64,000 nucleotides of DNA, taken from Planctomycetota bacterium (GTDB taxonomy: Bacteria > Planctomycetota > Phycisphaerae > Tepidisphaerales > Tepidisphaeraceae). The position numbers were made by a program, and so were the translations under genes. The notes under the pieces are model-generated. The model had not been told where the DNA came from, made no database searches, and saw nothing but the letters and a program-made list of their open reading frames with translations. This document shows, piece by piece, positions 1 through 64,000 of this stretch. Within the stretch, counting starts at the first letter, position 1; every line of letters begins with the position of its first letter. The stretch spans positions 21,474 through 85,473 of the forward strand of contig JAPLNB010000316.1 in assembly GCA_026693085.1 (NCBI GenBank). Direction: 5' to 3'.

Positions 1-1480
1 GGAGGGGATGTTCTCCACGACGGAGACAGAGCTGAGGGCCTTGGTGGAAGGTAGAATCAAGATATCGTCGGAAGCGGCGGATGCGGAAGGGCAGTATCAG
101 CGTGCGAAGCAGCAGTTTGAGTCGGGGCAGACGCCGCCGGAGGTGCAGAAGGCGATCGACAGCACTCCGCTGGTGTTAGCACTGGGCCGGGAGCTTGCGG
201 GGTATCAGATCGCGCGCGATATGAAGCGCGATTTGTATGGGAAGGAACACAAGGATGTGTTGAGCGCGACGAACCTTGCGGACCTGACGGAGAAGATGCT
301 CTCGGAGCGGAGGAATGAGCTGCGGGTGAACTTCTCGACGTTGTTGCTGTCGCAGTTGGAGGGAGTAGCGAAGGGGAAGAAAGATGAACTGGCCTCGCTA
401 GAGAAGAGCATCGCCGTTTTGAAGAATGTCCATGTGGAGTTCAGCCGCGAGCTGGCGAAGATGAACCTGGACAAGGAGAAGCAGAAAGACCTGAACGAAC
501 GTCGGCAGCAGACCGCGAATGTGTTGAGCACGATCAGCGCGACGCTGACCCCTGATAACCAGGTGCGTATTGAATGGGGGGGGCCGGCGGAGATACCGGA
601 GATTATGAGCTGGCCGAAGGTGTGGTTCATGGTGCCGGCGGGGGTGATGTTGGGGCTGATGCTGGGGTTGGGGATTGCGTTCCTGAGGGAGATGATGGAT
701 GACACGGTCCGCAGCCCGCGGGACGTGAGCCGGGTGGGACAGATGAACCTGCTGGGGATCATTGCGGACGAGGACGACGATCCGGCGGTGGCGAACGCAA
801 AGCTGCCGATTTTCGATGCGCCGCACTCGATGACGGCGGAGCAGTTCCGGCAGGTGAGGACGCGGCTGCAGCATTCGGTGGCGTTGGAGACGACGCGGAG
901 CATCATGGTGACCGGTCCGAGCCCGCTGGGCGGGAAGACGACGGTGGCGGCGAACCTGGCGGCCGGTTTGGCGCTCAACGGGCGGAAAATTCTGCTCGTG
1001 GACGCGAACTTCCGCCGGCCGGAGCTGCATCGGCTGTTCGGGTTCGGCAACGAGAAAGGGTTCAGCGATGTCCTGAACACGACGTCCGGTTTAGGCGACT
1101 GCTTGCACGCGACGCGGATACCGAATTTGTCGGTTCTGACGAGCGGGGCGAAGCCGCCGAACGCGACGGAGCTGTTCGAGAGCCAATTGCTGGCGGATTT
1201 CATCGAGCGGGCGCTGGAGGAGTTTGACCATGTGATTTTCGACACCGGGCCGTTCCTGGTGGTGTCGGAGTCGGTGGCCATGGCGCCGCGAGTGGATGGC
1301 GTGGTGACGGTGGTGCGAGCGCACGAGGAAAGCCGCGGCACGCTGCAGCGGATGCGAGACGGGCTGCGGCAGGTGAAGGCGGAGCACATCGGCGTGGTGC
1401 TGAACGCGGTGCGAGCGCAGGGCGGCGGATACTACGGGAGGAATATCAAGACCTACTACACCTATAGCAATGGCGAATGA
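1..1480 (+). CDS. Polysaccharide co-polymerase / BY-type tyrosine autokinase (Wzc/GumC/EpsG-like), probably 5'-truncated by the window edge
   Basis: The frame of ORF 8..1480 stays open to nt 2, so the ATG at 8 may be internal. Coiled-coil ectodomain, then one TM (WPKVWFMVPAGVMLGLMLGLGIAFL). P-loop 'VTGPSPLGGKTTVAANLAAGLA', 'ILLVDANFRRPELHRLFG', 'HVIFDTGP' and Tyr-rich tail 'GGGYYGRNIKTYYTYSNGE' are BY-kinase hallmarks. Confidence 0.8.
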   Translation, partial: EGMFSTTETELRALVEGRIKISSEAADAEGQYQRAKQQFESGQTPPEVQKAIDSTPLVLALGRELAGYQIARDMKRDLYGKEHKDVLSATNLADLTEKMLSERRNELRVNFSTLLLSQLEGVAKGKKDELASLEKSIAVLKNVHVEFSRELAKMNLDKEKQKDLNERRQQTANVLSTISATLTPDNQVRIEWGGPAEIPEIMSWPKVWFMVPAGVMLGLMLGLGIAFLREMMDDTVRSPRDVSRVGQMNLLGIIADEDDDPAVANAKLPIFDAPHSMTAEQFRQVRTRLQHSVALETTRSIMVTGPSPLGGKTTVAANLAAGLALNGRKILLVDANFRRPELHRLFGFGNEKGFSDVLNTTSGLGDCLHATRIPNLSVLTSGAKPPNATELFESQLLADFIERALEEFDHVIFDTGPFLVVSESVAMAPRVDGVVTVVRAHEESRGTLQRMRDGLRQVKAEHIGVVLNAVRAQGGGYYGRNIKTYYTYSNGE

Positions 1481-1960
1481 AGTAGTCGTCAGGTGTTGGT
1501 GCGGGCGGTGGATAGGCGACAACGGATAGCAGGCCCTATTTGGAAGGGGCGCCGAGACCAGAGGATCGGCGTTCCCTCTTCTTTTTCTATGGCGGGAAGA
1601 AGAGGTGTGCGAGCCGGACGATCGCGCAGATCCTGTGCGTCGATTAACGCAGCATCAGCTTGAGGGCCAAGATGGTGGCGGCGTAGAGGGCGGTGAGGAC
1701 GGCCAAGCCAATCCAGAAATGGGACCGGGCAAGAGGTTGATGGGGCAGAGACAAGACGGACTCCTTCTGCTGCGGAGAACTGAGACCCAAGGGCCGGAAC
1801 GATTATAATGCAAATGATGCGCCAAGAAAAGGGAATAAGTGAGTGTTGTAAGGATTTGTGAGATAGATGGTTAAGGCAATGGGGTTTGCGTATGCAGGCC
1901 GGGGTGGGCATGGGATGCGTGGGGTGTGTACATTGGATGGGGGTTTGGGCGGATGAGTGG

Positions 1961-2470
1961 TCAGGCGGGGATGAGGGTGGGTTGGGGGGGGCGGGCGATG
2001 GTTTTCTTCATGATTTTGTCCTGGAGGCGCATGATGCCTTCGATGAGGGCTTCGGGGCGAGGGGGGCAGCCGGGGATGTAGACATCGACGGGGACAAGGA
2101 GGTCGACGCCTTTGACGACGTTGTAGCCGTACTTGAAGTAGGGTCCGCCGCCGACGGTGCAGGCACCCATGGCGATGACGTACTTGGGGTCGGCCATTTG
2201 ATGATACAGGCGTTTGAGTCGGGAGGCCATTTTGTAGTTGACGGTGCCGGCGACGATCATCAGGTCGGCTTGTCGGGGTGTGGCGCGGAAGGCGCCAGCG
2301 CCGAAGCGGTCGAGGTCGTAGCGGGGCCCGCCGACGGCCATCATCTCGATGGCGCAGCAAGCGAGGCCAAAGGTCATGGGCCAGAGGGAGTTCTTGCGAG
2401 CCCAGTTAATGGCGAAATCGACGCTGGTGATAAGGAGGTTGGCTTCGAAACGGTTCTCAATCCCGGACAT
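1961..2470 (-). CDS. nuoB: NADH-quinone oxidoreductase subunit B (Nqo6/NuoB)
   Basis: 169 aa. '[15 protein letters not shown]', '[12 protein letters not shown]' and '[12 protein letters not shown]' carry the Cys ligands of cluster N2. No nuoA or nuoC is adjacent. Confidence 0.9.
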
Positions 2471-2643
2471 CCTGGGTACGGGCTTTCGGGGCTGGGTATT
2501 ATTGCATGGGGGTGGGGGGGGTTCAAGGGCTCAAGAGCATCCATCCCAGCGGCTGCGGGAGTTCCGCAGCTGAATAACGCCTGTGGTCGCCCGCTGCCTT
2601 GAGGGCAGCCAGACAACAGTTACGGAAGGTAGGTATTCCTAAC

Positions 2644-3144
2644 ATGACCCAGGACTTTGATGAACGTGATTTTGACGCGGCAGATGACAAGGCCGAGGGC
2701 GGCCACGCCGACGAGCCGATGGGAGGTGGGGAACGGCCAGAAGGGGAGGGGATGCACGACGATGATCGCGAGCGGCGCGAGCGGCGGCCGCGGATCGACA
2801 GCTTCGAGAAAATGAAGGTTTGGCAGGAAGCGCATTCGCTGACGATGCGGGTGTTCAAGCTCACGCCGAGTTTGCCGGGTGAGCAGCAGGCTGGCCTTGC
2901 GCAGCAGATGGAAGAAGCGGCGGTGGCGGTGCCGAAGAACATCGCGGAGGGGTTCAAGCGGCGTGGGCCGCGGAACAAGGCGCACTTCTATAACTTGGCG
3001 CAGACGGCGCTGGAATCGCTGAGGTATTACTTCATCCTTTGCCGGGATCTGAAGTTCGATATCCACTACGACGATCTGGCGATGCACACCGAGCAGGTCA
3101 GCCGCATGCTGGATGGGCTGATTCGGTCGATGATGCGGGCGTAA
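2644..3144 (+). CDS. Four-helix-bundle protein (23S rRNA intervening-sequence protein family)
   Basis: The C-terminal ~111 aa 'MKVWQEAHSLTMRVFKLT...PKNIAEGFKRRGPRNKAHFYNLAQTALESLRYYFILCRDL' match the family. The ORF opens at TTG 2599 and ATG 2644 follows GGAAGGTAGG. The family-typical start would be ATG 2812, so the acidic leader is of doubtful reality. Confidence 0.7.
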   Translation: MTQDFDERDFDAADDKAEGGHADEPMGGGERPEGEGMHDDDRERRERRPRIDSFEKMKVWQEAHSLTMRVFKLTPSLPGEQQAGLAQQMEEAAVAVPKNIAEGFKRRGPRNKAHFYNLAQTALESLRYYFILCRDLKFDIHYDDLAMHTEQVSRMLDGLIRSMMRA

Positions 3145-3464
3145 ATGCGTGGATGAAAGTGGGTTGGGGAAGCGGGCTCTTTGACAGGGGAGACAGTGAC
3201 AGTGGGGGTGCGCGCAGTGATGGCGAAGCGTGGGGGCAACGGGGGGGTAGTAACTGGGGTAGAGAAATGGGAACAATCTGGGTTTTTGTGTGTCAAATGA
3301 CATTGGCAACGACTATCTGGGAAGTAGCGACCCCTGACAGTCGTCGCGGTATGATGGCGATTTGTTGTTGGAACAACGACCTGGGAAGTCAGGGGTAGCG
3401 GCTATGCGGGGATGGCTGTTTCTTTTTTTGGGGATCGTGCTCGCGGTGACGCGGGAGGTTTGTT

Positions 3465-4205
3465 ATGACGGAAATGGTGACTCGACGTCGGTTGAGCATG
3501 CCGATGTGGCTGGCGACGGTGATTGTTCTGTTGGCAATGGGCGGCGGGGGGTGGTTTGTGTATCGGTACATAACGGCAGAGAAGACGACGCCGGATACGA
3601 TGGTGGTTGGCCAGGGGATGCCGTACGGGCCGCCGCGGTCGGCGGTGGAGGCGCGGCCGAGCTTGGCCTCGCGGTTCGGGTTTGGCGGCCCTGAGGAGGG
3701 GATCACTGCCCGTGGCGCCGGAGCGTGGACGGTTCGCCGAGGGGATGCCGTGATGCGGGCGAGTTTGGAGAAGGGAACCTACAACATTACCTCGTTTGAT
3801 TATGTGTATAGTGCCAAGCAGGCGTGGGCGACCGCGGCGCAGTGGGATCTGCATCGGCTGGCGGTGCGGGTTATTGATGATTCGGGTCTTGCGCAGCGGT
3901 TGGGGGTGACGGCGGATCAGAAGAAGCAGTTGGCGGGGTTGACCTATGCGGCAGTGATCACGGACGCGGATCGGAAGACGCTGGCGGGGTTGCTGGTGAA
4001 GCGGGACAAGACGACGGGTGTGGCGAAGGAGACGGTGGGGAAGGAATTGCTGGCGGCGGTGGCGGCGGTGGGCAGTGCGCATTTGGCGGAGACGAAGGCG
4101 GCCATGGTGAAGCGTGTGGCGGGGATTCCGAAGGTTTTGACGAGCCAGCAGATCGAGCAGGCGAAGGGCGGCGGTGGCGCGACGACGCCCCCGGTCGGGG
4201 GGTGA
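3465..4205 (+). CDS. Hypothetical protein with N-terminal membrane anchor
   Basis: ATG is preceded by GGGAGG. N-terminal TM 'WLATVIVLLAMGGGGWFVY'. Composition is protein-like, whereas the overlapping antisense ORF 3402..4238 is Arg/Pro/His-rich. No recognisable domain. Confidence 0.5.
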   Translation: MTEMVTRRRLSMPMWLATVIVLLAMGGGGWFVYRYITAEKTTPDTMVVGQGMPYGPPRSAVEARPSLASRFGFGGPEEGITARGAGAWTVRRGDAVMRASLEKGTYNITSFDYVYSAKQAWATAAQWDLHRLAVRVIDDSGLAQRLGVTADQKKQLAGLTYAAVITDADRKTLAGLLVKRDKTTGVAKETVGKELLAAVAAVGSAHLAETKAAMVKRVAGIPKVLTSQQIEQAKGGGGATTPPVGG

Positions 4206-4265
4206 GAAGTGTGGGGGCGGCACCGTGGTCGTTGTCAATTAATCAGGAGTGACCCCTTTTCTTTT

Positions 4266-6173
4266 TCAGGCCGCTTCGGACGCGATGGACAGGTCACCCG
4301 AGGCCTGAGGTTGCTGTTGGACGTCAGCGGCTGCGACGAACTCGGCGAGGTGGGCAATCGAAATCGGCCAAACAGTCGGCTGCGGCTCCGATGGTGCGGC
4401 CGGGGCATCGGCCCGCCCCACCAGCCACGAGACCGGCAAGGGGCCCGCATCGCGCATGCCCATCGTCCGACCGATGTCCGCACCGGTCATGCCGGGCGCT
4501 GACGACGTGGGCGACATGACTACCAACGCTCCGTACTCGGCAATGTCGGCTTTTGTCGCGGGCAATCGGTTGACGACAGTGACCTTGGCCAGAGACTCCA
4601 AAGCCGCCTCGATGGGATCATAAGACGAGAACACCGGCGCCCGCACCAGCAGAACGCGCACCTTTCCGCACGGATACAGCGCGGTCATGAGCTTGCTCTC
4701 CTCGCGACCCGGCAAGCGGGCCAGAAGCCCGGAGAGGCTGAAGACCTCCGAACGGATGCTGGCGCTGTCGGGGCGCGCGGGTTGGTCTTGGCCAACCGCG
4801 GCGCGCAACTGGGTGCGGGTGATGGGCTTGACGGCTGCATGGCCGCTGGATGCCAGCAGCATGCCATTGGCGGCCAACTCGGCCAGAGCCAGCACCCGGG
4901 CCAGTCGTTCGCCCGGATCATCGCGGTGATCCGAGATGCTGGCGTGGTATGCCTCAATGGGACGGAGGATGGATTCCGGCAGGCCGATGCACTGCAGTGT
5001 CAGCATCGCCAATTCGCCGTGGGTTGTGCCCAGCATGGTGCGTTCGAGTTGCTCGCGTGGCTTGCCCAAGCGGGATTCCAGTTCGAGCACCTGCTGGTAC
5101 TCGGACCCGAAATGGGTGTGGAACAGGATCTCCCCCAGATCATGGCACAGCCCAACCAGATGGGCGGTGCCGGCGTTGGTCTGATCGGAGATTGCAGCCA
5201 GCCGTTCGCACAGAATCGCCGCGGCGAAGGCATGCTGCCAGCAGCGAATCGGGTTAAACCCGTCAGCGCTCGATTCGGGCATCGCGTCGAAGATACCGAA
5301 GGTGGTGGCGATGTCGCGGATCTTGGCGCATCCGATATTCCGGACGGCGTCGGCCATGTTGGTCACCATCCCACGGCCGGTGGCATAGGCAACGCTGTTG
5401 GCCGCCTGAAGCACTCGCGCCGACAGCATCGGGTCTCTGGAGATGATGCAGGCGATCTGCGTCATATCGCTGCGTGGCGAGGCCGCCTCGGTGATGACCT
5501 CACGGACGATGCCTGAGAGCGTCTTGGCCTGAAGCGCGGTCTTGGCGCGGTGCTCGCACTGATCACGGGTCAGCAGTTGCGGGATCTGAACCTGGGCCGC
5601 GATCACCTGCGGCGATTCGGAGCGGCGGTGTTTCTCGCTTGCTCCGGCCGCGTCGGGGGGCGCGTGCCGTGGTGGCGCGGATGGCGCGGTCTTCGGCGGC
5701 TGCGTTGCGGCGTACGCGGCGGCGGCAAGCACCCGCAACGCCGCGGATGGCGCGGCGGCTGCGGACGATGGCGGCGGTGCGGCTGGCTTCTGGTCCGGCT
5801 CCGCTGCCTGCCCGACGTATTTCTCGACCCGCGCAAGCAGCTCTTTGAGCGAGAATCGCGACTTCAGGAGGTACCCTTGAACTCCGATTCTGACGGCCTC
5901 GGCCACGATGGCCTTGTCCGACACCGCCGATAGCAAGATGACGGGCAAGTCGCGCGTGCCGGGGTCTTGCCGGAGCTGCCGCAGGAAGCTCAGACCGTCC
6001 ATTTGGGGCATGGCTATATCGAGCAGGATCAGGTCGGGACGCAGGGGCAGCTTCTCCATTGCCTCGATGCCGTTCCCGGCCGTAATCACCTCGTAACCGG
6101 CCAGTTGGAGACTCGCCGCGAGCGGTTCCCGGAAGATCGGCATGTCATCAACGACTAGGATTATCGACATCAC
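4266..6173 (-). CDS. Response regulator: REC domain + Ala/Pro-rich linker + HDOD domain + unassigned C-terminal ~190 aa
   Basis: REC: 'IILVVDDMPIF...DLILLDIAMPQMDGLSFL...PVILLSA...GYLLKS'. HDOD-like: 'MTQIACIISRDPMLSARVLQAANSVAYA...MADAVRNIGCAKIRDIA...HLVGLCHDLGEILF'. The start overlaps the 3' end of the kinase gene by ~26 nt. Confidence 0.85.
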   Translation of the reverse strand: MMSIILVVDDMPIFREPLAASLQLAGYEVITAGNGIEAMEKLPLRPDLILLDIAMPQMDGLSFLRQLRQDPGTRDLPVILLSAVSDKAIVAEAVRIGVQGYLLKSRFSLKELLARVEKYVGQAAEPDQKPAAPPPSSAAAAPSAALRVLAAAAYAATQPPKTAPSAPPRHAPPDAAGASEKHRRSESPQVIAAQVQIPQLLTRDQCEHRAKTALQAKTLSGIVREVITEAASPRSDMTQIACIISRDPMLSARVLQAANSVAYATGRGMVTNMADAVRNIGCAKIRDIATTFGIFDAMPESSADGFNPIRCWQHAFAAAILCERLAAISDQTNAGTAHLVGLCHDLGEILFHTHFGSEYQQVLELESRLGKPREQLERTMLGTTHGELAMLTLQCIGLPESILRPIEAYHASISDHRDDPGERLARVLALAELAANGMLLASSGHAAVKPITRTQLRAAVGQDQPARPDSASIRSEVFSLSGLLARLPGREESKLMTALYPCGKVRVLLVRAPVFSSYDPIEAALESLAKVTVVNRLPATKADIAEYGALVVMSPTSSAPGMTGADIGRTMGMRDAGPLPVSWLVGRADAPAAPSEPQPTVWPISIAHLAEFVAAADVQQQPQASGDLSIASEAA

Positions 6174-8199
6174 ACACCTCTGCTATTCCGACCATTTCAT
6201 GGCTTGTGTCGAGTTTGGGAGCCGCCCCGTTGATGGGCGCTGCCAGGTCTGTTCGGAGGACGACTGAGACGACTGTGCCCTGCGCCTTTGCGGAATTGAT
6301 GCTCATCCGGCCGCCGTGCGCTCCAACGATTCCCTTGCAGATCGCCAGGCCCAGCCCCGTTCCGCTGACGTGATCGGTCCCGACCGCCCCCGAGTTGAGC
6401 GCAAACGCCTCGCCGAGCTTGCTCATCACGGGCGGCCTAATCCCCTCGCCGGTGTCTTGCACCCGGATTTCAGCGTGGTCGTGCTGATCGAGCCGCTGAG
6501 CCCGGATCGTGACGCGGATCTCCCCGTGCGCTGTGTGCTTTCGCGAGTTGTCCAAGAGGTTCAGCACGAGCCGGCGGACGGCATTGGAATCTCCGAGCAT
6601 CAGGATGCTGGCCGGATCGGCGTCGAATATGAGCGCCACCGCATCGTTGTGGATCAACGGCCGGATGCCGGCGATGGCCTCCTCGCAGACGGAGCGCAGA
6701 TCGAACTGTGACCAGGTCCATTGCGCGCGTCCGCTGTTGAGTCGCGCCGCCTCCAGCAGGCAGTCAACCGTGTCGGTCATGCGAACGATCTCGGCGTTCA
6801 TGTTCTCCAGGAATGTTTGACGCTGATCCGAGCCATGCGCGCCGTTTATCAGCAGGAATTCTGAAGTGACTCGCAGCCCCGCAAGCGGCGTGCGCAGCTC
6901 GTGTCCGACGACGCCCAGGACCCTTTCCATCGCGCGGACAGCCTCGTGGTGCGCCAGACGCTCCTGTTCTCGCCGGTAATCGCGGACTTGCTTCTGTTGG
7001 ATCAGCCGCCACATGCCATCCATCAGCAACTGTAGTTGCCGCACATCCGAATCGTCGTATTCGGCGACTTTGTTGCCGACAGCGGCCACAGCCACAATCC
7101 GCCCCGCGTCAAGTACCGGGATACTCATGTACCGCTTGATCTGCAGGTGTCCTGAAGGGTACCCCCGCTTAGCCGCATTCGGCGACTCGTAGTCGTTGGT
7201 GATGATTGGACGGCGATGGCGAACGGCTTCCCCCAAGAGGCCGAGCTTCTCGATCGGAAAGACGATCGGCTTGTCGTCCATGACGCACTGTGCCATCACG
7301 GACTTGGACCAGGCGTTTATCGTCAGGACTCGTTCATCTTTGCTCATGAACCCCAGGTAGCCGATCGTGCTGCCTGTGAGCCGCACCGCTTCCTCGAGGG
7401 CATGGTCGATGATCTCATGGAGCGAAGCATCGGACTTCTCCGCCAGCTTGAGCAGGGCCTCCAGGCGGCTCTCACTCAGTCGCAAGGTTCGGTTGATGTT
7501 GTCGGACAAGGCTTTCTCGCGCTGCAAGGCCAGCGACCAGTGGCGGATTGCCGCTAGAAGCATGAGCCACACGACGATTGTGAAGGCAATGAGGGCCCCC
7601 GCAATCACGACGCCCAGATAGGCTTCATGCCGCTTCTTCACGAGGTTCGCTTCGACAGAACTCGCGAGGCCTTCGGCGAGCGCGGCCATTCCTTGCGCAT
7701 AGACCCCTTTCTGGCCTTCGTATTCCGCGCCGAAAAGAACCTCCCTGGCTTGGTCTTTACGCCCCTGCCGCACCAGGTCGAAGGCCCTTTTTTCCATTGC
7801 CACCAGATTGGCGTTGGCCTGGTCAGTCACCAAGGCCGCTGCATCGCCGTTCCCTCGCGGAGCCAGTCTGGCGGCATCCTTGATCGCAGCGTCCAAGGCC
7901 GGTTCGAAACGCCGGTACCGATCTTCCCACATCCGATCGCCCGTGACAGCCGCCATGCAAGCCGACATCGTCAGCACCTCGTCCAGGTGAGCAATCGTGC
8001 TTTGCAGTTCGTGAGCTTTCAGGTTGACGCGCTCGCTTACCTCAGACTCCCGGTATACCCCGTATTGGTGCAGGCTGAACGCTATGACCGCCACTACATT
8101 CAAGGCCAACCCCACATTCAGCATGACCCTTGGCCAAAGCAGCTTCGGCGGTACCTCCGCAGCCTTGATCTTCTTCGCAAATAAGCGATGCAGCATCAT
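6148..8199 (-). CDS. Sensor histidine kinase (2 TM, extracytoplasmic helical domain, GAF, HisKA, HATPase_c)
   Basis: H-box 'VVGHELRTPLAGL'. ATP-lid 'VQDTGEGI...GTGLGLAICKGIVGAHGG'. GAF-like 'AVRLTGSTIGYLGFMSKDERVLTINAWS...YMSIPVLDAGRIVAVAAVGNK'. The ORF track extends to 8364, but ATG-ATG at 8199 is preceded by AAGGAAG and begins just before TM1. Confidence 0.85.
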   Translation of the reverse strand: MMLHRLFAKKIKAAEVPPKLLWPRVMLNVGLALNVVAVIAFSLHQYGVYRESEVSERVNLKAHELQSTIAHLDEVLTMSACMAAVTGDRMWEDRYRRFEPALDAAIKDAARLAPRGNGDAAALVTDQANANLVAMEKRAFDLVRQGRKDQAREVLFGAEYEGQKGVYAQGMAALAEGLASSVEANLVKKRHEAYLGVVIAGALIAFTIVVWLMLLAAIRHWSLALQREKALSDNINRTLRLSESRLEALLKLAEKSDASLHEIIDHALEEAVRLTGSTIGYLGFMSKDERVLTINAWSKSVMAQCVMDDKPIVFPIEKLGLLGEAVRHRRPIITNDYESPNAAKRGYPSGHLQIKRYMSIPVLDAGRIVAVAAVGNKVAEYDDSDVRQLQLLMDGMWRLIQQKQVRDYRREQERLAHHEAVRAMERVLGVVGHELRTPLAGLRVTSEFLLINGAHGSDQRQTFLENMNAEIVRMTDTVDCLLEAARLNSGRAQWTWSQFDLRSVCEEAIAGIRPLIHNDAVALIFDADPASILMLGDSNAVRRLVLNLLDNSRKHTAHGEIRVTIRAQRLDQHDHAEIRVQDTGEGIRPPVMSKLGEAFALNSGAVGTDHVSGTGLGLAICKGIVGAHGGRMSINSAKAQGTVVSVVLRTDLAAPINGAAPKLDTSHEMVGIAEVCDVDNPSR

Positions 8200-8741
8200 A
8201 GGCTTCCTTATAGGCCCTGGCGGGGCGCCATCACCGTCAACAGTGCGATGGGCAGGTTGTGCGTATGGCCTCGCTCCCCAATCTGCGCAAAGCGAGATCG
8301 CTGGCCGAACTGCGAACGCGAGATCTCCCAGCCTATCACCGTCGCCAGCAGTCCCATCGGCCACGCCATGGAAGGAAATCGGCAGATGCCGGAAGGAACT
8401 TGATGCAAAATGGGGCAGCGTAACATTATACAGCGCATCTAAAGCTCAGACTTCGAGCGTCTGCGAGCTGATGAAACCTTTGGATAACCAGGAGGTCAAG
8501 GATGACACCCCAAGAGATCGCGGGTCTCGGGCCGCCCCTGACGCTGTTCCTGCGTCCGCTGGGCCGGCACCGCCCGCATTCCCGTGAACCTCGCGCTTGC
8601 CAAAAGACCTAACTTATTTTCAACATCTCCCCTCCTCGATTGTAGTACTGATATGATCGATCGCCTGGCCAACCCGGCAGGTGGCCGGCTCGTGATCAAG
8701 CTTCTCGCTGACTTCCTGCCCCGCATCGAGTTCCCGGTGGT

Positions 8742-11700
8742 CTATCTGGTATCCGTGCGCTTCTCGCCATATACATACTCCTGCCGCAGCAGCAACGCCT
8801 TCAGTCTTTCCTTGGTTGAGGGTATGGGTGCGTCAAAGGCCAGCCGGAAGCCAACATCGGCGAACTTCTGCGACAAGTCAACCGCCCCGAGCCGTTGGGG
8901 TTCCTCAGGTTGCCATCGGGGGATGGACAGTGCCGAGCCCCCGATCACGAACAGGTCTCGCACTTTAAGGCTTCCGTTGGCACTGCTCACAAAGCGGCTT
9001 CTTAAGAACGTGCATATTGAATCAGGTTTTTGAATGGACAGTTCACGCCAGACGAGTAGGTCGTTGCACACAAACTCGGAGACATTGCCAACCAGGTCGC
9101 AGAAACAGTCGCCATGCACTGCATCGGCAGGACGGAACCAGAGGATCCCGTCATCGTATTCGTCCTCCGGGCCGGTTGTCGTCCAAGGCCCCTTCATCAA
9201 TTTGGACCAAGACGTCGGCGAGCTGCCTTCAGACAGTTTCATTGGCTGGAATATCCCCTCATGCGGCACAGCACGACCAATGCCCAACTGCATCAGATGC
9301 TCGTTCTGGATGCGCCAGGTCCGGTCCCTGAGGTTTGCTGGAGGAGGAGGATCCTGAGTCTTGTGCTTGTACGCCAGACACCACTCGTCTACCGTCGGCA
9401 GCCGACAATGCAGAAGGGAGGCCATATAGGCAGCCGCGGAGATGGAGACCTGCTGCATAGGATGCATGCGGCCAGGACGATCGACTCTGGTTTTGCTGGC
9501 CGCCGCGTAGTACTCGCCGCCGATATACCGCTCATCAATCCAGTTGTTGGCCGGGATCATCCCTTCCGGGCGTCCTCTCGGTGACCAATTCCAGCAATGC
9601 ACGCCTCGCGATCGGTCGTCCTTCTGCAGTTCCCTGAGGGCAGCCCATTGGCCATACGCGCCGACCACATCGGCGAACAGCCCGAGCGGCACTTCCGTTG
9701 CACACAGATAGAATGGTTTGGCGCTGTCGCCCGGAGGATCGATCCTGATGAACTCAACCTCGTGCCGGCGATCGCCCCCGACCGGCCAGGTGAAGTGGAT
9801 GTGGTTGCCGGAGGTGTCGGCCTTCCAGTCCGGTCGATTGGGGCCGGCGGTCGTCGGATCGGGCGTTTCGGATCCGCCGGCTTGCAGCTTTGCCAACTGC
9901 TGAAGCAACGGAGCGACGTCGCCCAGTTCTCGCGCATCCAATTTTCTCGCAGGGTCAAGAAACGCCGAGACGGCTTGACGAGCGGCAGTATCGTCCACGG
10001 ACTCGGCGGCCAAGTGTCTTTTCAGAGTGTTCAGCAGGATGTTGAAGCGTAGAGAGACGCTGATTCGATCCGCCTGGTCGTTCAAAATCCTGTCTGAAGT
10101 GAGGCCAAACACGGGTAATCGTTCCAGGACGGCCTCCAAGCTCTCCTGGCTCTTGGCCGCTTTGTAGAAGCTGAGCCAGCGGTCGATCTTGTGAGCAGCC
10201 AATTCCTGCTCCAGCAAGGTTGTGCGATCCGCCTTGTCCAAACGACCGATGCGTTTCTCAAGTTTCCCGAGGATGGCAACCTCGTCATCCATCGCTTTGA
10301 TGTCAAACGGCTCGATGGGAAGCTGCGCCTGCCGAATCGCCTCAACGGGTTGCCGCAGGGGCTTCATCGCGTCGGCCACCTTCGGATCGGCGAAAGGAGC
10401 AAGCTTCTGCGCGTCGTCCCACGCCGCAAGCAACTCCTTCTGCTCCAGCGGGAGCAGATAGCCTACATCCAGTCGTTCCGCGATGCGGGCGCAGGCCCGG
10501 ACCAGTTCGCGTGCCTGGGCCATCCAACGACTACTTTCCGCCTCCAATTTTTCGATCTCCGGGGCCGACCTGAAGGCGGGCACGCCACTGGGCTCTGCGA
10601 TCAGTTCCAGCGCTCTTGCCAAGGCGGACTGCCGTCGGGCGAGTGCCGCGGCTGCGATGGCATCCTCCCAGCTCTTGCCGCTGGATTTCGGCATCTCCAG
10701 CTTCGCATCCGTCGCCTGCAGTCGAGTCATCAGGGACTTGAGCGATTCCACCGCCTTCTGCCGGGCTGCCAGGTCCGGCACATCGTTCAACAGTCTGTCG
10801 CGCCTCGCGACCCATTGTTGGTTCAGAATGGGCAGGCCATCCAAGCGGAAGTCGCGAATCGCCAGGAGCCATTTCGCGTACTGTTCCCGTTCGGCGAGCT
10901 GGTTCGTGGCAAGCCGGATCGATCGGGCAAGGTCCTGGTCGAGTTCTTTCAGTGCATTCTCGATCGTAGCCTGCTGCTGTACGGTCCACGTGCCGGCCGC
11001 GACCTGAGCCATGCGATCCGGAAAGGTCGCCAGGGCTTTCTCCAATTCCGGGCCTGGCACCGCCGCGTGTTGGTCATTCAGCGTCTTGAGCAGGGCATTC
11101 AACTCGCCCAGTCTGGTTGGGCCTGTCCAGTTCAATCGCGGGTCCGGGGCGGATGGAGCAGGGACATTCTGGCTATTCTGGGGACCTGTGTTCTGATTCA
11201 CCGGGACTGTTTTTGAACCACTCCCCTGGGGCCTCAGGAACGAATATGCCAGCACCATCGCCACAACGGTCAGCGCGGCAACACCAACCGCTGTCGCCAG
11301 CCACTTGGAACGTGCACGACGACCACCAGCGGATACGCGCGGCTGGAACGATGGCGGATGCTGCGGGGGAAAGCGAAAATCGGGGCCTGACGTGGGCCTG
11401 GTCACGGCTGGAGGTGGTCCGACCGCCGCGGGCCCTGGCACTGGCGCCAAAGCCTGGCATTCGGCAGTTGCCGCACTGCTGGAACTCGCTGGGCCATGCG
11501 CCGGCGTTTCCGCGAAGGTTCGTCCCGCCTCGGCAGGGGGCAAGGCTGTGGCGACCGGCTCCACCGTCTGCCCCTCCGACAATGACAGACCCCGCGGTTT
11601 CGCCTCGGCAATCGCCGATACGGGGACGAACCGGGGAACGGGATCCACGGCCGTAGGGGAAGTAGGCTCGGCCATCGGTTGCGGGATCGATGGCGCCGGC

Positions 11701-13064
11701 GGTTCCGGCTCGGGCCGGGAAGACGTCAATTGCACGGTCGCGGGCGAGGGCGTCGGACCCAGAGGAACTTCCGGGGCTACGAGGGCACTTGATGGGGCTG
11801 GGGCAGCAGGCTCCAGCTCGGGGATCGGCCGCTCGGGTGCCCCAGTCTCCTTCAGAACCGCAGGGGCGGGAATTGACGGGTCCCGGTCGGACAGGCGGAC
11901 GGGCACGGACGCCGCCTGCTCTGGCGCGCGGGCTGCGGGGCGAAACTGCGGCAACGGCAGCGTAAGGGGCGGCAGCGGCACAGGCGCGGCGGATGCGGGG
12001 GACTCCTGAGGCGTGATCTCAGGCATGGGCACAGGTGGTCTTGACTTGTCTTCCGCAGCGGCAATTGTTGGAGCGGCCGCGGTTTTGAGTGGCATCGGAC
12101 CCGTCGCGGTCCGCCCGCGGGCAATCAGTTCCTGGCAACTGGCGATGAAATCCAGTCCCAAGGTGTAGGGGATGCTCGTCGTGAGGGGGATACGGGCTGC
12201 GGATGTGCGGATGCAGAAGAAACTGGAGGGAGCCGGCTCACCGACGAGAAGGTCCACCCAGTCCTGGTCCAGGGGCAGGAGGGCCACGGCCGGGCTGGCT
12301 TGGCCCATCAGGCCGGCCAGGAACTCCAGCCAGGTCCGCAGCGAGTCCTCTGGCAGGTCGCCGACACGGGGAACGCGCACGTGCTCGGCGTCGGCCGGGG
12401 ATGTCCTGGCAATTTGCGAGCTGCGGTGGCCGCTGATGACATCGTGCTTCCGGTCGATCTGGTAGAGGATGCGCAGCAGCCCCTGCGAATCGGGGCCGAG
12501 CGCGGGGTCATCGGCAAGCCGGGCAAGGGCTTTGTGGGACGGTTCGGGATCGGCCTTGGCCGCCTCCGGCGCCGCCGTCAGCCGACGCAGTTTCTTCTGG
12601 GCGGAGTCGATGATGCCCCGCACGGCATCAAGAGAGGGGGCGGCATCACAGCCCTGCTCGACAGCCTCCAGGCTAGGGAGAACGGTCCGCAGCACCCAGT
12701 CCAGCGGCAGGTTTCGGCATTCAGCGCAGACGATGAGCGGGAAGCCACGCCGGCCCCCGGCGTCGGCGGAAGGCCAGATCCGGCCTGCGAAAACGGCCTG
12801 GGCATTCCGCCATACGATGATGTGCTTGCATTCCGGCAGCCGCTCACTGGGAGCAAGTCGCTCCCATTTGGCAACCAGGGATTTCATCCCCTGGTCGTAG
12901 AGAAGGCTCCAAACAGCGGCGAGGCGAGGACTTTCGGCGGGATTATAGAGGAAGTGCTCGATGTAGGTCGGATGCTTGCCGAAGAGGCTCAGAGCCAGCC
13001 AAGGCTTAGGGTCCTTCTCATCCTGGACCAGCCTTCCAAGCAGTTTCTGGAATAAGGCGGCCAT
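8742..13064 (-). CDS. TagF(ImpM)-like N-domain, Pro/Ala/Ser-rich linker, single TM, helical ectodomain, C-terminal FGE-sulfatase-like domain (1440 aa)
   Basis: TagF signature 'LSLFGKHPTYIEHF...WPSADAGGRRGFPLIVCAE' (nt ~12735-12985). Low-complexity P/A/S region ~11280-12060. TM 'WLATAVGVAALTVVAMVLAYSFL' (~11240-11310). FGE-like 'PFYLCATEVPLGLFADVV' (9672-9713), 'GNVSEFV', 'FVIGGSAL', 'FADVGFRLAFD' (~8800-9800). AGGAGA lies 5 nt before the ATG. The gene sits directly after tssM, as tagF does in imp-type clusters. Confidence 0.75.
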   Translation of the reverse strand: MAALFQKLLGRLVQDEKDPKPWLALSLFGKHPTYIEHFLYNPAESPRLAAVWSLLYDQGMKSLVAKWERLAPSERLPECKHIIVWRNAQAVFAGRIWPSADAGGRRGFPLIVCAECRNLPLDWVLRTVLPSLEAVEQGCDAAPSLDAVRGIIDSAQKKLRRLTAAPEAAKADPEPSHKALARLADDPALGPDSQGLLRILYQIDRKHDVISGHRSSQIARTSPADAEHVRVPRVGDLPEDSLRTWLEFLAGLMGQASPAVALLPLDQDWVDLLVGEPAPSSFFCIRTSAARIPLTTSIPYTLGLDFIASCQELIARGRTATGPMPLKTAAAPTIAAAEDKSRPPVPMPEITPQESPASAAPVPLPPLTLPLPQFRPAARAPEQAASVPVRLSDRDPSIPAPAVLKETGAPERPIPELEPAAPAPSSALVAPEVPLGPTPSPATVQLTSSRPEPEPPAPSIPQPMAEPTSPTAVDPVPRFVPVSAIAEAKPRGLSLSEGQTVEPVATALPPAEAGRTFAETPAHGPASSSSAATAECQALAPVPGPAAVGPPPAVTRPTSGPDFRFPPQHPPSFQPRVSAGGRRARSKWLATAVGVAALTVVAMVLAYSFLRPQGSGSKTVPVNQNTGPQNSQNVPAPSAPDPRLNWTGPTRLGELNALLKTLNDQHAAVPGPELEKALATFPDRMAQVAAGTWTVQQQATIENALKELDQDLARSIRLATNQLAEREQYAKWLLAIRDFRLDGLPILNQQWVARRDRLLNDVPDLAARQKAVESLKSLMTRLQATDAKLEMPKSSGKSWEDAIAAAALARRQSALARALELIAEPSGVPAFRSAPEIEKLEAESSRWMAQARELVRACARIAERLDVGYLLPLEQKELLAAWDDAQKLAPFADPKVADAMKPLRQPVEAIRQAQLPIEPFDIKAMDDEVAILGKLEKRIGRLDKADRTTLLEQELAAHKIDRWLSFYKAAKSQESLEAVLERLPVFGLTSDRILNDQADRISVSLRFNILLNTLKRHLAAESVDDTAARQAVSAFLDPARKLDARELGDVAPLLQQLAKLQAGGSETPDPTTAGPNRPDWKADTSGNHIHFTWPVGGDRRHEVEFIRIDPPGDSAKPFYLCATEVPLGLFADVVGAYGQWAALRELQKDDRSRGVHCWNWSPRGRPEGMIPANNWIDERYIGGEYYAAASKTRVDRPGRMHPMQQVSISAAAYMASLLHCRLPTVDEWCLAYKHKTQDPPPPANLRDRTWRIQNEHLMQLGIGRAVPHEGIFQPMKLSEGSSPTSWSKLMKGPWTTTGPEDEYDDGILWFRPADAVHGDCFCDLVGNVSEFVCNDLLVWRELSIQKPDSICTFLRSRFVSSANGSLKVRDLFVIGGSALSIPRWQPEEPQRLGAVDLSQKFADVGFRLAFDAPIPSTKERLKALLLRQEYVYGEKRTDTR

Positions 13065-13260
13065 GGTTTCTCCTAGTGCGGCGGGCCCAATTACTGACCT
13101 GGGACTCTCTATTGCCGTTTCCAGTTCAAGACTTTCGCGTTTCGATCAATCAGCTCGCGCAGTTGGCAGTCGTACAAAGCCCATCGAACGGAACCTCTGC
13201 AGTACAGAAAGGCTGGATAGCCAGATCATCACCTGCGAAACTGTTCAACTCGAAACGGCG

Positions 13261-16200
13261 CTAGTTCCCGTCAGGGCCGGTCAGCCAATCAACGAGTGGC
13301 GTAATATTCGCATTCGCGTCAAAGGTGAAGATAAGCACCAGCGGTGCCTTACCCTCCTGGACGAGATACTCCAGGCACCATTCCTGGGGTTTCGGATTAT
13401 CAACCTTCTTCGCGCGGCCGTCGGCCATCAGGTGCAGGAGTGACCAATCGTTGCTCATCCTGCCGTTCTTATTCGGATCAGGCAATGACGCATTCGGCTG
13501 TGTGTTCTTCCACTTCGGATTCTTTTCCCCCTTATCCGCTGGTTCCACAAAAAAGCCAAACTCGAAAATCAATGGCTTTCCGGGCAACTTGAACTTCATT
13601 AAGTCGCTGCCCTTGTCATTAAGAGCATGAAGGTTAAGGACGAGGGAAGCGTCGCCCTGTTCGATCTTGAGATGCTCTGCGACCGGAACTAACGCTGACG
13701 AATTGCGACATGAGATGGTGCAGGAAATGGATTTTTGGGGATCCGGAAGTGCATTTAGGAGCTTGCTCACGCGTTTCAGATATTCGTTCTGCTTGTCATT
13801 GAGGCCGGCCGTCCACCGAATATTCTCGATGGCAGAATTGATAAGGATGATATCGGCGTCTTTGCGGGGGTTTTCGAGCCCAATCTTGGCAAGCGAGTCC
13901 GCCTCATCGCTCTTCCCAGAGTCGCCTAGAATAATGAGTTGTTCCTTCGCTTTGCCGAGTTCATTGGTGGTCAGATCACGAACACCTGGGCGCCGGACCA
14001 ACGGAAAGGCGTCCAGGCCCTCCATCGCCTTAACGGCGGCCTCGATCCTGTCCTTGCTATCCCGACCTATCAGTTCCAAGGCCTTGACACAAAGATTTCT
14101 GCAGTAGTTTTGCACGAAGCCATCGCTTGTCACGTAATACGTTCCCCGGAACTTACTGGACTTACTGGAGCGGAGATTCCTGCTCGCTTCGAGCGGATCC
14201 TTGTCCAACTTAGGCCACGCCTCTACCATGACCCCGAACTGCTTCATCCAGGCCTCGTCCTCCAAGGACGCCTGACCGGCCACGTCGACCGCATCGAGTT
14301 TCCGATCGATGACTTTGAGCGCTTCGTTCACACTCACGAACAGTTTAGTCAGCCCCTTGGAGGCAAGCGTCATGTTCGATTGCAGTTCGATGAGGTCGCC
14401 ACGCAGCCCTGGCCAATCTTTGGCGGTGACGTTCGTCCCCTCCTTAAGCTGCCCGCGCCAGTAGTTTGTGTAAGCATTCTTGTAGGATTTCTCAAAGTCA
14501 TCTTTGGACTGTGTCAGTTTCTCCGAGAGTGAGTCACGCTCGATAACCGGGGGTTTGGCGGATAGGTGTGTGTCTAGCAGCGGCCAAGCCGCCTGGATGG
14601 TTTTTACCGAGTTGGGGTCAAACTTGGCGTCGAACCTATCGTCAGCATTCCAGGCAATGAGCGGAATCTTCGTTCGTGCGGCTCCCTGGCCCCCCGCCAG
14701 TGTAGATACAAGAGCCTGCCACGGCTTAGCGTCTTTCGCCGGGGGCAGGTTGTCCAAAACTGTACTGATGAACCTGTACTTTTCGATTGGCCGGGCAAGC
14801 GTGGCAATTGCGAAGACAAACGCAGCCTTGGCCTCCGTGGCAGGGGGGTCCTCCGTAGAAGGGAACGCTTTGACCACCGCGTTTCGCTCGGCGGGCAGCC
14901 TCTCAAGTTGTGATTCCAACTTCGTGATGTCGCCCTCTGCATTCAAGGCCGCGGAGAGGCGGTTGTTGGCCCGGACAAGCAACTGCCAGTAAAGATGGTA
15001 CCGGGCGGGTTTGGTCTTCGGCTGGGTGGTGGGCTGTTCGGCCTGCTTGACGAACTCAGCCAATATCATGTCGAACTTCGTGACCTCGTCGCTGGGCGGT
15101 GGTTCAAGGCAGGCTTGCAGCTTGGCCAAGCCGTTGTCATCGGCCGCATCGTCCACACGCCACTTCGTCGCCGTCTCGATTAGCTTTTCCGCTGTTGATT
15201 TTGCCGTCTCGAGGTGCTTTCGCTTGGAAATAAGCCATGCGGGGGTCTTAGCCTCATCAGGAATCAGTGCCAGGATGTCACCCAAGTTCTTGACTCGTTC
15301 TTGGCAAGCTTCTACGCGGCGGGCATACGTGTCAGCCGGGCGCGTGGTGCTGGTCTGCTCTCGCCAGTGCTTCAATGGCTCTTCGTCCCAGGCAACTCGC
15401 GCGTTATCAATCGCCGTCACCTTTTCTCCCAGCTCACCGATCTTGGTGCTCCACTCGCCAGCGGCCGTCTCATGATCCTTCCATGTGGTGAGCGTCTGCC
15501 CGGCGACCGGGGTGAGCGACTTTAACGCAGTGTGATAGTCGGCAAGTGCGGTTTTCAGGTTGGAGGCGCATGTGTACGCCTTGTCGAGCTTCTGGCCGGA
15601 ACTCTCCAGATACGCGATGTAGGCGTCTATCCCTTTCACTACTGCGTTTTGAGCCGTCGTGCCGCCGCGGATTTGAAGGCCAGGAGGCTTCAGGAGCGGG
15701 GCGAAGTCGGACGCCTGGGTCCAAGCCCCCTGCAATGCGAGTGCGTCCTTCAGGGCCGCTTCTTTGTCCGCGCGCGGACCGGATAGGAAGAGGTATTTCA
15801 TCATCGGACCCAGGTCCGGGCTGGGAGGGGCCTCAGATGCCGACATCTCAAGCTTGATAAGCGACTGCAGAGACGTGGTTGCTTCATCGGACCATGTGGC
15901 CCCGGGTTCCTTCTGCATTTTGGAGCGGACTTCACCGAGGATCGGGTGCATTACGGTCGCACCGACGAACAGGGCATGGGCCTGCTTGCAGCGATCCTCC
16001 AATTCATTCGGTTTGCGGAGAGCCAGATAGCGAAAGACCGGAGAGATATAAATAGGCTTCTTGGCAAGTGTCTCGCTCCGCTGGATGACACCCAGCAACG
16101 TTGGCTGCTCCATGCCGGTTATCTGAGCGTTGGCGTATTTAGGGCCGGGTTCAACGATGGCTGGACGTGACGCTGGGGTCAGAGCCGGTTTCAATTTATC

Positions 16201-17631
16201 GGCGTAGAATCCGCTATGCTCGCCTATACCCGAACGGAGTGTATAAGCAGAGAATCCAATCAGGGCAGAAAGAAGAAGGATCGCGGCAAACCCGCCTCCC
16301 AGGGCGGCGGTTTTCTTTCGCCGCCGGTAGGAATCCACGTTGCCGACGCGGGTGACCAGGCCTTTCTCCGGGAAGACCTTCTCGATGAACAGGTCGCGGA
16401 GGAAGTAGGAGCGGACACGATCCCAACTGCGGCCCTTGGGCAAGTCGTTGACGGAAATGCCCAGGGCGGTGGCTAGTTCCGGGTCGTAGGGCGATCCCTT
16501 CTGGATGGACGAGGTGAAGTAGATGCCGCGGAGGAACAGGGGCTTCTGCGACCACGCACCAGCAACGAAGACGGTTTCCAGGTATTGCCGCAGCCGCGGG
16601 GCGATGCGGACCAGGTTATCTGGCAGGCCGTACAGGTTGTCCACCTGGTCGAGACGGCGGGGGGATCCATCGTCGGCCTTCATCGGTTCCAGCAGCAGCC
16701 GGAGCCGGCGCCGCAGGAGGCGCTGGCGGACGATCTCGAGGTGCTGATCGACCAGCTTGGGATCGAACTCCACGTCGAGCTTGGCGGGGTTGGACCACCC
16801 CAGCATCTGGTTTTGCCGCTGGGGATCGTCGATGCTATCGAAGAATTCGTTGAACCCGCCGATCAGGTCGCACTTGGTGATGACGACGAAGACGGGAAAG
16901 CGGATTCCCAGCGTGATCTGGACATGCTCGAACTGGGCGGCGATACGGCCGGCCTTGCGGCTGATCTCCTCCGAGGTGTCGGTGAGGAGCTTGTCGGCGG
17001 GAATCATCAGGAGCAGGCCATTGATGGGGCAGTGCGGGCGGCAGTGCTTGAGCAAGCCAAGGAACTCTTCCCACTCGCTGCCGGTGCCGGCGGGGATATC
17101 CTCGAACATCAGCCGCCCGGCGGTATCGAGAAGGACGGCATCGTGGCTGAACCACCAGTTCATGTTGACGGTGCCGCCGGAGCCCTGGAAGGGATCCTGG
17201 AGGCCGGGAATAAACCGGATCTGGGACCGGCGGATGGCCTCGCTCTTGCCGCCGGCGGGTTCTCCCACGAGCAGGAACCAGGGGGTGCTGTCGAGGCTAC
17301 GCCCCGCCTCGCGGAACTTGCGGACGGCCCCATCGAACTCCTTGCGCAGGGCGTCAAGCAGGGCAATCTGATCGACCTTGGAGATGGAGCCGGGGGTGCC
17401 TTGGGCGACTCGCTCGCCCAGGGCAGCGCCGAGTGCAGCGCCCCGCCGCCGTCGAAGCGAGTACAACCCCACCACCAGCATCGCTACGAAGACGAGGCCA
17501 GCCACCACGATGGCCACGAGCCGCCAGTCCCGGAATATGAGGTAGGCAAGCCCGATCGAGCCACAGGCGGCGGTGCCCATCCCACCCACCTTGGCCGGAA
17601 CAGGGAGGTCATTTAGGGTCGAGGATCTCAT
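13261..17631 (-). CDS. tssM: T6SS membrane-complex protein TssM (IcmF family)
   Basis: 1456 aa. N-terminal TM segments, Walker A 'LLVGEPAGGKSEAIRRS', 'AVLLDTAGR', 'FPVFVVITKCDLIGGFNEFF'. 4-nt ATGA overlap with tssL. Confidence 0.9.
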   Translation of the reverse strand: MRSSTLNDLPVPAKVGGMGTAACGSIGLAYLIFRDWRLVAIVVAGLVFVAMLVVGLYSLRRRRGAALGAALGERVAQGTPGSISKVDQIALLDALRKEFDGAVRKFREAGRSLDSTPWFLLVGEPAGGKSEAIRRSQIRFIPGLQDPFQGSGGTVNMNWWFSHDAVLLDTAGRLMFEDIPAGTGSEWEEFLGLLKHCRPHCPINGLLLMIPADKLLTDTSEEISRKAGRIAAQFEHVQITLGIRFPVFVVITKCDLIGGFNEFFDSIDDPQRQNQMLGWSNPAKLDVEFDPKLVDQHLEIVRQRLLRRRLRLLLEPMKADDGSPRRLDQVDNLYGLPDNLVRIAPRLRQYLETVFVAGAWSQKPLFLRGIYFTSSIQKGSPYDPELATALGISVNDLPKGRSWDRVRSYFLRDLFIEKVFPEKGLVTRVGNVDSYRRRKKTAALGGGFAAILLLSALIGFSAYTLRSGIGEHSGFYADKLKPALTPASRPAIVEPGPKYANAQITGMEQPTLLGVIQRSETLAKKPIYISPVFRYLALRKPNELEDRCKQAHALFVGATVMHPILGEVRSKMQKEPGATWSDEATTSLQSLIKLEMSASEAPPSPDLGPMMKYLFLSGPRADKEAALKDALALQGAWTQASDFAPLLKPPGLQIRGGTTAQNAVVKGIDAYIAYLESSGQKLDKAYTCASNLKTALADYHTALKSLTPVAGQTLTTWKDHETAAGEWSTKIGELGEKVTAIDNARVAWDEEPLKHWREQTSTTRPADTYARRVEACQERVKNLGDILALIPDEAKTPAWLISKRKHLETAKSTAEKLIETATKWRVDDAADDNGLAKLQACLEPPPSDEVTKFDMILAEFVKQAEQPTTQPKTKPARYHLYWQLLVRANNRLSAALNAEGDITKLESQLERLPAERNAVVKAFPSTEDPPATEAKAAFVFAIATLARPIEKYRFISTVLDNLPPAKDAKPWQALVSTLAGGQGAARTKIPLIAWNADDRFDAKFDPNSVKTIQAAWPLLDTHLSAKPPVIERDSLSEKLTQSKDDFEKSYKNAYTNYWRGQLKEGTNVTAKDWPGLRGDLIELQSNMTLASKGLTKLFVSVNEALKVIDRKLDAVDVAGQASLEDEAWMKQFGVMVEAWPKLDKDPLEASRNLRSSKSSKFRGTYYVTSDGFVQNYCRNLCVKALELIGRDSKDRIEAAVKAMEGLDAFPLVRRPGVRDLTTNELGKAKEQLIILGDSGKSDEADSLAKIGLENPRKDADIILINSAIENIRWTAGLNDKQNEYLKRVSKLLNALPDPQKSISCTISCRNSSALVPVAEHLKIEQGDASLVLNLHALNDKGSDLMKFKLPGKPLIFEFGFFVEPADKGEKNPKWKNTQPNASLPDPNKNGRMSNDWSLLHLMADGRAKKVDNPKPQEWCLEYLVQEGKAPLVLIFTFDANANITPLVDWLTGPDGN

Positions 17632-18359
17632 TTTGCCACCTTATCATTATCGATGATCTTCTGGCTCCAATCGGAAACGCCTTGAACCGCATCCGTAAGC
17701 GATTTAGACATTTCCCTGTACAGATAGGCGTTGACGATGAACAGAAGGAGGATCAGCCCGAGGAGCGCTACGCCGATGGGTGTCAGCGATCGAAGCGGCG
17801 GCGCCGTAAGGTTGTCCGCGATGAGCGATTCATACGCCTCCGGGCAGATGCGGGGCACGCCCTCGGGGTCCATCATACCCCTGATGCGCGCGGCGATTGC
17901 CTCTTTATGTTCGTGAACGACCTCGGGCTCATCCTCGTGCTGGCCGAGGAAGCCCAGGCCCATGCAGGTGTAGAAGACAGCCAGGCGCTCATTGACGGCG
18001 GCGACCTGTTCTCCCCTCGCCGGCTCCCCCATGGTCTTCTCCAACTCAAGAAAGAAACTCTGCTCCCCGGTGTAAATGGGCGGCGTCTCCTCCACAGCCA
18101 GTGGTTGCCACTGGCTGGCAAAAGGAAGAGGCCCGGTGCGGATGAAGTAGTCCACGGCGAACACCAGGGGAAGCCGGATCTTCTGGTACTGATCGGGCAG
18201 TCCCGGCGTGGAAAGGGAATTGACCCTGATGGATTCGAACAGGCCGCGGAGTTCGTGGCGGACCTGTTCCGCCTGCCCATGGGGACCGCTTGTGCGTGCC
18301 GAGCGGTTCAGGCGGCAGATGTATTGAAACAGCGGCTCGCACAGCTCGATCAGGGTCAT
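17628..18359 (-). CDS. tssL: T6SS membrane-complex protein TssL (DotU family, no PG-binding extension)
   Basis: 243 aa. 'LCEPLFQYICRL...LPLVFAVDYFI' DotU-like core and a C-terminal TM 'IGVALLGLILLLFIVNAYLY'. Lies between tssK and tssM. Confidence 0.85.
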   Translation of the reverse strand: MTLIELCEPLFQYICRLNRSARTSGPHGQAEQVRHELRGLFESIRVNSLSTPGLPDQYQKIRLPLVFAVDYFIRTGPLPFASQWQPLAVEETPPIYTGEQSFFLELEKTMGEPARGEQVAAVNERLAVFYTCMGLGFLGQHEDEPEVVHEHKEAIAARIRGMMDPEGVPRICPEAYESLIADNLTAPPLRSLTPIGVALLGLILLLFIVNAYLYREMSKSLTDAVQGVSDWSQKIIDNDKVAK

Positions 18360-18363
18360 GGCA

Positions 18364-19743
18364 TTACCTCGCCTGGGGGATGGTCATATACAGGGTGAAC
18401 ACGGCATCCGGAAACTTATCGGCGGGCCTAACGATGGCCACAGCGCGGTTGGGGTCATTGACGATGGCGTTCCAACGCTGCTCGCTATCGCCGGTGCGGT
18501 CCAGGCGGTAGTAGATCACCCCACCCTGGCGGAGCAGGCCGGGTGGCAGGTTGCGTTCCTCGATAAGGCGGACGCCGCGCACGAGGCGATTCTTCCACGC
18601 GTGAGCGATCAGCTTGAAGTTGTCCTGGTGCTGCACCAGTTCCGACAAGGCAGCGGGATCGCCCTGCGCGACGACGCCCAGATAGTAGGCATTGGGCTCC
18701 TTGAGCTGTTGCTCAGTGAGCCGGGCGACCAGCAGGCCCTCCTCCTCGGCGAATCGGGCCGCCCAGATGGGCTCGGGCACGGTATCCGCGATGATCGGGT
18801 CAATGCGGCGTTCGAGATCGAGGAAGACGGGTGCGGGATCGTCGTGGCGATACTGGGGGACATCAAACAGGCTGTCGGACTCCGGGTGAAGGGCAAGCAG
18901 CTCCGCCAGCAGGTCGCGCAGCTCGAGGTAGAAGAGGAACGGCGGAATTCCGGCCGTGGCGACCAGGGCAGGCAGGCGCGCGGCAAAGCGGTTCAGAACC
19001 CGCAGTCGGAGGAGCAGACCGAGCTGGGCCGGCTGAACCAACTTGAGGTTGAAGCCGGCTGCGCGAAGTTGGGGAACGAGCTCGTCGCGGCTGGCGACGA
19101 TCTTGTCCGCGATGGCCTTGACGATCCGGCGCAAGTCCCGAGAGCCGTCCAGCACCAGGCAAGGGGGAATGAAGTTTTCGTCGGGTATAGGGCGGCCCAC
19201 GGCGGCGCCGGCCGCCCGCTTGACTCGCAGGAGCGGCATTGTCTCAAACTCCCCCTCGAGTTCGCCGGCCACCAGGCGCGCGTTGATGCGGCGGATGGAA
19301 ACCGGGCGGGGGTTGGCGCCCGTGTTCTCGTCGTGCATCTCGGCATCCAGCGGCTGATAGAGCGCATCGGGCCGCCGTGGTTGCCCGTCGTTCTCGCAGG
19401 AGTTGGGGCGTCGTTCCTGCCAGACGGGAACGGCAAGGCTGATCAGAAGCGATCCGTCGGCCGCATCGAGTGCGGCCTTGATATCCAGCGGTTGCAGGTC
19501 GGCATTACCCGGAACCCTCACCTCGCGACCGCTACGGAGGATCACCCTCAGCCGGGCAAATTCCACGCGCCCGGTAGCCAGCGCCTCGTAGGACAGATCG
19601 GCCTCGATCACCCCATAGGGAAACGACCAGGCCAGCATGCGATCGCTGTCCATCCGGTCCAGCAGACGCCTCTGCATTACCTGGAGATGATGGGCCTCAA
19701 GGTACATCCCTTCACACCAATGGACCAGCTCGAAAGAAGCCAT
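18364..19743 (-). CDS. tssK: T6SS baseplate protein TssK
   Basis: 459 aa. The N-terminus 'VHWCEGMYLEAHHLQVMQRRL' matches the TssK 'W.eGm.L.pqHfQ' signature. Position is upstream of tssL. Confidence 0.9.
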   Translation of the reverse strand: MASFELVHWCEGMYLEAHHLQVMQRRLLDRMDSDRMLAWSFPYGVIEADLSYEALATGRVEFARLRVILRSGREVRVPGNADLQPLDIKAALDAADGSLLISLAVPVWQERRPNSCENDGQPRRPDALYQPLDAEMHDENTGANPRPVSIRRINARLVAGELEGEFETMPLLRVKRAAGAAVGRPIPDENFIPPCLVLDGSRDLRRIVKAIADKIVASRDELVPQLRAAGFNLKLVQPAQLGLLLRLRVLNRFAARLPALVATAGIPPFLFYLELRDLLAELLALHPESDSLFDVPQYRHDDPAPVFLDLERRIDPIIADTVPEPIWAARFAEEEGLLVARLTEQQLKEPNAYYLGVVAQGDPAALSELVQHQDNFKLIAHAWKNRLVRGVRLIEERNLPPGLLRQGGVIYYRLDRTGDSEQRWNAIVNDPNRAVAIVRPADKFPDAVFTLYMTIPQAR

Positions 19744-19758
19744 GGATCAGTCTCCACG

Positions 19759-20610
19759 CTAATGCCCCGACCCCTCGCTCTTCCGTTCTTCTATACACGC
19801 ATCGATAGCCTGGCGGATGGCCCGTTGCATCGGCGCCTCCTCCAGTTGAGGGGCCAGACGCTGGCTGTACACCTCCCAGCACCTGGCTTTGGCGTTCTTG
19901 AAAAACCCGCCCGCCTCCGCCTCCACCGCGGTTTCGATATTTTCCGGACGGAGCTTCATCAGGTGCTGCTCGCAAAGCTTGGATGCCACACCGGGCAGCG
20001 CGCTGGTTACCGCCATCGCCTTCTCGATTCTGTTCCGGAACTCGGCCAAGTTGGTCGTCAGAGATGAATCGCGTTCGTCTTTGAGGGACTGATCGACCAG
20101 TCGTTTCCACCCATCTCGCTGGCTGCTGGAGTCCACGGCCTGCACAAATTCGACGAACCTCTGCAGTGCCACCGCCACGCGGGGCAACTCAACCGGAGCA
20201 GGCAGGGGCTTGGCAGGTGGCGGCATTGGCGCGGGGCTACCGACGCGCCATGCCTCTCGCAATCGCTTCATGATCTCCTCCCGCTGGTTCGACGACAGCT
20301 TGGCCCCCTGCTCAATCACCCGCTGCAGCATGGAATCCAGATCCAATTCATCCGGTTTAACGGGCGCGCTGCCACCAGCCGCGTCACCCCAGGCAGGGAA
20401 ATGGCCGGACAGCTCGGCCAAGAACGCGCGACACTCCGAATTGGGAACGTCTTTCAAGGCGGCCATCAGCTCCCGATACAGGAACTCCTCGCGAGCTGCG
20501 CCATCCTCTTCGCTGCAATTGATCTGCACGAGGCGCAGCGCATTGGCGGTCGCGTTCACTCTCCGCAGTAGATCGTTCGACAAGGTGCCCAAAGCTGATT
20601 CTCCAGCCAA
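19759..20610 (-). CDS. Hypothetical T6SS-associated protein occupying the Fha/TagH slot, with no FHA domain
   Basis: 283 aa, protein-like composition, ends 16 nt before the tssK ATG. The start is a TTG without an obvious SD, so the start is uncertain. No FHA motif is seen. The C-terminal 'GGFFKNAKARCWEVYSQRL' weakly recalls the TagH C-terminal region (from memory). Confidence 0.55.
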   Translation of the reverse strand: MAGESALGTLSNDLLRRVNATANALRLVQINCSEEDGAAREEFLYRELMAALKDVPNSECRAFLAELSGHFPAWGDAAGGSAPVKPDELDLDSMLQRVIEQGAKLSSNQREEIMKRLREAWRVGSPAPMPPPAKPLPAPVELPRVAVALQRFVEFVQAVDSSSQRDGWKRLVDQSLKDERDSSLTTNLAEFRNRIEKAMAVTSALPGVASKLCEQHLMKLRPENIETAVEAEAGGFFKNAKARCWEVYSQRLAPQLEEAPMQRAIRQAIDACIEERKSEGSGH

Positions 20611-20929
20611 ATAGTCGAGCCCACAATTGGCCTAAAGGGCACAAGCATATATAGTCCCCTGAATCACCAATTGCAAGGTAGTGCGTTCGTGTTGCCGTAC
20701 AGGGTGCTGCATGATATCGGACGCCCCTTGCCGTGGCCTTGCCCGCATCCCGGCGTTCAGAGGTCCGATTACGCATAGCCCTTCCATATCCCGACCCGTG
20801 AGCGGAGAATGACCGGCAACCCAGGAATGGGCGTATCTCAAGTCATACCGATGAAAAGCCGATGCACGTCACGTATGGTGGCGGACAGCCGCCATTCAGT
20901 TGTCCTTAACTGGACAGAAGGATATAGCC

Positions 20930-21163
20930 ATGACGCGACGTTGGATCATCCTGACACTGGCGGCCGGTTCGGCGATTGTCCTGTGCAACGGGTGCGGCTC
21001 CAGCAGCCAGGCCCCCGCGGTCGGCGCCACCGGGTACAACTTCTCCCCCGGTCAACCTGTCGTGCTCAGTTCGGGCGACGCTATCGGCCGCCGCATGCAC
21101 GCCACTCAACGTTCCGGCCTGGCCGACAACGGCAGCGAGGCAACCGTCTCCATCAGGCCTTGA
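20930..21163 (+). CDS. Small putative secreted protein or lipoprotein (77 aa)
   Basis: ATG 20930 follows GAAGGA. Signal-like 'MTRRWIILTLAAGSAIVLCNGCGSS' has an imperfect lipobox. It is the only plus-strand ORF inside the island. The call is weak. Confidence 0.3.
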   Translation: MTRRWIILTLAAGSAIVLCNGCGSSSQAPAVGATGYNFSPGQPVVLSSGDAIGRRMHATQRSGLADNGSEATVSIRP

Positions 21164-21360
21164 ACAAGCGAGTTTCTCTCGCATCGTTGCTATGGCGGCG
21201 TAGTGTCTGTGGCGCGCAGACCACAACGGCCGCGCCGATTTTCGCTTCGGCACGTCCGTCCGGTTCTCGTCTTGTGGTTGGCTTAGGGCGGAAGACGGAT
21301 CGCCCCGAGGGTATCACCGAACCGCTCCGGTGTTGCCGTTACTCACGGTTGCGCGGGGGG

Positions 21361-24300
21361 TTATTTGGCTAAGACGTAGTTCGCCTTGGCAATGAATGTG
21401 CGGAGGGGGGATGTGGCGGGGGCGGCGCTGGCGCTAAAGGCGAGGCGGAAGCCGACGTCGGAGAATGCCTCAGGCCGGATCGCCCATGGGTTTCCGTTGA
21501 TCCTTTCAACACCTGAGGTGAGGTCTTTGGGGTCGGGCGCGGAAAGGGCGGACGCACCGATGATCAACAGTCTCACCTCTTTATTCTGAGGCTTCCCGTC
21601 CTCCCCGAGTGCCAACGGTTCATTCGTCACGAACTCGGCAACGTTCCCGATCAGATGATAGAAGTCGGTGGCCTTCCCAGGGTCTGGACAGACCTTGTCG
21701 AACCAGAGGGAACCATCCACGTAAGGCAGGCCCGGCCCTCCAGTTACGAATTTGCCGTTCAGGTTCTGGTCCCATATGTCGCCGGCAGCTTGGGGGTTGG
21801 ACGAGTACGAGCCTGAGCTTGGGTCGGGCGCGTTCAGCCAAGGGGGCTCAGCCTGCAGCAACTTTGGAACGTACTCGTGCTGTATCTGCCACACCGAGTC
21901 GCGCAGGTTCGGCTTTGCGCCGGGCGGCATCTTCTTTTCCGCCGCCTGCCATTCTTTTTCGGTCGGCAGGCGGCAGCCCAAGAGATCCGCAAGACGCACT
22001 GCTGCCTTAGAAGTAAGATACTGGATCGGGTGCTCACGTTCGGGGGGACCGCCAGGGGGCAACAGACCGTTGGCATCGCGCAAGTTCGGGGCATAGTAGT
22101 CGTTCTTCTCGCGATCCTGTCTGGGCATCCAGCCCTCTTTCTTCAATGGCTCCCTGATGGTTTGCTTGTCGAGAGACCAAGTGAGCACACTACTGCCGTC
22201 GCTCCACACACGTTGAATTTCATCCTTCTCGACTTGAGGCCACAACGCACGCGACGCCGTGTAGATATCCGCGAACAACCCCACGGACATTTCTGTGGTG
22301 CAGAGGTAGGCGCCCGGACCATGACCATCGGCCGTCTTGACGTGGCGGAAGAATAGTGTGTGTTTCTTGTTCTGGGGCGAAGACCAGGTGAACTCCAAGA
22401 CCCCGTCTTGCTCGTTCTTCTGAAGGGTCCACTTGACTTTGGCTTTTTCCGAAGCGGGGCCGGCGTCGGTCGGTTGACTGGACGGCGCAGTAGCGGGTCG
22501 CGTAGCCGGACCGTCGTTATTGAGGGCGGTCTTCAGTTCGCCCTTCAGCTTGCTGAGTGCCGAATCGTCCGGGGGCTCGTTCCCGTTCTCGATTAACTTC
22601 TTCATTAAATCCCCGACGACCTGCTTCAGTTTCTCGTCCGAGGCCTGTTTCAGGTTCTCGTCCGAGACCTGTTTCAGCAGCAGATCATGCCTAAGGTCGG
22701 CGGAAACATCCTTATCCTTCAGGGGCCATGGATCGTCATCAAGAAGAAAGCTCTTCTTGCTGGCAATCGCCGACTCCAAGTCCTTTAACGTATGAATGTT
22801 CGGCGCGCGCTTCGTCCAGAATCCCTTCACTTCCCTAAGGACATCCTCCTTTGCCTTGCCAACTAGCTCTTTGAGAAGCTGGCCTGCCAGGTCGAACTCC
22901 TCGCTGTTCTGGAAGCTGTCCTCAGACAATGCGTCAAGTCGGCGGAGCACAGCCAGCTTCACAGCCAGCTTCGCAGCGGGCTGCCGGTAGATTTCCGAGA
23001 GCGTCTTGCGATCAGTTTTGTCCGCGACCGTCTGCAGCAAAAGCTCGACTTGCGGCCAAATGGGGTTGCCGCTCAGTCCAAGCTTCACTTCATCGTCCTT
23101 GGCGATATTCTGGGCCATGTCAGTAACTTTTTTCTGTTCATCGGCAGGGAGGTACTGACCCGACAACCTCTGACAAATCAAGCTCCAGCCATCGCTTAGC
23201 GGTGTCAGCTTCTTATGCCACTCCTTGTATGCCGATTTCGCGGAAACGAACTTTTGCTCGAACCGGTTCGTCCAGTCCGCCAGCTTAGTCCAATCCGCGG
23301 GGGCGGGGACAAGTGATTTGGCCGCCTCGCTTCGCGCTGTATTCGCGAGGGTCTGGAACTCCTTCGGCCAGCCGTTCGTCGCAGCATCCTCAGAAGCCCA
23401 GGTTTCTAAATCCGTCAGGTTTTTGCCAGCCTCCTCCGCGGTCTTGATACTAGCCTCGTCTTGCGAGGACAGCCGCTTGACGTACGGTTCCCACTCTGGT
23501 TTTATCTTCAGCGCCTTGAACTCTATTTTGTCCAGAATTGCGATTCGTGCCGCAACGGTCCCACCAGCGATAGCCACATTAATCGAATCGGCCAGTTGCT
23601 TTATATTCGCATCGAGCGTCTTCAGCTCGCCTGGCCTTTCTCTAAGAGCTAGTTGACACGGCGATTTCCCTTTGATCTGGTTAAATGATAGACGGAGATT
23701 GGTATTCCGTTTCGCCAATTCGTCAATCTTCTCAGCCGCAACCTTACTCGTCTTAGCATTCTCAATCGATGCGTCGACTTGGGAAAACCGATTGCCAGGC
23801 CAGCCGGCGAGCATGTTGTCAAACCTCGTCTTCTCGTCGGGCTTCAATTTGCGGCATTCGTCAGCTAATGTCGTCCAACGCTGATACCGATCGCTCGGGC
23901 TCGTGGCAGGTTGTGTCGTCGCCAACTTGCGTTCAGCAAACACCACCCAATCGACCTCAAGCTTGCGATCTCCAACAACGTACGAGTGAATGTCACCAAT
24001 CGCCGTCCCGACTGTGCTCAGCTTTTTCTCAAGACTCCCAAGGTCATTTGCCCCGAGCAGTTCGTCTGCCATGAAGCCGGATAGTCCAGCAAGATCCGAA
24101 TCTCCTGGCCTGGCAAGAAGAACTTTCGCGATTTGGTCATTGATCTCCGTGCGCTTCTTACTCGACGTCGCAAGGCGATCGCGAAGACCCTGGACTGCGG
24201 CGGCGAGTTCGCTCGGTTTCATGTCGGACTTGAGCTTGCCATCGGGATCAATTCCCGGCCTTTCTGGAATGATGGTGCCCGCTCGGACCGAGTTGAATGC

Positions 24301-25767
24301 CTTCTGGGCAGCCTCCATCGACTCGGTGGCTTTGCTTAATTCATCAGCGAGCGCTCTGCATGCCTCCCCAAAGCCCTCCGCTGGCTGCGTGGCGGGAGCA
24401 GGTACAGTCACGGTGATGCCGAGGGACTTGGCAGCGTTCTCAAAGGCCATTCGCTTCTCGTTGATGCCCTTCCGCCACTTGACCATATCGTTACAGACGT
24501 CGGTGAGATTCTTGACGAGGGTTGCGGAAGCGATCAGACGATCAGCCGGGTGTTTGCTCTTGATGATGGCCGTCACGATTCCAGAGTCGCCGGGGACGGT
24601 CTCCGGGATGCTTGTCCGAGCATTCGACAGGTTGTTGCGAAAGGTATTTTCGTCGTCGCCGAAATCCACGCGATCCTTCAGCGTTCTCAGTTCCCCGACC
24701 AGCGCGGTGTCAAAGCTCTTCAATTCCTGCTCGAGATCCGGGATCTTGCTCTTGAGGTCAAGAACCGTGGTGATCTGAGCCGGCTGAACGATGCCATCCG
24801 GCGTTGGTTTGATGGTCGCTGCGACGAGCCTGCTGAGGCGCGGGTCTGACGACGTGACCGGCGTCCACGTCTTCGGGCTCAGGTCGCTTTTGGCCTTTGT
24901 CAGAGCTTCCCGCGCCATGTTGACTTCGCGCCGGATGCTGTGTCCTTTCCACTTGCCCGACCAGGAAAGTGAGATGGACTCAAACCAGGGCCCGGTCTGC
25001 TTCTTGCCGCCTTCTTTGTCAGACTCCCAGGGGGGCCGTTTAGCGCCACCCGACAACAGGCCAACATCTTCGCATTTGCCGATGATCAATTTGAGAGTGG
25101 GGTCACGTTCCCAGTTTTGGCGCGTACCCTCTTGAGCGACCAGTCGTGCGAATTCCCCGAACCAGGGATCATTTTTCAGGGAGGCCAGCGCGCTCCTGTC
25201 ACGCCACCCGACCAGCGCCTGGCCGATGAAATACCCGGCCAGCCCCATCACAAGGGCGATGATGAGCCAGCGAGGAGGGCGCGGCAGGCGGGGTTTCATC
25301 TCCTCCAGCGCCGCGACCAGGTCGGACAGCTTCGTCAGCCGCTGGGAGGCGTCGGGGTCCAGCAGGCGGCCGCAGAGGGAGCACCATGCGTCGACGTGTC
25401 GCCGCAGGCCGGTGAATAGCTTCGGGTCGATCGGATAGTTGAAGATCTTGTCAAACTGTTTATGCGTAACCAGGCGGAAGATCAGCAGGCCCAGCGCATA
25501 CAGGTCGTCGGCTTCCGATGCCGGCGCTATACCCGGCGGGTCGGCCAAAGCAACCCCTGCACGCGACAGCCGCCGCGGCCCGGAGATTAGGATGGTCGCT
25601 GGACTCAGATTGCCGTGGGCTCGCCCGCGAGTCCTGATGAGCTGGTCCAACCCCGCCGCCCCGCCGCTGATCAGGTTGTGCAAGGCGGCGTGTTTCAGCT
25701 CAACGCCGTACTCGAGCAGCCACTCGGCGGACTTTTCGTAGCCTTGGATGGAGCGGGAACTGGCCAT
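21361..25767 (-). CDS. PpkA-slot pseudokinase remnant (C-lobe only), TM, helical ectodomain, C-terminal FGE-sulfatase-like domain (1468 aa)
   Basis: 'RAHGNLSPATILI' replaces HRDLKPxN and 'LSRAGVAL' replaces DFG (nt ~25555-25617). 'EADDLYALGLLIFRLV' is subdomain IX-like. There is no Gly-loop or VAIK and no space for them, because the tssJ-like stop lies 41 nt upstream. TM 'WLIIALVMGLAGYFIGQALVGW' (~25205-25275). FGE-like 'GAYLCTTEMSVGLFADIY' (22261-22320), 'IGNVAEFV', 'IIGASAL', 'FSDVGFRLAFS'. The ectodomain is paralogous to 8742..13064. Confidence 0.75.
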   Translation of the reverse strand: MASSRSIQGYEKSAEWLLEYGVELKHAALHNLISGGAAGLDQLIRTRGRAHGNLSPATILISGPRRLSRAGVALADPPGIAPASEADDLYALGLLIFRLVTHKQFDKIFNYPIDPKLFTGLRRHVDAWCSLCGRLLDPDASQRLTKLSDLVAALEEMKPRLPRPPRWLIIALVMGLAGYFIGQALVGWRDRSALASLKNDPWFGEFARLVAQEGTRQNWERDPTLKLIIGKCEDVGLLSGGAKRPPWESDKEGGKKQTGPWFESISLSWSGKWKGHSIRREVNMAREALTKAKSDLSPKTWTPVTSSDPRLSRLVAATIKPTPDGIVQPAQITTVLDLKSKIPDLEQELKSFDTALVGELRTLKDRVDFGDDENTFRNNLSNARTSIPETVPGDSGIVTAIIKSKHPADRLIASATLVKNLTDVCNDMVKWRKGINEKRMAFENAAKSLGITVTVPAPATQPAEGFGEACRALADELSKATESMEAAQKAFNSVRAGTIIPERPGIDPDGKLKSDMKPSELAAAVQGLRDRLATSSKKRTEINDQIAKVLLARPGDSDLAGLSGFMADELLGANDLGSLEKKLSTVGTAIGDIHSYVVGDRKLEVDWVVFAERKLATTQPATSPSDRYQRWTTLADECRKLKPDEKTRFDNMLAGWPGNRFSQVDASIENAKTSKVAAEKIDELAKRNTNLRLSFNQIKGKSPCQLALRERPGELKTLDANIKQLADSINVAIAGGTVAARIAILDKIEFKALKIKPEWEPYVKRLSSQDEASIKTAEEAGKNLTDLETWASEDAATNGWPKEFQTLANTARSEAAKSLVPAPADWTKLADWTNRFEQKFVSAKSAYKEWHKKLTPLSDGWSLICQRLSGQYLPADEQKKVTDMAQNIAKDDEVKLGLSGNPIWPQVELLLQTVADKTDRKTLSEIYRQPAAKLAVKLAVLRRLDALSEDSFQNSEEFDLAGQLLKELVGKAKEDVLREVKGFWTKRAPNIHTLKDLESAIASKKSFLLDDDPWPLKDKDVSADLRHDLLLKQVSDENLKQASDEKLKQVVGDLMKKLIENGNEPPDDSALSKLKGELKTALNNDGPATRPATAPSSQPTDAGPASEKAKVKWTLQKNEQDGVLEFTWSSPQNKKHTLFFRHVKTADGHGPGAYLCTTEMSVGLFADIYTASRALWPQVEKDEIQRVWSDGSSVLTWSLDKQTIREPLKKEGWMPRQDREKNDYYAPNLRDANGLLPPGGPPEREHPIQYLTSKAAVRLADLLGCRLPTEKEWQAAEKKMPPGAKPNLRDSVWQIQHEYVPKLLQAEPPWLNAPDPSSGSYSSNPQAAGDIWDQNLNGKFVTGGPGLPYVDGSLWFDKVCPDPGKATDFYHLIGNVAEFVTNEPLALGEDGKPQNKEVRLLIIGASALSAPDPKDLTSGVERINGNPWAIRPEAFSDVGFRLAFSASAAPATSPLRTFIAKANYVLAK

Positions 25768-25808
25768 GAGTATCCAGCCTCGTCACTGCGGAGTCGCGGC
25801 CTGCGCAG

Positions 25809-26351
25809 TCAATCCTTCGCGGGATTGGGAGTTGGCACGATATGCATCGGCACGCCGACGGGCGAGATTGTGATGCTGATGGTGATCGGGTCGCTCCACC
25901 GCTTCTTATCCAGTGGCAGGATGCAGATCCGCGTGTCTTTCATGTCTTTCTCGTCCTTCGATGCTGGCAGGTTGGCCAGGACCACCAGCCACTTTGCCCC
26001 ATACTTCTCCCAGTTCGCCCAGATGGGGTTGTCCGCGGCAAGGACCATGGCCGGCTGCTTGTCTTTGTCCAATATCATCTCCTTCACGACGTTGTTCCGC
26101 TCTTTCGCCGCCCTCAGCAGATTGCCCGCTTTGAACCAATCGTCAACCAGCCCCAGCCCCTTCGTATTGAACCTTTCGAGATCATCGCCATCCGTGACAC
26201 CAACCAAGTGGACGCGAACCGAGGGCTGGCTGATCTCGCGATCCAGGGCCACACTGATATCCGACGGCGGCCGAGTGGGGCCGTTGCACGCGGCAGACAT
26301 CATCGTAAGGGCCAGGACCACGAATCTCACGGGAATTTTTGTCGCAGTCAT
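25809..26351 (-). CDS. tssJ: Outer-membrane lipoprotein, probable TssJ
   Basis: Lipobox 'LALTMMSAAC'. 'SVRVHLVGVTDGDDLERF' and 'AKWLVVLANLP...RICILPL' resemble the SciN/TssJ pattern (from memory). It is the only candidate for the otherwise missing 13th core gene. GGAG lies 8 nt before ATG 26351; the ORF track starts at GTG 26357. Confidence 0.55.
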   Translation of the reverse strand: MTATKIPVRFVVLALTMMSAACNGPTRPPSDISVALDREISQPSVRVHLVGVTDGDDLERFNTKGLGLVDDWFKAGNLLRAAKERNNVVKEMILDKDKQPAMVLAADNPIWANWEKYGAKWLVVLANLPASKDEKDMKDTRICILPLDKKRWSDPITISITISPVGVPMHIVPTPNPAKD

Positions 26352-26457
26352 ACGCACACTCCGGGAGTAAGATTAACTCGCCCTGTGCCCGCGCCCGGCG
26401 GGCGCGGGAAGGAGCACCGGGCTGGAAATGGCGACTCAGACATCCACCGTGGCCGGT

Positions 26458-28575
26458 TCAGTTCCGGTCCGGCGGCGCGGCGGGCGAATCGCCGAGTTCC
26501 GCCGCGCATCTGGCAATGACGCGCTGCACCTCGCGGTTCACGCGCCAGTCCACGACAATCAGGCTTCGAACGCGTCGCAACTGCTGCTGCAGCTCAGCAA
26601 TCGAGGGCTCGAACACTTTGTGGATGGTCCCGACCGGCGCTGCGCCGTAGCTGCGGCAGGCACTGTCCGGACCCATCGCCGGGATCATCCGCACGATGGC
26701 CGCCAGCACCTCGAACCACACCGCGGACGGGACCAGAATGAACGCCTCGTCCGGCGAGGTCGGTTCGCGGGTGAGCTGCTGCGGCCCGAGGTGTTCTACC
26801 CAGCGGGGGTCGGTACGGAACAGATCGGCAATGCGATCGGCCAGCGGGCGTGATTCATCGGGCATGATCGCCAGTTGCCTGGCCAGGCTCAGAATCTTGT
26901 CCATGGCGACGGCATGCGTGACGCCGGGTCCCACCAGGAGGAGGCGGACCGCCAGCACGGCCAGGGCGTAGAGGTCGCAGGGCGAGCTAAGCACAGGGAG
27001 GAGCTCGAACACCACGCCGCGGATCTCGGCCCCCTCGGCGGCGCGCAGCTTCACCATGATGCCCGGTTCGAACTGCTGAGGCACGGTTCGCAGCCGCCAC
27101 TCGCCATGCGCCATGGCAGCCTCATCGCACACCTTGGCATAGAGGGCGATGCGGGCATCGGCCAGGCTCAGTTGCAGGCGTAGGAAATCGCTGGGTGTCG
27201 GGTCGATGGCAGCCCGGGTCGTGAAGGTCACATCGATCACGATGCCGCCTCCGGGATCGGATTGGATGCGCGGTATCCTTGCTGAGCCTGTGCCCAGCGT
27301 GTAGGCATTCACGGGCGGCCGGTAGATCGGGGGAATGTATCGTTGGGACGGCAGGAAGTACTCGGACTGGCTGCCGGGCAAGACCACCGGAATAGCGTCG
27401 CTCGGATTGTTCAGGATAGCCTTGGCGGTCCAGAAGAAGGGGAGCGCCGCGGCCGGCTCATCGAAGCGGACACTGAAACTGTCGGCGGTGAGGCCGAGGA
27501 ACGGCCTCTGGAGGCGCCGCACCGTCGCATAGGCTGCTTCAACGGCGTCGTGGAGCAGGCGAAGCTTGATGAACAGAACCTCCAGGAGCCTCCCTCGCCG
27601 TCCTTCGTGGGCCGCCAGGAATCCCTCGGCGCCGGCGGTGCCGACTCCGCCGGCCTTCAGCCGCGCCGCCAGCCCGCCGGGATCGATCTCGCCTCTCCCG
27701 TGCGACATCCCGTCCCAGGAAGCCCCAGTCAGCACATCCATGAACACATCCATGCGCATGGGGCTGAAGGCGCGGACAAGCATCAGTCCGCCACCCGGAT
27801 TGAAGGGGACCAAGCCGTGCTTGCCATCCGTCAGTTCGGACGACGGCCGGGTGTCGGCGTTGACTGGTGCGTTCTCGGTGAGGGGGATGAACGGCGAGGC
27901 TGCCCCCGCCGCCTTCAGGCACAGGTAGCGGTGCAGCGAAGAGGAGTATGGGGGAAGGCCCTTGGCCGCCAACAGCGCATCGTCCTGGCACAGGGCCCAC
28001 AGCTCGCCCGAGCCCGCGTCCCGGGGCACCAGGGGCTCGCGGGCCTGCAGGTCCAGAAGGACAGGGGCCGGGTGCGACGATTCCCACCCCACGCGAACGA
28101 CCCCGTGGGGGTCCAACTGCTCCAGGGCCATGGCCTGTTCCACCCAGCGAGCATCCAGGACGGCATTGGAGAGGGATTCGCGGTAGGTCAGCAGGGACCC
28201 GGCCAGCCCGCCAACATCCTGCACCCAGATTTCGACCCACTGGCGTACCCAGCACGCCGCATCGACGATGCAGCCGAGGAACGCTCGCCCGTCGGTCATC
28301 TCCCGGAGGACGACCAGGTGTCCGGCCACGGGATCGGCCACTTCCTTGACCAGCGCGCATAGCCGCAGGGAGGCCGCCTGCTGATCGGGGCAGACTACAA
28401 TCGCGACATACCCCGCGGGAAGATCGGTTGGTAGTTGCTTGATGGCCGTTTCACCCATGACTTTCCTGACACTCAAGGGCACCTGTCGAAACACCGGCCC
28501 GTCGAGACGGCCGCGAAGCCAGATCTGATTCTTGCAGGCCAATCCGAATTCTACGGGTAAGTTGAGCCCTGTCAA
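26458..28575 (-). CDS. Large hypothetical protein (705 aa) between PAAR and the tssJ-like gene
   Basis: Long ORF with protein-like composition, whereas the antisense ORFs are R/G/P-rich. TTG start, uncertain. No signal peptide or TM seen. 'PFLGLTADSFSV' and 'SSPCDLYALAVLAVRLLL' weakly resemble kinase catalytic-loop and subdomain IX remnants. Confidence 0.6.
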   Translation of the reverse strand: MTGLNLPVEFGLACKNQIWLRGRLDGPVFRQVPLSVRKVMGETAIKQLPTDLPAGYVAIVVCPDQQAASLRLCALVKEVADPVAGHLVVLREMTDGRAFLGCIVDAACWVRQWVEIWVQDVGGLAGSLLTYRESLSNAVLDARWVEQAMALEQLDPHGVVRVGWESSHPAPVLLDLQAREPLVPRDAGSGELWALCQDDALLAAKGLPPYSSSLHRYLCLKAAGAASPFIPLTENAPVNADTRPSSELTDGKHGLVPFNPGGGLMLVRAFSPMRMDVFMDVLTGASWDGMSHGRGEIDPGGLAARLKAGGVGTAGAEGFLAAHEGRRGRLLEVLFIKLRLLHDAVEAAYATVRRLQRPFLGLTADSFSVRFDEPAAALPFFWTAKAILNNPSDAIPVVLPGSQSEYFLPSQRYIPPIYRPPVNAYTLGTGSARIPRIQSDPGGGIVIDVTFTTRAAIDPTPSDFLRLQLSLADARIALYAKVCDEAAMAHGEWRLRTVPQQFEPGIMVKLRAAEGAEIRGVVFELLPVLSSPCDLYALAVLAVRLLLVGPGVTHAVAMDKILSLARQLAIMPDESRPLADRIADLFRTDPRWVEHLGPQQLTREPTSPDEAFILVPSAVWFEVLAAIVRMIPAMGPDSACRSYGAAPVGTIHKVFEPSIAELQQQLRRVRSLIVVDWRVNREVQRVIARCAAELGDSPAAPPDRN

Positions 28576-28651
28576 AGAGCCCGACGCGAAACTGGCGCCG
28601 TAGCCAAGGGCGGCGGGGTTGGGCTGGGGGGATGTTATGGAATTTGCAGCA

Positions 28652-28945
28652 TCAGCCCCCGATGATGACCGTAAGGCAGCCGAGGACGATCACGCCGCCG
28701 TGGGCGGTATTATCTCCCATGCGGGCAGCGGGTTTACCGCCGATCAGGACGGTTGCAGAGCCTTTGGCGATGACGTCAGGGGGGCCAACGCAGACGCACA
28801 TGTCGCCGATGGCGGTGGCGGGCATGCCGCCGATGAGGACGGTGGGCATGCCGGGGCCGGTGATGGGCCCGCCGACATGGGGCACAATGCCCGTGACCAT
28901 CGGGCAGACGTGCATATCCGTCAGACGTGCAGCGGGTTGACCCAT
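28652..28945 (-). CDS. PAAR-domain spike-tip protein
   Basis: 97 aa. 'AARLTDMHVCP', 'PTVLIGGMPATAIGDM' and 'TVLIGGKPAARMGD' are the three PAAR repeats. AAAGGAGAG lies just upstream of the ATG. Confidence 0.9.
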   Translation of the reverse strand: MGQPAARLTDMHVCPMVTGIVPHVGGPITGPGMPTVLIGGMPATAIGDMCVCVGPPDVIAKGSATVLIGGKPAARMGDNTAHGGVIVLGCLTVIIGG

Positions 28946-28960
28946 TGTCTCTCCTTTACA

Positions 28961-29323
28961 TCAACGAGCGGGATAGCTCTTTAATGCATAAATCGGATCT
29001 TCCGGCTTGGCCGGTTTGAACCGCTCGCTCTCCAGGAGCTGCGGCGCCCGGCCCCAGATCGGCTTGGCACGGGCGCTTTTCTCTGCGCCATTGACCACCT
29101 GCACTGGCTGGGAGAAGTCGATGCCGGCCAAGATCTGATCGACCTGCTCGGGCGTCTTGTCGGGCAGGTGGATCTCAATGAACTGCCTGGCGACGCGCTG
29201 GCGGGCGGCAAGGTGCTCGGGGGCCTTGCCGGAGGCGGCGGCGAGTTCCGCATCGCTCATCATCCGTTCGGCGCTCTGCCGGGCCAGCTTCGATACCGGA
29301 GATTGTGATTCTGCCTCCGTCAT
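28961..29323 (-). CDS. Small hypothetical protein (~120 aa), candidate adaptor or immunity partner
   Basis: The ORF track gives 28961..29410, which overlaps the upstream gene; ATG 29323 ('MTEAESQS') removes the overlap. No signal peptide and no recognisable domain. Confidence 0.4.
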   Translation of the reverse strand: MTEAESQSPVSKLARQSAERMMSDAELAAASGKAPEHLAARQRVARQFIEIHLPDKTPEQVDQILAGIDFSQPVQVVNGAEKSARAKPIWGRAPQLLESERFKPAKPEDPIYALKSYPAR

Positions 29324-29351
29324 AGTTAGTTCTGGGCCGCGCTCCGCCCGT

Positions 29352-30602
29352 TCAAGGGGCATAGATATTCGCAGCCGTGCCGGTGAAGTCATAAGCCCGC
29401 TGGGATTCATCCAGCGTGATGTCCTGGGTCACCTGGCGGTGGATGATCATGGAGCCCATGTTGTTGCCGTATCCGACATCGGTCCGCCAGGCGTTGTTGG
29501 AGCCGCTCAGCGTGGTATAGGGATACATGAGCCGCCGCCGCGTGATGATGTCGTCGCGCGAGGAAGTGCCGTGGGTATTGCCGCCGGCGCCGGCCTGGTC
29601 GCCGGGGGTGTGCCACTGGAGGACCGCACCGACATTCGCGCCGACCGTGATGATCCTGGACAGGGAGAAGACGTGGGCGAACTCGTGGGCCAGGATGGGG
29701 CCGGTGAAGGGGGCGGCTGAGGTATCGACGATGATGCCGTTGCCGACGTTTCCGCCCGGGGCATTGGGCCAGCGAGCGCCGATGGCGATGGCCCAGGCAA
29801 TGGGCGGTCCCAGCGCGACAAAACCCAGGGCGAACGGCACGACGGCGCCATTGACCAGGTAGAGGTTAATCCTGGCAGCGGAGCGGTTTGGCGACTGCGC
29901 CATGGCCTGCATGCACCGGAGATAGGCGTCTCCGGCAGGGGGGAATGAAGCGTTGATCCAGGCGGTGTTGACGGTTTCGGAGACGCTCAACAGGATGCCG
30001 TGGGGCTCCAGGACGTGGTTGGCGTCGCGGATGATCTCGGTGACGCGGTTGGTCAGGTGCTGGGCGGGCGTCTCTACCCCCACGGCGGTGCGGCCGAGGA
30101 AACTGGCGCCTTGGCCGTTGCCATTGACGGTGACCATGTGCACGCGGACGCGAACGGTCTGGGTATCGCGAACGACGACGTAAAGGCGGCCGATGACCGG
30201 GCCATCGGGCCAGAGATAACGGATGTCGATGGAGGTGCGCCCGGCTGCCTGGGGGGAGATGCTGATGATGCACTTGCGGAAGTGGGAGAGCAGGCCCCGG
30301 TTGGGCCAGACCACCCTGGCGACACTCGGGTCGGCCGATACCGCATAGATTTGCGCGCTGTTGGAGATCTCGGTGCGCGCCAGCACGACGCGGACATTGC
30401 CCCCTCCGACGCGGGCGGAGATCACAGGCCCATGCTCGTCGGCGTGGGCATCGTCCATGTAGCCGAGCGTATCGATATCGGGGCAGCTCTTGTGCGGATG
30501 GCGGCGTTCGGCGACCGGTACCGTGGGAGAGACCGGCGCCCGCTCGAAGTCGATCATGAAGATCCGGTGGTTGTCCCCGACGTTTGCGTTGTATTCCGCC
30601 AT
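29352..30602 (-). CDS. Metzincin-like HEXXH protein, candidate T6SS effector
   Basis: 416 aa. 'AHEFAH' at nt 29673-29690. 'HEFAHVFSLSR' parallels the matrixin 'HEFGHSLGLSH' and is followed by a Met-turn-like 'RRRLMYPYT'. Ig-like N-region 'YAVSADPSVARVVW...SISPQAAGRTSIDIRY'. GGAGAA lies before the ATG. No signal peptide. Confidence 0.6.
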   Translation of the reverse strand: MAEYNANVGDNHRIFMIDFERAPVSPTVPVAERRHPHKSCPDIDTLGYMDDAHADEHGPVISARVGGGNVRVVLARTEISNSAQIYAVSADPSVARVVWPNRGLLSHFRKCIISISPQAAGRTSIDIRYLWPDGPVIGRLYVVVRDTQTVRVRVHMVTVNGNGQGASFLGRTAVGVETPAQHLTNRVTEIIRDANHVLEPHGILLSVSETVNTAWINASFPPAGDAYLRCMQAMAQSPNRSAARINLYLVNGAVVPFALGFVALGPPIAWAIAIGARWPNAPGGNVGNGIIVDTSAAPFTGPILAHEFAHVFSLSRIITVGANVGAVLQWHTPGDQAGAGGNTHGTSSRDDIITRRRLMYPYTTLSGSNNAWRTDVGYGNNMGSMIIHRQVTQDITLDESQRAYDFTGTAANIYAP

Positions 30603-30654
30603 ATGTTCTCCAGGTCAGCCCGATGGGTTGAGGCTGTTGGCTTCCGCCTGCCGA

Positions 30655-31449
30655 CTATTGCCGGTTCATCGCTTCGACCGCTTTCCTGGCCTCCTCGAGA
30701 TGCAGCTCCAATCGAGGTTGGAGGGGCTCACCGGGGTAGGAGAGCGGATGGCCAAGGTTGGCCATGACCATCACCGCAAGGTCGCACATGCGGGCGTCCT
30801 TGGGCACGGGATTCTCCGGAATGCTCACCCGCACGACCACCCGGTAGTCCTTGAGCGCCGGGCCGAAATGCTTCACGAGCGACTTGTCCCGCACGTAGAT
30901 GCAGTCCTGAAGCGCTTGATATCGTGTGCCGGCATCGGGGTCCTCGATCCGGCCAATGAGCCTGTTGCAAGCGCCCTCCTCACCCAAGCGGGCAAGAGCC
31001 AGGTCGAGGTCGCGATGTAATCGGGATTCCTTGGTCGTCGGATAGTAGCTTTGGAGGAGAGGGATCTCGGTCTTGCCGCCGACGATGCCGATCTGAAGGA
31101 CCAGCGGGCCGCGGATGGCAGGCTCGGGATGCTTCTTGCTGGACTGGACCAGGTCAGGCAGAAGAGGGGGGTAGGTGCACTTGCCGAGGAGGGCGGTGGC
31201 CAGGTCGCAAATTTCGGGGTCGGGGTCATCCAGGAACAGGATGATCACGCGGCAGTTGCCGGGATTGGCGTTCTGCCCCGCGGTTTCCATCGCGATGCGG
31301 CGGGTGTCGGCGGACTTGTGCTGAAGGAACCGCGTCAGGACGGGAGACGCGTCGGCGCCGAGCGTTTTGGCGGTCTGCTCGGCCTCGAATCCGCGGCCCT
31401 GCTCGATCTGGGCCGCCAGTTGCGTTTTGAGTTCTTCAGTCGTTGCCAT
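30655..31449 (-). CDS. Helical-repeat (HEAT/ARM-like) protein, candidate immunity or chaperone
   Basis: Repeated helical hairpins with 'DPDPEI...ATALLGK' and 'HPEPAIRGPLVLQIG'. ATG 31449 ('MATTEELK') follows GAGG. The ORF track starts at 31506. Confidence 0.45.
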   Translation of the reverse strand: MATTEELKTQLAAQIEQGRGFEAEQTAKTLGADASPVLTRFLQHKSADTRRIAMETAGQNANPGNCRVIILFLDDPDPEICDLATALLGKCTYPPLLPDLVQSSKKHPEPAIRGPLVLQIGIVGGKTEIPLLQSYYPTTKESRLHRDLDLALARLGEEGACNRLIGRIEDPDAGTRYQALQDCIYVRDKSLVKHFGPALKDYRVVVRVSIPENPVPKDARMCDLAVMVMANLGHPLSYPGEPLQPRLELHLEEARKAVEAMNRQ

Positions 31450-31528
31450 GGGGTTAGCCTCAAAAACCGCCCGAGCGGCAGGGTCCGGGGGAATTCTGTC
31501 ACGCACCTACCCGATCGGGTCGCGCCAT

Positions 31529-32206
31529 TCACGCCCCGACGTAAGCGACCAGTGCATTTTGGAAGCTCGTCGCATCCGCGGTGGAGGGATTGGCGACCGC
31601 CGTGTTGTTGTTGTACGCGTTCAGATTGTTCTGATAGTTCGCAGCGGTGTTATTGGTCCACTCGCCGCGCACCTGGAGGCGCGCCGCAGGCCCGGGCGGC
31701 AGGGGCCTGTAGGCAGCCTGGAAGCAGAGCACGGCTCGTTCGGTCCGGGCGCCGAGGGTGTTATCGATGCCGGACGCCTGGGCGCCTGCGGCGCGCAAGT
31801 GAAAGCCGAGGCGATCGAGTCTCTGCTGGACGCCGCGCAACTGGTTTACCGGCGTCATATTTACGGCCGCCGCCCACCGGGTGATGAGCCAAGTGGTGCC
31901 GAAAGCCCGCAAGGTGCCGCTGGCACCTGCCGCCAGGGGAATGGTGATGCGCCCAGAATTCATGACCCGCGTGACGGGCTCGCGGCCCTGCGGCGTCCAG
32001 GTATAGGTAATCTCCCGCCGCTGGTTGGTTATCGGATGGTCCACGACGAAAGGATTGATCCGACTGTCCGTGACGTCGGCGGCGCCCGGGTACCATACGA
32101 AGTCGATGGTCACCCGCGCGTGCAGATTGAGCGTATTGACGTAATTGGACTCGTTGGTGGAGCGCTGAAGTGTGCGCTGGATGATTTGAACGTTTGTCAT
32201 GGCCAT
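31529..32206 (-). CDS. Beta-rich protein with C-terminal peptidoglycan-binding (PG_binding_1-like) domain
   Basis: 'LRGVQQRLDRLGFHLRAAG...GIDNTLGARTERAVLCFQAAY' fits the PGB helical-bundle pattern. AGGAG lies 9 nt before the ATG. No signal peptide. Confidence 0.6.
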   Translation of the reverse strand: MAMTNVQIIQRTLQRSTNESNYVNTLNLHARVTIDFVWYPGAADVTDSRINPFVVDHPITNQRREITYTWTPQGREPVTRVMNSGRITIPLAAGASGTLRAFGTTWLITRWAAAVNMTPVNQLRGVQQRLDRLGFHLRAAGAQASGIDNTLGARTERAVLCFQAAYRPLPPGPAARLQVRGEWTNNTAANYQNNLNAYNNNTAVANPSTADATSFQNALVAYVGA

Positions 32207-32245
32207 ATGCCTGCTCCTGGTGCTCGCATCCCTTGCCTGCGCCGG

Positions 32246-33031
32246 TTATGGGCGATCCGACTGAACGGTCGGTATCTCCGGGGGGGGAGGTTCTTCCTCC
32301 AACTCGCTCTCGTTGGCCGGGCTGTCCTGCGGCGGTTCCTCAGGCCCGTTGCCGCACGCTTCGGAGGACTGGTGGGAGGAGGATGCATGTGACGCGGGAG
32401 GAGTGTGGTTCTGGTCCTGCCACTCGAGCAGCTTGTTCTTGGTCGCGTCGTCGAGTTCGCCGGTCGCCCTGATTCCCGCCCAGCTCTGAAAATCCGCAAT
32501 GGCCTCGCGGGTGTCCGGGGTGAGCTGCCCGTCGATGTCCCCATGATAGAAGCCCAGGTTCTGGAGCCTCCCCTGGACACCCTGGACTTCATCAACAGGG
32601 TCGAGGCCGCCAAGCTCCAGCTCGTAAACCAGGTCCTCGATCTCGATCCTGGCATGCTGGGCCATGGGGCTGATCGAGACCTCGACAAAACCCTTGTCAT
32701 CGGTCGTTCCCTGAGTGATCTTGCCATCGACGTCCAGCTTGTAGGATGTGTTCTTGATCGGCTGATCGTCGCGCTCGAGCATGATCCGGAGCTTGGCGGG
32801 CGTGCCCTTCTTCCGAAACCGATGCCGCTGCTCGGTGGCGGCGCTGACTTGCTTGATCCGCTTTTCCGGGATCAACACCTCGTCTCCGGGCATCAGCACG
32901 TTCGGGTTTTTCCGCTTGGACTTGAGGTCGGCGTTGTGGTCCCAGAGCGTCTGCCAGAAGAACCCCTCCGCGGTGGCAATGCTCGACATGCAATCGCCGG
33001 ACTCGACAACATGGACTCGGTCCTGGCTCAT
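32246..33031 (-). CDS. LysM + beta-sandwich + PG_binding_1 protein
   Basis: LysM: 'HVVESGDCMSSIATAEGFFWQTLWDHNADL...VLMPGDEVLIP'. PGB: 'VQGVQGRLQNLGFYHGDIDGQLTPDTREAIADFQSWAGIRATGELDDATKNKL'. TAATG stop/start overlap with the upstream ORF and GGGAGG SD. No signal peptide. Confidence 0.75.
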   Translation of the reverse strand: MSQDRVHVVESGDCMSSIATAEGFFWQTLWDHNADLKSKRKNPNVLMPGDEVLIPEKRIKQVSAATEQRHRFRKKGTPAKLRIMLERDDQPIKNTSYKLDVDGKITQGTTDDKGFVEVSISPMAQHARIEIEDLVYELELGGLDPVDEVQGVQGRLQNLGFYHGDIDGQLTPDTREAIADFQSWAGIRATGELDDATKNKLLEWQDQNHTPPASHASSSHQSSEACGNGPEEPPQDSPANESELEEEPPPPEIPTVQSDRP

Positions 33032-33465
33032 TAGGCAGCCTCCCAAGCATCCTGGTCCAGTTCTGGGAACGTGATCTTAACCGTGCCCGGTTCGATCCCT
33101 TCCACGCGGACAAAGCCTTTTTCGTCGAGGGTCCCTTCCGCCACGGTGCCATCAGCCAAGGTGATTCGGTATCGCTCGCCCGGCACCGGTTGGTCCTCTT
33201 CATCCACCATCTCAATCTCGATCCAGCTCGTCTTCTTCTTTTTCTCTTCGTTATTCTGCGGCGGGCGGTGCGCCTTCATCGGCGTCGAGCCATATTTGCC
33301 CTTCTGTTCCTGCCGCTGCTCGGCCTTGAGCTTGGCCATGTCGCCCGGATCGGCCTTGTCCGCCTCTTCCGGGGCCTTGGGCGCTGTGGGCGCGACAGCG
33401 GAACCGGCTTGACCGTCCTTAGGACTTGGCATGGTTCTCTCCAAAAGGCCGACCGGGCCGGCCAC
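33031..33465 (-). CDS. Small Lys/Glu-rich protein with CarboxypepD_reg-like beta-sandwich
   Basis: 'WIEIEMVDEEDQPVPGERYRITLADGTVAEGTLDEKGFVRVEGIEPGTVKITF'. Lies immediately downstream of vgrG. The start is either 33465 or ATG 33432. Confidence 0.5.
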   Translation of the reverse strand: MAGPVGLLERTMPSPKDGQAGSAVAPTAPKAPEEADKADPGDMAKLKAEQRQEQKGKYGSTPMKAHRPPQNNEEKKKKTSWIEIEMVDEEDQPVPGERYRITLADGTVAEGTLDEKGFVRVEGIEPGTVKITFPELDQDAWEAA

Positions 33466-33475
33466 ACGCTCCGGG

Positions 33476-35578
33476 TCAGTTGATCATCACGATGCCGCCC
33501 TTGACGGTCATCATGCCGTCACCTTTGACGGTCGTCATCGGGCTGGCCAATTCCGCCGTGCCGTCGCCCTTGAGTTTCAGCGTGGCGCCTTTGAGTTCCG
33601 CGCCGCCGGTGCCTTCCATCTTCAGCCCGGCAGTGCCTTTGATCTTCGTTTCGCCCGTCGACTCCAGATCGATCGTGCCCTTGGTCCCGATCGACAGACC
33701 GCTGGCCTCCAGAGCAATGAAGGTCTTTCCGACCTTGATCGTGATGTGGGTCAACGCCTCGATGACGATGGTATCCGCCTTGAGGAAGTACTTCTCGGTC
33801 GTCTCTTCGGAGTGATTGACTTTGAACACCTCAATGACATCGCCCTTAACGGTGAACGAGTGGCTCTGGTCGACTTGGATCGCCTCTTTGCCCTTGACGG
33901 CCAGGTGATGGTCGCGGCCGATTTCCTCGATGTGGTCGTTCTTGATCTTCTCGTGCCGATCGTGCTGGATTTCCTCGATCTGGTCATTGACGACGACGAG
34001 GTGCGTGTCGTGGCCGACCCACTCGTACACGTCGTTCTTGATCCGGATGTCCTGGTTTTTCTCGCCGTGGATGAAGATCTGCTCCTCGCCCTTCTTGTCC
34101 TCGAAGCGGATCTCGTTGAATCCCTGGCTGCCCTTGCTGGAGTTGCTCTTGATCGCGGACATCGTCTTGTTGTCGGGCAGGGCATACGGCGGTTTCTCGT
34201 CGGCGTTGTAGACGCAGCCCGTGATGATCGGCCGGTCTGGGTCGCCCTCCAGGAAACTGACGATGACCTCCTGCCCGACGCGTGGCAGGAAGACAATGCC
34301 CCAATTGTTGCCCGCCGACGCCTGGGCGACGCGCACCCAGCAGGAGCTGTTCTCGTTCTTCTGGCCCTCGCGGTCCCAGTGGAACTGGACCTTCACCTGG
34401 CCGTACTCGTTGGTGTAGATTTCCTCCCCGGCCGGTCCCACCACGACGGCGGTCTGGGAGCCATGCACGAGCGGCTTGGGAGTGAGCCGCGGCGGGCGAA
34501 AGGCGACGGAGTCGGGGATGGCGGTAAAGCGGTTGGTGTAATCGAGGGGCTTGGCGGCTTCGCCGGTCAGATACGAGCCGGGCTGGACCGCTTGGTGCTG
34601 AACCGTGACCAGCACGTAGCCCTTGCCCTCCTCCGATTGGATGTGGTGCTCGGCCACCTTGAACTTCAGGCCGGGGCTGAAGGTGCGGCACTTGCTCTGG
34701 CCCTCGACGACATCGTGCGGCACCTCCTGCTCTTCCATGCGGAGGCGTGCCTCGCTTTCGCCGTCGCCGCGGTTCTCGTATTCGCCGGGGTAGTCATAGA
34801 TTTCCAACTTGTTGGCGTTGGGCAGCTTGATCACGCTGCTGCTGCTGGTTAGCAGGTTGGTGGACGGAATCGTGAAGTTGTAGTCCGTGTGGGTATACTT
34901 GCCGGGCCGGAACTCCAGCCGGTGTTCCCATGCGGTCAGGTTGTCCTTGGGCTGGGGCGAGTTGAGGTTGTGGGCGAGGCGAGCCTCCTGCTCCGGCGCC
35001 TCCTCGTAGCCGCTAGCGCTGTCGGCCAGGACGAGCGTGTGCTTGCCGTTCTCGTGCCTGAAGTAGTAGAAGATGCCTTCGTGCTCCATGAGCCGCGAGA
35101 CGAAATTGAAGTCGCTCTCGCGGTACTGCACGCAGTATTCCCACTTGGGATGGGAGCCGCTGATCTGGGAGGTCTCGAAATCGGCGAAGTTCAGCGCGCC
35201 GAAGACCTTCTGGATGATTTCAGGGACGGAAAGCTTCTGGAAGATGCGGCACTTGGCAGTCAGGGTGAGGAACCACAACCAGGGGACCACCTCGGCCGAG
35301 TAGAGGGCCAGGCGGTCGCCGCGGCCGTGGGCGGCGAATCGGGCCACGAAGCCGTTATAGTAGCGGACGGAGTCGTCGGGCAGGCGAATGCCAAACGTCA
35401 CGTTGCGCCCCACGAGGTCAGCGGGGTCGATCGCGGCGTTCTCCGAGAGCATTTCCAGACGGTAAGTGTAAAGGCGGGAGAGTTGCTCGGTGCCGCTGAA
35501 GGAGGTCAACAGAAGAGCGTCATCCTCAAGGGGTGTCTTGAGCATCAGACGGCGGCCGGCTTGGGTGTAGACGGTCAT
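33476..35578 (-). CDS. vgrG: T6SS spike protein VgrG (TssI), no C-terminal effector extension
   Basis: 'LSRLYTYRLEMLSEN', 'YCVQYRESDFNFVSRLMEHEGIFYYF', 'RVAQASAGNNWGIVFLPRVGQEVIVSFLEGDPDRPIITG', then beta-helix repeats. ATG 35578 ('MTVYTQAG') is preferred over the ORF-track start at 35683. Confidence 0.9.
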   Translation of the reverse strand: MTVYTQAGRRLMLKTPLEDDALLLTSFSGTEQLSRLYTYRLEMLSENAAIDPADLVGRNVTFGIRLPDDSVRYYNGFVARFAAHGRGDRLALYSAEVVPWLWFLTLTAKCRIFQKLSVPEIIQKVFGALNFADFETSQISGSHPKWEYCVQYRESDFNFVSRLMEHEGIFYYFRHENGKHTLVLADSASGYEEAPEQEARLAHNLNSPQPKDNLTAWEHRLEFRPGKYTHTDYNFTIPSTNLLTSSSSVIKLPNANKLEIYDYPGEYENRGDGESEARLRMEEQEVPHDVVEGQSKCRTFSPGLKFKVAEHHIQSEEGKGYVLVTVQHQAVQPGSYLTGEAAKPLDYTNRFTAIPDSVAFRPPRLTPKPLVHGSQTAVVVGPAGEEIYTNEYGQVKVQFHWDREGQKNENSSCWVRVAQASAGNNWGIVFLPRVGQEVIVSFLEGDPDRPIITGCVYNADEKPPYALPDNKTMSAIKSNSSKGSQGFNEIRFEDKKGEEQIFIHGEKNQDIRIKNDVYEWVGHDTHLVVVNDQIEEIQHDRHEKIKNDHIEEIGRDHHLAVKGKEAIQVDQSHSFTVKGDVIEVFKVNHSEETTEKYFLKADTIVIEALTHITIKVGKTFIALEASGLSIGTKGTIDLESTGETKIKGTAGLKMEGTGGAELKGATLKLKGDGTAELASPMTTVKGDGMMTVKGGIVMIN

Positions 35579-35771
35579 GGTCGTTTCCCAGTCGATGCCA
35601 CCCCACACCCCCTCGCCAGGGGCTTGTCTCGGAATTGCCAGACATGCACGGCGACCATAAGAACTCTCCAACGGGACGCGCATCGCCTTCGGACTACGCC
35701 ACAGACGGGACCGGCCCCTCGGCCGGTCCCGTGCCCTGGCATTGCTGGCTGGCCGCTGAAAAAGCGGTCGC

Positions 35772-36257
35772 TTACGACACGCCCTCGGCGGGGTTGTACT
35801 TGGCGGGCACGTTGCCCTTCACATCCCCGGTCTGCGGATCGACAATGACGTAGGTCCACTCGATCTTGCTGAAACCGAGCGTGATCTCTTCGGATGGGAG
35901 GGGGTCGGCACTGGCATTGCCGTGGAAGCTATAGCTGGTGACGATCACGTCAAAGAGCTTGTATTTGAGGTAGGGCTCTTGCTTGTTCTTAACCGTTGTG
36001 CAGAAGTGGATCTCCACCTCCTTGATGAATGTGCCGTTGGCGCACGATTCCGCGAGCTTGGTGGACGACTTGTCCAATTGGCGGACGACAACGATGTCGC
36101 CGAGGGTTGTTTCACCCTTGGTTCTCTGCATATCTCTGGCGCCCTGGGGAATGGATCGGTGGATCGGTGAGCTCATTGACTGAAGGATGATCCAGTCCTT
36201 ATGGCCTTTATCGGTCGCCTCACCAAAGATGCTACCGAGTTTCATGTAAGCAGGCAT
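35772..36257 (-). CDS. hcp: T6SS tube protein Hcp (TssD)
   Basis: 'MPAYMKLGSIFGEATDKGHKDWIILQSMSSPI...' and 'ITLGFSKIEWTY' are Hcp1-family features. AGGAGA lies 7 nt before ATG 36257. Confidence 0.9.
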   Translation of the reverse strand: MPAYMKLGSIFGEATDKGHKDWIILQSMSSPIHRSIPQGARDMQRTKGETTLGDIVVVRQLDKSSTKLAESCANGTFIKEVEIHFCTTVKNKQEPYLKYKLFDVIVTSYSFHGNASADPLPSEEITLGFSKIEWTYVIVDPQTGDVKGNVPAKYNPAEGVS

Positions 36258-36446
36258 GGCAATCTCCTGGCTATGTTTCGTCTCGCCCCGGGGCATCAAG
36301 GCGGAACACCCGCTGTTCAGCCCCGGGCACTGTTGATTAATCGATCGTTTCGCGGCCTCAATCGCCGCAGAACACTCATACCTCTATTCTCGAAGCGCCA
36401 GGCGAAAAGTTGCGTGAATTCTCCGCAGAATTTGCGGCCGGTTCCC

Positions 36447-37565
36447 TCATCGGCACGGCACGCCCATGGCGCGGGTGATGGCTTGGACGAACTCGGGTAT
36501 CCCCAGGTAGCGCTGAACGTCATGATCACCGAAATCGAATGACCTGCCGGTCGCAACCACGGTTGCGCCCGATCCGTAGCTCTGGCCCATGCTGAGCCGG
36601 GGAACCGGGTCGCTGGTGACGGTGTAGATGTGGCAGATAACAGACAGGTGCCGGGGCCAGTTACCAGTTGGAACAGGAGAAGCCAGCGCATAGACATGGA
36701 TGGTTCCCAGGGACCGGTCGCTCCGCGCCCAGCACAGTGAGGCCAGCGCATTGCTGACGATCAGATTGCCCTGGCTGTGACAGACGATGTGGATGGCGGC
36801 GTTGCCGCGGCACTCCTCGCACAGTCGCCGGAAAAGCACGGCGGTGGCGACATTGCCGGCGCCCAGGACTGCTGCGGCGGCCTGTTCCTTGACCCGGCTG
36901 GGAAGCGCAAACGACCCGGCCGCCGGCGCAGAGCGAGCGGAAGTCGCACCGCTGCCGGTCACCGGGTGGTCCGACAGCGCCAGGTTGCCCAGGTCGGGAC
37001 TGAATCCAAGCCCCAGCGGGGCAGCAATGCGACCTGGCAAAGGCACCACACCGGGCAACAGGGGAGACCCCGGCACGAGCGTGGTGAGAGACTGCGCCGC
37101 CACCGAGGCGCTAACCGCTGCCGCACGAGCCACCGGCTGCAGAACGTAGTCCTTCAGGCACTGCTCGATGTCCAGCAGGAAGCTGGCAACGTGCGTCACG
37201 GATCCCGCCGTCGTGATGGAGGATTGGGCGAGAAACTCCCGGAGGCCGGGCACAAGCCCGGTCATTGGGACGAGGCCTCCGATGATCGCCCGCAGGGCAT
37301 GCTGAACGCCGGAATCGTTTCCCAGCCGGCCCAGGGCCGCTCCAACCTGCAGGGTCAGCGGGTTGCCTTCCATGTTGTACAACCCGAGAACCTTATGGTG
37401 GGCGATGTTGGCCAGTCTGACGGCGGCAGAGCGATGCTGCTCCGGGCTCGTGTTCATGCCGTTGACGTACCACAGGCGGTCGCCGCGGCAGACGGTGCTC
37501 GCTGTTTCGGGCTCGTAGGCGGTCCATTCGCCGTCGTGCGTCGGCAGTGCATTGGGTATGGCCAT
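36447..37565 (-). CDS. Alpha/beta-hydrolase (lipase/esterase-like), candidate Tle-type effector
   Basis: Nucleophile elbow 'IVCHSQGN'. Candidate Asp in 'YTVTSDPVP' and candidate His in 'FGDHDVQRY'. 'LWYVNGMNTSPEQH' is oxyanion-region-like. GGAGG lies 5 nt before ATG 37565. The ORF-track start 37808 would overlap the upstream gene by 119 nt. Confidence 0.55.
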   Translation of the reverse strand: MAIPNALPTHDGEWTAYEPETASTVCRGDRLWYVNGMNTSPEQHRSAAVRLANIAHHKVLGLYNMEGNPLTLQVGAALGRLGNDSGVQHALRAIIGGLVPMTGLVPGLREFLAQSSITTAGSVTHVASFLLDIEQCLKDYVLQPVARAAAVSASVAAQSLTTLVPGSPLLPGVVPLPGRIAAPLGLGFSPDLGNLALSDHPVTGSGATSARSAPAAGSFALPSRVKEQAAAAVLGAGNVATAVLFRRLCEECRGNAAIHIVCHSQGNLIVSNALASLCWARSDRSLGTIHVYALASPVPTGNWPRHLSVICHIYTVTSDPVPRLSMGQSYGSGATVVATGRSFDFGDHDVQRYLGIPEFVQAITRAMGVPCR

Positions 37566-37689
37566 TTCAACCTCCACTCCGTGTTCGACGCGAAGGCCTT
37601 GAGGGGACGGCTGCGGCCGCACTTCACAAAGCTCGTTCAAGGCTGCCTGCTTCGTCCACCGCGATGCAGTGCCGTAGTACCACATGCAC

Positions 37690-38247
37690 TCATCCCAGCA
37701 GCGCCTCGAGATAACGGGCCGGGCTTGGGATGAACAGTTGTTGACCACCCCCATGCCGATACCGAGGCGGACGATCGGGGAACCAACCGCAGTATGCATC
37801 GGACGCAACGCTTTGAAGGCACTCGAAATGGCTCTTGACCTTGAACTTGTGAAGGCGCGTCTGTTCTGGGTACATGCCGAGCTTGTCGGGATCGGTGGAC
37901 GGAAAGGTGAACCAATTCCCGGGGACAGTTCCGAGTTTCTCGGCGGGATCCCGGTAGCTGTGCAGCGGATCGCCCTTACGGAAGATGCGATTGGGGTTCA
38001 CCGGAAGCTCGAAGCAAATGCCCTGCATCCAGGAGACGACTTTGTAGCCACGGCCGTTGATCTTTCGAAGCCATGGGCTGTTCTCGGGGGTCCAAAGCAC
38101 ATCGCGACGGACATTCTCCTGGAAGAAGCCAAACGCGCTGGCCATGTTCACTCGCGCGGCATTCCCGGGAACAGGCCAATCGGCGAGGGCAATGAACTCA
38201 TCGATGGTAATGCGGCCACGGAACATGGGATTGAACACGGGTTTCAT
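37690..38247 (-). CDS. Hypothetical 185-aa protein, possible TNT-like NAD+ glycohydrolase toxin
   Basis: True ATG with AAAGG upstream. The C-terminal 'LHKFKVKSHFECLQSVASDAYCGWF...HGGGQQLFIP' resembles the TNT pattern 'y.y.v.k.l.v..g.ia.wfgqpGGG.Qy' (from memory). No signal peptide. The CDS call is firmer than the functional call. Confidence 0.5.
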   Translation of the reverse strand: MKPVFNPMFRGRITIDEFIALADWPVPGNAARVNMASAFGFFQENVRRDVLWTPENSPWLRKINGRGYKVVSWMQGICFELPVNPNRIFRKGDPLHSYRDPAEKLGTVPGNWFTFPSTDPDKLGMYPEQTRLHKFKVKSHFECLQSVASDAYCGWFPDRPPRYRHGGGQQLFIPSPARYLEALLG

Positions 38248-38463
38248 ATCGACCTTTCTCGCCGGAACGATCGAACCCAGGCAACGCAGGACTGCAGATG
38301 GCCTTTCTTGACCTCATAAGAAGTCGTCGAGAGGCACGCAGACAAGAGAGCAGGCGATCTTCTCGATGGCCGCCTGTCTCCCGGTACCTCGTGATCCTTC
38401 CTGAACACTACGGGAACCAAGTGGAGGACGAGATGTCGGATCAACGAGTACGTACCAACGCTG

Positions 38464-41178
38464 TTATTCGATTGCGTAGTTGAACTCTCCCTTCTCGTTT
38501 ATCCCCACCTTCACCACCTTGATCGGCTGGCCCTCGGCCATGCGGGCGAGGAACTCAGCGGAAAGGTCGGGCAGGAGCGTGCGGGTCAGGATGTGGTCGA
38601 TGTTGCGTGCCCCCGTGTGGACTTCCCTGCACCGCTCGGCAATGCTGCTTACGACCTCGGGGGCGTAAGTGAAGGCGGCCTTGTAGTTCTCGCGGATGCG
38701 GCGCACTATGCGGCCAAGCTGGAGCTCGATGATCTTGCGCATGTCCGAGTCGCACAGCGGGTAGTAGGGCACGAGCGTCACGCGGCCCAGGAACGCGGGC
38801 TTGAAGGTCTTCTGGAGTTCCGGGTGCAGCGTTTCGGCCAGCGCCTGTGGGCCTGGGCGGGTCTCCGGGTCGGCGCAGAGCTTCATGATCAGGTCCGTGC
38901 CGGCGTTGGAAGTCATAATGATCACCGTGTTCTTGAAATCGATGTCGCGGCCTTCCCCGTCGCGCAGCGACCCCTTGTCAAACACCTGGTAGAAGATGTC
39001 CTGCACGCCGGGATGGGCCTTTTCCATTTCATCGAGAAGCAGAATGCTGTAGGGACGCCGGCGGACCGCCTCGGTGAGCACGCCGCCCTCGCCGTAGCCG
39101 ACGGACCCGGGAGGCGAACCCATGAGCAGCGATACCTTGTGTTCCTCCTTGAACTCCGACATGTTGATGACGGTCATGTTCTGCGTGCCGCCATAGAGCA
39201 GCTCGGCCAAGGCGATGGCGGTCTCGGTCTTGCCGACGCCGCTGGTGCCCACCATGAGGAAAACGCCGATGGGCTTGCGCGGGTCGGTCATGTTGGCCCG
39301 CGAGGTGCGCATCGCCTGGGCAATGGCATCGAGGGCGTGGCTCTGGCCGATGATCCGCTCCTCCAGCTTCTGCCGCAGCGTGAGGACGGTCTTGATCTCG
39401 TCGCGGACCATCCGGCCGACGGGGATGCCGGTCCAGCCAGAGACGATCGACGCAACCGATTGCGCATCAACACAGACGGAAACCAGGGGCGATTCGCCCT
39501 GGAGGCTCTTGAGTTGGGCGGTCAGACTTCCCATTTCACTGCGCAATCGCTCGGCTTCCTGCGGCGAGACCGGTGCCCCGGAGGGAAGCGTCTTGGCCGG
39601 AGCCTTCTCCACAAGCTTCCCGCCCGCCGCCTCCGCTGGCGCCGCGGAGGCCTCCAGCGTGCCGCGAACCCTGCGGATCTCGGTAACAAGCTGCATTTCG
39701 TCTTTCCAACGCTTCTCCAGAACGGCGAACTCGCTCTCGGCCTCCGCTCTTAGTCTGTTCAGCTCCGCCAGGCGGTCGCCATGCGCAGCACCGGCGGCGG
39801 CCTCGCGGCCGAGGATCTCGATCGCTGTGACGTACTCGTCGATGCGCCGGCGGCAATCCTCGATCGCCGGCGGCGTGGAGCTGTGTCCGATCGCCACCCG
39901 AGCGCAGGCGGTATCCAGCACGCTCACGGCCTTGTCGGGGAGCTGGCGGCCGCTGAGGTGGCGGTGCGAAAGGCGGACGGCATCGACGGCCGCCTCATCC
40001 AGGATGCGCACCTGGTGGTGTTTTTCCAGCGTCCCGATCAGGCCTCGCATCATATCGATGGCCGCCTGCTCGGAAGGCTCGTCCACTCTGACAACCTGGA
40101 AGCGACGGGCCAGAGCGGCATCCTTCTCGAAGTACTTCTTGTACTCGGCCCACGTCGTGGCGGCGATGGTCCGCAGTTCGCCGCGCGCCAGGGCCGGTTT
40201 GAGCATGTTCGCCGCGTCCCCCTGCCCGGCCGCGCCGCCCGCGCCGATCAGCGTATGGGCCTCGTCGATGAACAGGATAATGGGCGAGGGGGAGGCCTTG
40301 ACCTCTTCGATCACGCCCTTGAGCCGGTTCTCGAACTCGCCCTTGATGCCAGCGCCGGCCTGCAGCAGGCCCAGGTCCAGCGAACGGACCGACGCCCCGC
40401 GCAGTGCCGGGGGCACATCGCCGGTGGCCACGCGCTGGGCGAAAGCCTCCACGACGGCCGTCTTGCCCACGCCGGCCTCACCGGTGAGGATCGGGTTGTT
40501 CTGCCGGCGGCGGGTGAGGATATCAACAATCTGCCGGACCTCCGAATTCCGCCCCAGCACCGGGTCCACCTGCCCCGACTTGACGCGGGCGATCAGGTCG
40601 ACCGTGTACTGGTCAAGGCACGGGGTCTTGCCCGCTCCGCCCGGCCGGGGCGAGGGGGCAACTCCGGCCGCCGCGGACGGCACCGCCGCGCTCCCGGCCT
40701 CGGCCGTCGAGGCGATCAGGTCCGACAGGTCCTTGCGCAGTGCCTCGGGCTGGATCCTCTGGAGTTCCGGCGACGCCTCCCTGGCCTGACGAGCCAGGGA
40801 GTCATCCGACAACAGCGCGTAGAGAAGGTGGCTCGAGCGGACGCGGTCGGCGGCGAATTCCACCGAAGCCACCAGCCAGGCCTCCCGCACCAAGCTCACC
40901 AGGGAAGGGGAGAGCGCCGGCGGCCGTGCATTGCCGGTTTTCAGCCGATCAATCACCCGCGTCAGGTCCTGCATCACCCGCGATACATCCACTTCGTAGT
41001 AGCGGAAAAGGGCTGCCAGGTCCGTGTTCGGAGCCTCGGCCAGCTTCAGCATCCAATGCTCAATCTCTACGTTGTAGTTGGTCCGCGACAGGCAAAGCCC
41101 CGCGGCGGCCTCTAGCCCGCTCCGGCAATGGTCGTCTAGCTTCCCAATCAGGGGTTTCAGATTCAACGTGGCCATCAA
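38464..41178 (-). CDS. clpV: T6SS AAA+ disaggregase ClpV (TssH)
   Basis: 904 aa. Clp N-domain plus two AAA+ modules with Walker A 'GEAGVGKTAVVE' and 'GTSGVGKTETA'. The likely true ATG is at 41175. Confidence 0.95.
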   Translation of the reverse strand: MMATLNLKPLIGKLDDHCRSGLEAAAGLCLSRTNYNVEIEHWMLKLAEAPNTDLAALFRYYEVDVSRVMQDLTRVIDRLKTGNARPPALSPSLVSLVREAWLVASVEFAADRVRSSHLLYALLSDDSLARQAREASPELQRIQPEALRKDLSDLIASTAEAGSAAVPSAAAGVAPSPRPGGAGKTPCLDQYTVDLIARVKSGQVDPVLGRNSEVRQIVDILTRRRQNNPILTGEAGVGKTAVVEAFAQRVATGDVPPALRGASVRSLDLGLLQAGAGIKGEFENRLKGVIEEVKASPSPIILFIDEAHTLIGAGGAAGQGDAANMLKPALARGELRTIAATTWAEYKKYFEKDAALARRFQVVRVDEPSEQAAIDMMRGLIGTLEKHHQVRILDEAAVDAVRLSHRHLSGRQLPDKAVSVLDTACARVAIGHSSTPPAIEDCRRRIDEYVTAIEILGREAAAGAAHGDRLAELNRLRAEAESEFAVLEKRWKDEMQLVTEIRRVRGTLEASAAPAEAAGGKLVEKAPAKTLPSGAPVSPQEAERLRSEMGSLTAQLKSLQGESPLVSVCVDAQSVASIVSGWTGIPVGRMVRDEIKTVLTLRQKLEERIIGQSHALDAIAQAMRTSRANMTDPRKPIGVFLMVGTSGVGKTETAIALAELLYGGTQNMTVINMSEFKEEHKVSLLMGSPPGSVGYGEGGVLTEAVRRRPYSILLLDEMEKAHPGVQDIFYQVFDKGSLRDGEGRDIDFKNTVIIMTSNAGTDLIMKLCADPETRPGPQALAETLHPELQKTFKPAFLGRVTLVPYYPLCDSDMRKIIELQLGRIVRRIRENYKAAFTYAPEVVSSIAERCREVHTGARNIDHILTRTLLPDLSAEFLARMAEGQPIKVVKVGINEKGEFNYAIE

Positions 41179-41207
41179 GGCTCCTTATTCAGAGTGATCC
41201 GATCCGT

Positions 41208-42323
41208 CTAGACGTCGTCCAGGCGGAATGACGCGTCATACCGATCCTGCTTGACAGGAAGCGAGCACAGCCAGATGTTGCGGCCGAGCCTGGGCCGGTC
41301 CGCCCCGACGGACGCAAGCCTGCATGCGGGAACCTGGTCCGCTTGCAGCGACGGCTCCACAGCAAAATCCACCTCGATGCCGACATAGGCGCGCACCATT
41401 TCGCAGAGGGGGCGCAGGTTTGTCCCCTCCGGAAGAAACTCGCGGAATTCCTCGTAGCCCAGTGGCCCCAGGCAGATGCGGAAGTTGGACTGCACATCCC
41501 ACACCCGCTCGCCGACCACCAGCTCGCCGGTCAATCGGGCATGCTGACCGCGCGGAAGGCCCGGGCCTGGCAGGCGCGACCGGTCGCCGGCTTCCAGCAT
41601 CAGCCACTGTCCCTGGAACTGCTTCACGCGGGCTGGCACGCCGAAGTAGTCGGACAGCATCCGCTCCAGCGAAACGGCGCACCGCGGGAAATGGGCGTAA
41701 TGGCCGGCGTAGTGGACCAGCACCTCGTCAGGCAACCGGGTGTGTCCACGCAAGCCATCAGTGCCGAGCCCGACCAGCGAATAGAGCGATTGTGTGAAGG
41801 GATCGGCAGTGCCGGGCGGGGCGTGGCACCGCGCCCATTCGTAGCCGACGTAGAAACGCTGTTTCTCCCAGGCGCGGTAGAAGAGGGAGGTTAGACGGTG
41901 ATTGAACAGGTCCAGGAAATCCTGGGACGCCGCGTCCTTGTCCCGGAGTCGCTGGATCAGGAGCGAAGTGTAGTGCCTCGGCAGGACGCCCTGTGGGCCG
42001 AAGAGGCCGAGGAACGTGACGATCATCTCGGGCGAGCGTGCGGTGGTTCCTGTGCCTTCCTGCGGCACCGGGGCAGGTCGGACCTCCGCGATCGTGGAGG
42101 CCGGAAAGGCCAGCGACGGGAGCGCCCGGAATCGCACCGCTTCGCGCTCGGGCGACTGGTCGCGCCCGACGCGCGGGTCGGTCCGGTCGTTCACGGGATT
42201 GCCCGCGCGGTGCGCAGCGTCCTTCTGGAGCAGTCGCACTGCCTGGAAGAAATCGAACTGGCTGGGCTCGGCAGACAACTGATCGATCAGAGCAGAGCCC
42301 GCTCGCCCACTCGCGGCATCCAT
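41208..42323 (-). CDS. tssG: T6SS baseplate protein TssG
   Basis: 'SQFDFFQAVRLLQ' and 'IVTFLGLFGPQGVLPRHYT...FLDLFNHRLTSLFYRAW' are TssG features. ATG 42323 follows GGGGAG. The ORF-track start at 42488 is rejected. Confidence 0.9.
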   Translation of the reverse strand: MDAASGRAGSALIDQLSAEPSQFDFFQAVRLLQKDAAHRAGNPVNDRTDPRVGRDQSPEREAVRFRALPSLAFPASTIAEVRPAPVPQEGTGTTARSPEMIVTFLGLFGPQGVLPRHYTSLLIQRLRDKDAASQDFLDLFNHRLTSLFYRAWEKQRFYVGYEWARCHAPPGTADPFTQSLYSLVGLGTDGLRGHTRLPDEVLVHYAGHYAHFPRCAVSLERMLSDYFGVPARVKQFQGQWLMLEAGDRSRLPGPGLPRGQHARLTGELVVGERVWDVQSNFRICLGPLGYEEFREFLPEGTNLRPLCEMVRAYVGIEVDFAVEPSLQADQVPACRLASVGADRPRLGRNIWLCSLPVKQDRYDASFRLDDV

Positions 42324-43901
42324 TGTCGTATCTCCCCGTCGTGTTCGCTGGCAGCCACCAGCCGGGTAAATGAGTTGATCGAGGCATACAGGGTCAGGAA
42401 CCGTTCCAGGACGGCGGTGAACAGGAACGCGCTGCGATCTGAGAATCGCTGCGGGTCCAGCTTCAAGGCGACTTCCACGCCTCGGCAAACACCGCCGGAC
42501 GTGACGCCCGCGACGCGACCCACGATGCGCCGGTGGCGAATGTCCAGGACGCCGGCGATCTTGCCTCGCGTATCAGCTGTGTCGACCAGGTCGTAAAGGG
42601 AAAGGATCTCGCGCAGGGCGTCAGGCCGCCCTTCCGCATCGCCCAGCGAGAGTTGGTTGAGGACCAGATGAGAGACCAGCCGCCAGAATATTCCCTCGCG
42701 CAGCGCCGGCCGTCGCGTGGCAGTGGGCGGCGTGAGACAGCGGGTGACGACCGGCCCGCCGGCCTGCAACTGGAATCCCGGTCGCCCCCCGCCGAACGGA
42801 GGACGGCTCAGCAGGTCGAGATTGAGGCACGTGGTATGCTCGTCCAGGACCCACTCTCCGGAGAGTGCCGGCGAGTCCAAGTCGACCTGCGCCAGGAACA
42901 TCTCCGTGCTCGCGATGGGTCAACTTGATCGGCTCGGCTTTCTTCTTGAACAGGTTGACGATTGGCGTGCACCCGAGACGGAATGTCTCGCCGGAGATGT
43001 TCGTTTCCAGGTCGGTCGAGGAGCGGTCGTGGTAGAGCCGGACCTGGAGCGTGTTTCCGAACCCCTGGAGAAGAGCCGGCTCGGGCAGGGCAATGTCCAC
43101 GAACAAGAACTTCTGCGGAAATGCAAAATACTCCGACAAGAGCCGGTAACCCGGGAACGAGCGAGCCGGGCACGGCACCAGGCCCTCGCTGAGGCCGAAT
43201 CCGACGGGGTGGAGAACGCGACTGTCCAGGACAACGGGCCTGGTGTCGCCGCCCGATCGCGCCAAGGCCACCTGGAGGGTGTTGTTGAAGATCAGCTCAT
43301 AGAGTGCGAAGGCATACGGGGCCTGGCCGTGCAGGAAAAACCGGAGGCTTGGCATCCGCAGCTTGGCAAAGGTCATCTCCTCGCCGAAGCAGCGCAGGTC
43401 GATGGCCAACATCGCGGCACATGCCGATGGCAGACCCGGCGGCGGCAGGCCCAACCGAGCCAGCTCGGCTCGCGCCACCTCGATGGGCCACACCGTGGTG
43501 GGATAGCAGGTCCTGAAGCAGCAGGCGTCCCCGTCGCTATTCGGGTTCGAACCCAACAGCGACCCGGCATCGATCGGATACCCCTGGGCCAAGTCCGCCT
43601 GCCCGCGGTTCAGCTCGAACTGCGCGACAGCCATGGACGGCCAGGGCGCCAGGTAATGGGGGTACAACGCGCCCAGCATCGCCTCGGCGATCTCCGGGAA
43701 CTCATCGTCCAGCTTGCGGCGAATGCGCGCCGTGAGGAAAGCGAACGCCTCGATCAGGCGTTCAGCATGGGGATCCTGGCAGGCCTCGGGGCTGAGGCGC
43801 AACCGCTCGGCAACTCGGGGATTCTCCTGGGCAAACTGCCCGGCCAGTCGCCGGATGAAGCTCAGCTCCTGCTTGTAGTATTGCAGCAGGTCGTCGCTCA
43901 T
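42287..43901 (-). pseudogene. tssF: tssF (ImpG/VasA family) split into two frames near nt 42,900
   Basis: ORF 42621..43901 is a canonical TssF N-half up to 'PIVNLFKKKAEPIKLTHRE', then 94 aa of R/G/A-rich nonsense. ORF 42287..42901 is a TssF C-half in another frame. The two ATGs are 1000 nt apart (333 codons + 1). Confidence 0.8.
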
Positions 43902-44413
43902 CGGGCCTCTCCCTTCACCCGGAAGATCCCGTTGGCAGGCTCAAGCGTCGAGGAATACGCGACCAGCTCGGGGTTCGGCCGGACCTTGAGGACACCGTCG
44001 ATGCGGAACCGCAGCGTGCGGGTGACGGCCTCGTCTCCCTGGAGGAAGCTGACGCGCGATTCCGCAAGGCGCGGTTCGTAGCGGCGGATGATGCTCTGTA
44101 GCAGCCGCCGGAACGCTTCGCGATTGGCCTCGATATCGAGATTCGCGCTGGAGCAGTCGGGGACGCCGTAGTTGACAAGGGAGGTTTCCAGTTCCGGGTC
44201 CACGGAAGTCCCCCGTTCCGGGTCGGGCAGCGGCGACACGCAACGCCAGCGCGTATTGAGCAGGTTCTCCAAGTCCCGCCGGAGGGATTCCTTCAACTCC
44301 CGCAGGTTCTGGCCGCCGGATGCGCCCGCGTCGTCCCGGGAGCCGGAAGGCTGGTCGGTCAGCCGATCCAGGAGCGAGGGCAAGAGCGAAAGATCAGGTT
44401 CGGTCGGGGGCAC
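43898..44413 (-). CDS. tssE: T6SS baseplate protein TssE (gp25-like)
   Basis: 'LLPSLLDRLTD', 'LRRDLENLLNTR', 'SLVNYGVPD' and 'IRRYEPRL' are gp25/TssE features. 4-nt overlap with the tssF start. Confidence 0.9.
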   Translation of the reverse strand: MPPTEPDLSLLPSLLDRLTDQPSGSRDDAGASGGQNLRELKESLRRDLENLLNTRWRCVSPLPDPERGTSVDPELETSLVNYGVPDCSSANLDIEANREAFRRLLQSIIRRYEPRLAESRVSFLQGDEAVTRTLRFRIDGVLKVRPNPELVAYSSTLEPANGIFRVKGEAR

Positions 44414-44420
44414 GGGGACC

Positions 44421-45230
44421 TCAGGATGTCGCGGCCGTCGCGTCTAAACAAACCGTGTTAATCTCAACCAGGGGCATATCCTGGTCGCCGACGAGACAGA
44501 TGCGATGGCCGGCGCCGCGGACGGGCGTGCCGTCGCCGCCATGCCACTCGGTGACGCGGCCAAGCTGCACCTGCTCGTCGGCCTCCGCGTGCGAACCGGC
44601 ATAGAGCATGGCGACATAAACCTGTCCCGCGGCCGCACCACGGAGGGAGAGGCGGGCCGGCCGCCACAGGAAATCGCGGGCATGCCGCGGGGGATCGAAC
44701 TCGACCAACTCGACCTGTTCGAACGGCACCCAGTAGTACTTCCCGTTGGCGGTCAGCACCTCCAGCACGGGCGCCAGCAGGTCGTCGAGGTCGCGGAAGT
44801 CACCAAAGCTCTGTCCGTTGCAGGTCCCGGAAATGTGAGGGCGCTGGGCTTCGGCTTGTTCCAGCAGGACGGCGGCTTCAGCGAGGGCACCCTCACGCAC
44901 GCGGATGGAGGCCTCCAAGCGGAGCCGAATCCCGGCTGAGGGCGTTGCGAGGAACTCCGGCAGCCGCCCCTGGGCAAAGAAATCCTGTCTCGCCCTCTCT
45001 GCGCGGACGAGCTGCCGGAAGAGGGCGACCCCCGTCGCCGTCCTTGGATCCTGCTGACTCACAGCGTCCAGTTGGAGGTCAGCCCGGTCCAGGTCGCCCG
45101 CAAAGCACAGCATCTCGCCGAGAAAGGAGCGGGCGGCCACGTCGGCGGGCGCGGAGCGAACCGCCTCGGTTGCCGCTGCGATCGCGTCCTTGAGCGAGCC
45201 GCTCCGATAGTGTTGTTCTGCAGATGTCAT
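44421..45230 (-). CDS. tagJ: T6SS accessory protein TagJ (ImpE family)
   Basis: TPR-like N-half 'HYRSGSLKDAIAAATEAVRSAPADVAARSFLGEMLCFAGDLDRADLQLD' plus an ImpE-type C-half. GGAGAA precedes ATG 45230. Sits between tssC2 and tssE as in imp operons. Confidence 0.85.
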   Translation of the reverse strand: MTSAEQHYRSGSLKDAIAAATEAVRSAPADVAARSFLGEMLCFAGDLDRADLQLDAVSQQDPRTATGVALFRQLVRAERARQDFFAQGRLPEFLATPSAGIRLRLEASIRVREGALAEAAVLLEQAEAQRPHISGTCNGQSFGDFRDLDDLLAPVLEVLTANGKYYWVPFEQVELVEFDPPRHARDFLWRPARLSLRGAAAGQVYVAMLYAGSHAEADEQVQLGRVTEWHGGDGTPVRGAGHRICLVGDQDMPLVEINTVCLDATAATS

Positions 45231-45256
45231 TGGTTCTCCGTGAAAGGCCATCGCGG

Positions 45257-46822
45257 TCAGATCGCCGGCGCCAACTCAGTCTTCAGCGAAATGCTCGCCG
45301 TCAGCGCATCCAGCTGCGAATGCGGCAGCAGATGTATGACGCAACTGTAACTGCCGGCCTTGCCCGGCATCTCACGCACGCGCACAGCCGCCTCGCGCAG
45401 GGGAAAACGCGCTCGGGATTCGGCGCTGGGCTGTCCGGCGGCCACGTAGTTGATCAGCCAGTTGTTCAGGAAACTCTCCAGCTCTGTCGCTTCGGAGAAC
45501 GCGCCCACCTTGTCGCGCGCCAGCACCTTGAGGTAGTGGGCGAACCGAGATGCACACAGGATGTACTGCAGCATCGCAGAGATCCGCGCGTTGGCCGTGG
45601 CTATCGGCTTGTCGTAGAGCTTCGGCTTCTGCACAGACTGGTTGCTGTAGAAGACACAGAACTTGGTGTCCATGCAGTGGCAGAGGGGGATGAACCCGAG
45701 ATCGGCCAAGTCCTTCTCGCGCAGATCCCCGATCGCGGTTTCCACAGGGAAGCGCACGGCGACGTTGGGCAGATCGGTGTGTAATGCGGGAACGGTCAGG
45801 CTGCTCACCAAGCCTTGCCCCAGGACATCGCGATCGAAGCCGCGGATATCAGCCAGCCATCCGCACTGGCCAAAGGCTCGGATCAGCACGCCGCCGAAGG
45901 ACCACGCAGCGCTGCCCCAGAGGTAGCTCGATCGGCCATCAGTCTCCTCGTGGAAGCGGAAACCATCCGCCCGCGAACCGTCGTCGGCATAGGGCAGGCG
46001 CATCAGGATGCGAGGCACGGTGAGGCCCACGAAGCGAGAGTCATCGCTGTCTCGCAGCGTTTGCCAACCTCTTGCCTTCGACTCCAGACCTGCGGCATCG
46101 ACGGGGCGTTCGAGCTGCGTAAAGTCTTCCAGCCCGAGCAGATGCGGGTCTGCCGCGGCGATGAACGGCGAGAACGCCGCCGCCGCCACCTGCGCTATCT
46201 GCTGGAGCACATTCACATCGTCCCGGTGGTCTTCGCCGGGAGCTCCGACAAAGTAGTCGCCGATGAGCACGCTGAATGGAATGCCCCCTGGGGTGGCGAA
46301 TTCTTCGCTGTAGACCAGCCGGAAGAAGTGTGTCTGGTCAAACTCGATCGTTTCCGCCTCGGCCAAGTCCTTTTCAAGTTCCTTCCAAGCCACGTTCAGG
46401 ATCCGAATGCGGACATTCTCTTCGCGATAGGCCTGCTGAACCAGGAACCGTAAACCGCGCCACGAAGCCTCCAGACGCTGAAAACGCTCGTGGTGCAGAA
46501 TGGCGTTAAGCTGACGGCTGATCATCGCGTCGAGAGTGGCGATCTGGCGGCCTAGGAAGCAAGATATTGCCTGGGCAAAGCGAGATTCTCGCCCAGAAAT
46601 CGGGGCTGCCCATCCGGCCGGTGCCACGCCAAGCCGCGCAATCTCGGTCAGCATCGTCGCCCACAGGTCCGGCTGGCCGAAGGCCGCCTGGATGACTTGG
46701 CCGAGCAGATTGCTGTCCGCAGGAGCAAGGTCCGAATCGGAAGCCTCGACGGCACCCGGCCCGGTCGCCGCTGGCTGGGTCAGCCCATGCACCGCCGTCT
46801 TGCTTTCATCCAGCCTGGACAT
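45257..46822 (-). CDS. Second TssC-family sheath paralog (ImpD / TssC40-like)
   Basis: 521 aa, collinear with TssC: 'RLEASWRGLRFLV', 'FSVLIGDYF', 'DSRFVGLTVPRILMRLPY', 'GFIPLCH'. It diverges from the neighbouring tssC. Confidence 0.85.
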   Translation of the reverse strand: MSRLDESKTAVHGLTQPAATGPGAVEASDSDLAPADSNLLGQVIQAAFGQPDLWATMLTEIARLGVAPAGWAAPISGRESRFAQAISCFLGRQIATLDAMISRQLNAILHHERFQRLEASWRGLRFLVQQAYREENVRIRILNVAWKELEKDLAEAETIEFDQTHFFRLVYSEEFATPGGIPFSVLIGDYFVGAPGEDHRDDVNVLQQIAQVAAAAFSPFIAAADPHLLGLEDFTQLERPVDAAGLESKARGWQTLRDSDDSRFVGLTVPRILMRLPYADDGSRADGFRFHEETDGRSSYLWGSAAWSFGGVLIRAFGQCGWLADIRGFDRDVLGQGLVSSLTVPALHTDLPNVAVRFPVETAIGDLREKDLADLGFIPLCHCMDTKFCVFYSNQSVQKPKLYDKPIATANARISAMLQYILCASRFAHYLKVLARDKVGAFSEATELESFLNNWLINYVAAGQPSAESRARFPLREAAVRVREMPGKAGSYSCVIHLLPHSQLDALTASISLKTELAPAI

Positions 46823-46874
46823 AACAGACCCGACCTCCCGTAATGGATCGCTCTTTGCTACTGCGGCTGCCGGC

Positions 46875-48377
46875 TCACTTGGCCGCGGCCGGCAGTTTCG
46901 CCACCAGCCGCAGAGAGGTTGATAACTCCTCCATCTGCAGCCAGGGTCTCAGCCACGCCACTGCGTTGTACGATCCAGGTGAGCCGGGAATCTCGTGGAC
47001 ATCGATCCTCGCCTCGGCCAGCGGATATCGGGCTTTCATCTCAGGCGTGGGCTTCGCGTCGGCATTCACATAGGTCGCGATCCAGCGCCTCATGAAGTCC
47101 TGGCAGTCGCTGGCCTCCATGAATGAGCCGATCTTGTCCCGGGCGATCACCTTGAGGAAGTGGGCAATGCGGGACATGGCCATGATGTAGGGCAGCCGCG
47201 CCGAGATCTGCGCGTTGTCGGTGGCATTGGTGTTGTCGTACTTCTTCGGCTTCTGCGTCGTCTGCGCCCCGACAAACACAGCGTAGTCCGTGTTCTTATA
47301 GTGGCAGAGAGGCAGGAAGCCCAACTTGCTCAGCTCGCCCTCGCGCCGCTCGGTCAACGCGATTTCGGTCGGGCACTTTAAGTCCAGGTCGCCGTCTTCG
47401 GTCAGGAACGTGTGAAGGGGCAGCCCCTCGACTTTCCCGCCGCCCTCGGCGCCACGGATGGCGGTGCACCAGCCGTAGAGCGAATAGGCCGTGGTGAGGC
47501 GCTGCACCATCGCGTATGCGGCGTTCATCCAGCAGTAGTGATCATGAGGCACCGGCTTGGATTGGCCCGAGGCATCCAGCTCCGTTTCCTCGAAGTTGAA
47601 CTCCTCCACCTGCTTGCTGTTGGCGCCGTAGGGATCGCGGGCTATGACACGTGGCATGACCAGCGTGACGAACCGGGAGTCCTCCGAGTCGCGGAACGAC
47701 CGCCACTTAGTATACTCTTTTGACTGGAAGATCTGTTCCATGTCACGAGGTTTGGCCAGTTCGGTGTACGACTTCATGCCGAACATCTTCGGCGAGGCAG
47801 CGGAGATGAACGGGCAGAATGCCCCGGCGGCGATTCCGGCCATCTTGGTCAGCACCTCGATATCCTCTGGGTGGTTGCTGAACTCGTAGTCGCCGACCAG
47901 CGCCCCGTATGGCTCGCCGCCGAACATCCCGTACTGGTCCTCGTAGAGCTTCTTGAACATCTGACTCTGGTCGAACTCTTCGGCCTTCTCCAGGTCCTTG
48001 GCCAAGTCCTGCTTCGAGACGTTAAGGACCTTGATCTTGAGCTGGCTACTCGTCTCGCTGTTATAGACAAGGTACCGAAAGCCGCGCCAGGTGCCTTCCA
48101 GCTTCTGGAACTCCGGCGCGTGCATGATGACCGCCAGTTGCTTAGACAACATCTCGTCAACGGCGGCAATGGCTTTCTTCAGTGTGCGGTTAACATTCTT
48201 GTCCCATGTGGCAATGCCCTTAAGAGCCGCATCAGCCAAGGCTTCCATCATCTCCTTCACCCGGTCCGGCGGGGTCTGGGGAGTCGCTATGATAGCCTCG
48301 TCCAACAAGCTCCGTGAGGCGGATTGGGTCTGGGCGACAGCCGATGTCTGTTCTTTTTTTGCCTCTGCCATGGTCAC
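46875..48377 (-). CDS. tssC: T6SS sheath large subunit TssC (VipB)
   Basis: 500 aa. '[13 protein letters not shown]', '[10 protein letters not shown]', '[18 protein letters not shown]', '[16 protein letters not shown]', '[18 protein letters not shown]'. Overlaps or abuts the tssB stop. Confidence 0.9.
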
Positions 48378-48892
48378 TTACCGTCCTTTCCCTCGCCCTG
48401 GTCCTTCATCAGTTCTTTGAGCTTGTCGCGCCCTTCGGTCGTTTCGAGGGTCTTTTCCAGAACCTGCTCCAGGTTCCCCGAGACGTCCACCTTTGCCTGG
48501 AGGTCCCGCAGCTTTTCCCGCATCTCCAGAAGCCTGCGCAGCGGCTCGACCTGCCTGGCAACATTGGCCGGCTCGAAGTCCGCCATCGAGCGGAAACTCA
48601 GCTCGACCCCCAATTCGGTGCCGTCGTTTTTCAGCGTGTTGGCGACCCGGAGGTTGACCCCGGGAGTCATTTTGGCCATCACGCTATCGAAGTTGTCGCG
48701 GTTGATCTCGACAAACTTGCGCTCGCCAAGGGGTTTGAGCGGCTCGGTGGGGTTTCCCGAGAAGTCCCCGATCACACCGACCACGAACGGCAACTCCTTC
48801 TGGACCACGGCACCTTCGGTTTCTACTTCGTAACTGATCTTCACCCTGGGTGGGCGGACCCGCTTCAGCTTTTCATGATACGATTCAGCCAT
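48374..48892 (-). CDS. tssB: T6SS sheath small subunit TssB (VipA)
   Basis: '[31 protein letters not shown]' is the TssB signature. GGGAGA lies 7 nt before ATG 48892. Confidence 0.9.
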
Positions 48893-48955
48893 AATTCGTC
48901 TCCCATTGCACAAAACCCGTCGGCGCTCCGCAAACGAATGTCGTTATGCCGACGG

Positions 48956-50107
48956 TTAGGATTGACTTTCTTTCTCGCTCTCCGCTGCGGCCGGCTTGAC
49001 CCGGATGCCCAGCCACTCGAATCGCTCGCGGCCGGCTCCATCGGGGATCATCTCCACGAGGAGGTCCGGCAATTCCATATGGCCCCAACGCACCACTTGC
49101 TCCAGCGCGTAGCCGATGGGACTGTGCGGCTCGTTCTGCCGAAAGAACGCCGCGATCTGCTGGAGACTCCTGATCGCATCCTCGCGGTCACCGAGACAGC
49201 CGGCCCCGTCCGGGAGCATCGATGGTCCCTGACGCGAGCCCGTCACAGCGTGCGGCAGGGCCTGCGGGGAAGCGCTGACGGCCAGCTTGTCTTTCGCGAT
49301 TGACTTGACCCCATCGAGGCACTCTTCCAGCGAATCGCGGAGTTGGGTCAGGGCGGGGGCCAGCGGCCTGCCCTCGGCGTCACTGCCGCATTTCGTCTCC
49401 AGCAATTCGCCGAGCCGCGCCAACTCATCCTGTGAGCCCTGCAGGTCGGCCACGAGATCCCGGTAGAAGGCGGCCGGCGTCGCCTGGACCGCCCGCATGA
49501 ATACATCCATGCCGACACCGCCGTCCTCCTGCTGGCGGCGCTTCTGGTCGGGGTCGGTGATTCGCTCGAGCCGCACGGCCTGCTGATAGTGGAACCAGCC
49601 CAGCCGCGTGTCTTCCCCAGCCGCGGCCATGGGCACGACCCTAAGAACCGTGGGCAGAGACCTGTTCAGGCCGGCCAGGTTCGCCAAGCGTTTGTCGGCC
49701 CCCGCACTATCGCGCGAGGGGTACAACTCATCCCAGTATTGCTCGATCAGTTCCCGCGCCAGCCGCAAGCCGTCGCGCAGTCCCGTGAACCCGTGCATCC
49801 GGACCAGCCCTTCGATCAACCACGCCACAACATCCAGATCCTTGGACTTCTCGCAGAGCACTCGCGTCGCCTTCTCGATGACGGCACGCCAATCCGGCTG
49901 CGTGAAGGAATCCGCGCCTGACTCCCCCTCGGCGGGAACCTCCAGCTTGCGCTCCATCTCGCGGTTCTTTCTCCGCAAGTCCCGCAGTTCCTCGTAGGGG
50001 GAGGTTGGCGAGGTGTCCTGGCGCAGGTCCGTCCCGCAACGAGCCGCCCCGGGAATCGGGGCCAGTATCGACGCGAAATTCAATACTTCTGGATTTGCCA
50101 TGGACAC
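48956..50107 (-). CDS. tssA: T6SS protein TssA (ImpA N-terminal domain family)
   Basis: 'ILAPIPGAARCGTDLRQDTSPTSPYEELRDLR' is the ImpA_N motif. First gene of the tssABC block. Start is GTG 50107 or ATG 50101. Confidence 0.85.
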   Translation of the reverse strand: MSMANPEVLNFASILAPIPGAARCGTDLRQDTSPTSPYEELRDLRRKNREMERKLEVPAEGESGADSFTQPDWRAVIEKATRVLCEKSKDLDVVAWLIEGLVRMHGFTGLRDGLRLARELIEQYWDELYPSRDSAGADKRLANLAGLNRSLPTVLRVVPMAAAGEDTRLGWFHYQQAVRLERITDPDQKRRQQEDGGVGMDVFMRAVQATPAAFYRDLVADLQGSQDELARLGELLETKCGSDAEGRPLAPALTQLRDSLEECLDGVKSIAKDKLAVSASPQALPHAVTGSRQGPSMLPDGAGCLGDREDAIRSLQQIAAFFRQNEPHSPIGYALEQVVRWGHMELPDLLVEMIPDGAGRERFEWLGIRVKPAAAESEKESQS

Positions 50108-50226
50108 CAGTCACTCAGGATCGATTCTACAAAACAGCCACACCCACGCATTTGCTGTACGGCTATCGATTGCCACTGTACCGGCCGGCAGCGATCGCAG
50201 CAAGCCAATTTCTCTTGGCCGACTCC

Positions 50227-50970
50227 TCATTCGTCTCCAACACCCAGCAGGCGTAGTGCATGCGCCAACCGCTTCAGGGTCCGGGCGTGCAACCGGCTCG
50301 CCCAGGCCTTGCTCACCCCTATACGTCGTCCGGCTTCGGTCAGGGTCACGCCCTCGAAATAGGCCGCCCGGATCAGCGTCCCAGCTTCCGCCGGCAACCC
50401 GTCGATCAGTTCCATGAGCTTCTGGCCGATCTCACGATCAATGGCCCGCTGGGGAGGCTCTGCGCAGTCCGTCATCGCCGGGTTGGCCATCGTCCTCGAC
50501 AAGGCCTCGTCGCTGGCCAAATAGGCGATCGAAAACGTGGCGACCGTCTCGCTCAGCCACCGCACACCGTCCTCCCTGCGCGCCGCCGAGTCATCGTCTG
50601 CCGCACTCTGAACCTCCAGCAATTCGCTGGCCCGCTGCTCGTATCGTGCCGCGTGGTACTCCCACCGGCTGAACCAGGACATCTTCGACAGCCCGTCGAA
50701 AATGGCCCCTCGGATCCGGTAATATGCGTAGGTCGTGAACTGGCCGCCGCGAGAGGGATCGAAATCCCGCGCCGCCTGCGCCAGCCCGACCTGCCCGTAG
50801 GCGACCAGGTCGTCCAAGTCCACGTGAGGCGGCAGCTTGCAATGAATCTTCCAGGCCAGCGACTTCACTATCCCCTGGTGGGTCTCTATCAGATCTTGGG
50901 AAGCCCTGGCCGCCCGCAACGTGACCGTGCCACCGCCTGTGGTCGAAGATTTCTCGGCTTCACCCATCAT
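50227..50970 (-). CDS. RNA polymerase sigma factor, group 3 (FliA/WhiG, sigma-28-like)
   Basis: Region 2: 'DLDDLVAYGQVGLAQAARDFDPSRGGQFTTYAYYRIRGAIFDGL'. Region 4 HTH: 'VTLTEAGRRIGVSKAWASRLHARTLKRL'. The ATGATG at 50965-50970 overlaps the TGA of the upstream ORF. Confidence 0.8.
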   Translation of the reverse strand: MMGEAEKSSTTGGGTVTLRAARASQDLIETHQGIVKSLAWKIHCKLPPHVDLDDLVAYGQVGLAQAARDFDPSRGGQFTTYAYYRIRGAIFDGLSKMSWFSRWEYHAARYEQRASELLEVQSAADDDSAARREDGVRWLSETVATFSIAYLASDEALSRTMANPAMTDCAEPPQRAIDREIGQKLMELIDGLPAEAGTLIRAAYFEGVTLTEAGRRIGVSKAWASRLHARTLKRLAHALRLLGVGDE

Positions 50971-51346
50971 CGGACTCGCAGAACCGCTGCCACAGGGATT
51001 CGAGCCGGCTGTGACAAACCGGATCTTCACAAAGCGTCGCCGCGACGGCCTCGGATAGGCCGCGCCAGTGGTCCCTGTCCCCTTCTCTCACGCGGAAGAA
51101 CGCACACGCCACCTCCAGGACCAGTTCGACTGCCACCGGGTTCAAGCCGAACGGCTTCCCGCGGTATCGCCGGGCTACGCGGATCACGGCCCGATCCTCC
51201 TCCGACCAGCAATCCGCGCCCGGCGGGAGCAGCGCCTCCTGGATGACCCGCTCCACCACCGCCTGCCTGGTCTCGCCCGGAGTTGCCGACGAAGGAGCCC
51301 CGGGTGCCTTCCCGCCCCGCCTCTCCGGCCGCGGCACCTGGTTCAT
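50960..51346 (-). CDS. Hypothetical 128-aa protein translationally coupled to the sigma factor
   Basis: The ATG is preceded by GGGAGG at 7 nt and lies 19 nt after the tpsA TGA. Its stop overlaps the sigma ATG (ATGATGGGTGA). The Cys/His-containing tail 'LCEDPVCHSRLESLWQRFC' has no assigned family. Confidence 0.5.
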   Translation of the reverse strand: MNQVPRPERRGGKAPGAPSSATPGETRQAVVERVIQEALLPPGADCWSEEDRAVIRVARRYRGKPFGLNPVAVELVLEVACAFFRVREGDRDHWRGLSEAVAATLCEDPVCHSRLESLWQRFCESDDG

Positions 51347-51364
51347 AGTCTGGCCTCCCGCGTT

Positions 51365-54300
51365 TCAAGGCTTTGGGCTGCCGCTCATGATGGCGGCCTT
51401 CAGTTCGTCCACCCGCCGGCCCTGCGGCCTTATCTCGTCGTTCAGCAGGATCGCGTCAACTTTCTTTGTTTCCGCCGGCGACAGGCCCAGGGCCTGCAGG
51501 CTGTTAAACAGGTCCCGCAGCGAGTTGAGGTACGTCGCAGCGTCCCTAAGTTCCTCCTTCTGTTCGACAAAGACCCTGAACTCGGCACCCAGCTTCTCCT
51601 TGCTACGATCGGGGTCGTACGCCCGCACCGCCTTCTCCATCGCAGCACGGATCTTCGGCTTCTGGTTCTCTGCCTTGCTGTCCGCGTCGGTGATGCCCAG
51701 GAAGGTCTTCTTGTACTTGGCCAGGAACTCCTCCACGACATCGTTGGCCAGACGGTCTGCGGTGACCCCTTCGGTCGCCTCGGAGCCCGTGCTGCCGGGG
51801 GTGTCATCTATCCGCTTGACACCGGTGGTCAGGTACTCGATCAGGTTCGCCGCCGCCAACTCCCGGACAGTGATGCCGATCTGCCAGAGCAGGCGGCTGG
51901 CATCGCTGGCGATGCCGCCGGACTGCATCGTGACCGGCTCCGCGTGCGGCACAGCACCGGCGATCACCGAAGCGATGTTGACGTTTGCGGGACCCTCGGG
52001 TTGGACATCAAACGGGCTGGACTTGGTCAGGCCGGTCTTGAGGTATGCCAGGGCGGCACTGCTGAGCTTGTAGCCCGTGCCTTTGGCGGCGCTCGCCGCG
52101 GAACCAGCACCGATGAAGTCGCCAAAACGCGGCACTGTGAAACCTTTTGAACCACTATCACCCGCAGTGGACACGCTGCCATCAAACGTCAGGATGCCGC
52201 CCGCCACGAAATCCACGCCAAGATCAGCGTCCTTCTGGATTCCGTCGCCCTGTGCAAAGTACAAAGGCCCTTTCGGCCGCAGCATCAGCCGGATCTCATT
52301 GGCGCGGACGGTCACATTCTCCATCGCGATGAGATCTCCGATCGTCGCCGTCGTGGAGGCGTTGATTTCCAGGCTGCCGCCGTCGATCCGGCCGTCCTTT
52401 TGTTCGTTTAAAGTGCCGGCAGCGGCGAGTTTCTGGTATGTGCCCATTTCGACGCTGTTGCCCTCAATGAGATACGTGGCACCCTTGGGCACTTCGGCAA
52501 CGATCGTCGCATTCGCCGGGATCGCTGACAGCGCCTCGCCCAGCTTGATACTGCCACCTGCCTTGATCTGTTCGCCCTGCAGCGTGATCAGGCCGGCAGC
52601 CAGATCGTCCTTGACCGTCGTGTCGGCGTGGAACTCGATATTCCCACCGACGTCCATGTTTGATACGGTGATCTTCATCGCCTCCATGACAAGGCTGCTT
52701 CCCCCAACCTGATCAGTCACCTCTCCCACAATCGTGATATCCGCGTCCGTGCTGCTCAGCGTCACATCTGCTCCAAGAGTCACGGTTCCGCGGTACATCT
52801 GATGCCCGCCCGTCCTGACCGATCCTCCGTTAATCCGCGTCGTGCCGCCCACCTCCAGGAACTCCAGGGGCGTCGCGCTCCCCACTGCTTTATCCAGCGT
52901 GGTGTTCCCGCGCAATGTCAGGCTCTCCGCGCCGGCCACTGTGCCATCCGTGGTCGATCTGAACTCAACAATCGACCCGCTCAGCGTGGTATCCTGTGTC
53001 AGAACAACGGCGTCGCCATATTCCTGTTCTTCCTTCGTCGTGATCGACCCACCCTTGATCACCGTCGTGCCGGCAGCATCTGTCAACAGGCGCAACAGCG
53101 CCGTCTTCTTGCCGACCGCCTCAAAGAACGTAGTCATCCCGGTGGCATTCACCGTCAGGGCGGATCCGCCATCCACCGTAGACACGAACGTCACCGCCGA
53201 CCCGTTCAACGTCGTGTTCGTTCCCAGAGTCACCGCGTCGTTGTATGTCTGGCCGCCGCTCGTCTTCACCGATCCGCCGTTGATGGCCGTCGTGCCAGCA
53301 GTATCCGTCAGCAGACTCGCCAGTGCCGAGGTGCTTCCCACCGCCCCGCCAAACGTCGTCCGGCCAGCGTTGACCGCCAGACTCTTCCCGCCATCCACCG
53401 TCGATGCGAACGCCACGGCCGGCCCCTTAAGCGTCGTATTCGCCCCCAGCGTCACCGGACCACTGTACTGCTGATACCCGTCCCCAGGAACCGCCGCATT
53501 GCTTGTGGCCACCGAACCGCCATTGATCCCGCTCGTCCCGTTCACCGTCAGGAACTGCAACGCCTTCCCATTGCCCACCGGGCCGCCAAACACCACGTTC
53601 CCAACTACCGCCAGGCTCTCCGTCCCCACTCCCGTCCCATTCACCGTGCTCCCGAACGTGATCGGGCTGCCCGTCAACGTCGTGTCCACGCCCAGCGTCA
53701 CCGCGTTCCCGTAGTTCTGGAAGCCATTGGTCGCGATGGCCGCCGTCCCGATCGTCGTCGTCCCCGCCCCGTTCACCGTCAGGTTGTTCACCGTCGTGAA
53801 TGCGTCGCCCAGCGTCAAAAGCCCGGAACCGGTCAGGATCAGATTCTTCCCGCCGCCTGTTACCGCGCCCAGCGTTAACGCCGTACCGCTAAGCGTCGTG
53901 TCCACGCTCAGCGTCACCGCGTTTCCGTAGTTCTGGAAGCCATTGGTCGTGATGGCCGCTGTCCCGATTGTCGTCGTCCCCGCCCCGTTCACCGTCAGGT
54001 TGTTCACCGTCGTGAATGCGTCGCCCAGTGTCAAAAGCCCGGAACCGGTCAGGATCAGATTCTTCCCGCCGCCCGTTACCGCGCCCAGCGTCAACGCCGT
54101 ACCGCTAAGCGTCGCATCCGCCCCCAGCGTCACCGGACCACTGTACTGCTGATACCCGTCCCCAGGAACCGCCGCATTGCTTGTGGCCACCGAACCGCCG
54201 TTGATCCCGCTCGTCCCGTTCACCGTCAGGAACTGCAACGCCTTCCCATTGCCCATCGGGCCGCCAAACACCACGTTCCCAACTACCGCCAGGCTCTCCG

Positions 54301-57300
54301 TCCCCACTCCCGTCCCGTTCACCGTGCTCCCGAACGTGATCGGGCTGCCCGTCAACGTCGTGTCCACGCCCAGCGTCACCGCGCCGTCATAGTCCTGCGC
54401 CCCAGCCGAGGTCACCGTGTTCGTGTTGATCCCGCTCGTCCCCGTCACGTGTAGCACGCTCAGACCCGTCACCGTGTCCGCCGCCGCATCCCCGAATACC
54501 GCGTTCCCCGTCACCGTCAGACCATTCCCGCTTCCCACCACCTTGTCCAGGAACGTCACCGTCGTGCCCGTCAGGTTCGCCGATGCCCCCAGCGTTACTT
54601 GACCACTGTACTGCTGCGCTTTTCCCGTCGTCGTCACCGATCCGCCATTCAGGTTCACTGCACCGTTGACCGTCAAATTGAACGGCCCATTCACCGTGCT
54701 CCCGAACGTGATCGGGCTGCCCGTCAACGTCGTGTCCACGCCCAGCGTCACCGCGTTCCCGTAGTCCTGGAAGCCATTGGTCGCGATGGCCGCCGTCCCG
54801 ATCGTCGTTCCGCCATCCGCTGTTGCCGCAAACGTCCCTGCCGTTACCGTTTGCGAAATCGTCAGCCCAGCCCCGTTTACGACCAGCGCGACATCCTGGC
54901 CCGCCGCGGCGATCCCCTGAACGTCCAGGGCCGCCGCATTCGTGAAGCCCAACGATCCGGTCGCGCCCACCACCTTCAGCACGCCTACCGTGTTCGCCCG
55001 GTTCAGTGTGGTCACGCCCCATGTACTCAGATCCAGTTCGCCAGCGTTGATCACTCCCGCCGTCTGGCCCAGCGTCCACGGACCACCCGCACCGGCAGTC
55101 AATGTCACCGTCTGACCGGCTGCCCCAATGCCCTGCACGTCCAGGTTGCCCGCGTTGGTGAATCCAACAGGTCCCGCCGCGCCTGTTACCTTCAACACAC
55201 CCACTGTATTCGCAGCGTTCAGCGTCGTCGTATTCCATGACGCCAGATCGAGTTCGGAACCGTTGATGATCCCGACCGTCTGCCCCAGCGTCCGCCCAGC
55301 TCCGCTCGCCGTCAACGTCACCGTCTGACCGGCCGCCCCGATCCCCTGCACATCCAGGTTACCCGCGTTCGTGAATTGAACAAAACCCGCCCCATTCGTC
55401 ACCGCCAGCTTCGCCACCGTGTTCGCGCTGTTCAGCGTCGTGTTGCCCCACTGGTCCAGCGCCAACTCGTTCGCGCCTGTATTGATAATGTCGGCCGTCT
55501 GACCCAGTGTCCACGGACCGCCCGCACCCGCTGTCAACGCCACGTCGAATCCTGACGCCCCGATGCCCTGCACATCCAGGTTACCCGCGTTCGTGAACCC
55601 GATGTTGCCCACGCCATTGGTGACCACCAGCTTCGCCACTGTGTTCTGGCGGTTTAGCGTCGTCACTCCCCATTGGTCCAACGTCAATTTTCCGGAGCCC
55701 GTATTGATCACACCCGCGGTCTGGCCCAAGCTCCACGGGCCGCCCGCTCCAGCCGTCAATGTCACGTCAAATCCCGACGCCGCGATTCCCTGAACATCCA
55801 GATTGCCGGCATCAGTAAATCCCGCATTGCCCGCCGCCGCAGCCACCTTCAGCACGCCTACCGTGTTCGCCCGGTTCAGTGTGGTTACGCCCCATGTACT
55901 CAGATCCAGTTCGCCAGCGTTGATCACTCCCGCCGTCTGGCCCAGCGTCCACGGACCACCCGCACCGGCAGTCAATGTCACCGTCTGACCGGCCCCAGCG
56001 ATCCCCTGCACGTCAAGATTCGCAGCATCCGTGAACTGCACCGACCTCGCCCCGTTCGTCACCAGCAACTTGGCCACCGTATTCGCACTGTTCAGCGTCG
56101 TGACGCCCCACCCATCCAGCGCCAACTGATTCGCCCCCGTGTTGATAATCCCGCCCTGGCCCAGTGTCCACGGGCCGCCCACATCGGCCGTCAGCGTCAC
56201 GTCGTAACCGCTGCCTGCAATCCCACCCACCATCAGGTTCGCCGCATTCGTGAACTGAACCAACCCGCCAGCGCCGCTGATCGTCAGCGTGCCCACGGCA
56301 TTGCCTGCGTCAGTCAACGTGATCGGTCCGCCGGCGCCGATGCTCAGCGCACTGGCCTCGATCTTCGCCGTCTGGTCCAGATCGCCCGTTCCGACCGTCA
56401 GCGCCGCCGTCCCGTTCACCGCCGACATCGCTCCGTCGACGTGCAAAGCCGAAGCATTGAAAACCTTGATCGCCTGGGCATTGTTGCTCGTCGTCGTCAA
56501 CGGCCCCGTCGTCACCACCCCGGCCCCGCCATCGATGGAGATCTTGCCACTGCCGGCGTCAACGGTCACCGCGGCTTGCGTGACCGTCGTGCCTTCCAAC
56601 GCCAGATTACCCGACACGCCGGTGATGCCGGCGTTGATCGTCAACAGCCCGTTCGACTTAAGGGCCACATCCTGGCTGCCGTACGTGAGCGCCTTGTTCA
56701 ACGTGACCGCCCCGCCCAGGCCGGTCTTGGTGTCCACCGTCAGCTTGTTGTTTCCCGCCGCGATTTCATCACCCAGCGTCACGAAACCGGCCCCGGTGAT
56801 CGTCAGCTCGGCGCCGAGCGCCAGCGTGCCCGGAGCGTCGGCGAATCCGCCGTTGCCCAAGAAGTGCAGCGTCACGACCTTACCGGTGTTGTCAAACGAT
56901 TCGGTAAACGTGCCCGTCGCCAGGTTGATCGTGTCCCCGCTGGCCGCCGCAGCGTTCAGCGCATCCTGAACGTTGGAGTAGTTGCCCACGCCCAGCGTCG
57001 CCGGGGCAAACGCGATGCCCGTCGGCGTGAAGCTGGGACTGGCCGAACTCGAGCCGCTTCCGTTCAGCCACGTCACAAACGTCACCAACCCGCTCGCCAC
57101 ATCCCCCTGGCTAGTCACATTGAACGTGTTGACCGCGACGTTCGGCCCATTGGCGCTGCCCCACCAGTTGTTGGTCGCATCCACCGTCACCGTCGAGTTG
57201 TTCTGGAACCCGGCCGTCGTGTTGCCGGCGACATGGTTGTTCTGCACCGTCATCGTTCCGCTGAGCCCCGGCGCTCCGCCGCCGCCGATGTAGATGCCGA

Positions 57301-59680
57301 TGTTGTTGCCGTCGATGTAGTTGTTCGCGACGGTAATGCCGCTGTTGGTGCCGTAATTACCGAACTCGCCATCCACTACCTTGATGCCATTCGACACGCC
57401 GTTCTTTATGTCATTTTCGTGGATGATCACCGTGCTGTTGTTGCCGCCCAGGTAAATCGCCGAGCCCTGCGTCGCGCTGAAGACGTTGTTGTTGATCGTC
57501 AGGTTCGTGGTGTTCACGAACACCGCCGAGTTGTCGCTGGTGAACGTGTTGTTCGACACCGTGATCTGGTCCTGCTGCCCGGCTACCCCGGCAAACACCA
57601 TCGACGCGCTGCTGTGCCCCGTGAAGGTGTTGGAGTCGATCAGGATGTTCTTGGCACCAATGTCGTTGTAGATCGCATCCCCGCTGGCCCCGCCGGCCTG
57701 GTTGTTGCTGTCCAACCAGTTGTGCGAGACCACCGTCTGGATCACCCCGTTGCTGCCCAGGTCCACGCCGAAGACGTTGTTGGTGATGATGTTGTTCTTG
57801 AGCTGGTACCCCGATAATCCCGAGGACAGCGTCACACCCGCTCCACCGCTGTTGCCCTGGATCTTGAACCCGTCGATCGTAACGTTGTTCGCCCCGACGT
57901 TGACCAGGGTCGTTACCGGCCCGGCGCTGGTGATGATGCTCTCAGCGACGCGCGCAGCATGGCCATCCACGCCGAAATTGGCGCCCTTGAGCGTCATCGC
58001 CTTGGTGATGCTCAATGACTCGCTGTAGGTCCCCGCCGCAACATTCACCGTGTTCGCCGCTCCGGCGGCCAATACATCGATGCCGTTCTGGATCTTGGCC
58101 CCGGAGAACACATTCACCGTCGTCGGCGTCCCCGACAACACACCCGTCCCCGCCAGCGTGATCCCCTCCCGCAGGTTCACGGTCGGCGTATTCAGTGTCA
58201 GGCTCGCGTTGCCCGCCCCGGTCACCGCGGCGTCCACGTCGATGTTGGTCGTCGCCGCCAGAACCAGCGTGCTGTTCCCGGTCAACAGCCCATCTACAGC
58301 CGTATTGGTGATGATACTCGCCGCCCCGGGAAACTTCGTCGCCGCATCGTCCAGATCCGTAAGTCCGGTAATATCATCGCCGGACGTCAAGTCGCCGTTG
58401 ATGTCCGGGTCGGCCGCCTGAATCGTGATCGACGCCGGGTCTATCAGCACCTGCCCCGCCACGCCCTTCGGCGCGCTGACGTCCACCCTGCCCTGATAAA
58501 TCAGCTTCTCTTTGCCCGACACTTCAACGTTCCCGCCGTTGCCTCCCGCCGCGCCACCCTTGGCGATGATCTTCCCCAGAAATCCCGTGACCTGGTCCGA
58601 CCACACGACCACCTTCCCGCCGTCGCCCTTCACCACCGCGTCGGCCTTGATCGTGCTGTCCTTGTCCACCAGCGTCTTGCTCGCCCGCGCCACGTCTCCC
58701 TTGCCCTGGAAATCCCCGCCTACCAGCACGGTCCCGCCTCCGGCCTGGCCCGAAGCGTCGATGGTGGCACCCCTGATCGCAACCTGGTCACCGAGGACTT
58801 GCACGCCGCCACCTTTTTCGCCCGCCCGTTTTTCCGAGGCGTCCAAGGCGCCCGAGACGGTGGCCGTGCCCTTGCCGGCATCCAGTACAATCTGCTTGCT
58901 CTTGACCCGCCCGCTGTTCCGGACCGCCAGGGAGATCAAGTCGCCCGAGCCAAGGCGGACGGCCCCGGGCTGCATCGTATCTCCCGCCTTCGTTTCGGAG
59001 CCCGCCAACTGCGCAGCATCGATCTTCACGAAGACGTGACCCTGCCGCTGCCCAATCAGCACCTCTTGGCCGGAAACCATCGTCACCGCGCCGTCGAGCC
59101 CGGAGATGGAACCGTAGTTGGCCACCTCCCGACCAACCAGGCTGACCGCCCCGGCCTCGATCGATCCGAAGTTCACGACGGAGCCGTGCAGACCTTCGAA
59201 ACGGTTCACGCCGCTGAGAAAATTACTGTCGGAAATCGTGCCGGCCGCCGCGAAGAGCTGCCCGACATCCAGAACTGCGTTAGGTCCGAACGTAATCCCC
59301 GCCGGGTTCACGAAATACAGCGTTCCGTTCGAGCGGATCGTCCCCTCGATCTGGGAGGGATCGGAGCTGTTGATCCGGTTGAGCACGCGGCTGGTCGAGG
59401 AGGGTTGCCGGAAGGTCACGGTTGCCGACCCGGGCACGTCAAACCGCCGGTAGTTGATGATGGTCCTGTCCGCCGCACGAATCAGCGTGTTGTCGCCACG
59501 CTGCTGAAACGTCGCCGAGCCCCTGGAAACACGCTCAACCTGGATCGTACCCTTGCCGGCCCAGGTGACCTCGGTCATGCCCATGACTGCCAGAGAGGCA
59601 GCCAACGCCAACACCCGGCGAGCCGACTTGCTCTGCCTGCTCTGATTCTGACCACGGCGATTCTGATTCTTGGTAGACAT
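51365..59680 (-). CDS. Two-partner-secretion exoprotein (TpsA, filamentous-haemagglutinin family), ~2770 aa
   Basis: Signal peptide 'RRVLALAASLAVMGMTEVTWA'. TPS domain 'IINYRRFDVPGSATVTF...VLNRINSSDPSQIEGTIRSNGTLYFVNPAGITFG' (NPNGI-like 'NPAGI'). Long beta-helical repeats. ATG 59680 follows GAGGAAA; the ORF track opens at 59722. Confidence 0.9.
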   Translation of the reverse strand: MSTKNQNRRGQNQSRQSKSARRVLALAASLAVMGMTEVTWAGKGTIQVERVSRGSATFQQRGDNTLIRAADRTIINYRRFDVPGSATVTFRQPSSTSRVLNRINSSDPSQIEGTIRSNGTLYFVNPAGITFGPNAVLDVGQLFAAAGTISDSNFLSGVNRFEGLHGSVVNFGSIEAGAVSLVGREVANYGSISGLDGAVTMVSGQEVLIGQRQGHVFVKIDAAQLAGSETKAGDTMQPGAVRLGSGDLISLAVRNSGRVKSKQIVLDAGKGTATVSGALDASEKRAGEKGGGVQVLGDQVAIRGATIDASGQAGGGTVLVGGDFQGKGDVARASKTLVDKDSTIKADAVVKGDGGKVVVWSDQVTGFLGKIIAKGGAAGGNGGNVEVSGKEKLIYQGRVDVSAPKGVAGQVLIDPASITIQAADPDINGDLTSGDDITGLTDLDDAATKFPGAASIITNTAVDGLLTGNSTLVLAATTNIDVDAAVTGAGNASLTLNTPTVNLREGITLAGTGVLSGTPTTVNVFSGAKIQNGIDVLAAGAANTVNVAAGTYSESLSITKAMTLKGANFGVDGHAARVAESIITSAGPVTTLVNVGANNVTIDGFKIQGNSGGAGVTLSSGLSGYQLKNNIITNNVFGVDLGSNGVIQTVVSHNWLDSNNQAGGASGDAIYNDIGAKNILIDSNTFTGHSSASMVFAGVAGQQDQITVSNNTFTSDNSAVFVNTTNLTINNNVFSATQGSAIYLGGNNSTVIIHENDIKNGVSNGIKVVDGEFGNYGTNSGITVANNYIDGNNIGIYIGGGGAPGLSGTMTVQNNHVAGNTTAGFQNNSTVTVDATNNWWGSANGPNVAVNTFNVTSQGDVASGLVTFVTWLNGSGSSSASPSFTPTGIAFAPATLGVGNYSNVQDALNAAAASGDTINLATGTFTESFDNTGKVVTLHFLGNGGFADAPGTLALGAELTITGAGFVTLGDEIAAGNNKLTVDTKTGLGGAVTLNKALTYGSQDVALKSNGLLTINAGITGVSGNLALEGTTVTQAAVTVDAGSGKISIDGGAGVVTTGPLTTTSNNAQAIKVFNASALHVDGAMSAVNGTAALTVGTGDLDQTAKIEASALSIGAGGPITLTDAGNAVGTLTISGAGGLVQFTNAANLMVGGIAGSGYDVTLTADVGGPWTLGQGGIINTGANQLALDGWGVTTLNSANTVAKLLVTNGARSVQFTDAANLDVQGIAGAGQTVTLTAGAGGPWTLGQTAGVINAGELDLSTWGVTTLNRANTVGVLKVAAAAGNAGFTDAGNLDVQGIAASGFDVTLTAGAGGPWSLGQTAGVINTGSGKLTLDQWGVTTLNRQNTVAKLVVTNGVGNIGFTNAGNLDVQGIGASGFDVALTAGAGGPWTLGQTADIINTGANELALDQWGNTTLNSANTVAKLAVTNGAGFVQFTNAGNLDVQGIGAAGQTVTLTASGAGRTLGQTVGIINGSELDLASWNTTTLNAANTVGVLKVTGAAGPVGFTNAGNLDVQGIGAAGQTVTLTAGAGGPWTLGQTAGVINAGELDLSTWGVTTLNRANTVGVLKVVGATGSLGFTNAAALDVQGIAAAGQDVALVVNGAGLTISQTVTAGTFAATADGGTTIGTAAIATNGFQDYGNAVTLGVDTTLTGSPITFGSTVNGPFNLTVNGAVNLNGGSVTTTGKAQQYSGQVTLGASANLTGTTVTFLDKVVGSGNGLTVTGNAVFGDAAADTVTGLSVLHVTGTSGINTNTVTSAGAQDYDGAVTLGVDTTLTGSPITFGSTVNGTGVGTESLAVVGNVVFGGPMGNGKALQFLTVNGTSGINGGSVATSNAAVPGDGYQQYSGPVTLGADATLSGTALTLGAVTGGGKNLILTGSGLLTLGDAFTTVNNLTVNGAGTTTIGTAAITTNGFQNYGNAVTLSVDTTLSGTALTLGAVTGGGKNLILTGSGLLTLGDAFTTVNNLTVNGAGTTTIGTAAIATNGFQNYGNAVTLGVDTTLTGSPITFGSTVNGTGVGTESLAVVGNVVFGGPVGNGKALQFLTVNGTSGINGGSVATSNAAVPGDGYQQYSGPVTLGANTTLKGPAVAFASTVDGGKSLAVNAGRTTFGGAVGSTSALASLLTDTAGTTAINGGSVKTSGGQTYNDAVTLGTNTTLNGSAVTFVSTVDGGSALTVNATGMTTFFEAVGKKTALLRLLTDAAGTTVIKGGSITTKEEQEYGDAVVLTQDTTLSGSIVEFRSTTDGTVAGAESLTLRGNTTLDKAVGSATPLEFLEVGGTTRINGGSVRTGGHQMYRGTVTLGADVTLSSTDADITIVGEVTDQVGGSSLVMEAMKITVSNMDVGGNIEFHADTTVKDDLAAGLITLQGEQIKAGGSIKLGEALSAIPANATIVAEVPKGATYLIEGNSVEMGTYQKLAAAGTLNEQKDGRIDGGSLEINASTTATIGDLIAMENVTVRANEIRLMLRPKGPLYFAQGDGIQKDADLGVDFVAGGILTFDGSVSTAGDSGSKGFTVPRFGDFIGAGSAASAAKGTGYKLSSAALAYLKTGLTKSSPFDVQPEGPANVNIASVIAGAVPHAEPVTMQSGGIASDASRLLWQIGITVRELAAANLIEYLTTGVKRIDDTPGSTGSEATEGVTADRLANDVVEEFLAKYKKTFLGITDADSKAENQKPKIRAAMEKAVRAYDPDRSKEKLGAEFRVFVEQKEELRDAATYLNSLRDLFNSLQALGLSPAETKKVDAILLNDEIRPQGRRVDELKAAIMSGSPKP
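53441..54393 (-). repeat. Near-identical segmental duplication inside tpsA (A-B-B'-A' pattern)
   Basis: The ~275-nt blocks 53441-53715 and 54119-54393 are almost identical (offset 678 nt). Between them is a 216-nt unit duplicated in tandem (approx 53705-53920 and 53921-54118). A third ~115-nt partial copy lies at ~54688-54805. Confidence 0.85.
54830..56300 (-). repeat. In-frame tandem array of ~7 units of 71-74 aa (213-222 nt) inside tpsA
   Basis: Protein units 'FTNAGNLDVQGIGA.G..VTLTAGAGGPWTLGQTAGVIN.G...L..WGVTTLN.ANTV..L.V'. ~155 nt at ~54972-55131 recur nearly identically at ~55848-56007. Measured offsets between homologous points are 213, 222 and 222 nt. Confidence 0.85.
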
Positions 59681-59824
59681 GGCTTTCCTCGAAGAGCACT
59701 CAGGAATTGATTGTGTCCGCACTTCCTAAATGAACCCTATCGATCCCGAAACGAGCTTCCGAGCATACGGGCCGCGGTGCTTTTGCCACAGCCGGCTCGA
59801 TCTTCCAGGACCAACGCGCATTCA

Positions 59825-61834
59825 TTAGAACAAAAACATGACGGAAAAGTGTACCCGGCTGTCCTCGATCCCGGCCTTAATCTCGTCACCCAGATCACGA
59901 AGCGGAATCCCCCAGTCCACGCGGATGCTGATATTCTGCTTCACCTGGAGTTCCACGCCGAGCCCGGCACCCACCAGCGTCTCGTCCGACTCCGGCGACT
60001 GCCGATCCGAATAAAGCGCCCGGCCAACATCCACGAAGCTGCGGAATATCAGATCCCAGTCCGGCCTGTCATAAGGCCGCGACGGCGCCCAGTGAAACTT
60101 CTTGGTGCCGACGTCTCTTGGGGAGAGCGCCCGAGGAATGTGGAAGCGGTACTCCGCAGTTCCGATGATCGCTGTGTCCGAGGCAAGCGCCGACTCTGGG
60201 TAGCCGCGGACGGTAAAGAAGCCGCCCAGTGTTTCCTCCGCCTGCGGGATCAACCGATAGTCGAATGCGTACTGCGTTCGCAACGAGCCCATGATCTCGT
60301 GCGCCAGAGTGGTCTTGGCTTCCCTGAAACGATCGGGAAATAGAAGCGGTTCCAGGAAGAACGACTGCGTCAGATCGGCGTTCAGCGTGAACCACTCATG
60401 GTCCGTATTCAGACGACCCAACAGGTTGAGATTCTCCTGTGACACATCGCCCCGCCCGTAGCTGAGCCGCACCTCTGCGACGGTTGAACTCGTATCTGCC
60501 AGCCGATCAGCCCGGATGCCCAGGTACGGGATGAGAAAGTCTCCATCGCCAGTTCCCTGCTCCTGCTTCACCTCGACAGACTGGTAGCGCATCCCACCGA
60601 ACACGTCGATGAACGCCGGGCCGATGCGCGCCACGTTCCCGATCAATTCTACGCCCCCCATCCACTCTGTTCCTTCGAACTCCTGCCCAATGTTCGTAAT
60701 CCCAACGTCCGACGCCGTGAACTCGCTCCAACTCCCGTAGGCACGCCAACGAAGTCGCTGTGTCTTCGGGATCGGCGCCTCATACGCCACGGTAAGCGCC
60801 TGCGATTGGTCAAACCCGGCGGTCGTATAGTCGAGGCTCAGGATGTCATCGTGGCCCGTCAGTTGATTGTGGACGAACCCGAATCGCTCCCGCCACTTAT
60901 TCGTCTGCGCCGTGCCGGTGTTCGAAACCTGCGCGTACACATACCAGGGCTTGTTCTCGGTCACCAGATATTCCAAAACCACCTCGTCGAGTTTCTCTCC
61001 TGACGAGACGCCCACATCCACGCGCCGCCCAGGGTGGCGAGTCAGCCGCAACAGGTAATCGTCCAGTTTGTCCCGCAGCAGTAGATCCCCTGGAACTCCC
61101 TCAGCTTTCGAGGGTTGCAGCAGCGAATTGGCGATGATCTGCTCGTGATAGCGGTGGTCGATTCGTGGTTGCGAATCCGGTACCCGATCTCCCATCGCTT
61201 TTGTGTGGATCTCCCCGACCCGCCCTGTCAAGATCACGATCTTCAGCGATGTCCGCCCCTGCCGAAGGTCGTCACCGTTACGCTCGTCAATATCACCCTC
61301 CGTCGTCGCGTAGACAGCCATCAACTTCTTCTGGATATGCTCGCGGATCTGGTCGTTGATGTCCGCGAGCGCAGTGGCGTAGAATTTCTGCGAGCCTTCC
61401 TTACCCCACTCCGACAGCTTCCTGGTCACGACAGGAAATCCCGGACGCGGCGCGGAAACTTTCAGCGACTTGTCCTTGGTCAGCCGCGAGACATACCCCT
61501 GCGACGTCTCACACAGCGACACCGGCTGCTTCAGCAGGTCTGCAATGGGCGGGTGGTCCGGGTGCGGCGTCCGATACTCCACTTGGATCTCACTGACCAA
61601 GTAGGGTCCCGGTCTATCTCCCTCCGACGGCATCGGCAGATTAGTCGCGGCCTGCGCAACCGGTGGCCCCGCATCCGACGGCACCGTGGCCGCCTGTCCC
61701 CTTGCCGCAGACTGTCCGGAGAAACACGACCACACCATCACGAACCCAAGGACCGCACGAAGGGTCCAATTTGAGGCCGCACGCAGGTGGCGCCAGACGA
61801 TCCCGCGCCCAGCCGTATCAATCCACGTACCCAT
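59825..61834 (-). CDS. Two-partner-secretion outer-membrane transporter (TpsB; ShlB/FhaC family)
   Basis: Signal-like 'WTLRAVLGFVMVWSCFSGQSAARG'. Loop-6 motif 'GGFFTVRGYPE'. Beta-barrel ends in '...RVHFSVMFLF'. AAGGAG lies 9 nt before ATG 61834. Sits directly upstream of tpsA. Confidence 0.85.
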   Translation of the reverse strand: MGTWIDTAGRGIVWRHLRAASNWTLRAVLGFVMVWSCFSGQSAARGQAATVPSDAGPPVAQAATNLPMPSEGDRPGPYLVSEIQVEYRTPHPDHPPIADLLKQPVSLCETSQGYVSRLTKDKSLKVSAPRPGFPVVTRKLSEWGKEGSQKFYATALADINDQIREHIQKKLMAVYATTEGDIDERNGDDLRQGRTSLKIVILTGRVGEIHTKAMGDRVPDSQPRIDHRYHEQIIANSLLQPSKAEGVPGDLLLRDKLDDYLLRLTRHPGRRVDVGVSSGEKLDEVVLEYLVTENKPWYVYAQVSNTGTAQTNKWRERFGFVHNQLTGHDDILSLDYTTAGFDQSQALTVAYEAPIPKTQRLRWRAYGSWSEFTASDVGITNIGQEFEGTEWMGGVELIGNVARIGPAFIDVFGGMRYQSVEVKQEQGTGDGDFLIPYLGIRADRLADTSSTVAEVRLSYGRGDVSQENLNLLGRLNTDHEWFTLNADLTQSFFLEPLLFPDRFREAKTTLAHEIMGSLRTQYAFDYRLIPQAEETLGGFFTVRGYPESALASDTAIIGTAEYRFHIPRALSPRDVGTKKFHWAPSRPYDRPDWDLIFRSFVDVGRALYSDRQSPESDETLVGAGLGVELQVKQNISIRVDWGIPLRDLGDEIKAGIEDSRVHFSVMFLF

Positions 61835-62367
61835 GCCTGAGTCTCCTTCCCTTTGCGTCCGCCCCACACCGATTTCCAACTCTTCAATGCTGCTGACAAC
61901 GAAACTACAGCGTACAACAACCCTGGGAAATCTCTGCTCCGCACCACGAAGGCGCACCAACTATCTCCGCTCGCGCAAACCAATCATCAAGTTGTCTGGC
62001 TCTCGCCAATGCCACCCGGCGCCTCATTACAATGTCTTTAATAGTAATCGGTTGCAGTACACATGATGGCACAAAGCGATCCTGAAATGAAACCCATCGA
62101 CCTGGTATTCGACACCACACGGGATACAGGCCGACCGTACTCGCCCAGCCTAAGATCCCGTACAGTCTCTTGCATGCCAAGTGACTGACCCGCACACAGA
62201 TGGCCTAACCATTTGGCCCTTACAGGCCACCGCAGTACGCCCGCTCTCGATCTGCCAGTCCACACCTTGCCACACTGACCCACTGTCGCTCGTTTGAATA
62301 GCGTTTATTTTATGTACTGTCAAGTCGCCGCACCAATAATGATTGGTGTGGGGGCTATGGGTAAGTA

Positions 62368-63438
62368 CTACATCGCCACGTCATTCACGCGAACACCGCG
62401 GCAGGCAAGACAACTTGATGCCCAGCCGGTCAAGCCGGCCCAAGGTTCTCTTGCGATGGCTCTTGCGGGCAGCAGCGTTCTTCCGCTGCGTGTAAGCGAT
62501 ATTGCGGGCCTGTTGCTGCAAGGAGTTCTGTCGCCGTTTCCCTGCCATCGATAACGCGAGAATCCCACCCGCAGCAACTCCTTGGGTTTGGTGTTCTCGG
62601 GGGCGTTGGAAACAAAATACTTCACTTCGTTGGGGTCCAAAGCGTTGCGGGCGACGAAAAGCCAGTGTGGCCGGCCTGGCGTTCCCTCGTGGCTGATGTA
62701 GAAAGTGGCGAACTTGGCCTGCTAGATAATCGGCCCCTTCGGGCTGTCTTTGATGTAAAAGTCCTGCCAGGGCTGGCCGGTGAAGGCCGCCGAACAGCGG
62801 GCCGAATCATCCACTCGGCTGGCCGGCAGATTCTTAACCTTCAGTTTCCGCCCGGAATGCAGGTGATGCTTCTTGTGTAGAGGCTGGGGCCGCTTGCACC
62901 AGCCACAGAAGTTGCAGGGTACTTCCCCCACATTCCGTTGTCCCCGCAGGTCCAACTCCAGGTGAAACTCCGGGATCCGGCCATATCCCTCGTCATAGGT
63001 CAACCAGGGGAAACACACACCATTGGCCACGGCCCGGTCCCGCAGTTCCAGAGCCATCTTCTACTTGGGGCGGTAAACCATGTCTTCTGGGATGCCTGCC
63101 TCCCGGCAACGTTCCCGATCGGCCGACCAGTCTTCGGGAAGAAACAACTCCCCGTCCAGCAGCACGCGAAAGCCCTGGGGGGCGGCATAGGCCAGGTGGA
63201 CGGTAACCGTGCAGTTGTCCTTCTTGCCAGTAGCCCCGCAATGCTGCCGCTTGACCCCCGGCGTCTGCTTGCCCTTCTTGGGGTAGCTGGTCTCGTCGAT
63301 GATCCCCACGGCATCGCCGTACGCCCGTTGGGGCACGACGGTACGGTGTTGTGGAAGCAGACCGCTGAGGACTTGGTCGTGACGCTTCAGTCCGCAAGTA
63401 CCGCGAGCGGCCGCGGTACGCCACGCATGGGCTGACAA
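62368..63438 (-). mobile_element. IS701-family DDE transposase remnant (5'-truncated, two in-frame TAG codons)
   Basis: 'IIDETSYPKKGKQTPGVKRQHCGATGKKDNCTVTVHLAYA', 'WLTYDEGYG' and 'KYFVSNAPENT' are IS701-type. TAG at 63061-63063 and TAG at 62722-62724 interrupt one continuous frame. The N-terminal ~100 aa are missing, and the C-terminal part appears degenerate. Confidence 0.7.
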
Positions 63439-63639
63439 TCTGGAGGGCTGCCATCTCTACCTCTACAACGCCGCGGGAATCCCGGCAGCGACATTCCGCA
63501 CCAACGCGGAGGAAAGACAATAAGTTACACAAGAAGAATCAAACGCGGCGTCAGCGACCGCGTCGAGCCCTTCGTCTGGCAGACTGGCATCCTCGATGCG
63601 GAACGGCAGAATCGGAATGCCGTGATGAACCGCGTGCTC

Positions 63640-63905
63640 GACTTACCATCAAGTCAGAGAGCAAGACACTGGCCGTCGGCAAGATTGAAGCCCCGTTTGA
63701 GCTCAAGAAGGGTGAAGCGTTGAATCTGCGCCTCTTCCTGGACAAAGGCATGATCGAGGTGTTTGCCAACGACCGGCAGGCCGTCGTCTATATACAGGAA
63801 CACAAGATGGAGGATGCCGGCGTCAGCCTTTTCAGCAAGGGCGGATACGTCTTGACGAAGAAGGTCAAGGGGTGGAAGATGAAATCGATCTATGCTGGCA
63901 ACTGA
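63640..63905 (+). pseudogene. 3' fragment of a GH32-type glycoside hydrolase (C-terminal beta-sandwich only)
   Basis: 'KTLAVGKIEAPFELKKGEALNLRLFLDKGMIEVFANDRQAVVYIQEH...GVSLFSKGGYVLTKKVKGWKMKSIY' fits the GH32 C-terminal pattern 'L.ifvD.s.vEvF.ndG...'. No catalytic N-domain lies upstream; that space is occupied by the IS remnant. Confidence 0.45.
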
Positions 63906-63945
63906 CCACAGGATCCATTTCACACCAAAATCGTTGAGCATAGTC

Positions 63946-64000
63946 ATGAAACTCAGAACACTCAGCATCAAGCTGTTCCTTTTTTTCAGTCTCGTTGGTT
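63946..64000 (+). CDS. 5' end of an ORF with a signal-peptide-like start, running off the window
   Basis: ATG at 63946 gives 'MKLRTLSIKLFLFFSLVG'. Only 18 codons are visible. Confidence 0.25.
   Translation, partial: MKLRTLSIKLFLFFSLVG

What the first reader, a model, noticed from the sequence alone, without database searches (positions are those of the whole stretch)
8742..26351. imp-type T6SS whose threonine-phosphorylation checkpoint appears rebuilt without kinase activity, FHA domain or phosphatase
Gene order follows the Rhizobium/Agrobacterium imp operon: tssA-B-C-C2-tagJ-E-F-G, then the Fha slot, tssK-L-M, tagF, with a PpkA-like gene nearby. In A. tumefaciens and the P. aeruginosa H1 system these last slots encode Fha, TagF (fused to PppA in Agrobacterium) and the active kinase PpkA.

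Every element of that pathway is altered here:
- The Fha slot holds a 283-aa protein with no visible FHA domain.
- TagF is tethered to the membrane and carries a large ectodomain.
- The PpkA-like protein keeps only a C-lobe, with HGN for HRD and RAG for DFG.
- No PP2C phosphatase ORF is present anywhere in the cluster.

The two membrane proteins share a paralogous ~820-900-aa helical ectodomain ending in an FGE-sulfatase-like fold. This suggests a phosphorylation-independent gate driven by an extracytoplasmic signal. I am not aware of such an arrangement being described.
Basis: partly seen in the sequence, partly recalled or inferred. Interest (0 to 1): 0.85.

Follow-up and report, generated by a model that had tools for sequence, protein, structure and literature searches.

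The report
T6SS brake rebuilt without phosphorylation parts
A Planctomycetota type VI secretion gene cluster keeps the TagF and Fha "brake" proteins but has lost every part that reads or writes phosphate, and instead ties TagF and a dead kinase to membrane sensors; the same layout recurs across the Planctomycetota-Verrucomicrobiota group and I found no description of it.

Summary

**The three altered proteins**
- Gene A (8742-13064) has an N-terminal domain with a TagF fold. This is followed by a proline-rich tether, one membrane helix and a periplasmic helical region ending in a non-catalytic FGE-like domain.
- Gene B (21361-25767) is a single-pass receptor whose cytoplasmic part derives from a Hanks kinase. 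It reads HGN where active kinases read HRD, and A-D-P where they read DFG. Its N-lobe is deleted in this lineage.
- The 283-aa protein is all-helical. It has no FHA domain, yet it weakly and repeatedly matches the C-terminal domain of T6SS Fha proteins, so it is probably an FHA-less TagH.

**Absences and spread**
- No FHA, PP2C or Pkinase domain was found in any major ORF of the 64 kb window.
- The layout is not a local oddity. The block p283-tssK-tssL-tssM-TagF-like recurs in most of the 167 related loci I fetched.
- TagF is fused to an ectodomain only where a B-type receptor is also present (26 of 44 loci against 0 of 30).

**Interpretation and caveats**
- My reading is a phosphate-free TagF/TagH gate fed by periplasmic sensors. 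That mechanism is inferred, not shown.
- tssF is disrupted in this contig.
- A few relatives carry active-looking kinases nearby.
- The rest of this genome is unseen.

I rate it a new variant of a known kind.

The parts
8742..13064 (-). Gene A, 1440 aa: TagF-like domain, Pro-rich tether, one TM helix, then a periplasmic helical region and an FGE-like domain
   Evidence: ORF; translation; identical to NCBI MAG protein NTU53_18825, Planctomycetota
12105..13064 (-). Gene A residues 1-320: cytoplasmic TagF-fold domain with GK (G29 K30) and S99-x-D101-x3-R105 loops
   Evidence: AF2 pLDDT 88. The seven Foldseek PDB matches with E<=0.001 are all TagF (9t0n, 6iz8, 2qnu; E 9e-8 to 3e-4). TIGR03373 matches weakly in 16 of 28 family members. 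These residues are invariant in the family. hhalign against Rhizobium TagF aligns both motifs (E 0.002).
11310..12104 (-). Gene A residues 321-585: proline-rich low-complexity tether. In most fused relatives it is absent and the TM follows the TagF domain directly.
   Evidence: Translation; TM positions in relatives are about 340-385
11229..11309 (-). Gene A residues 586-612: single TM helix, preceded by RRARSK (N-in, C-out inferred)
   Evidence: Hydropathy scan; sequence
8745..9857 (-). Gene A residues 1070-1440: FGE-sulfatase-like domain with no cysteine between the GGS and GFR motifs
   Evidence: Pfam PF03781 24.6 bits against a cutoff of 23.3. The family profile matches only FGE-superfamily structures in the PDB (formylglycine-generating enzymes, SUMF2, CalU17, EgtB, OvsA), best E 4.5e-5. 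Sequence.
13261..17631 (-). tssM, 1456 aa. Only the N-terminal IcmF-related_N domain is recognised. The periplasmic part is fast-evolving.
   Evidence: Pfam and NCBIfam; dN/dS 1.40 for residues 601-1400 against L001
17628..18359 (-). tssL (DotU), short form without an OmpA domain
   Evidence: Pfam; Rhizobium comparator has DotU+OmpA
18364..19743 (-). tssK
   Evidence: Pfam PF05936, E 7e-59
19759..20610 (-). p283: all-helical protein in the Fha slot; probable FHA-less TagH/Fha
   Evidence: No FHA hit. PF20232 T6SS_FHA_C matches in 46 of 78 family members (best 3.4e-6); the window protein scores 14.9 bits at residues 211-252 and the family consensus 22.6 bits, against a cutoff of 23.7. AF2 model is all-helical, pLDDT 81.6. 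The gene lies directly upstream of tssK in most of the fetched loci where the neighbourhood is visible.
21361..25767 (-). Gene B, 1468 aa: kinase C-lobe remnant, one TM helix (residues 167-188), then a helical ectodomain and an FGE-like domain
   Evidence: Translation. Homologs P0006 and P0007 share the same start. Hydropathy.
25273..25767 (-). Gene B residues 1-165: Hanks-kinase-derived pseudokinase, C-lobe only (HGN at 51-53, A-D-P in place of DFG)
   Evidence: Family profile against PDB: StkP 1.4e-6, PknA, MEK, CDK9. Motif table. dN/dS 0.35 against L001.
21364..22500 (-). Gene B residues 1090-1468: FGE-like domain, paralogous to that of gene A
   Evidence: BLASTP A against B: 9e-32, 30% identity over about 370 aa. 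Pfam PF03781 20.9 bits, below the cutoff.
25809..26357 (-). Lipoprotein (lipobox ...SAAC), conserved next to B-type genes; function unknown, possibly a TssJ substitute
   Evidence: Sequence. Present in 26 of 167 fetched loci. No Pfam or PDB match.
26458..28575 (-). p705: conserved unknown protein that travels with the lipoprotein and the B-type gene
   Evidence: Present in 26 of 167 fetched loci. No Pfam, NCBIfam or PDB match. dN/dS 0.18.
42287..43901 (-). tssF, disrupted: profile positions 1-333 in one frame and 408-608 in another
   Evidence: Pfam; tblastn with an intact 625-aa TssF
38464..41178 (-). clpV (tssH)
   Evidence: Pfam AAA_2, AAA_lid_9, ClpB_D2-small
33476..36299 (-). vgrG (33476-35683) and hcp (35772-36299)
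   Evidence: Pfam
43898..50107 (-). tssA, tssB, tssC, tssC2, tagJ, tssE
   Evidence: Pfam and NCBIfam

Best explanation
**What it is (shown).** This is an imp-type T6SS of a Planctomycetota bacterium. The post-translational control module survives only as protein-binding parts.
- p283 is a TagH/Fha-derived helical protein without the phosphothreonine-reading FHA domain.
- Gene A carries a TagF domain that keeps the GK and S-x-D-x3-R loops. In Agrobacterium and Pseudomonas those loops bind Fha.
- Gene B is a receptor whose kinase domain has lost its catalytic Asp (HGN) and, in this lineage, its whole N-lobe.
- A and B are single-pass membrane proteins with the same kind of periplasmic module: a helical stalk plus an FGE-like lectin-fold domain without catalytic cysteines.

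**How it probably works (inferred).**
1. The membrane-tethered TagF domain holds p283, or possibly Hcp, inactive at the inner membrane next to TssKLM.
2. A ligand or envelope event is sensed by the A and B ectodomains.
3. This changes their pairing or conformation, and the B C-lobe acts as a docking scaffold.
4. The brake is released and the baseplate and sheath assemble at that site.
5. No phosphotransfer is needed.
For: **Component identities**
- TagF fold.
- Kinase ancestry and dead motifs.
- p283 matching T6SS_FHA_C while lacking FHA.
- FGE-like fold.

**Conserved binding loops.** The GK and SDR residues that Lin et al. 2018 showed to be required for TagF-Fha binding and repression (PMC5995506) are invariant in the family (G29, K30, S99, D101, R105).

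**Synteny.** The block p283-tssK-tssL-tssM-TagF-like recurs in most of the 167 fetched loci.

**Coupling of A and B.** A fused TagF occurs only in loci with a B-type gene: 26 of 44 against 0 of 30, Fisher p = 3e-8, not corrected for phylogeny. The ectodomain of A is homologous to B-type ectodomains.

**Selection.** Against a close relative, cytoplasmic domains are under purifying selection: TagF 0.16, B C-lobe 0.35, p283 0.41. Periplasmic parts run at dN/dS of about 0.9-1.4.

**Absence of the phosphate parts.** No FHA, PP2C or Pkinase domain is present in the window, with a positive control.

**Precedent.** TagF acts without the phosphorylation pathway and is recruited to the membrane by TagZ in Acinetobacter.
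Against: - No interaction or function was tested, so the gate is inference.
- The p283 match to T6SS_FHA_C is below Pfam's cutoff for the window protein and for the family consensus. It covers only about 55 residues.
- tssF is disrupted here, so this particular copy may be inactive or misassembled.
- About 30 related loci work with a short soluble TagF and no B-type gene, so A and B ectodomains are accessories, not essentials.
- Active-looking Hanks kinases sit beside the T6SS block in at least four related loci, and one locus has an FHA protein.
- Only 64 kb of this genome was seen.
- Ectodomain dN/dS near 1 could mean relaxed constraint rather than diversifying selection.
Confidence: 0.5

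Rival explanations
1. A and B are structural parts of an unusual membrane complex rather than signal receptors. They would be periplasm-spanning struts or anchors that compensate for missing standard parts: TssJ, the OmpA domain of TssL, and the IcmF-related and IcmF_C domains of TssM.
For: - TssM matches only IcmF-related_N, and TssL has no OmpA domain. The Rhizobium comparator has all of these domains.
- No Pfam family matched the lipoprotein, and no TssJ family was reported for any cluster ORF.
- The periplasmic parts of TssM, B, the lipoprotein and the TssL tail all diverge fast together between two close relatives. Physically interacting partners could behave this way.
Against: - About 30 loci lack B, p705, the lipoprotein and the fused ectodomain, yet keep a TssM of about 1440 aa.
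- The cytoplasmic ends of A and B are regulatory modules (TagF, pseudokinase), not known structural parts.
Confidence: 0.2
2. Phosphorylation control still operates. Active Ser/Thr kinases and phosphatases encoded elsewhere act on the cluster, and B serves as their substrate, allosteric partner or decoy.
For: - Active-looking kinases (HRD or HYD, DFG, VAIK) lie next to the T6SS block in L115/L116, L069, L058 and L031. L017 fuses an HRN+DFG domain to an HGN+DP domain.
- Planctomycetota encode tens to hundreds of Ser/Thr kinases, many with periplasmic FGE-like domains (PMC11032199).
- Full-length B-type proteins keep the beta3 lysine and the Asp of D-P, so they might still bind nucleotide.
Against: - The only known phospho-reader of this pathway, the FHA domain of TagH, is absent from the listed members of the p283 family: nearly all of the 150 best cluster representatives are about 300 aa (251 clusters reach E <= 0.001), and no FHA hit was reported.
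- No PP2C was detected in 2.3 Mb of related loci with a single-sequence probe.
- None of these domains is present in the window.
Confidence: 0.15
3. The cluster in this genome is decaying. The N-lobe loss in B, the tssF break and the near-neutral ectodomain evolution would all be signs of a pseudogenising locus, and no special mechanism is needed.
For: - tssF carries a deletion of about 80 aa plus a frameshift.
- B lacks its N-lobe.
- dN/dS is about 0.9-1.4 in ectodomains and about 1 in the lipoprotein.
Against: - Purifying selection is strong on TssK (0.07), the TagF domain (0.16), p705 (0.18) and the B C-lobe (0.35).
- The same truncated B N-terminus is kept in three separate protein-database entries (the NCBI MAG protein, P0006 and P0007).
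- All other core genes are intact.
- The architecture, apart from the N-lobe loss, is widespread.
- The tssF break could be a metagenome assembly error.
Confidence: 0.1
4. This rival concerns the identity of the signal. The FGE-like ectodomains are immunity-protein-like binders that capture T6SS effectors in the periplasm, either incoming or self-made. A and B would then act as attack sensors or as tethered immunity proteins.
For: - FGE-like proteins (the Tsi3 family) are non-enzymatic T6SS immunity proteins that bind their effector (Lopez et al., bioRxiv 10.1101/2021.05.21.445229).
- The A and B FGE-like domains lack the catalytic cysteines.
- B's ectodomain evolves at dN/dS of about 0.9, with 63-69% identity where neighbouring genes are 93-99% identical.
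Against: - No direct similarity to Tsi3 was tested.
- FGE-like domains are among the commonest periplasmic sensor domains of Planctomycetota kinases in general, so the link to effectors is not specific.
Confidence: 0.15

Closest known systems
Agrobacterium/Rhizobium imp-type T6SS with the Fha, TagF-PppA and PpkA threonine phosphorylation pathway (Lin et al. 2014, 2018; Rhizobium sp. Kim5 pRetKim5c locus, L168)
   Same: - Same core gene order: tssA-B-C-C-tagJ-E-F-G-[Fha slot]-K-L-M-tagF.
- TssC is about 63% identical.
- The TagF loops align.
- The kinase catalytic loop aligns.
   Different: - The Fha-slot protein has no FHA domain.
- TagF carries no PP2C. Instead it is fused to a tether, a TM helix and an ectodomain.
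- The kinase-like protein is catalytically dead and sits upstream of the Fha slot, not after tagF.
- TssM lacks the recognisable IcmF-related and IcmF_C domains, and TssL lacks OmpA.
- About 21 kb of clpV, hcp, vgrG, effector-like and accessory genes lies between tssG and the Fha slot.
Acinetobacter TSA-type loci: TagF without Fha or the phosphorylation pathway, recruited to the membrane by TagZ (Engelin et al. 2025, bioRxiv 10.64898/2025.12.08.692957)
   Same: - TagF acts with no kinase or phosphatase.
- TagF function depends on being placed at the membrane by a single-pass protein with a short cytosolic part and a variable periplasmic domain.
- The conserved alpha and beta loops are kept.
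   Different: - Here the membrane anchor and periplasmic domain are covalently fused to TagF.
- An Fha-derived partner is still present.
- A paralogous pseudokinase receptor accompanies it.
- The accessory set (p705, lipoprotein) is unrelated to TagN, TagX, TslA and TsmK.
P. aeruginosa H1-T6SS PpkA (TagE): a single-pass receptor Ser/Thr kinase with a periplasmic sensor domain
   Same: Topology is the same: an N-terminal cytoplasmic kinase-fold domain, one TM helix and a large periplasmic domain, encoded in a T6SS cluster.
   Different: - The catalytic Asp is replaced (HGN) and DFG is replaced by D-P.
- The N-lobe is missing in the window protein.
- The periplasmic domain is a helical stalk plus an FGE-like domain, rather than the domain of PpkA.
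- There is no PppA partner.
FGE-like T6SS immunity proteins (Tsi3 family) and FGE-domain receptor kinases of Planctomycetota
   Same: A non-enzymatic FGE/lectin-fold domain is placed in the periplasm and linked to T6SS or to single-pass kinases.
   Different: Here the domain ends a 450-900-aa helical stalk and is attached to TagF or to a pseudokinase. It is not a free immunity protein, and it is not attached to an active kinase.
Membrane pseudokinase YukC/EssB of the type VIIb secretion system
   Same: A catalytically dead kinase-fold domain on a single-pass membrane protein serves as a scaffold in a secretion machine (title and abstract seen).
   Different: It belongs to a different secretion system and phylum, and no sequence relationship was tested. 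It is an analogy only.

Membership tests
TagF (Pfam PF09867 TagF_N / TIGR03373) | Scores above the curated cutoff of the family profile | tested here: not met
   No Pfam hit at E<=0.01. TIGR03373 scores 18 bits against a cutoff of 41.2. The family consensus also gives no Pfam hit.
TagF (Pfam PF09867 TagF_N / TIGR03373) | TagF three-dimensional fold | tested here: met
   AF2 pLDDT 88, pTM 0.88. All seven Foldseek PDB matches with E<=0.001 are TagF structures, with TM-scores of 0.37-0.56.
TagF (Pfam PF09867 TagF_N / TIGR03373) | Conserved GK and S-x-D-x3-R loops needed for Fha binding and repression | tested here: met
   G29, K30, S99, D101 and R105 are invariant in 28 family members. They align to the YGKLP and SLDRVGR motifs of Rhizobium TagF. 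Their functional role is taken from PMC5995506.
TagF (Pfam PF09867 TagF_N / TIGR03373) | Encoded directly after tssM in a T6SS cluster | tested here: met
   True of the window and of most fetched loci, and of the Rhizobium comparator.
TagF (Pfam PF09867 TagF_N / TIGR03373) | Represses T6SS assembly by binding Fha/TagH or Hcp | not testable with these tools
   Needs interaction and secretion assays.
TagH/Fha (T6SS FHA protein) | N-terminal FHA phosphothreonine-binding domain (PF00498) | tested here: not met
   No FHA hit was reported for p283 or for the family members scanned. The model has no beta strands. The Rhizobium Fha control scores 48.5 bits.
TagH/Fha (T6SS FHA protein) | C-terminal T6SS_FHA_C domain (PF20232) | tested here: inconclusive
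   46 of 78 members match at E<=0.1, best 3.4e-6. The window protein scores 14.9 bits and the consensus 22.6 bits, against a cutoff of 23.7. Only profile positions ~103-161 are covered. hhalign against the C-terminus of Rhizobium Fha gives E 0.026.
TagH/Fha (T6SS FHA protein) | Gene directly upstream of tssK | tested here: met
PpkA/TagE (active Hanks Ser/Thr kinase) | Protein-kinase fold homology | tested here: met
   The family profile against PDB gives 370 matches at E<=1, and every match shown is a protein kinase or kinase-fold protein; best is StkP at 1.4e-6. hhalign against the Rhizobium T6SS kinase gives E 2e-5. Pfam Pkinase matches only weakly.
PpkA/TagE (active Hanks Ser/Thr kinase) | Catalytic triad: Lys (beta3), Asp (HRD) and Asp (DFG) | tested here: not met
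   HRD is HGN and DFG is A-D-P. The window protein has no N-lobe, hence no beta3 Lys or Gly-rich loop.
PppA/TagG (PP2C phosphatase) | PP2C domain encoded in the cluster | tested here: not met
   No PP2C hit in any major ORF of the window. The Rhizobium control is detected. A single-sequence probe found none in 2.3 Mb of related loci.
Formylglycine-generating enzyme (FGE-sulfatase, PF03781) | Profile and fold membership | tested here: met
   Gene A scores 24.6 bits against a cutoff of 23.3. Gene B scores 20.9 bits, below the cutoff. The family consensus scores 38.9 bits. The family profile matches only FGE-superfamily structures in the PDB (formylglycine-generating enzymes, SUMF2, CalU17, EgtB, OvsA).
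Formylglycine-generating enzyme (FGE-sulfatase, PF03781) | Catalytic cysteine pair between the GGS and GFR motifs | tested here: not met
   There is no cysteine in that stretch of A or B, and no invariant Cys in the stretch of the family alignment between the GGS and GFR motifs. The position of the catalytic pair is taken from my own knowledge of human SUMF1.

The most novel reading that the evidence does not exclude
A and B together form a phosphate-free transmembrane switch for a contractile injection system. Two paralogous periplasmic sensors are involved, one fused to the TagF brake and one to a dead kinase scaffold. They detect an envelope event, perhaps an incoming effector bound by their immunity-like FGE domain, and physically pull TagF off an FHA-less TagH so that the machine fires at that spot. 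This would be a receptor-pseudokinase logic that replaced a kinase/phosphatase/FHA circuit across a whole superphylum.
Probability: 0.25. Interest if true: 0.8.

Novelty: new variant of a known kind. Interest (0 to 1): 0.62.

Why it matters
**A natural experiment on the T6SS brake.** T6SS firing control is understood mainly through the PpkA-PppA-Fha-TagF circuit of a few Proteobacteria. Here a large, unstudied clade keeps the two protein-binding ends of that circuit (the TagF loops and the Fha C-terminal part). It has dropped the FHA reader, the phosphatase and the kinase chemistry, and it has wired TagF directly to a periplasmic sensor. That separates what TagF and TagH do on their own from what phosphorylation adds.

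**Unnamed conserved accessory families.** Four families have no profile that reaches its cutoff in Pfam or NCBIfam:
- the TagF-like family with the FGKHPGW motif;
- the p283 family of about 300 aa;
- p705;
- the lipoprotein.
Current T6SS annotation therefore misses the regulatory module in this group.

**Unusual selection pattern.** Fast divergence is confined to the periplasmic parts of TssM and of the receptor, which hints at selection acting from outside the cell. That is unusual for core T6SS parts.

Tried and rejected
**Searches that found nothing**
- Single-sequence searches of the A and B N-domains against PDB sequences found nothing useful. So did a TagF-family profile against PDB sequences. 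Only structure prediction plus Foldseek settled the TagF question.
- Whole-protein homology searches with A and B returned only 3-4 relatives, probably because low-complexity words filled the candidate list. Searching by domain worked.
- The p283 profile against PDB sequences and the p283 model against PDB folds gave no match.
- The lipoprotein and p705 profiles against PDB gave nothing. I could not show that the lipoprotein is TssJ.
- The FGE-like domain of A as a single sequence against PDB gave nothing. The family profile did.

**Ideas considered and rejected**
- That p705 supplies a kinase-like part, because of its motif SPCDLYALAVLAVRLL. This is not supported: hhalign gives E 0.1 over 22 columns.
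- That the missing N-lobe of B is encoded upstream. This is rejected. The ORF cannot extend, because the lipoprotein gene ends 41 bp upstream, and two other homologs begin at the same residue.

I got round this with homologs from the representative search.
A narrower alignment worked.

**Limit of one comparison**
- hhalign against single Rhizobium sequences gives only weak probabilities, because the template has one sequence.

Full report
**Source and layout.** The window comes from a Planctomycetota metagenome-assembled genome. Genes A and B are identical to NCBI proteins NTU53_18825 and NTU53_18860. All T6SS genes lie on the minus strand. Pfam and NCBIfam identify, in order:
- tssA (48956-50107), tssB, tssC, a second tssC, tagJ/ImpE and tssE;
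- tssF, in two frames, and tssG;
- clpV, hcp, vgrG and a PAAR gene;
- tssK (18364-19743), tssL (17628-18359) and tssM (13261-17631).

TssC is about 63% identical to TssC of Rhizobium, Azospirillum and Tistrella plasmids. The annotated Rhizobium sp. Kim5 locus reads tssA-B-C-C-tagJ-E-F-G-FHA-K-L-M-tagF-kinase. The "imp-type" label and the idea of slots are therefore justified. That stretch holds clpV, an unknown 453-aa gene, hcp, vgrG, effector-like genes, PAAR, a 705-aa unknown gene (p705), a lipoprotein gene and gene B.

**Gene A is a tethered TagF.**
- Curated profiles do not reach their cutoffs. Pfam gives no hit, and TIGR03373 scores 14-18 bits against a cutoff of 41.
- A domain-level search found 28 relatives sharing the motif FGKHPGW[DN]. 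Sixteen of the 28 hit TIGR03373 weakly, and no other family recurs.
- An AlphaFold2 model of residues 1-320 is confident (pLDDT 88, pTM 0.88). All seven Foldseek matches in the PDB with E<=0.001 are TagF crystal structures: A. baylyi 9t0n and P. aeruginosa 6iz8 and 2qnu, with E from 9e-8 to 3e-4.
- The invariant residues of the family include G29, K30, S99, D101 and R105. hhalign lines them up with YGKLP and SLDRVGR of Rhizobium TagF. Lin et al. 2018 showed that these GK and SDR residues are needed for Fha binding and for repression in both Agrobacterium and Pseudomonas (PMC5995506).
- After the TagF domain comes a proline-rich stretch of about 265 aa, then one hydrophobic helix (586-612) preceded by basic residues, then about 830 periplasmic residues.

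**Gene B is a receptor pseudokinase.**
- A profile of the cytoplasmic domains of B and its relatives matches 370 PDB sequences at E<=1, and every match shown is a protein kinase or kinase-fold protein. The best is StkP at 1.4e-6, followed by PknA, MEK, CDK9 and RNase L. HGNLKPANVL aligns to HRDLKPQNIL.
- Across 31 fetched relatives the catalytic loop is HGN in nearly all, HGD in two and YGN in one.
- Full-length relatives have the His at residue 129-161 and keep a beta3 lysine. In the window protein and in its two close homologs P0006 and P0007 the His is at 51-53. All three start with the same MASSRSIQGYEKSAEW. The ORF cannot extend upstream. The N-lobe deletion is therefore real and specific to this lineage, whereas the dead catalytic loop is shared across the family.

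**The Fha slot holds an FHA-less, probably Fha-derived protein.**
- p283 has no FHA hit, and its AF2 model (pLDDT 81.6) consists only of helices. It has no fold match in the PDB.
- A full HMMER scan of 1.84 billion representatives found 251 clusters at E <= 0.001; nearly all of the 150 listed are about 300 aa long.
- When members are scanned one by one, 20 of 44 and then 46 of 78 hit PF20232, the C-terminal domain of T6SS FHA proteins. The best E-value is 3.4e-6, and no other family comes close.
- The window protein scores 14.9 bits and the family consensus 22.6 bits against a cutoff of 23.7. Only about 55 residues near the C-terminus are covered. hhalign against the Rhizobium Fha places the same motif (CW-KY against YWRAY) in that protein's C-terminus at E 0.026.
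- Taking this together with the fixed position upstream of tssK, I judge Fha ancestry likely but not proven.

**Absence of the phosphate parts.** Every non-overlapping ORF of 150 aa or more in the 64 kb, plus several shorter ones, was scanned. None hit FHA, PP2C or Pkinase at E<=0.01. As a positive control, the same scan of the Rhizobium locus finds:
- FHA at 48.5 bits;
- TagF_N plus PP2C_2;
- Pkinase at 96.7 bits;
- IcmF-related plus IcmF_C in TssM;
- OmpA in TssL.

In the window, TssM matches only IcmF-related_N and TssL is the short form.

**The ectodomains.**
- A reaches the Pfam FGE-sulfatase cutoff (24.6 bits against 23.3). B does not (20.9 bits).
- A profile of 36 C-terminal domains matches only FGE-superfamily structures in the PDB: formylglycine-generating enzymes, SUMF2, CalU17, EgtB and OvsA. 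The best E-value is 4.5e-5. The consensus scores 38.9 bits in Pfam.
- Neither A nor B has a cysteine between the GGS and GFR motifs. From my own knowledge of human SUMF1, that is where FGE carries its catalytic pair. The domain is therefore a binding module, not an enzyme.
- A and B align over their last ~370 residues (9e-32, 30% identity). Their helical parts show no pairwise similarity inside the window. However, A residues of about 650-1435 do match B-type proteins of other loci. The "paralogous ectodomain" claim thus holds at family level.

**Spread and locus types.** A scan of one genome per species found 332 loci with the TagF-like motif. They lie mostly in Phycisphaerae, Planctomycetia, Verrucomicrobiota and Kiritimatiellae, with a few bins labelled otherwise. 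I also scanned metagenomes using p283 as the anchor. Across 167 fetched loci, 2.3 Mb in total, two layouts appear:
- Type I is tssA-B-C-hcp-tagJ-E-F-G-p283-K-L-M followed by a soluble TagF of about 320 aa.
- Type II, to which the window belongs, is p705-lipoprotein-B-p283-K-L-M-TagF.

In Type II loci TagF is often fused directly to a TM helix and a B-like ectodomain. Among TagF-like ORFs, 25 complete ones are long, 18 more are already long where the contig ends, and 67 are short. Fused TagF occurs only beside a B-type gene: 26 of 44 loci against 0 of 30, Fisher p = 3e-8, not corrected for phylogeny.

Probing the same loci with single Rhizobium sequences gave:
- no PP2C;
- one FHA protein (L074);
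- active-looking kinases beside the block in L115/L116, L069, L058 and L031;
- in L017, an HRN+DFG domain fused to an HGN+DP domain.

Kinase chemistry is therefore not absent from the whole clade.

**Selection.** I compared the window with a close relative, L001.

| Region | dN/dS |
|---|---|
| TssK | 0.07 |
| TagF domain of A | 0.16 |
| p705 | 0.18 |
| B C-lobe | 0.35 |
| p283 | 0.41 |
| B ectodomain | 0.90 |
| Lipoprotein | 0.99 |
| TssM residues 601-1400 | 1.40 (bootstrap 95% interval 1.11-1.83) |

Cytoplasmic parts are 93-99% identical between the two. The pattern argues against simple decay of the regulators. It also shows that the periplasm-facing parts diverge fast together. This rests on a single pair of sequences, and recombination or alignment error could inflate the values.

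**Mechanism.** The identities, topologies, conservation and co-occurrence above are shown. The following is inferred. The tethered TagF domain holds p283 at the inner membrane beside TssKLM, or holds Hcp as in Acinetobacter (Engelin et al.). The A and B ectodomains sense a periplasmic or envelope cue. The B C-lobe serves as a docking scaffold. Release of the brake then licenses assembly without phosphotransfer.

One candidate cue is an effector. FGE-like Tsi3 proteins are effector-binding T6SS immunity proteins. FGE-like domains are also a common sensor of Planctomycetota kinases in general.

The rivals are a structural role in an atypical membrane complex, phosphorylation by kinases encoded elsewhere, and decay of this copy.

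**Caveats.**
- tssF is broken in this contig. Profile positions 1-333 lie in one frame and 408-608 in another, and about 80 residues are missing relative to an intact 625-aa TssF. This may be a pseudogene or an assembly error.
- Only 64 kb of the genome was seen.
- The loci counted were chosen by motif-based scans. They are neither a random nor a phylogenetically independent sample.

**Novelty.** A 2026 review of T6SS accessory factors mentions neither pseudokinases nor Planctomycetes. Searches that paired type VI secretion with pseudokinase, FGE-sulfatase, Planctomycetota, Verrucomicrobiota or Phycisphaerae found nothing on this arrangement. The library does not hold all journals, so this absence is not proof. 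TagF without the phosphorylation pathway, and membrane recruitment of TagF, are already described. I therefore rate this a new variant of a known kind, not a new category.

Noticed in passing
window 42287-43901 (-): tssF is split. Residues matching TssF profile positions 1-333 are in one frame and 408-608 in another. About 80 residues are missing relative to an intact 625-aa TssF from a related locus. This is either a pseudogene or a metagenome assembly error.
   Followed up: partly
window 13261-17631 (tssM), 21361-25200 (B ectodomain), 25809-26357 (lipoprotein), compared with L001: The periplasm-facing parts diverge far faster than the cytoplasmic parts between two close relatives. TssM residues 601-1400 have dN/dS 1.40 (bootstrap interval 1.11-1.83), the B ectodomain 0.90 and the lipoprotein 0.99, against TssK at 0.07. 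This points to diversifying selection, or to recombination confined to the periplasmic face of the machine.
   Followed up: partly
window 26458-28575 and 25809-26357 (-): A 705-aa protein and a 182-aa lipoprotein have no match in Pfam, NCBIfam or PDB. They travel together with B-type receptor genes in about 26 of the fetched loci. No cluster ORF matched any Pfam TssJ family, so the lipoprotein might stand in for TssJ.
   Followed up: partly
window 4266-8364 (-): Directly downstream of gene A, on the same strand, lie a GAF-HisKA-HATPase histidine kinase (6148-8364) and a REC-HDOD-HD response regulator (4266-6173). They could control the cluster at another level.
   Followed up: no
window 50227-51030 (-): A sigma-70 family gene (regions 2 and 4) sits just upstream of tssA on the same strand. 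It may be a cluster-specific sigma factor.
   Followed up: no
window 51365-61960 (-); L087 11110-20984: A two-partner secretion pair lies next to the T6SS cluster: a 2785-aa beta-helix protein and a ShlB-like transporter. A Phycisphaeraceae relative also has ShlB plus a TPS-domain giant protein right after its TagF-like gene.
   Followed up: no
L017 11785-20610; L115 19605-20930; L069 11554-13638: Some related loci carry other kinase arrangements beside the T6SS block. One is a 2941-aa protein with both an HRN+DFG kinase-like domain and an HGN+D-P pseudokinase domain. Another is an active-looking HRD/DFG kinase with a nearly identical N-terminus. A third is an HYD/DFG kinase with an FHA-like N-terminus.
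   Followed up: partly
window 11310-12104 (-): The ~265-aa proline-rich tether between the TagF domain and the TM helix is peculiar to this lineage and varies in length; homolog P0002 is 29 aa longer overall. In most fused relatives the TM helix follows the TagF domain within about 30 residues.
   Followed up: partly
window 29352-30602 (-): A 416-aa protein between vgrG and PAAR carries an HEFAH motif (zinc-metalloprotease-like) but has no Pfam hit. It is a possible effector. Neighbouring genes carry HEAT repeats and a peptidoglycan-binding domain.
   Followed up: no
window 2599-3144 (+): There is an ORF matching the 23S rRNA intervening-sequence protein family (four-helix bundle, PF05635). 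It is unrelated to the T6SS cluster.
   Followed up: no

Follow-up and report, generated by a model that had tools for sequence, protein, structure and literature searches.

The window, a stretch of 64,000 nucleotides from a Planctomycetota genome, carries a type VI secretion system (T6SS) cluster of the imp type, in which a gene of 1440 codons occupies the canonical tagF slot directly after tssK-tssL-tssM (Table 1). TagF is a cytoplasmic regulator of the type VI secretion "speargun". The gene is read on the minus strand as one unbroken frame from an ATG at 13064 to a stop at 8742, with an AGGAG Shine-Dalgarno sequence 5 nt 5' of the start codon, and is flanked by tssM and a histidine kinase gene; its product is identical to the NCBI MAG protein NTU53_18825 (Planctomycetota bacterium). 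The annotated tagF genes of the Rhizobium, Tistrella and Paraburkholderia clusters lie at the same position after tssM, and of the 67 related loci whose upstream sequence spans 5 kb or more, 66 have the gene placed after tssM and tssL.

Table 1. Features of the T6SS locus, in window coordinates
Feature	Position	Strand	Basis
Whole ORF, 1440 aa: TagF-like domain, linker, TM helix, probably helical region, FGE-fold domain	8742..13064	-	frame analysis
Cytoplasmic TagF-like two-subdomain fold, residues 1-322, with G29-K30 and S99-x-D101-x3-R105-x3-P109	12099..13064	-	AF2, Foldseek, hhalign
Pro/Ala/Ser-rich low-complexity cytoplasmic linker, residues 323-585	11310..12098	-	composition, sequence
Single TM helix, ~residues 588-610, inferred N-in/C-out	11235..11303	-	hydropathy, flanking charge
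Periplasmic Ala/Leu/Arg/Glu-rich region, probably helical, ~residues 640-1069	9858..11147	-	composition, weak profile matches
Periplasmic FGE-sulfatase-fold domain without catalytic Cys pair, ~residues 1070-1428	8781..9857	-	Pfam, AF2, Foldseek
TssM, 1456 aa, immediately upstream of the TagF-like gene	13261..17631	-	profile search
TssL/DotU	17628..18359	-	profile search
TssK	18364..19743	-	profile search
Conserved 283-aa protein in the Fha/TagH slot	19759..20610	-	ortholog profile matches, hhalign, position
1468-aa giant paralog: N-terminal pseudokinase remnant, TM ~168-190, long periplasmic region, FGE-fold C-terminus	21361..25767	-	BLASTP, motifs, hydropathy
Conserved 182-aa lipoprotein upstream of the giant paralog, candidate TssJ-like component	25809..26357	-	signal peptide and lipobox

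In TssM only the N-terminal IcmF domain was recognised, the periplasmic part (about 1000 aa) being without a recognisable IcmF_C domain, and neither profiles nor a TssJ probe from Tistrella recognised a TssJ. The 182-aa lipoprotein has no Pfam match and shares 35% identity (E=4e-26) with the equivalent gene of a Verrucomicrobial locus (L003). Peptidoglycan-binding-domain proteins and a PAAR protein are also encoded in the cluster. Given that tssF is split by a frameshift, the T6SS of this window may be defective or mis-assembled.

The 283-aa protein stands where FHA proteins are found in canonical T6SS clusters. T6SS_FHA_C is matched by 16 of its 31 orthologs (best E 4.6e-4), and the comparison with TagH by hhalign gave P=4.7e-4 over the C-terminal 81 columns; the protein thus appears to be related to the Fha C-terminal domain, without an FHA domain, and is a candidate partner of the TagF domain. 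The giant paralog matches the 1440-aa protein at its C-terminus (BLASTP, E=3e-30) and is homologous to P0004 at both ends. Its kinase-like part reads HGN instead of HRD (3 of 3 giants) and lacks a DFG motif, and the Pkinase profile matches of the giant and its relatives reach only E=0.032. A competent kinase of the PpkA type was rejected on these grounds, the 1440-aa protein itself having no kinase domain, and the window yielded neither a PP2C phosphatase nor an active kinase nor an FHA homolog.

The first-pass annotation had read the 1440-aa product as a TagF domain followed by a linker, one TM helix, a helical region and an FGE-sulfatase-like domain. The order stood, with the region after the TM helix probably helical and the FGE fold extracytoplasmic, and all the motif strings quoted were located (FGKHPTYIEHF at 28-38, DAGGRRGFPLIV at 101-112, FYLCATEVPLGLF at 1118-1130, GNVSEFV at 1326-1332 and VGFRLAF at 1404-1410), but two of its extents had to be redrawn: the TagF part, placed in the first ~120 aa, extends over ~1-322 as two subdomains in the AF2 model, and the helical region, given as ~470 aa, is ~430 aa long. 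Its estimate of ~260 aa for the Pro/Ala-rich linker was close (263 aa). An independent close ortholog (P0002, 1469 aa, 86% identity) has the same continuous frame, its linker differing by in-frame indels only, and the TagF-FGE fusion is therefore not an assembly artefact.

The TagF profiles score below their curated cut-offs (Pfam PF09867 TagF_N, 15.1 bits vs 27, E=0.023; NCBIfam TIGR03373, 13.9 bits vs 41.2, E=0.043), so that residues 1-200 contain no significant TagF profile match, an outcome that the first-pass annotation had itself set against its assignment. Weak TagF_N matches occur in 12 of 27 members of the N-domain family (best E=0.016); the Verrucomicrobial ortholog has no TagF profile match, and the family profile found no solved TagF when run against PDB sequences. 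The TagF assignment was nevertheless kept because of the fold, the functional motifs in register, the gene position and, more tentatively, the profile-profile comparison. The AF2 model of residues 1-322 (pLDDT 88, pTM 0.89) was compared with the PDB by Foldseek, and the 7 matches with E<=1e-3 were all TagF crystal structures (9t0n, 1.5e-8; 6iz8; 2qnu), with target-normalised TM-scores of 0.49-0.56 and probability 1.00, whereas the next match had a probability of only 0.08. Alignment by hhalign with three PGAP-annotated canonical TagFs, at a probability of only 40% (P=2.9e-4, 96 columns), placed both motifs in register. G29, K30, S99, D101, R105 and P109 are invariant across the 27 family members and present in the target; in the TagFs of Agrobacterium and Pseudomonas, Fha binding and repression depend on the G-K and S-x-D-x3-R residues (PMC5995506). 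The motif proline lies one residue further along than in PaTagF, and the target differs from its own family at several near-invariant sites (G33T, W34Y, D36E, K103G and M110L). We conclude that the 1440-aa protein belongs to the TagF family, as an accessory protein of the imp-type T6SS that this Planctomycetota genome encodes.

The linker (22.6% Pro, 17.8% Ala) is 85.5% identical to that of P0002, apart from a 32-aa insertion and a 4-aa deletion. It is absent in most fused relatives, in which ~322-374 residues separate the beginning of the N-domain match from that of the TM helix. The first-pass call of a single TM helix was borne out: the segment at ~588-610 (Kyte-Doolittle 19-residue maximum 2.26) is the only one above 1.5, it is preceded by the positively charged GGRRARSK, and the N-terminus has no signal peptide or lipobox. 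This topology would place the TagF domain in the cytoplasm and the FGE-fold domain in the periplasm. For the stretch that separates the TM helix from the FGE fold, the family profile weakly matches coiled-coil and helical-bundle chains, and some fused relatives have a homologous stretch at this place (e.g., P0047, 1.5e-13).

The C-terminus is FGE-sulfatase-like, as had been proposed. Pfam PF03781 is passed marginally (24.6 bits vs a gathering cut-off of 23.3; the relative P0003 scores 36.3 bits), and the AF2 model (pLDDT 82.7, pTM 0.86) gave 45 Foldseek matches with E<=1e-3, all of them FGE-fold proteins. An active formylglycine-generating or related oxidase tethered to the T6SS, which the profile match and the fold might suggest, is nonetheless extremely improbable. 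The first-pass annotation had asked whether the catalytic Cys pair is conserved; among 41 aligned sequences the pair is absent: the only cysteine column present in most ectodomains is C1220 (37/41; the next, C1121, is at 23/41), which sits in an HCRLPT motif and aligns with the non-catalytic Arg of the RLPTE.EW motif in solved family members. No cysteine was found between GGSALS (1375-1380) and DVGFRLAF/VGFRLAF (1404-1410), the segment that we take to be equivalent to the one holding Cys336 and Cys341 of human FGE. These are the numbers given to the catalytic cysteines in PDB mutant titles. A catalytic FGE identity was rejected, since the two copper-binding catalytic cysteines near the C-terminus are missing, and the 1440-aa protein is a remote TagF relative joined via one TM helix to a non-enzymatic FGE-fold domain.

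FGE-like proteins also form a family of T6SS immunity proteins, Tsi3 (bioRxiv 10.1101/2021.05.21.445229), and the periplasmic domain could in the same way neutralise an effector acting in the periplasm, the cluster encoding the peptidoglycan-binding-domain and PAAR proteins mentioned above. We regard this as very improbable: the domain is fused to a core-operon regulator with no adjacent effector, in a position after tssM that is kept across the loci, and its paralog is fused to a pseudokinase, whereas Tsi3-type proteins, as described, lie in effector-immunity modules. A Tsi3-type identity was rejected likewise, the domain being the C-terminus of a 1440-aa core-operon protein whose neighbours are tssM and a histidine kinase.

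The N-domain family comprises ~1,000 protein clusters and occurs in 332 GTDB species, mostly Planctomycetota. Among the 80 loci examined there were 22 full fusions, 7 tail-anchored forms, 3 mid-length TM forms and 43 short soluble forms; the TagF-TM-FGE fusion is thus a recurrent, family-level architecture found in about a quarter of related systems and not a one-off. The giant is encoded in the same operon in 11 of 11 assessable fused loci and is present in 9 of 29 short-form loci (Fisher p=1.5e-4, a statistic that treats loci as independent and ignores their phylogenetic non-independence).

This constant company of the giant would fit a structural scaffold, with the ectodomains of both proteins forming a docking hub or ring within the trans-envelope complex and the TagF domain mainly coupling the baseplate to it. 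A precedent is given by PorK, GldK and GldJ of the T9SS, in which an FGE fold missing both catalytic cysteines serves as a non-catalytic ring or docking hub (PMC12421860), and the unrecognised TssJ and the TssM periplasmic part without IcmF_C are in line with such a role. Most loci, on the other hand, have a short soluble TagF-like protein, and in 20 of the 29 short-form loci the giant is missing as well, so the machine needs no FGE ectodomain, which is therefore dispensable for this T6SS type. The conserved ~180-aa lipoprotein is also present as a possible TssJ equivalent, no PorK or GldK structure is among the top 50 Foldseek matches of the FGE-domain model, the target lacks a lipoprotein signal, and when close orthologs are compared, no folded part is less conserved than the FGE-fold domain (82.7%). 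Since both the TagF ectodomain and the giant are missing from many such systems, a structural role is probably not obligatory, and we consider the scaffold unlikely. A T9SS ring protein of the PorK/GldK type (an outer-membrane lipoprotein with insertion domains) was rejected for the target, which is bitopic, has neither signal peptide nor lipobox, belongs to a T6SS context and gave no such fold match.

The earlier statement that known TagFs are soluble and cytoplasmic needs qualifying, since the TagF of Acinetobacter baylyi is brought to the inner membrane by TagZ, a single-pass N-in protein with a variable periplasmic domain, for which its authors suggest a possible coupling to periplasmic cues (bioRxiv 10.64898/2025.12.08.692957). 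We propose that the 1440-aa protein is a membrane-tethered TagF checkpoint acting in cis, whose ectodomain, together with the pseudokinase paralog, ties the brake to the state of the envelope or periplasm; we hold this reading to be evenly poised between right and wrong. The TM helix would hold the checkpoint beside the TssL/TssM membrane complex, the covalent tether doing in cis what TagZ does in trans. The TagF domain might block or time assembly by binding Hcp, the baseplate or the FHA-less Fha-like 283-aa protein, while the periplasmic region and the FGE head, probably with the matching ectodomain of the giant, would make the brake depend on the envelope, with a ligand, a partner, damage or location as possible inputs. 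On this reading the module would correspond to the PpkA/PppA/Fha/TagF circuit but work without phosphorylation.

The TM helix and ectodomain might instead only fix TagF at a site in the membrane or envelope (peptidoglycan, outer membrane), no signal being passed and all regulation being cytoplasmic. The tail-anchored members (7/80) show that a bare TM helix is viable, and in A. baylyi, under overexpression, inhibition by TagF does not require the periplasmic part of TagZ (bioRxiv 10.64898/2025.12.08.692957). Against such a passive anchor, a conserved periplasmic module of ~850 aa with a folded head, strictly paired with the paralogous ectodomain of the pseudokinase, is a large investment, and we think this quite unlikely. 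An elaboration of the checkpoint, to which we give a rather low probability, would make the TagF-TM-FGE protein a partner of the pseudokinase-TM-FGE giant in a heteromeric trans-envelope switch that replaces threonine phosphorylation: the FGE domains would sense an envelope or target-cell cue and relay it mechanically through the membrane to the pseudokinase and the TagF domain, and these would jointly hold or release the FHA-less Fha-like assembly factor. If this is so, a defined input pathway would for the first time be seen to feed directly into TagF, and T6SS firing would follow a new signalling logic.

No published description of a TagF-TM-FGE layout was found; TagF-PppA is the only TagF fusion named in the literature consulted on TagF (including PMC5995506). 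With canonical TagFs (PF09867/TIGR03373; P. aeruginosa PA0076, A. tumefaciens TagF-PppA and A. baylyi ACIAD2683) the target shares the two-subdomain fold, the G-K and S-x-D-x3-R loops in register and a gene directly after tssM in a tssK-L-M-tagF block, but its sequence is too divergent for the curated profiles, the GDF of canonical TagF is replaced by (D/N)DH in the N-domain family and by IEH in the target, and the domain is covalently joined to a TM helix and an extracytoplasmic module of ~830-850 aa. PorK/GldK/GldJ and Tsi3 resemble it in using a non-catalytic FGE fold for periplasmic protein-protein contacts in a secretion-system context; they are lipoproteins or small periplasmic proteins, whereas the target is a bitopic fusion to a cytoplasmic regulator, and neither PorK, from a different secretion system, nor Tsi3, from effector-immunity modules, is among its top fold matches.

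The closest analogue is the TagF of Acinetobacter with its membrane recruiter TagZ. In that pair the link is non-covalent, a 26-residue cytosolic TagZ peptide lying in a groove of TagF, whereas here it is covalent, and the periplasmic part of TagZ (compared by description) has no predicted fold, whereas that of the target ends in a folded FGE-type domain. In the PpkA/PppA/Fha pathway, too, a single operon brings together a kinase-like bitopic protein that has a periplasmic domain, an Fha relative encoded upstream of tssK and a TagF encoded downstream of tssM. It differs in that the kinase-like partner here has neither an HRD nor a DFG motif, the Fha-like protein is without FHA and there is no phosphatase, while the kinase-like protein and TagF carry paralogous ectodomains.

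The fused gene is an open reading frame of 1440 codons without interruption, with an AGGAG Shine-Dalgarno sequence 5 nt 5' of its ATG, and all sequence strings quoted in the first-pass annotation were found in its product at the expected positions. A Planctomycetota MAG encodes an identical protein, annotated as hypothetical. Its ortholog from an independent sample (P0002, 1469 aa, 86% identity) is encoded in a single continuous frame and differs in the linker by in-frame indels only, so the fusion is not an artefact; a frameshift or assembly error was ruled out by this frame together with the recurrence of the fused architecture in relatives. Conservation between the two orthologs is highest in the TagF-like domain (residues 1-322; 95.4%) and, among the folded parts, lowest in the FGE-fold domain (82.7%). 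The Pro/Ala linker (263 aa) is the longest among the relatives examined; among fused relatives the TagF fold leads straight into the TM helix, which begins ~322-374 residues past the start of the N-domain match (one exception, 472). Hydropathy revealed one strong segment (~588-610), which bears out the single TM helix proposed earlier, with GGRRARSK just before it and no N-terminal signal peptide, from which we infer an N-in, C-out topology. The region from the TM helix to the FGE-fold domain (430 aa, rich in Ala, Leu, Arg and Glu) gave only weak database matches, to coiled-coil and helical-bundle proteins.

The curated profiles did not return the TagF match expected from the first-pass annotation, as both scores were below threshold (Pfam TagF_N, 15.1 bits, cut-off 27; TIGR03373, 13.9 bits, cut-off 41.2). 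Word-indexed searches gave only 4 matches for the full-length protein and 1 for the N-domain, and hence the false appearance of an orphan fusion, which was overturned by an exhaustive profile search of the N-domain. An ortholog in a T6SS locus of Puniceicoccaceae (33% identity, E=5e-50) served as seed for the N-domain alignment, and the resulting profile search yielded 27 relatives with conserved FGKHPGW(D/N)DH and W.S.DGKGR..YPM..C motifs; the Verrucomicrobial ortholog offered no bridge to TagF, with zero Pfam or NCBIfam matches. The AlphaFold2 model of the N-domain, built from the family alignment (pLDDT 88, pTM 0.89), had seven PDB fold matches at E<=1e-3, all of them TagF crystal structures (the best being 9t0n of A. 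baylyi, E=1.5e-8, with 6iz8 and 2qnu of P. aeruginosa also among the seven); the next match had a probability of 0.08. TagF was reached by structure comparison and hhalign only, and was found among PDB sequences neither by phmmer with the N-domain nor by hmmsearch with the family profile. As canonical references we aligned the TagF domains of annotated T6SS clusters on plasmids of Rhizobium, Tistrella and Paraburkholderia, to which hhalign matched the family over 96 columns (P=2.9e-4, probability only 40%). In this register the G-K and S-x-D-x3-R-x3-P of the family stand opposite the canonical GKLP..GDF and PS.D..GR.FP, and the G-K and S/D/R residues are needed for Fha binding and repression by the TagF proteins of A. 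tumefaciens and P. aeruginosa (Lin et al. 2018, PMC5995506). Because the family profile misses the solved TagFs by sequence alone, the N-domain is regarded as a remote TagF homolog and not as a member by curated thresholds; the earlier assignment holds for the fold, the conserved G-K and S-x-D-x3-R residues and the operon position, but not for the curated profile scores.

The T6SS cluster around the fused gene is essentially complete and lies on the minus strand in the order TssA, TssB, two TssC, TagJ, TssE, TssF, TssG, ClpV, Hcp and VgrG, then peptidoglycan-binding and HEAT-repeat proteins and PAAR, and last a lipoprotein, a giant paralog, the 283-aa protein (p283), TssK, TssL, TssM and the fused protein. 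The TssC of the window is ~63% identical to that of the imp-type clusters of Rhizobium and Tistrella, whose order is FHA/TagH-(TssJ)-TssK-TssL-TssM-TagF-(PP2C)-kinase; by this gene order the fused protein occupies the TagF slot and p283 the Fha slot. The tandem tssC paralogs are shared with those clusters, and TagJ/ImpE lies downstream of them. No profile, IcmF_C included, matches the ~1000 aa of TssM that lie beyond its third TM segment; the membrane complex thus has an unusually large and divergent periplasmic portion. The frameshift that splits tssF could be real (a pseudogene) or a MAG assembly error, and if it is real, the T6SS of the window may be non-functional. The sigma-70-family factor may serve specifically to regulate transcription of the cluster. 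A two-partner-secretion (TPS) pair adjoins the cluster, and a comparable arrangement was seen at a Phycisphaeraceae locus. The kinase and receiver-HDOD pair downstream of the fused gene was rejected as its dedicated partner, since the pair is not conserved at related loci.

Table. Coordinates of features in the window and at three compared loci
Feature	Coordinates	Strand	Remarks
GAF-HisKA-HATPase histidine kinase and receiver-HDOD protein	4266-8364	-	directly downstream of the fused gene, same strand
Fused TagF-like protein	8742-13064	-	1440 aa; ATG at 13064, stop at 8742
TssM	13261-17631	-	1456 aa
p283	19759-20610	-	conserved family of ~300 aa in the Fha/TagH slot
Giant paralog	21361-25767	-	1468 aa
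Lipoprotein	25809-26357	-	~180 aa; signal peptide and lipobox; directly upstream of the giant
tssF, in two frames	42290-43901	-	Rhizobium TssF 1-335 = 43901-42882; 414-593 = 42835-42290, other frame
Tandem tssC paralogs	45257-48377	-	
Sigma-70-family factor	50227-51030	-	regions 2 and 4; immediately upstream of tssA
Two-partner-secretion pair	51365-61960	-	
Beta-helix protein of the pair	51365-59722	-	2785 aa
ShlB/FhaC-like transporter of the pair	59825-61960	-	
Lipoprotein, Verrucomicrobial locus L003	8077-8601		equivalent of the window lipoprotein
ShlB and TPS protein, Phycisphaeraceae locus L007	11110-20984		4644-aa TPS protein; directly after the TagF-like gene
TagF-like locus L072, Phycisphaeraceae	contig_6 530601-551464		368-aa TM-containing TagF-like gene

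The Pfam FGE-sulfatase score of the fused protein was barely over its cut-off (24.6 bits, cut-off 23.3) and was clearer in P0003, a relative of the giant (36.3 bits). The FGE-like domain was modeled from a 41-sequence alignment (pLDDT 82.7, pTM 0.86), and all 45 PDB fold matches at E<=1e-3 have the FGE fold (bacterial and human FGE, pFGE, EgtB, CarF and CalU17). The comparison with FGE, PorK and GldK proposed in the first-pass annotation was positive for FGE, but PorK and GldK were absent from the top 50 fold matches. Against PDB sequences, phmmer with the C-terminal domain found no match, and the C-terminal profile gave weak matches only, on the RLPTE.EW motif. C1220 (in HCRLPT) is the sole cysteine column present in most of the aligned ectodomains (37 of 41), and it aligns with the Arg of that motif in solved family members. 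There is no cysteine between GGSALS and VGFRLAF of the fused protein, the segment which we take to be the site of the catalytic Cys336 and Cys341 of human FGE (residue numbers corroborated by the titles of PDB mutant entries), and the catalytic pair, the conservation of which was to be checked, is therefore absent. Because this segment is Cys-free, the C-terminal domain is taken as a non-catalytic FGE fold. An enzymatic role is unlikely, as is an immunity role.

Run exhaustively with HMMER, the N-domain profile recovered 1024 representative clusters at E<=1e-3 (711 at E<=1e-30), and about 50 of the best 150 are proteins of 1100-1900 aa with the same FGE-fold C-terminus (E 1e-56 to 1e-13). Loci with a TagF-like N-domain numbered 332 among the GTDB species representatives; the best 80 belong almost all to Planctomycetota (Phycisphaerae, Sedimentisphaerales, Tepidisphaeraceae, Pirellulales and Planctomycetaceae), with a few Verrucomicrobiota and Kiritimatiellae, and all 80 are MAGs; it is a practical limitation that every TagF-like locus examined comes from an uncultured MAG. 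Membrane anchoring recurs among these 80: 22 carry the full fusion with the FGE-fold C-terminus, 7 are tail-anchored (~350-490 aa) and 3 are ~700 aa with a TM helix, the others being short and soluble (43), long but cut by the contig end (4) or short and cut by the contig end (1). In a third architecture class (L069, L070, L079; representatives P0048-P0175) the proteins measure ~600-1000 aa, and their TagF fold is followed by a TM helix and by a periplasmic extension in which the FGE-fold domain is lacking. Of the 67 loci for which 5 kb or more of upstream sequence was available, 66 have tssM and tssL ahead of the TagF-like gene. At L072 neither was found in the 10 kb of upstream sequence, and this gene may be an orphan copy. 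For 12 of 14 fused-type ectodomains the best bit-score match was another fused-type ectodomain. The top matches of the protein of the window are likewise fused-type, and its own giant ranks only 28th of 53, so that an origin by recent duplication of the giant next to it was rejected; the fused architecture has been inherited and did not arise locally in recent time. A star-like neighbor-joining tree of fused-type and giant-type ectodomains paired the two, but is contradicted by this ranking.

The giant, which is conserved in Planctomycetota and Verrucomicrobiota, heads a lipoprotein-giant-p283-tssK-L-M-tagF block. Its N-terminus is a kinase remnant with HGN for HRD and no DFG motif (likewise in its relatives P0003 and P0004), followed by one TM helix, a periplasmic region of ~900 aa and an FGE-fold C-terminus; the last ~400 aa of the giant are homologous to the C-terminus of the fused protein (E=3e-30). 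This pseudokinase with a paralogous ectodomain was present at 11 of 11 assessable loci with the fused form vs 9 of 29 with short forms (Fisher p=1.5e-4, loci counted without regard to kinship). Of the p283 orthologs, 16 of 31 weakly matched the T6SS Fha C-terminal domain (best E 4.6e-4), and hhalign aligned p283 with four TagH proteins over the C-terminal 81 columns (P=4.7e-4); p283 has no FHA domain, and neither a PP2C phosphatase nor an active kinase nor an FHA homolog was found within the 64-kb window. The recurrent pseudokinase pairing and an Fha-like protein without a phosphopeptide-binding domain suggest a circuit related to that of PpkA/Fha/TagF, as its descendant or its cousin, which works without phosphorylation. 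No Pfam match was found for the lipoprotein that lies upstream of the giant, and its equivalent in the Verrucomicrobial locus (35% identity, E=4e-26) occupies the same position; it is a candidate for a divergent TssJ, and the idea that TssJ is missing and replaced by the FGE domains was dropped because this conserved lipoprotein exists. The main rival reading of the two ectodomains is a structural role as in PorK, itself a non-catalytic FGE fold (PMC12421860); it loses weight because neither ectodomain is found in most systems of this T6SS type, and because the cluster has a lipoprotein that is a candidate TssJ-like component.

In the regulatory reading, which we prefer, the TagF domain would reside in the cytoplasm and act at the TssLM complex on the Fha-like p283, or on Hcp or the baseplate. 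The TM helix would provide membrane recruitment in cis, by analogy with TagZ, which acts in trans in A. baylyi, and the ectodomains of the fused protein and the giant would make the checkpoint dependent on the state of the envelope or periplasm; it is possible that the fused protein is a purely passive anchor of TagF. Like a Rosetta stone, a TagF fused to a folded periplasmic domain argues that TagF acts at the membrane and is capable of being wired to the envelope.

TagF, which is widespread, controls T6SS assembly at the post-translational level, as an inhibitor or checkpoint, and its reported partners are cytoplasmic (Fha, Hcp and possibly TssM). Within the literature surveyed, its membrane recruitment by TagZ is reported in a 2025 preprint only, and no defined external input acting on TagF is described. 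Nor did we find a membrane-anchored or FGE-fused TagF or a Planctomycetal TagF-like family there, although coverage was incomplete and an earlier description is possible. Among 655 TagFs surveyed in 2025, TagF-PppA is the sole fusion mentioned, and sulfatase/FGE domains, Planctomycetes and pseudokinases go unmentioned in a review from 2026 on accessory factors of the T6SS. The ~1,000 clusters from Planctomycetota and Verrucomicrobiota delineate a TagF-like family that current profiles miss. The fused protein shares its non-catalytic FGE fold with PorK and Tsi3; besides PorK/GldK and Tsi3 it is a third case in which a catalytically dead FGE fold has a secretion-related use.

What the first reader, a model, noticed from the sequence alone, without database searches (positions are those of the whole stretch)
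21361..25767. C-lobe-only pseudokinase fused to a paralogous FGE-sulfatase-like ectodomain in the PpkA position
The N-terminal 160 aa align to Hanks subdomains VIb-XI only. 'AHGNLSPATILI' lacks the catalytic Asp, Lys and Asn; 'RAG' replaces DFG; 'DDLYALGLLIF' is subdomain IX; 'LLDPDASQRL' is subdomain XI.

The ATP-binding N-lobe cannot be present, because the tssJ-like stop lies 41 nt upstream of the ATG.

After the TM helix, the ectodomain ends in an FGE-like fold clearly paralogous to that of 8742..13064. Compare 'HPIQYLTSKAAVRLADLLGCRLPTEKEW' with 'HPMQQVSISAAAYMASLLHCRLPTVDEW', and 'LRDSVWQIQHEY' with 'LRDRTWRIQNEH'. A dead kinase retained next to a T6SS suggests a scaffold or receptor role.
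Basis: partly seen in the sequence, partly recalled or inferred. Interest (0 to 1): 0.75.

Follow-up and report, generated by a model that had tools for sequence, protein, structure and literature searches.

The report
Half-kinase membrane protein of T6SS
A large membrane protein in a Planctomycete type VI secretion gene cluster keeps only the rear half (C-lobe) of an already dead protein-kinase domain; its many relatives keep both halves, which shows that this uncharacterised secretion-system accessory family does not need a working kinase.

Summary
ORF 21361..25767 (-) encodes 1468 aa. Residues 1-165 are the C-lobe of a divergent Hanks-type kinase-like domain, residues 168-186 are one TM helix, then comes a roughly 900-aa periplasmic region, and residues 1099-1468 are an FGE-sulfatase-like domain paralogous to that of 8742..13064 (30% identity, E 2e-30).

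An exhaustive search found 577 relatives. About 130 of the 152 listed carry 80-110 extra N-terminal residues, the N-lobe. The family profile hits solved Ser/Thr kinases (StkP, 9e-11). An AlphaFold model of residues 1-165 (pLDDT 90) matches only kinase domains.

The whole family looks catalytically dead. HRD is replaced by HGN in 81% of members, DFG by D-P, and there is no Gly-loop. Only the window's small clade has also lost the N-lobe; this is seen in four independent assemblies, so it is not an assembly artefact.

One correction: A75-D76-P77, not 'RAG', is the DFG equivalent.

The gene belongs to a module conserved across Planctomycetota, Verrucomicrobiota and Sumerlaeota: 705-aa orphan, lipoprotein, this protein, 283-aa protein, TssK, TssL, TssM, TagF-TM-FGE.

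The most likely role is a phosphorylation-independent scaffold or receptor of the T6SS membrane complex. This is inferred, not shown. I rate it a new variant of a known kind, of moderate to high interest.

The parts
21361..25767 (-). Whole gene. It encodes a 1468-aa bitopic membrane protein: kinase C-lobe, one TM helix, a long periplasmic region and an FGE-like domain.
   Evidence: ORF list. Orthologues P0002 and P0003 are 65-66% identical and have the same start.
25273..25767 (-). Residues 1-165: cytoplasmic orphan C-lobe of a Hanks-type kinase-like domain (alphaD to alphaI).
   Evidence: phmmer found 577 relatives, most matched from their residue ~95. The family C-lobe HMM scores E 7.7e-41. 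The AF2 model has pLDDT 90.3. The Foldseek top 50 are all kinase domains.
25585..25620 (-). AHGNLSPATILI (residues 50-61): degenerate catalytic loop. HRD has become HGN, the loop Lys is Ser55, and the loop Asn is Thr58.
   Evidence: The family profile aligns HGNLKPSN on HRDLKPQN of StkP.
25537..25545 (-). A75-D76-P77: the true DFG equivalent. The Asp is kept, and Phe-Gly is replaced by Pro-Pro.
   Evidence: Alignments A2 and A3. Family frequencies are D 97% and P 92%. Strand beta8 at 71-74 immediately precedes it in the model.
25477..25509 (-). DDLYALGLLIF (residues 87-97): subdomain IX / alphaF. D88 is invariant in the family.
   Evidence: Invariant column in A2 and A3. Helix 85-101 in the model.
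25336..25365 (-). LLDPDASQRL (residues 135-144): subdomain XI-like end of the alphaH helix.
   Evidence: Family consensus is LCNRLLDP; W128 and C132 are invariant.
25210..25266 (-). Residues 168-186, LIIALVMGLAGYFIGQALV: the single transmembrane helix. The preceding RLPRPPRW implies an N-in, C-out orientation.
   Evidence: Hydropathy scan, mean Kyte-Doolittle score 2.17. Orientation follows the positive-inside rule and is an inference.
22474..25209 (-). Residues 187-1098: long periplasmic region with no recognised domain. It evolves fast and carries large in-frame indels between orthologues.
   Evidence: Pfam gives only sub-threshold hits. Alignment A1 shows the indels. dN/dS is 0.8-1.4.
21364..22473 (-). 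Residues 1099-1468: FGE-sulfatase-like domain, paralogous to the C-terminus of 8742..13064. No cysteine lies at the position of the FGE catalytic Cys pair (GASALSAP, residues 1404-1411).
   Evidence: BLASTP E 2e-30. Pfam PF03781 scores 20.9 bits for the target, 24.6 for the paralogue, and up to E 6e-12 in relatives. The family profile hits FGE/SUMF1 at 2e-4.
25809..26357 (-). 182-aa lipoprotein (lipobox ..MSAAC). It lies immediately upstream in all related loci and is a possible TssJ analogue.
   Evidence: ORF and sequence. Synteny. No Pfam hit. dN/dS is 1.28.
26458..28575 (-). 705-aa conserved orphan protein (p705). It is the most constant neighbour of the pseudokinase gene.
   Evidence: tblastn finds it in about 24 of the 33 loci of full-length relatives, L004-L036, plus 659- and 670-aa genes at the same position in L037 and L038 (assigned by position and length only). 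No Pfam or PDB hit even as a profile. dN/dS is 0.18.
19759..20610 (-). 283-aa protein between the target and tssK. It has only a weak resemblance to the C-terminal domain of T6SS Fha and has no FHA domain.
   Evidence: Pfam T6SS_FHA_C at E 0.024; 2 of 10 orthologues hit.
13261..19743 (-). tssK (18364..19743), tssL (17628..18359) and tssM (13261..17631). The periplasmic part of TssM is not the canonical one.
   Evidence: Pfam and NCBIfam.
8742..13064 (-). 1440-aa paralogue: an N-terminal region with sub-threshold TagF similarity (E 0.02-0.04, below both curated cut-offs), a TM helix at 592-610, and a C-terminal FGE-like domain.
   Evidence: Pfam and NCBIfam. Hydropathy. BLASTP.

Best explanation
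The gene encodes an N-lobe-deleted member of a previously undescribed family of T6SS-associated, single-pass inner-membrane proteins. The family is found in Planctomycetota, Verrucomicrobiota and Sumerlaeota.

The family architecture is: a cytoplasmic Hanks-type pseudokinase domain, one TM helix, about 900 aa of periplasmic region, and a C-terminal non-catalytic FGE-like domain. It looks like a PpkA-type receptor kinase that no longer phosphorylates. The catalytic Asp is Asn, DFG is D-P, there is no Gly-loop, and the activation segment is cut down to about 10 residues.

In the window's lineage the decay went further. The closest full-length orthologue has already lost the beta3 Lys and the loop Lys and Asn. 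The window clade then deleted the whole N-lobe. What remains is a KIND-like orphan C-lobe that keeps every family-invariant residue.

Inferred mechanism:
- The C-lobe is a phosphorylation- and nucleotide-independent docking surface for cytoplasmic T6SS partners. Candidates are the always-adjacent 705-aa protein, the 283-aa Fha_C-like protein, and the cytoplasmic parts of TssL, TssM and TagF.
- The periplasmic FGE-like domain pairs with, or acts beside, its paralogue on the TagF-TM-FGE protein, the TssM periplasmic domain and the lipoprotein.
- The protein would thereby couple the envelope side of the membrane complex to baseplate assembly.

What is shown: identity, architecture, N-lobe loss, family-wide catalytic degeneration and T6SS linkage. 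What is inferred: the binding partners, and whether the role is scaffold or sensor.
For: **Homology and truncation.**
- 577 relatives were found.
- About 130 of the 152 listed have 80-110 extra N-terminal residues.
- The N-lobe HMM hits the control L005 at 2.9e-13 but nothing in the window or in L001-L003.

**Kinase relationship.**
- Family profile versus PDB: StkP 9.4e-11, then PknI, PknB, PknA and ULK.
- Pfam Pkinase hits 15 of 30 members; the NCBIfam MADS6 kinase model hits 18 of 30.
- AF2 pLDDT is 90.3 and Foldseek returns only kinases.

**Dead kinase family-wide.**
- The catalytic position is N in 81% and D in 3%.
- D-P replaces DFG.
- There is no GxGxxG motif.

**Not an artefact.** The same start and the same 41-nt gap appear in four assemblies, with an in-frame stop 5 codons upstream.

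**The C-lobe is retained.** All six family-invariant residues (H51, G52, D88, L99, W128, C132) and eleven near-invariant ones are kept. The C-lobe is 88-93% identical among the three orthologues, against 62-70% for the FGE-like domain.

**T6SS linkage.** The module is conserved in L001-L003, L005-L006, L010-L011, L016, L024, L026-L032, L034, L037 and L038.

**No phospho-signalling partners.** No Pkinase, PP2C or FHA domain was found in any scanned ORF of the window.

**Stepwise decay.** P0004 has beta3 K->R, and in the catalytic loop K->R and N->S.

**Precedents.**
- The membrane pseudokinase YukC is a central hub of T7SSb (10.1101/2020.05.09.085852).
- The FGE fold is reused as a docking hub in PorK of T9SS (PMC12421860).
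- Eukaryotic KIND domains are C-lobe-only interaction modules (PMC2064798, PMC5928657).
Against:
- dN/dS of the C-lobe is only moderately low: 0.35 and 0.62 against the window, and 1.05 between the two sister contigs, based on few substitutions. Relaxed constraint on the remnant cannot be excluded.
- The high AF2 confidence is driven by an alignment of full-length relatives. It does not prove that an isolated C-lobe is stable.
- Most of the periplasmic part has dN/dS near 1. Taken alone that would fit decay, although intact ORFs of 1393-1516 codons in three lineages argue against it.
- The family keeps the beta3 Lys (95%), the loop Asn (95%) and the DFG Asp (97%). Full-length members may still bind nucleotide or even have atypical activity, so 'phosphorylation-independent family' is not proven.
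Confidence: 0.6

Rival explanations
1. The cytoplasmic remnant is functionless. The protein works only through its periplasmic part, and the C-lobe survives merely as a folded N-terminal cap that gives the right membrane topology.
For: C-lobe dN/dS is 0.35-1.05, higher than for TssK (0.07) or p705 (0.18). The lineage shows progressive loss of kinase features.
Against: The C-lobe is the most conserved part of the protein: 88-93% identical, against 62-70% for the FGE-like domain and 65-71% for the middle region. It keeps all six family-invariant and eleven near-invariant residues. A clean deletion removed exactly the N-lobe and left the C-lobe intact in all three orthologues.
Confidence: 0.15
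2. The protein is mainly an envelope sensor, a PpkA/TagQRST-like signal receiver. The FGE-like domain binds a ligand such as a cell-wall fragment, incoming-attack damage or a partner lipoprotein. It transmits a conformational signal through the TM helix to the C-lobe, which relieves repression by TagF.
For: The architecture mirrors receptor kinases. A paralogous FGE-like domain sits on a protein whose N-terminal region shows only sub-threshold TagF similarity. Periplasmic parts show dN/dS of about 1 or more while the ORFs stay intact, as expected for surfaces in an arms race or in co-evolution.
Against: There is no evidence for a ligand. The TagF assignment of the paralogue is weak (E 0.02-0.04, below cut-off). 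The FGE fold is also used purely structurally, as in PorK (PMC12421860). This reading overlaps with the best explanation rather than excluding it.
Confidence: 0.2
3. The apparent truncation is an artefact: a wrong start, a frameshift or a misassembly. Alternatively, the kinase is split and the N-lobe is encoded as a separate gene.
For: The NCBI annotation of the identical MAG protein uses a different start, 28 codons downstream. This shows that the start is not trivial to call.
Against: An in-frame stop lies 5 codons upstream, and a conserved lipoprotein gene ends 41 nt upstream. Four independent assemblies show the same structure. The N-lobe HMM finds nothing in six frames of the 64-kb window or of L001-L003, while it detects the control at 2.9e-13.
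Confidence: 0.03
4. The FGE-like domains are T6SS immunity modules. FGE-like proteins are a described family of T6SS immunity proteins, and these domains might have nothing to do with the apparatus.
For: FGE-like periplasmic proteins have been reported as widespread T6SS immunity proteins (10.1101/2021.05.21.445229; title and abstract seen). The domains evolve fast.
Against: Here the domain is the C-terminus of 1400-aa proteins fused to kinase-like or (weakly) TagF-like cytoplasmic domains. These sit in fixed synteny with tssK, tssL and tssM across three phyla. They are not next to variable effector genes downstream of vgrG or PAAR.
Confidence: 0.04

Closest known systems
PpkA, the Hanks-type Ser/Thr kinase of the T6SS threonine-phosphorylation pathway (Pseudomonas aeruginosa H1-T6SS, Agrobacterium tumefaciens; PMC3953482)
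   Same: Bitopic inner-membrane protein with an N-terminal cytoplasmic Hanks-type domain and a periplasmic C-terminal domain. It is encoded in the T6SS membrane-complex and regulatory block together with tagF, tssM, tssL and tssK.
   Different: - The kinase domain is catalytically degenerate in the whole family and reduced to the C-lobe here.
- The periplasmic domain is FGE-like rather than von Willebrand A (my knowledge of PpkA).
- No PppA phosphatase and no FHA-domain protein were found in the window.
YukC/EssB, the membrane pseudokinase of the type VIIb secretion system (10.1101/2020.05.09.085852)
   Same: Single-pass membrane protein of a secretion apparatus. Its cytoplasmic pseudokinase domain serves as an interaction hub rather than an enzyme.
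   Different: It belongs to a different secretion system and phylum (Firmicutes T7SSb). YukC keeps a two-lobed pseudokinase fold. No sequence relationship was detected here: it is absent from the 60 listed PDB matches and from the Foldseek top 50.
[quoted passage not shown]
   Same: A protein-kinase C-lobe that exists without an N-lobe and acts as a protein-protein interaction module.
   Different: KIND is eukaryotic and of independent origin. No Pfam KIND hit was found even at E<=10. The present domain was derived recently from a bacterial pseudokinase whose full-length relatives are still extant.
Bacterial Ser/Thr kinases fused to FGE-sulfatase domains, and non-enzymatic FGE-fold proteins such as PorK/GldK of T9SS (PMC12421860)
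   Same: The combination of a kinase-like domain with an extracytoplasmic FGE-sulfatase-fold domain. In PorK, the FGE fold is reused as a structural docking hub in a secretion machine.
   Different: Here the two domains are separated by about 900 residues, the kinase is dead or halved, and the association is with T6SS. That Pkinase+FGE-sulfatase is a common architecture rests on my own knowledge and was not tested.

Membership tests
Protein kinase-like superfamily (Hanks-type fold) | Significant profile similarity to bona fide protein kinase domains | tested here: met
   The target links to the family at E 4e-28 to 1e-11. The family profile hits StkP at 9.4e-11, and all 60 listed PDB matches are kinase or kinase-like. 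Pfam Pkinase hits 15 of 30 members. The target alone gives no hit.
Protein kinase-like superfamily (Hanks-type fold) | C-lobe fold (alphaD-alphaE, catalytic loop, beta7/beta8, alphaF-alphaI) | tested here: met
   The AF2 model has pLDDT 90.3 and the expected element order. The Foldseek top 50 are all kinase domains, probability 1.00, TM 0.57-0.67 on the query.
Protein kinase-like superfamily (Hanks-type fold) | N-lobe (Gly-rich loop, beta3 Lys, alphaC) | tested here: not met
   The protein starts at the beta5/hinge position of its relatives. There is no N-lobe HMM hit in six frames of the window.
Active Ser/Thr kinase (PpkA-type) | Catalytic loop HRDxKxxN with Asp, Lys and Asn | tested here: not met
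   The loop reads H51-G52-N53-L-S55-P-A-T58. All three residues are replaced.
Active Ser/Thr kinase (PpkA-type) | DFG motif and an activation segment ending in APE | tested here: not met
   The motif is A75-D76-P77-P78. Only 12 residues separate D76 from the subdomain IX Asp D88, against about 36 in PKA (PKA numbering is from my own knowledge).
Active Ser/Thr kinase (PpkA-type) | Partner FHA-domain protein and PP2C phosphatase (PppA) in the cluster | tested here: not met
   No FHA, PP2C or Pkinase Pfam hit was found in the 37 scanned ORFs of the window. The 283-aa neighbour has only a weak T6SS_FHA_C hit. Small ORFs and the 2785-aa ORF were not scanned.
Active Ser/Thr kinase (PpkA-type) | ATP binding or autophosphorylation | not testable with these tools
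   This needs biochemistry. It is structurally implausible without an N-lobe.
FGE-sulfatase (PF03781) fold family | Profile match above the curated threshold | tested here: inconclusive
   The target scores 20.9 bits against a cut-off of 23.3. The paralogue scores 24.6, and relatives reach E 6.4e-12. The family profile hits FGE/SUMF1, CalU17 and EgtB at 2e-4 to 2e-2. Homology of the family is supported; the target alone is sub-threshold.
Formylglycine-generating enzyme (catalytic FGE) | Catalytic cysteine pair in the GGSYxCxxxxC region | tested here: not met
   The equivalent stretch is IIGASALSAPDPKD (from residue 1402). No Cys occurs between 1402 and 1444, and the family consensus is VIGGSALSPP. 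The residue correspondence rests on a low-scoring alignment plus the known motif.
KIND domain | Sequence membership (Pfam/SMART KIND profile) | tested here: not met
   No Pfam family hit residues 1-193 even at E<=10. KIND is an analogue, not a relative.
PVC-type T6SS accessory module (proposed here) | Conserved synteny: p705, lipoprotein, pseudokinase-TM-FGE, p283, tssK, tssL, tssM, TagF-TM-FGE | tested here: met
   The window, L001-L003 and L038 show the full order. L005/6, L010/11, L016, L024, L026-L032, L034 and L037 show it in part.

The most novel reading that the evidence does not exclude
The pseudokinase-TM-FGE protein, its TagF-TM-FGE paralogue, the lipoprotein, the non-canonical TssM periplasmic domain and the 705-aa orphan together form a T6SS membrane complex specific to Planctomycetota, Verrucomicrobiota and relatives. 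In it, FGE-fold domains would build the periplasmic or outer part, as PorK does in T9SS, replacing the canonical TssJ-TssM tip. That part is under diversifying selection. Assembly would be controlled by a phosphorylation-free pseudokinase (here a KIND-like half-kinase) instead of the PpkA/PppA/Fha switch.
Probability: 0.2. Interest if true: 0.8.

Novelty: new variant of a known kind. Interest (0 to 1): 0.62.

Why it matters
T6SS regulation by PpkA, PppA, Fha and TagF is a textbook case of bacterial Ser/Thr phospho-signalling. This work points to a large, unannotated family: 577 representatives at 50% clustering, labelled 'hypothetical' or 'FGE' by the source databases. It occupies the analogous place in T6SS clusters of Planctomycetota, Verrucomicrobiota and Sumerlaeota, but its kinase domain looks dead.

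The window's lineage provides a natural deletion experiment. The ATP-binding lobe is dispensable, while the C-lobe keeps every invariant residue. That points to the C-lobe as the functional interaction surface. It would also be a bacterial counterpart of the eukaryotic KIND domain.

The finding also flags several uncharacterised core-linked genes: the 705-aa orphan, the lipoprotein and the TagF-TM-FGE fusion. It shows a sharp split in evolutionary rate between cytoplasmic and periplasmic parts. Both are testable leads on how T6SS is built in bacteria with unusual envelopes.

Tried and rejected
- Searches with the N-terminal 193 aa alone against Pfam (E<=10) and PDB sequences gave nothing meaningful; the best hit was MarR at E about 1.
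- AF2 on the single sequence gave a useless model, pLDDT 41.
- The word-indexed homologue search found only three close relatives. Only the exhaustive representative search opened up the family.
- The first locus search with the 30-sequence alignment failed for lack of a conserved stretch. A six-sequence alignment worked.
- I suspected that the 705-aa neighbour, which has a 'CDLYALAVLAVRLL' motif, might be a second kinase-like protein or might supply an N-lobe. BLASTP to the C-lobe, a 14-sequence profile against the PDB and Pfam scans of all members were negative. The N-lobe HMM did not hit it. The idea was rejected.
- I tried to firm up the 283-aa protein as an FHA-less Fha. Only 2 of 10 orthologues give a weak T6SS_FHA_C hit and the PDB profile search is empty. 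This is left as a hint only.
- The C-terminal domain alone against the PDB was negative. A profile was needed.
- Three literature searches found no description of a Planctomycete or Verrucomicrobial T6SS pseudokinase.

Full report
**1. The observation**

The ORF at 21361..25767 on the minus strand exists and encodes 1468 aa. The quoted motifs are at residues 50-61 (AHGNLSPATILI), 87-97 (DDLYALGLLIF) and 135-144 (LLDPDASQRL).

The upstream 182-aa ORF (25809..26357) has a lipoprotein signal (..LTMMSAAC). It stops 41 nt before the ATG. An in-frame TGA lies five codons upstream of the ATG, so there is no room for more coding sequence.

The C-terminal 370 residues are 30% identical (E 2e-30) to the C-terminus of the 1440-aa product of 8742..13064.

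**2. Context**

The window is a complete type VI secretion cluster of a Planctomycetota MAG. The identical protein is NCBI 'hypothetical protein NTU53_18860'.

Along the minus strand the cluster reads:
- sigma factor, TssA, TssB, two TssC, TagJ, TssE, TssF, TssG, ClpV
- Hcp, VgrG, several unknown genes
- a 705-aa orphan (p705), the lipoprotein, the target, a 283-aa protein
- TssK, TssL, TssM
- the 1440-aa protein with a weak TagF-like N-terminus and an FGE-like C-terminus

No scanned ORF carries a Pkinase, PP2C or FHA domain.

**3. Is the N-terminus a kinase C-lobe?**

Alone, it hits nothing in Pfam even at E<=10, or in PDB sequences. The only hint was a sub-threshold NCBIfam match to the MADS6 kinase (E 0.022).

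An exhaustive phmmer search of 1.84 billion representative proteins with residues 1-165 found 577 relatives at E<=1e-3, and 152 at E<=1e-10. In about 130 of the 152 listed, the match begins at residue 80-110 of the relative. They therefore carry an extra N-terminal segment of N-lobe size.

The family consensus reads like a degenerate Hanks domain:
`M..FG.YE..EL.R......AR ... FVVK ... FL..A..QQ ... HWAPIHE.G...GAYYVTDYYPRS..KLI ... GL.ELK...GR.HGNLKPSNVLI ... V.LTDPAP ... DL.ALGELIYQLV ... W..LCNRLLDP`

Several independent tests support the kinase relationship:
- A 30-sequence profile of the full domain hits 364 PDB sequences at E<=1, and all 60 listed matches are kinase or kinase-like. The best are StkP (9.4e-11), PknI, PknB, PknA and ULK1/2. 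HGNLKPSN is aligned on HRDLKPQN.
- Pfam Pkinase is hit by 15 of 30 members individually.
- The NCBIfam MADS6 kinase model is hit by 18 of 30 members.
- AlphaFold2 on target residues 1-165, with a 55-sequence alignment, gave pLDDT 90.3 and pTM 0.86. The element order is alphaD, alphaE, beta7, beta8, alphaF, alphaG/H, alphaI.
- The Foldseek top 50 PDB matches to that model are all protein-kinase catalytic domains: Mnk1, BRAF, PknS, PknB, PknI and RIPK. Probability is 1.00 and TM is 0.57-0.67 on the query.

**4. One correction**

In the family alignment and in the model, beta8 is G71-V72-A73-L74 and is followed by A75-D76-P77-P78. This lines up with 'V-K-L-A-D-F-G' of kinases.

D76 and P77 are near-invariant family positions (D 97%, P 92%). 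The metal-binding Asp is therefore retained.

Only 12 residues separate D76 from the subdomain IX Asp (D88). The activation segment, P+1 loop and APE region are essentially absent in the whole family.

**5. The whole family is a predicted pseudokinase**

Statistics for 123 representatives with a complete domain:

| Position | Residue frequency |
|---|---|
| beta3 Lys | K 95% |
| Catalytic loop H | H 98% |
| Catalytic loop G | G 100% |
| Catalytic position | N 81%, D only 3% |
| Loop Lys | K 83% |
| Loop Asn | N 95% |
| DFG equivalent | D-P |
| Gly-rich loop | no GxGxxG |

The strong conservation of Lys, Asn and Asp suggests that full-length members may still bind nucleotide or metal. That is an inference.

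The target has H-G-N-L-S-P-A-T, so the loop Lys and Asn are also gone. The closest full-length orthologue is P0004 (1732 aa, 43% identical in the C-lobe, same synteny in L005 and L006). It already has beta3 K->R, loop K->R and loop N->S. The picture is a stepwise decay that ends with loss of the N-lobe.

**6. Not an artefact, and clade-specific**

Orthologues P0002 (66% identical) and P0003 (65%) come from three further independent assemblies (two ENA, one JGI). They start with the same MASSR.. and show the same 41-nt gap after the lipoprotein gene.

An HMM of the family's N-lobe detects the control P0004 at 2.9e-13. It finds nothing (best E 2.2) in all six frames of the window or of L001-L003.

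The few other 'short' hits are mostly fragments that lack a start Met.

NCBI's annotated start, 28 codons downstream, is probably wrong. Residues 1-28 are conserved in the orthologues, and homology to the family extends to residue ~9.

**7. The rest of the protein**

There is one TM helix at 168-186, preceded by RLPRPPRW, which suggests an N-in orientation.

Residues 187-1098 have no recognised domain and carry large in-frame indels between orthologues.

For residues 1099-1468:
- The Pfam FGE-sulfatase hit is just below threshold in the target (20.9 bits against 23.3). It is above threshold in the paralogue, and reaches E 6e-12 in relatives.
- 60 of the 97 relatives longer than 1000 aa have the same C-terminal domain.
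- A 13-sequence profile hits human and bacterial FGE, CalU17, EgtB and OvsA, at E from 2e-4.
- The stretch equivalent to the FGE catalytic Cys pair (GGSYxCxxxxC) reads IIGASALSAPDPKD and contains no cysteine. The domain is most likely non-enzymatic; this is inferred from a weak alignment plus the known motif.

The paralogue 8742..13064 is also bitopic, with a TM helix at 592-610. Its N-terminus resembles TagF only weakly.

**8. A conserved T6SS module**

A scan of one genome per species returned 30 loci. They come from Phycisphaerae (Sedimentisphaerales, Tepidisphaeraceae, Phycisphaerales), Planctomycetaceae, Chthoniobacterales and other Verrucomicrobia, and Sumerlaeota. Single contigs are labelled Anaerolineales and Myxococcota.

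tblastn with the window's proteins shows the recurring order p705, lipoprotein, pseudokinase-TM-FGE, p283, TssK, TssL, TssM, TagF-FGE. Two further contexts (L037, L038) confirm it.

p705 is the most constant neighbour. It remains an orphan even when searched as a profile. Source databases name family members 'hypothetical protein' or 'formylglycine-generating enzyme'. I found no paper describing this family.

**9. Evolutionary rates**

These are Nei-Gojobori pairwise estimates for the window against L001. They split cleanly by compartment.

| Component | Compartment | dN/dS |
|---|---|---|
| TssK | cytoplasmic | 0.07 |
| p705 | cytoplasmic | 0.18 |
| Hcp | cytoplasmic | 0.24 |
| TagF-like N-terminal part | cytoplasmic | 0.27 |
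| Target C-lobe | cytoplasmic | 0.35 |
| TssM 1-460 | cytoplasmic | 0.38 |
| p283 | cytoplasmic | 0.41 |
| Target 166-330 | TM helix and periplasmic | 1.38 |
| Target 331-1098 | periplasmic | 0.81 |
| Target FGE-like domain | periplasmic | 0.96 |
| TssM 461-1456 | periplasmic | 1.30 |
| Lipoprotein | periplasmic | 1.28 |

The ORFs stay intact over 1393-1516 codons despite about 35% amino-acid divergence. Simple decay is therefore unlikely. Diversifying selection, or co-evolution of a shared periplasmic assembly, fits better.

The estimates are crude: they are pairwise, dS is low, and recombination is possible. The C-lobe's own dN/dS ranges from 0.35 to 1.05 between pairs, on few substitutions, so its constraint is moderate rather than strong. 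Even so, it retains all six family-invariant residues (H51, G52, D88, L99, W128, C132) and eleven near-invariant ones.

**10. Interpretation**

Shown:
- The protein is an N-lobe-deleted member of a T6SS-linked pseudokinase-TM-FGE-like family.
- It cannot be an ATP-dependent kinase.

Inferred:
- The C-lobe acts as a docking module for cytoplasmic T6SS partners, and the FGE-like domain engages the periplasmic part of the membrane complex and its paralogue. The protein would then be a phosphorylation-independent scaffold or receptor.

Precedents:
- The membrane pseudokinase YukC is the hub of T7SSb (10.1101/2020.05.09.085852).
- PorK of T9SS reuses the FGE fold as a docking hub (PMC12421860).
- Eukaryotic KIND domains are C-lobe-only interaction modules (PMC2064798, PMC5928657).

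Rivals are listed separately: a vestigial remnant, a primarily sensory role, an immunity function, and a split kinase encoded elsewhere.

**11. Verdict**

Novelty: a new variant of a known kind, namely a receptor pseudokinase, here halved, in an undescribed T6SS accessory family.

Interest is moderate to high. The half-kinase itself is a clade-specific curiosity. It does, however, expose a widespread, unannotated, probably phosphorylation-free PpkA analogue, and several uncharacterised core-linked T6SS genes in Planctomycetota and Verrucomicrobiota.

Noticed in passing
window 13261..16250 (TssM residues 461-1456), 25809..26357 (lipoprotein), 21364..25272 (target residues 166-1468): Periplasmic parts of the membrane-complex genes show pairwise dN/dS of about 0.8-1.4 against the sister contig L001. 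Cytoplasmic parts of the same cluster show 0.07-0.41. All ORFs stay intact. This suggests diversifying selection or co-evolution of a shared periplasmic assembly.
   Followed up: partly
window 26458..28575 (-): A 705-aa conserved orphan protein, called as about 666 aa in the sister contigs. It is the most constant neighbour of the pseudokinase gene across phyla and is under strong purifying selection (dN/dS 0.18). It has no Pfam or PDB similarity even as a 14-sequence profile.
   Followed up: partly
window 8742..13064 (-): A 1440-aa protein with a weak TagF-like N-terminus, a TM helix at residues 592-610 and a C-terminal FGE-like domain. It would be a membrane-anchored TagF fusion that puts a T6SS repressor-like domain on a periplasm-reaching protein. 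The same gene follows tssM in related loci.
   Followed up: partly
window 19759..20610 (-): A 283-aa protein conserved between the pseudokinase gene and tssK. It shows only a weak T6SS_FHA_C match (E 0.024; 2 of 10 orthologues) and has no FHA domain. It may be an Fha-like adaptor that has lost phosphothreonine reading.
   Followed up: partly
window 20900..21163 (+): A small opposite-strand ORF with a lipoprotein-like signal (MTRRWIILTLAAGSAIVLCNGC). A 75-86-aa opposite-strand gene is called at the same position in L001, L002, L003, L005, L006 and L038.
   Followed up: no
window 41208..43901 (-): The TssF ORF (426 aa) covers only positions 1-333 of the 608-position Pfam profile. The following TssG ORF (426 aa) starts matching its profile at residue 74. 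This may be a frameshift, a split or a fusion of tssF and tssG.
   Followed up: no
window 13261..17631 (-): TssM is 1456 aa, but only residues 40-463 match the canonical TssM/IcmF models. The roughly 1000-aa periplasmic part is not the canonical one, and no TssJ family lipoprotein is recognised.
   Followed up: no
window 25684..25767 (-): The NCBI annotation of the identical MAG protein starts 28 codons downstream, at Met29. Conservation in orthologues and homology to the family support the upstream ATG at 25767.
   Followed up: yes
window 51365..61960 (-): A giant 2785-aa ORF lies next to a ShlB/FhaC-type (TpsB) outer-membrane transporter gene (59825..61960). This is probably a two-partner secretion system beside the T6SS cluster.
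   Followed up: no
window 45257..48377 (-): Two tandem full-length TssC (VipB) sheath paralogues of 500 and 521 aa.
   Followed up: no
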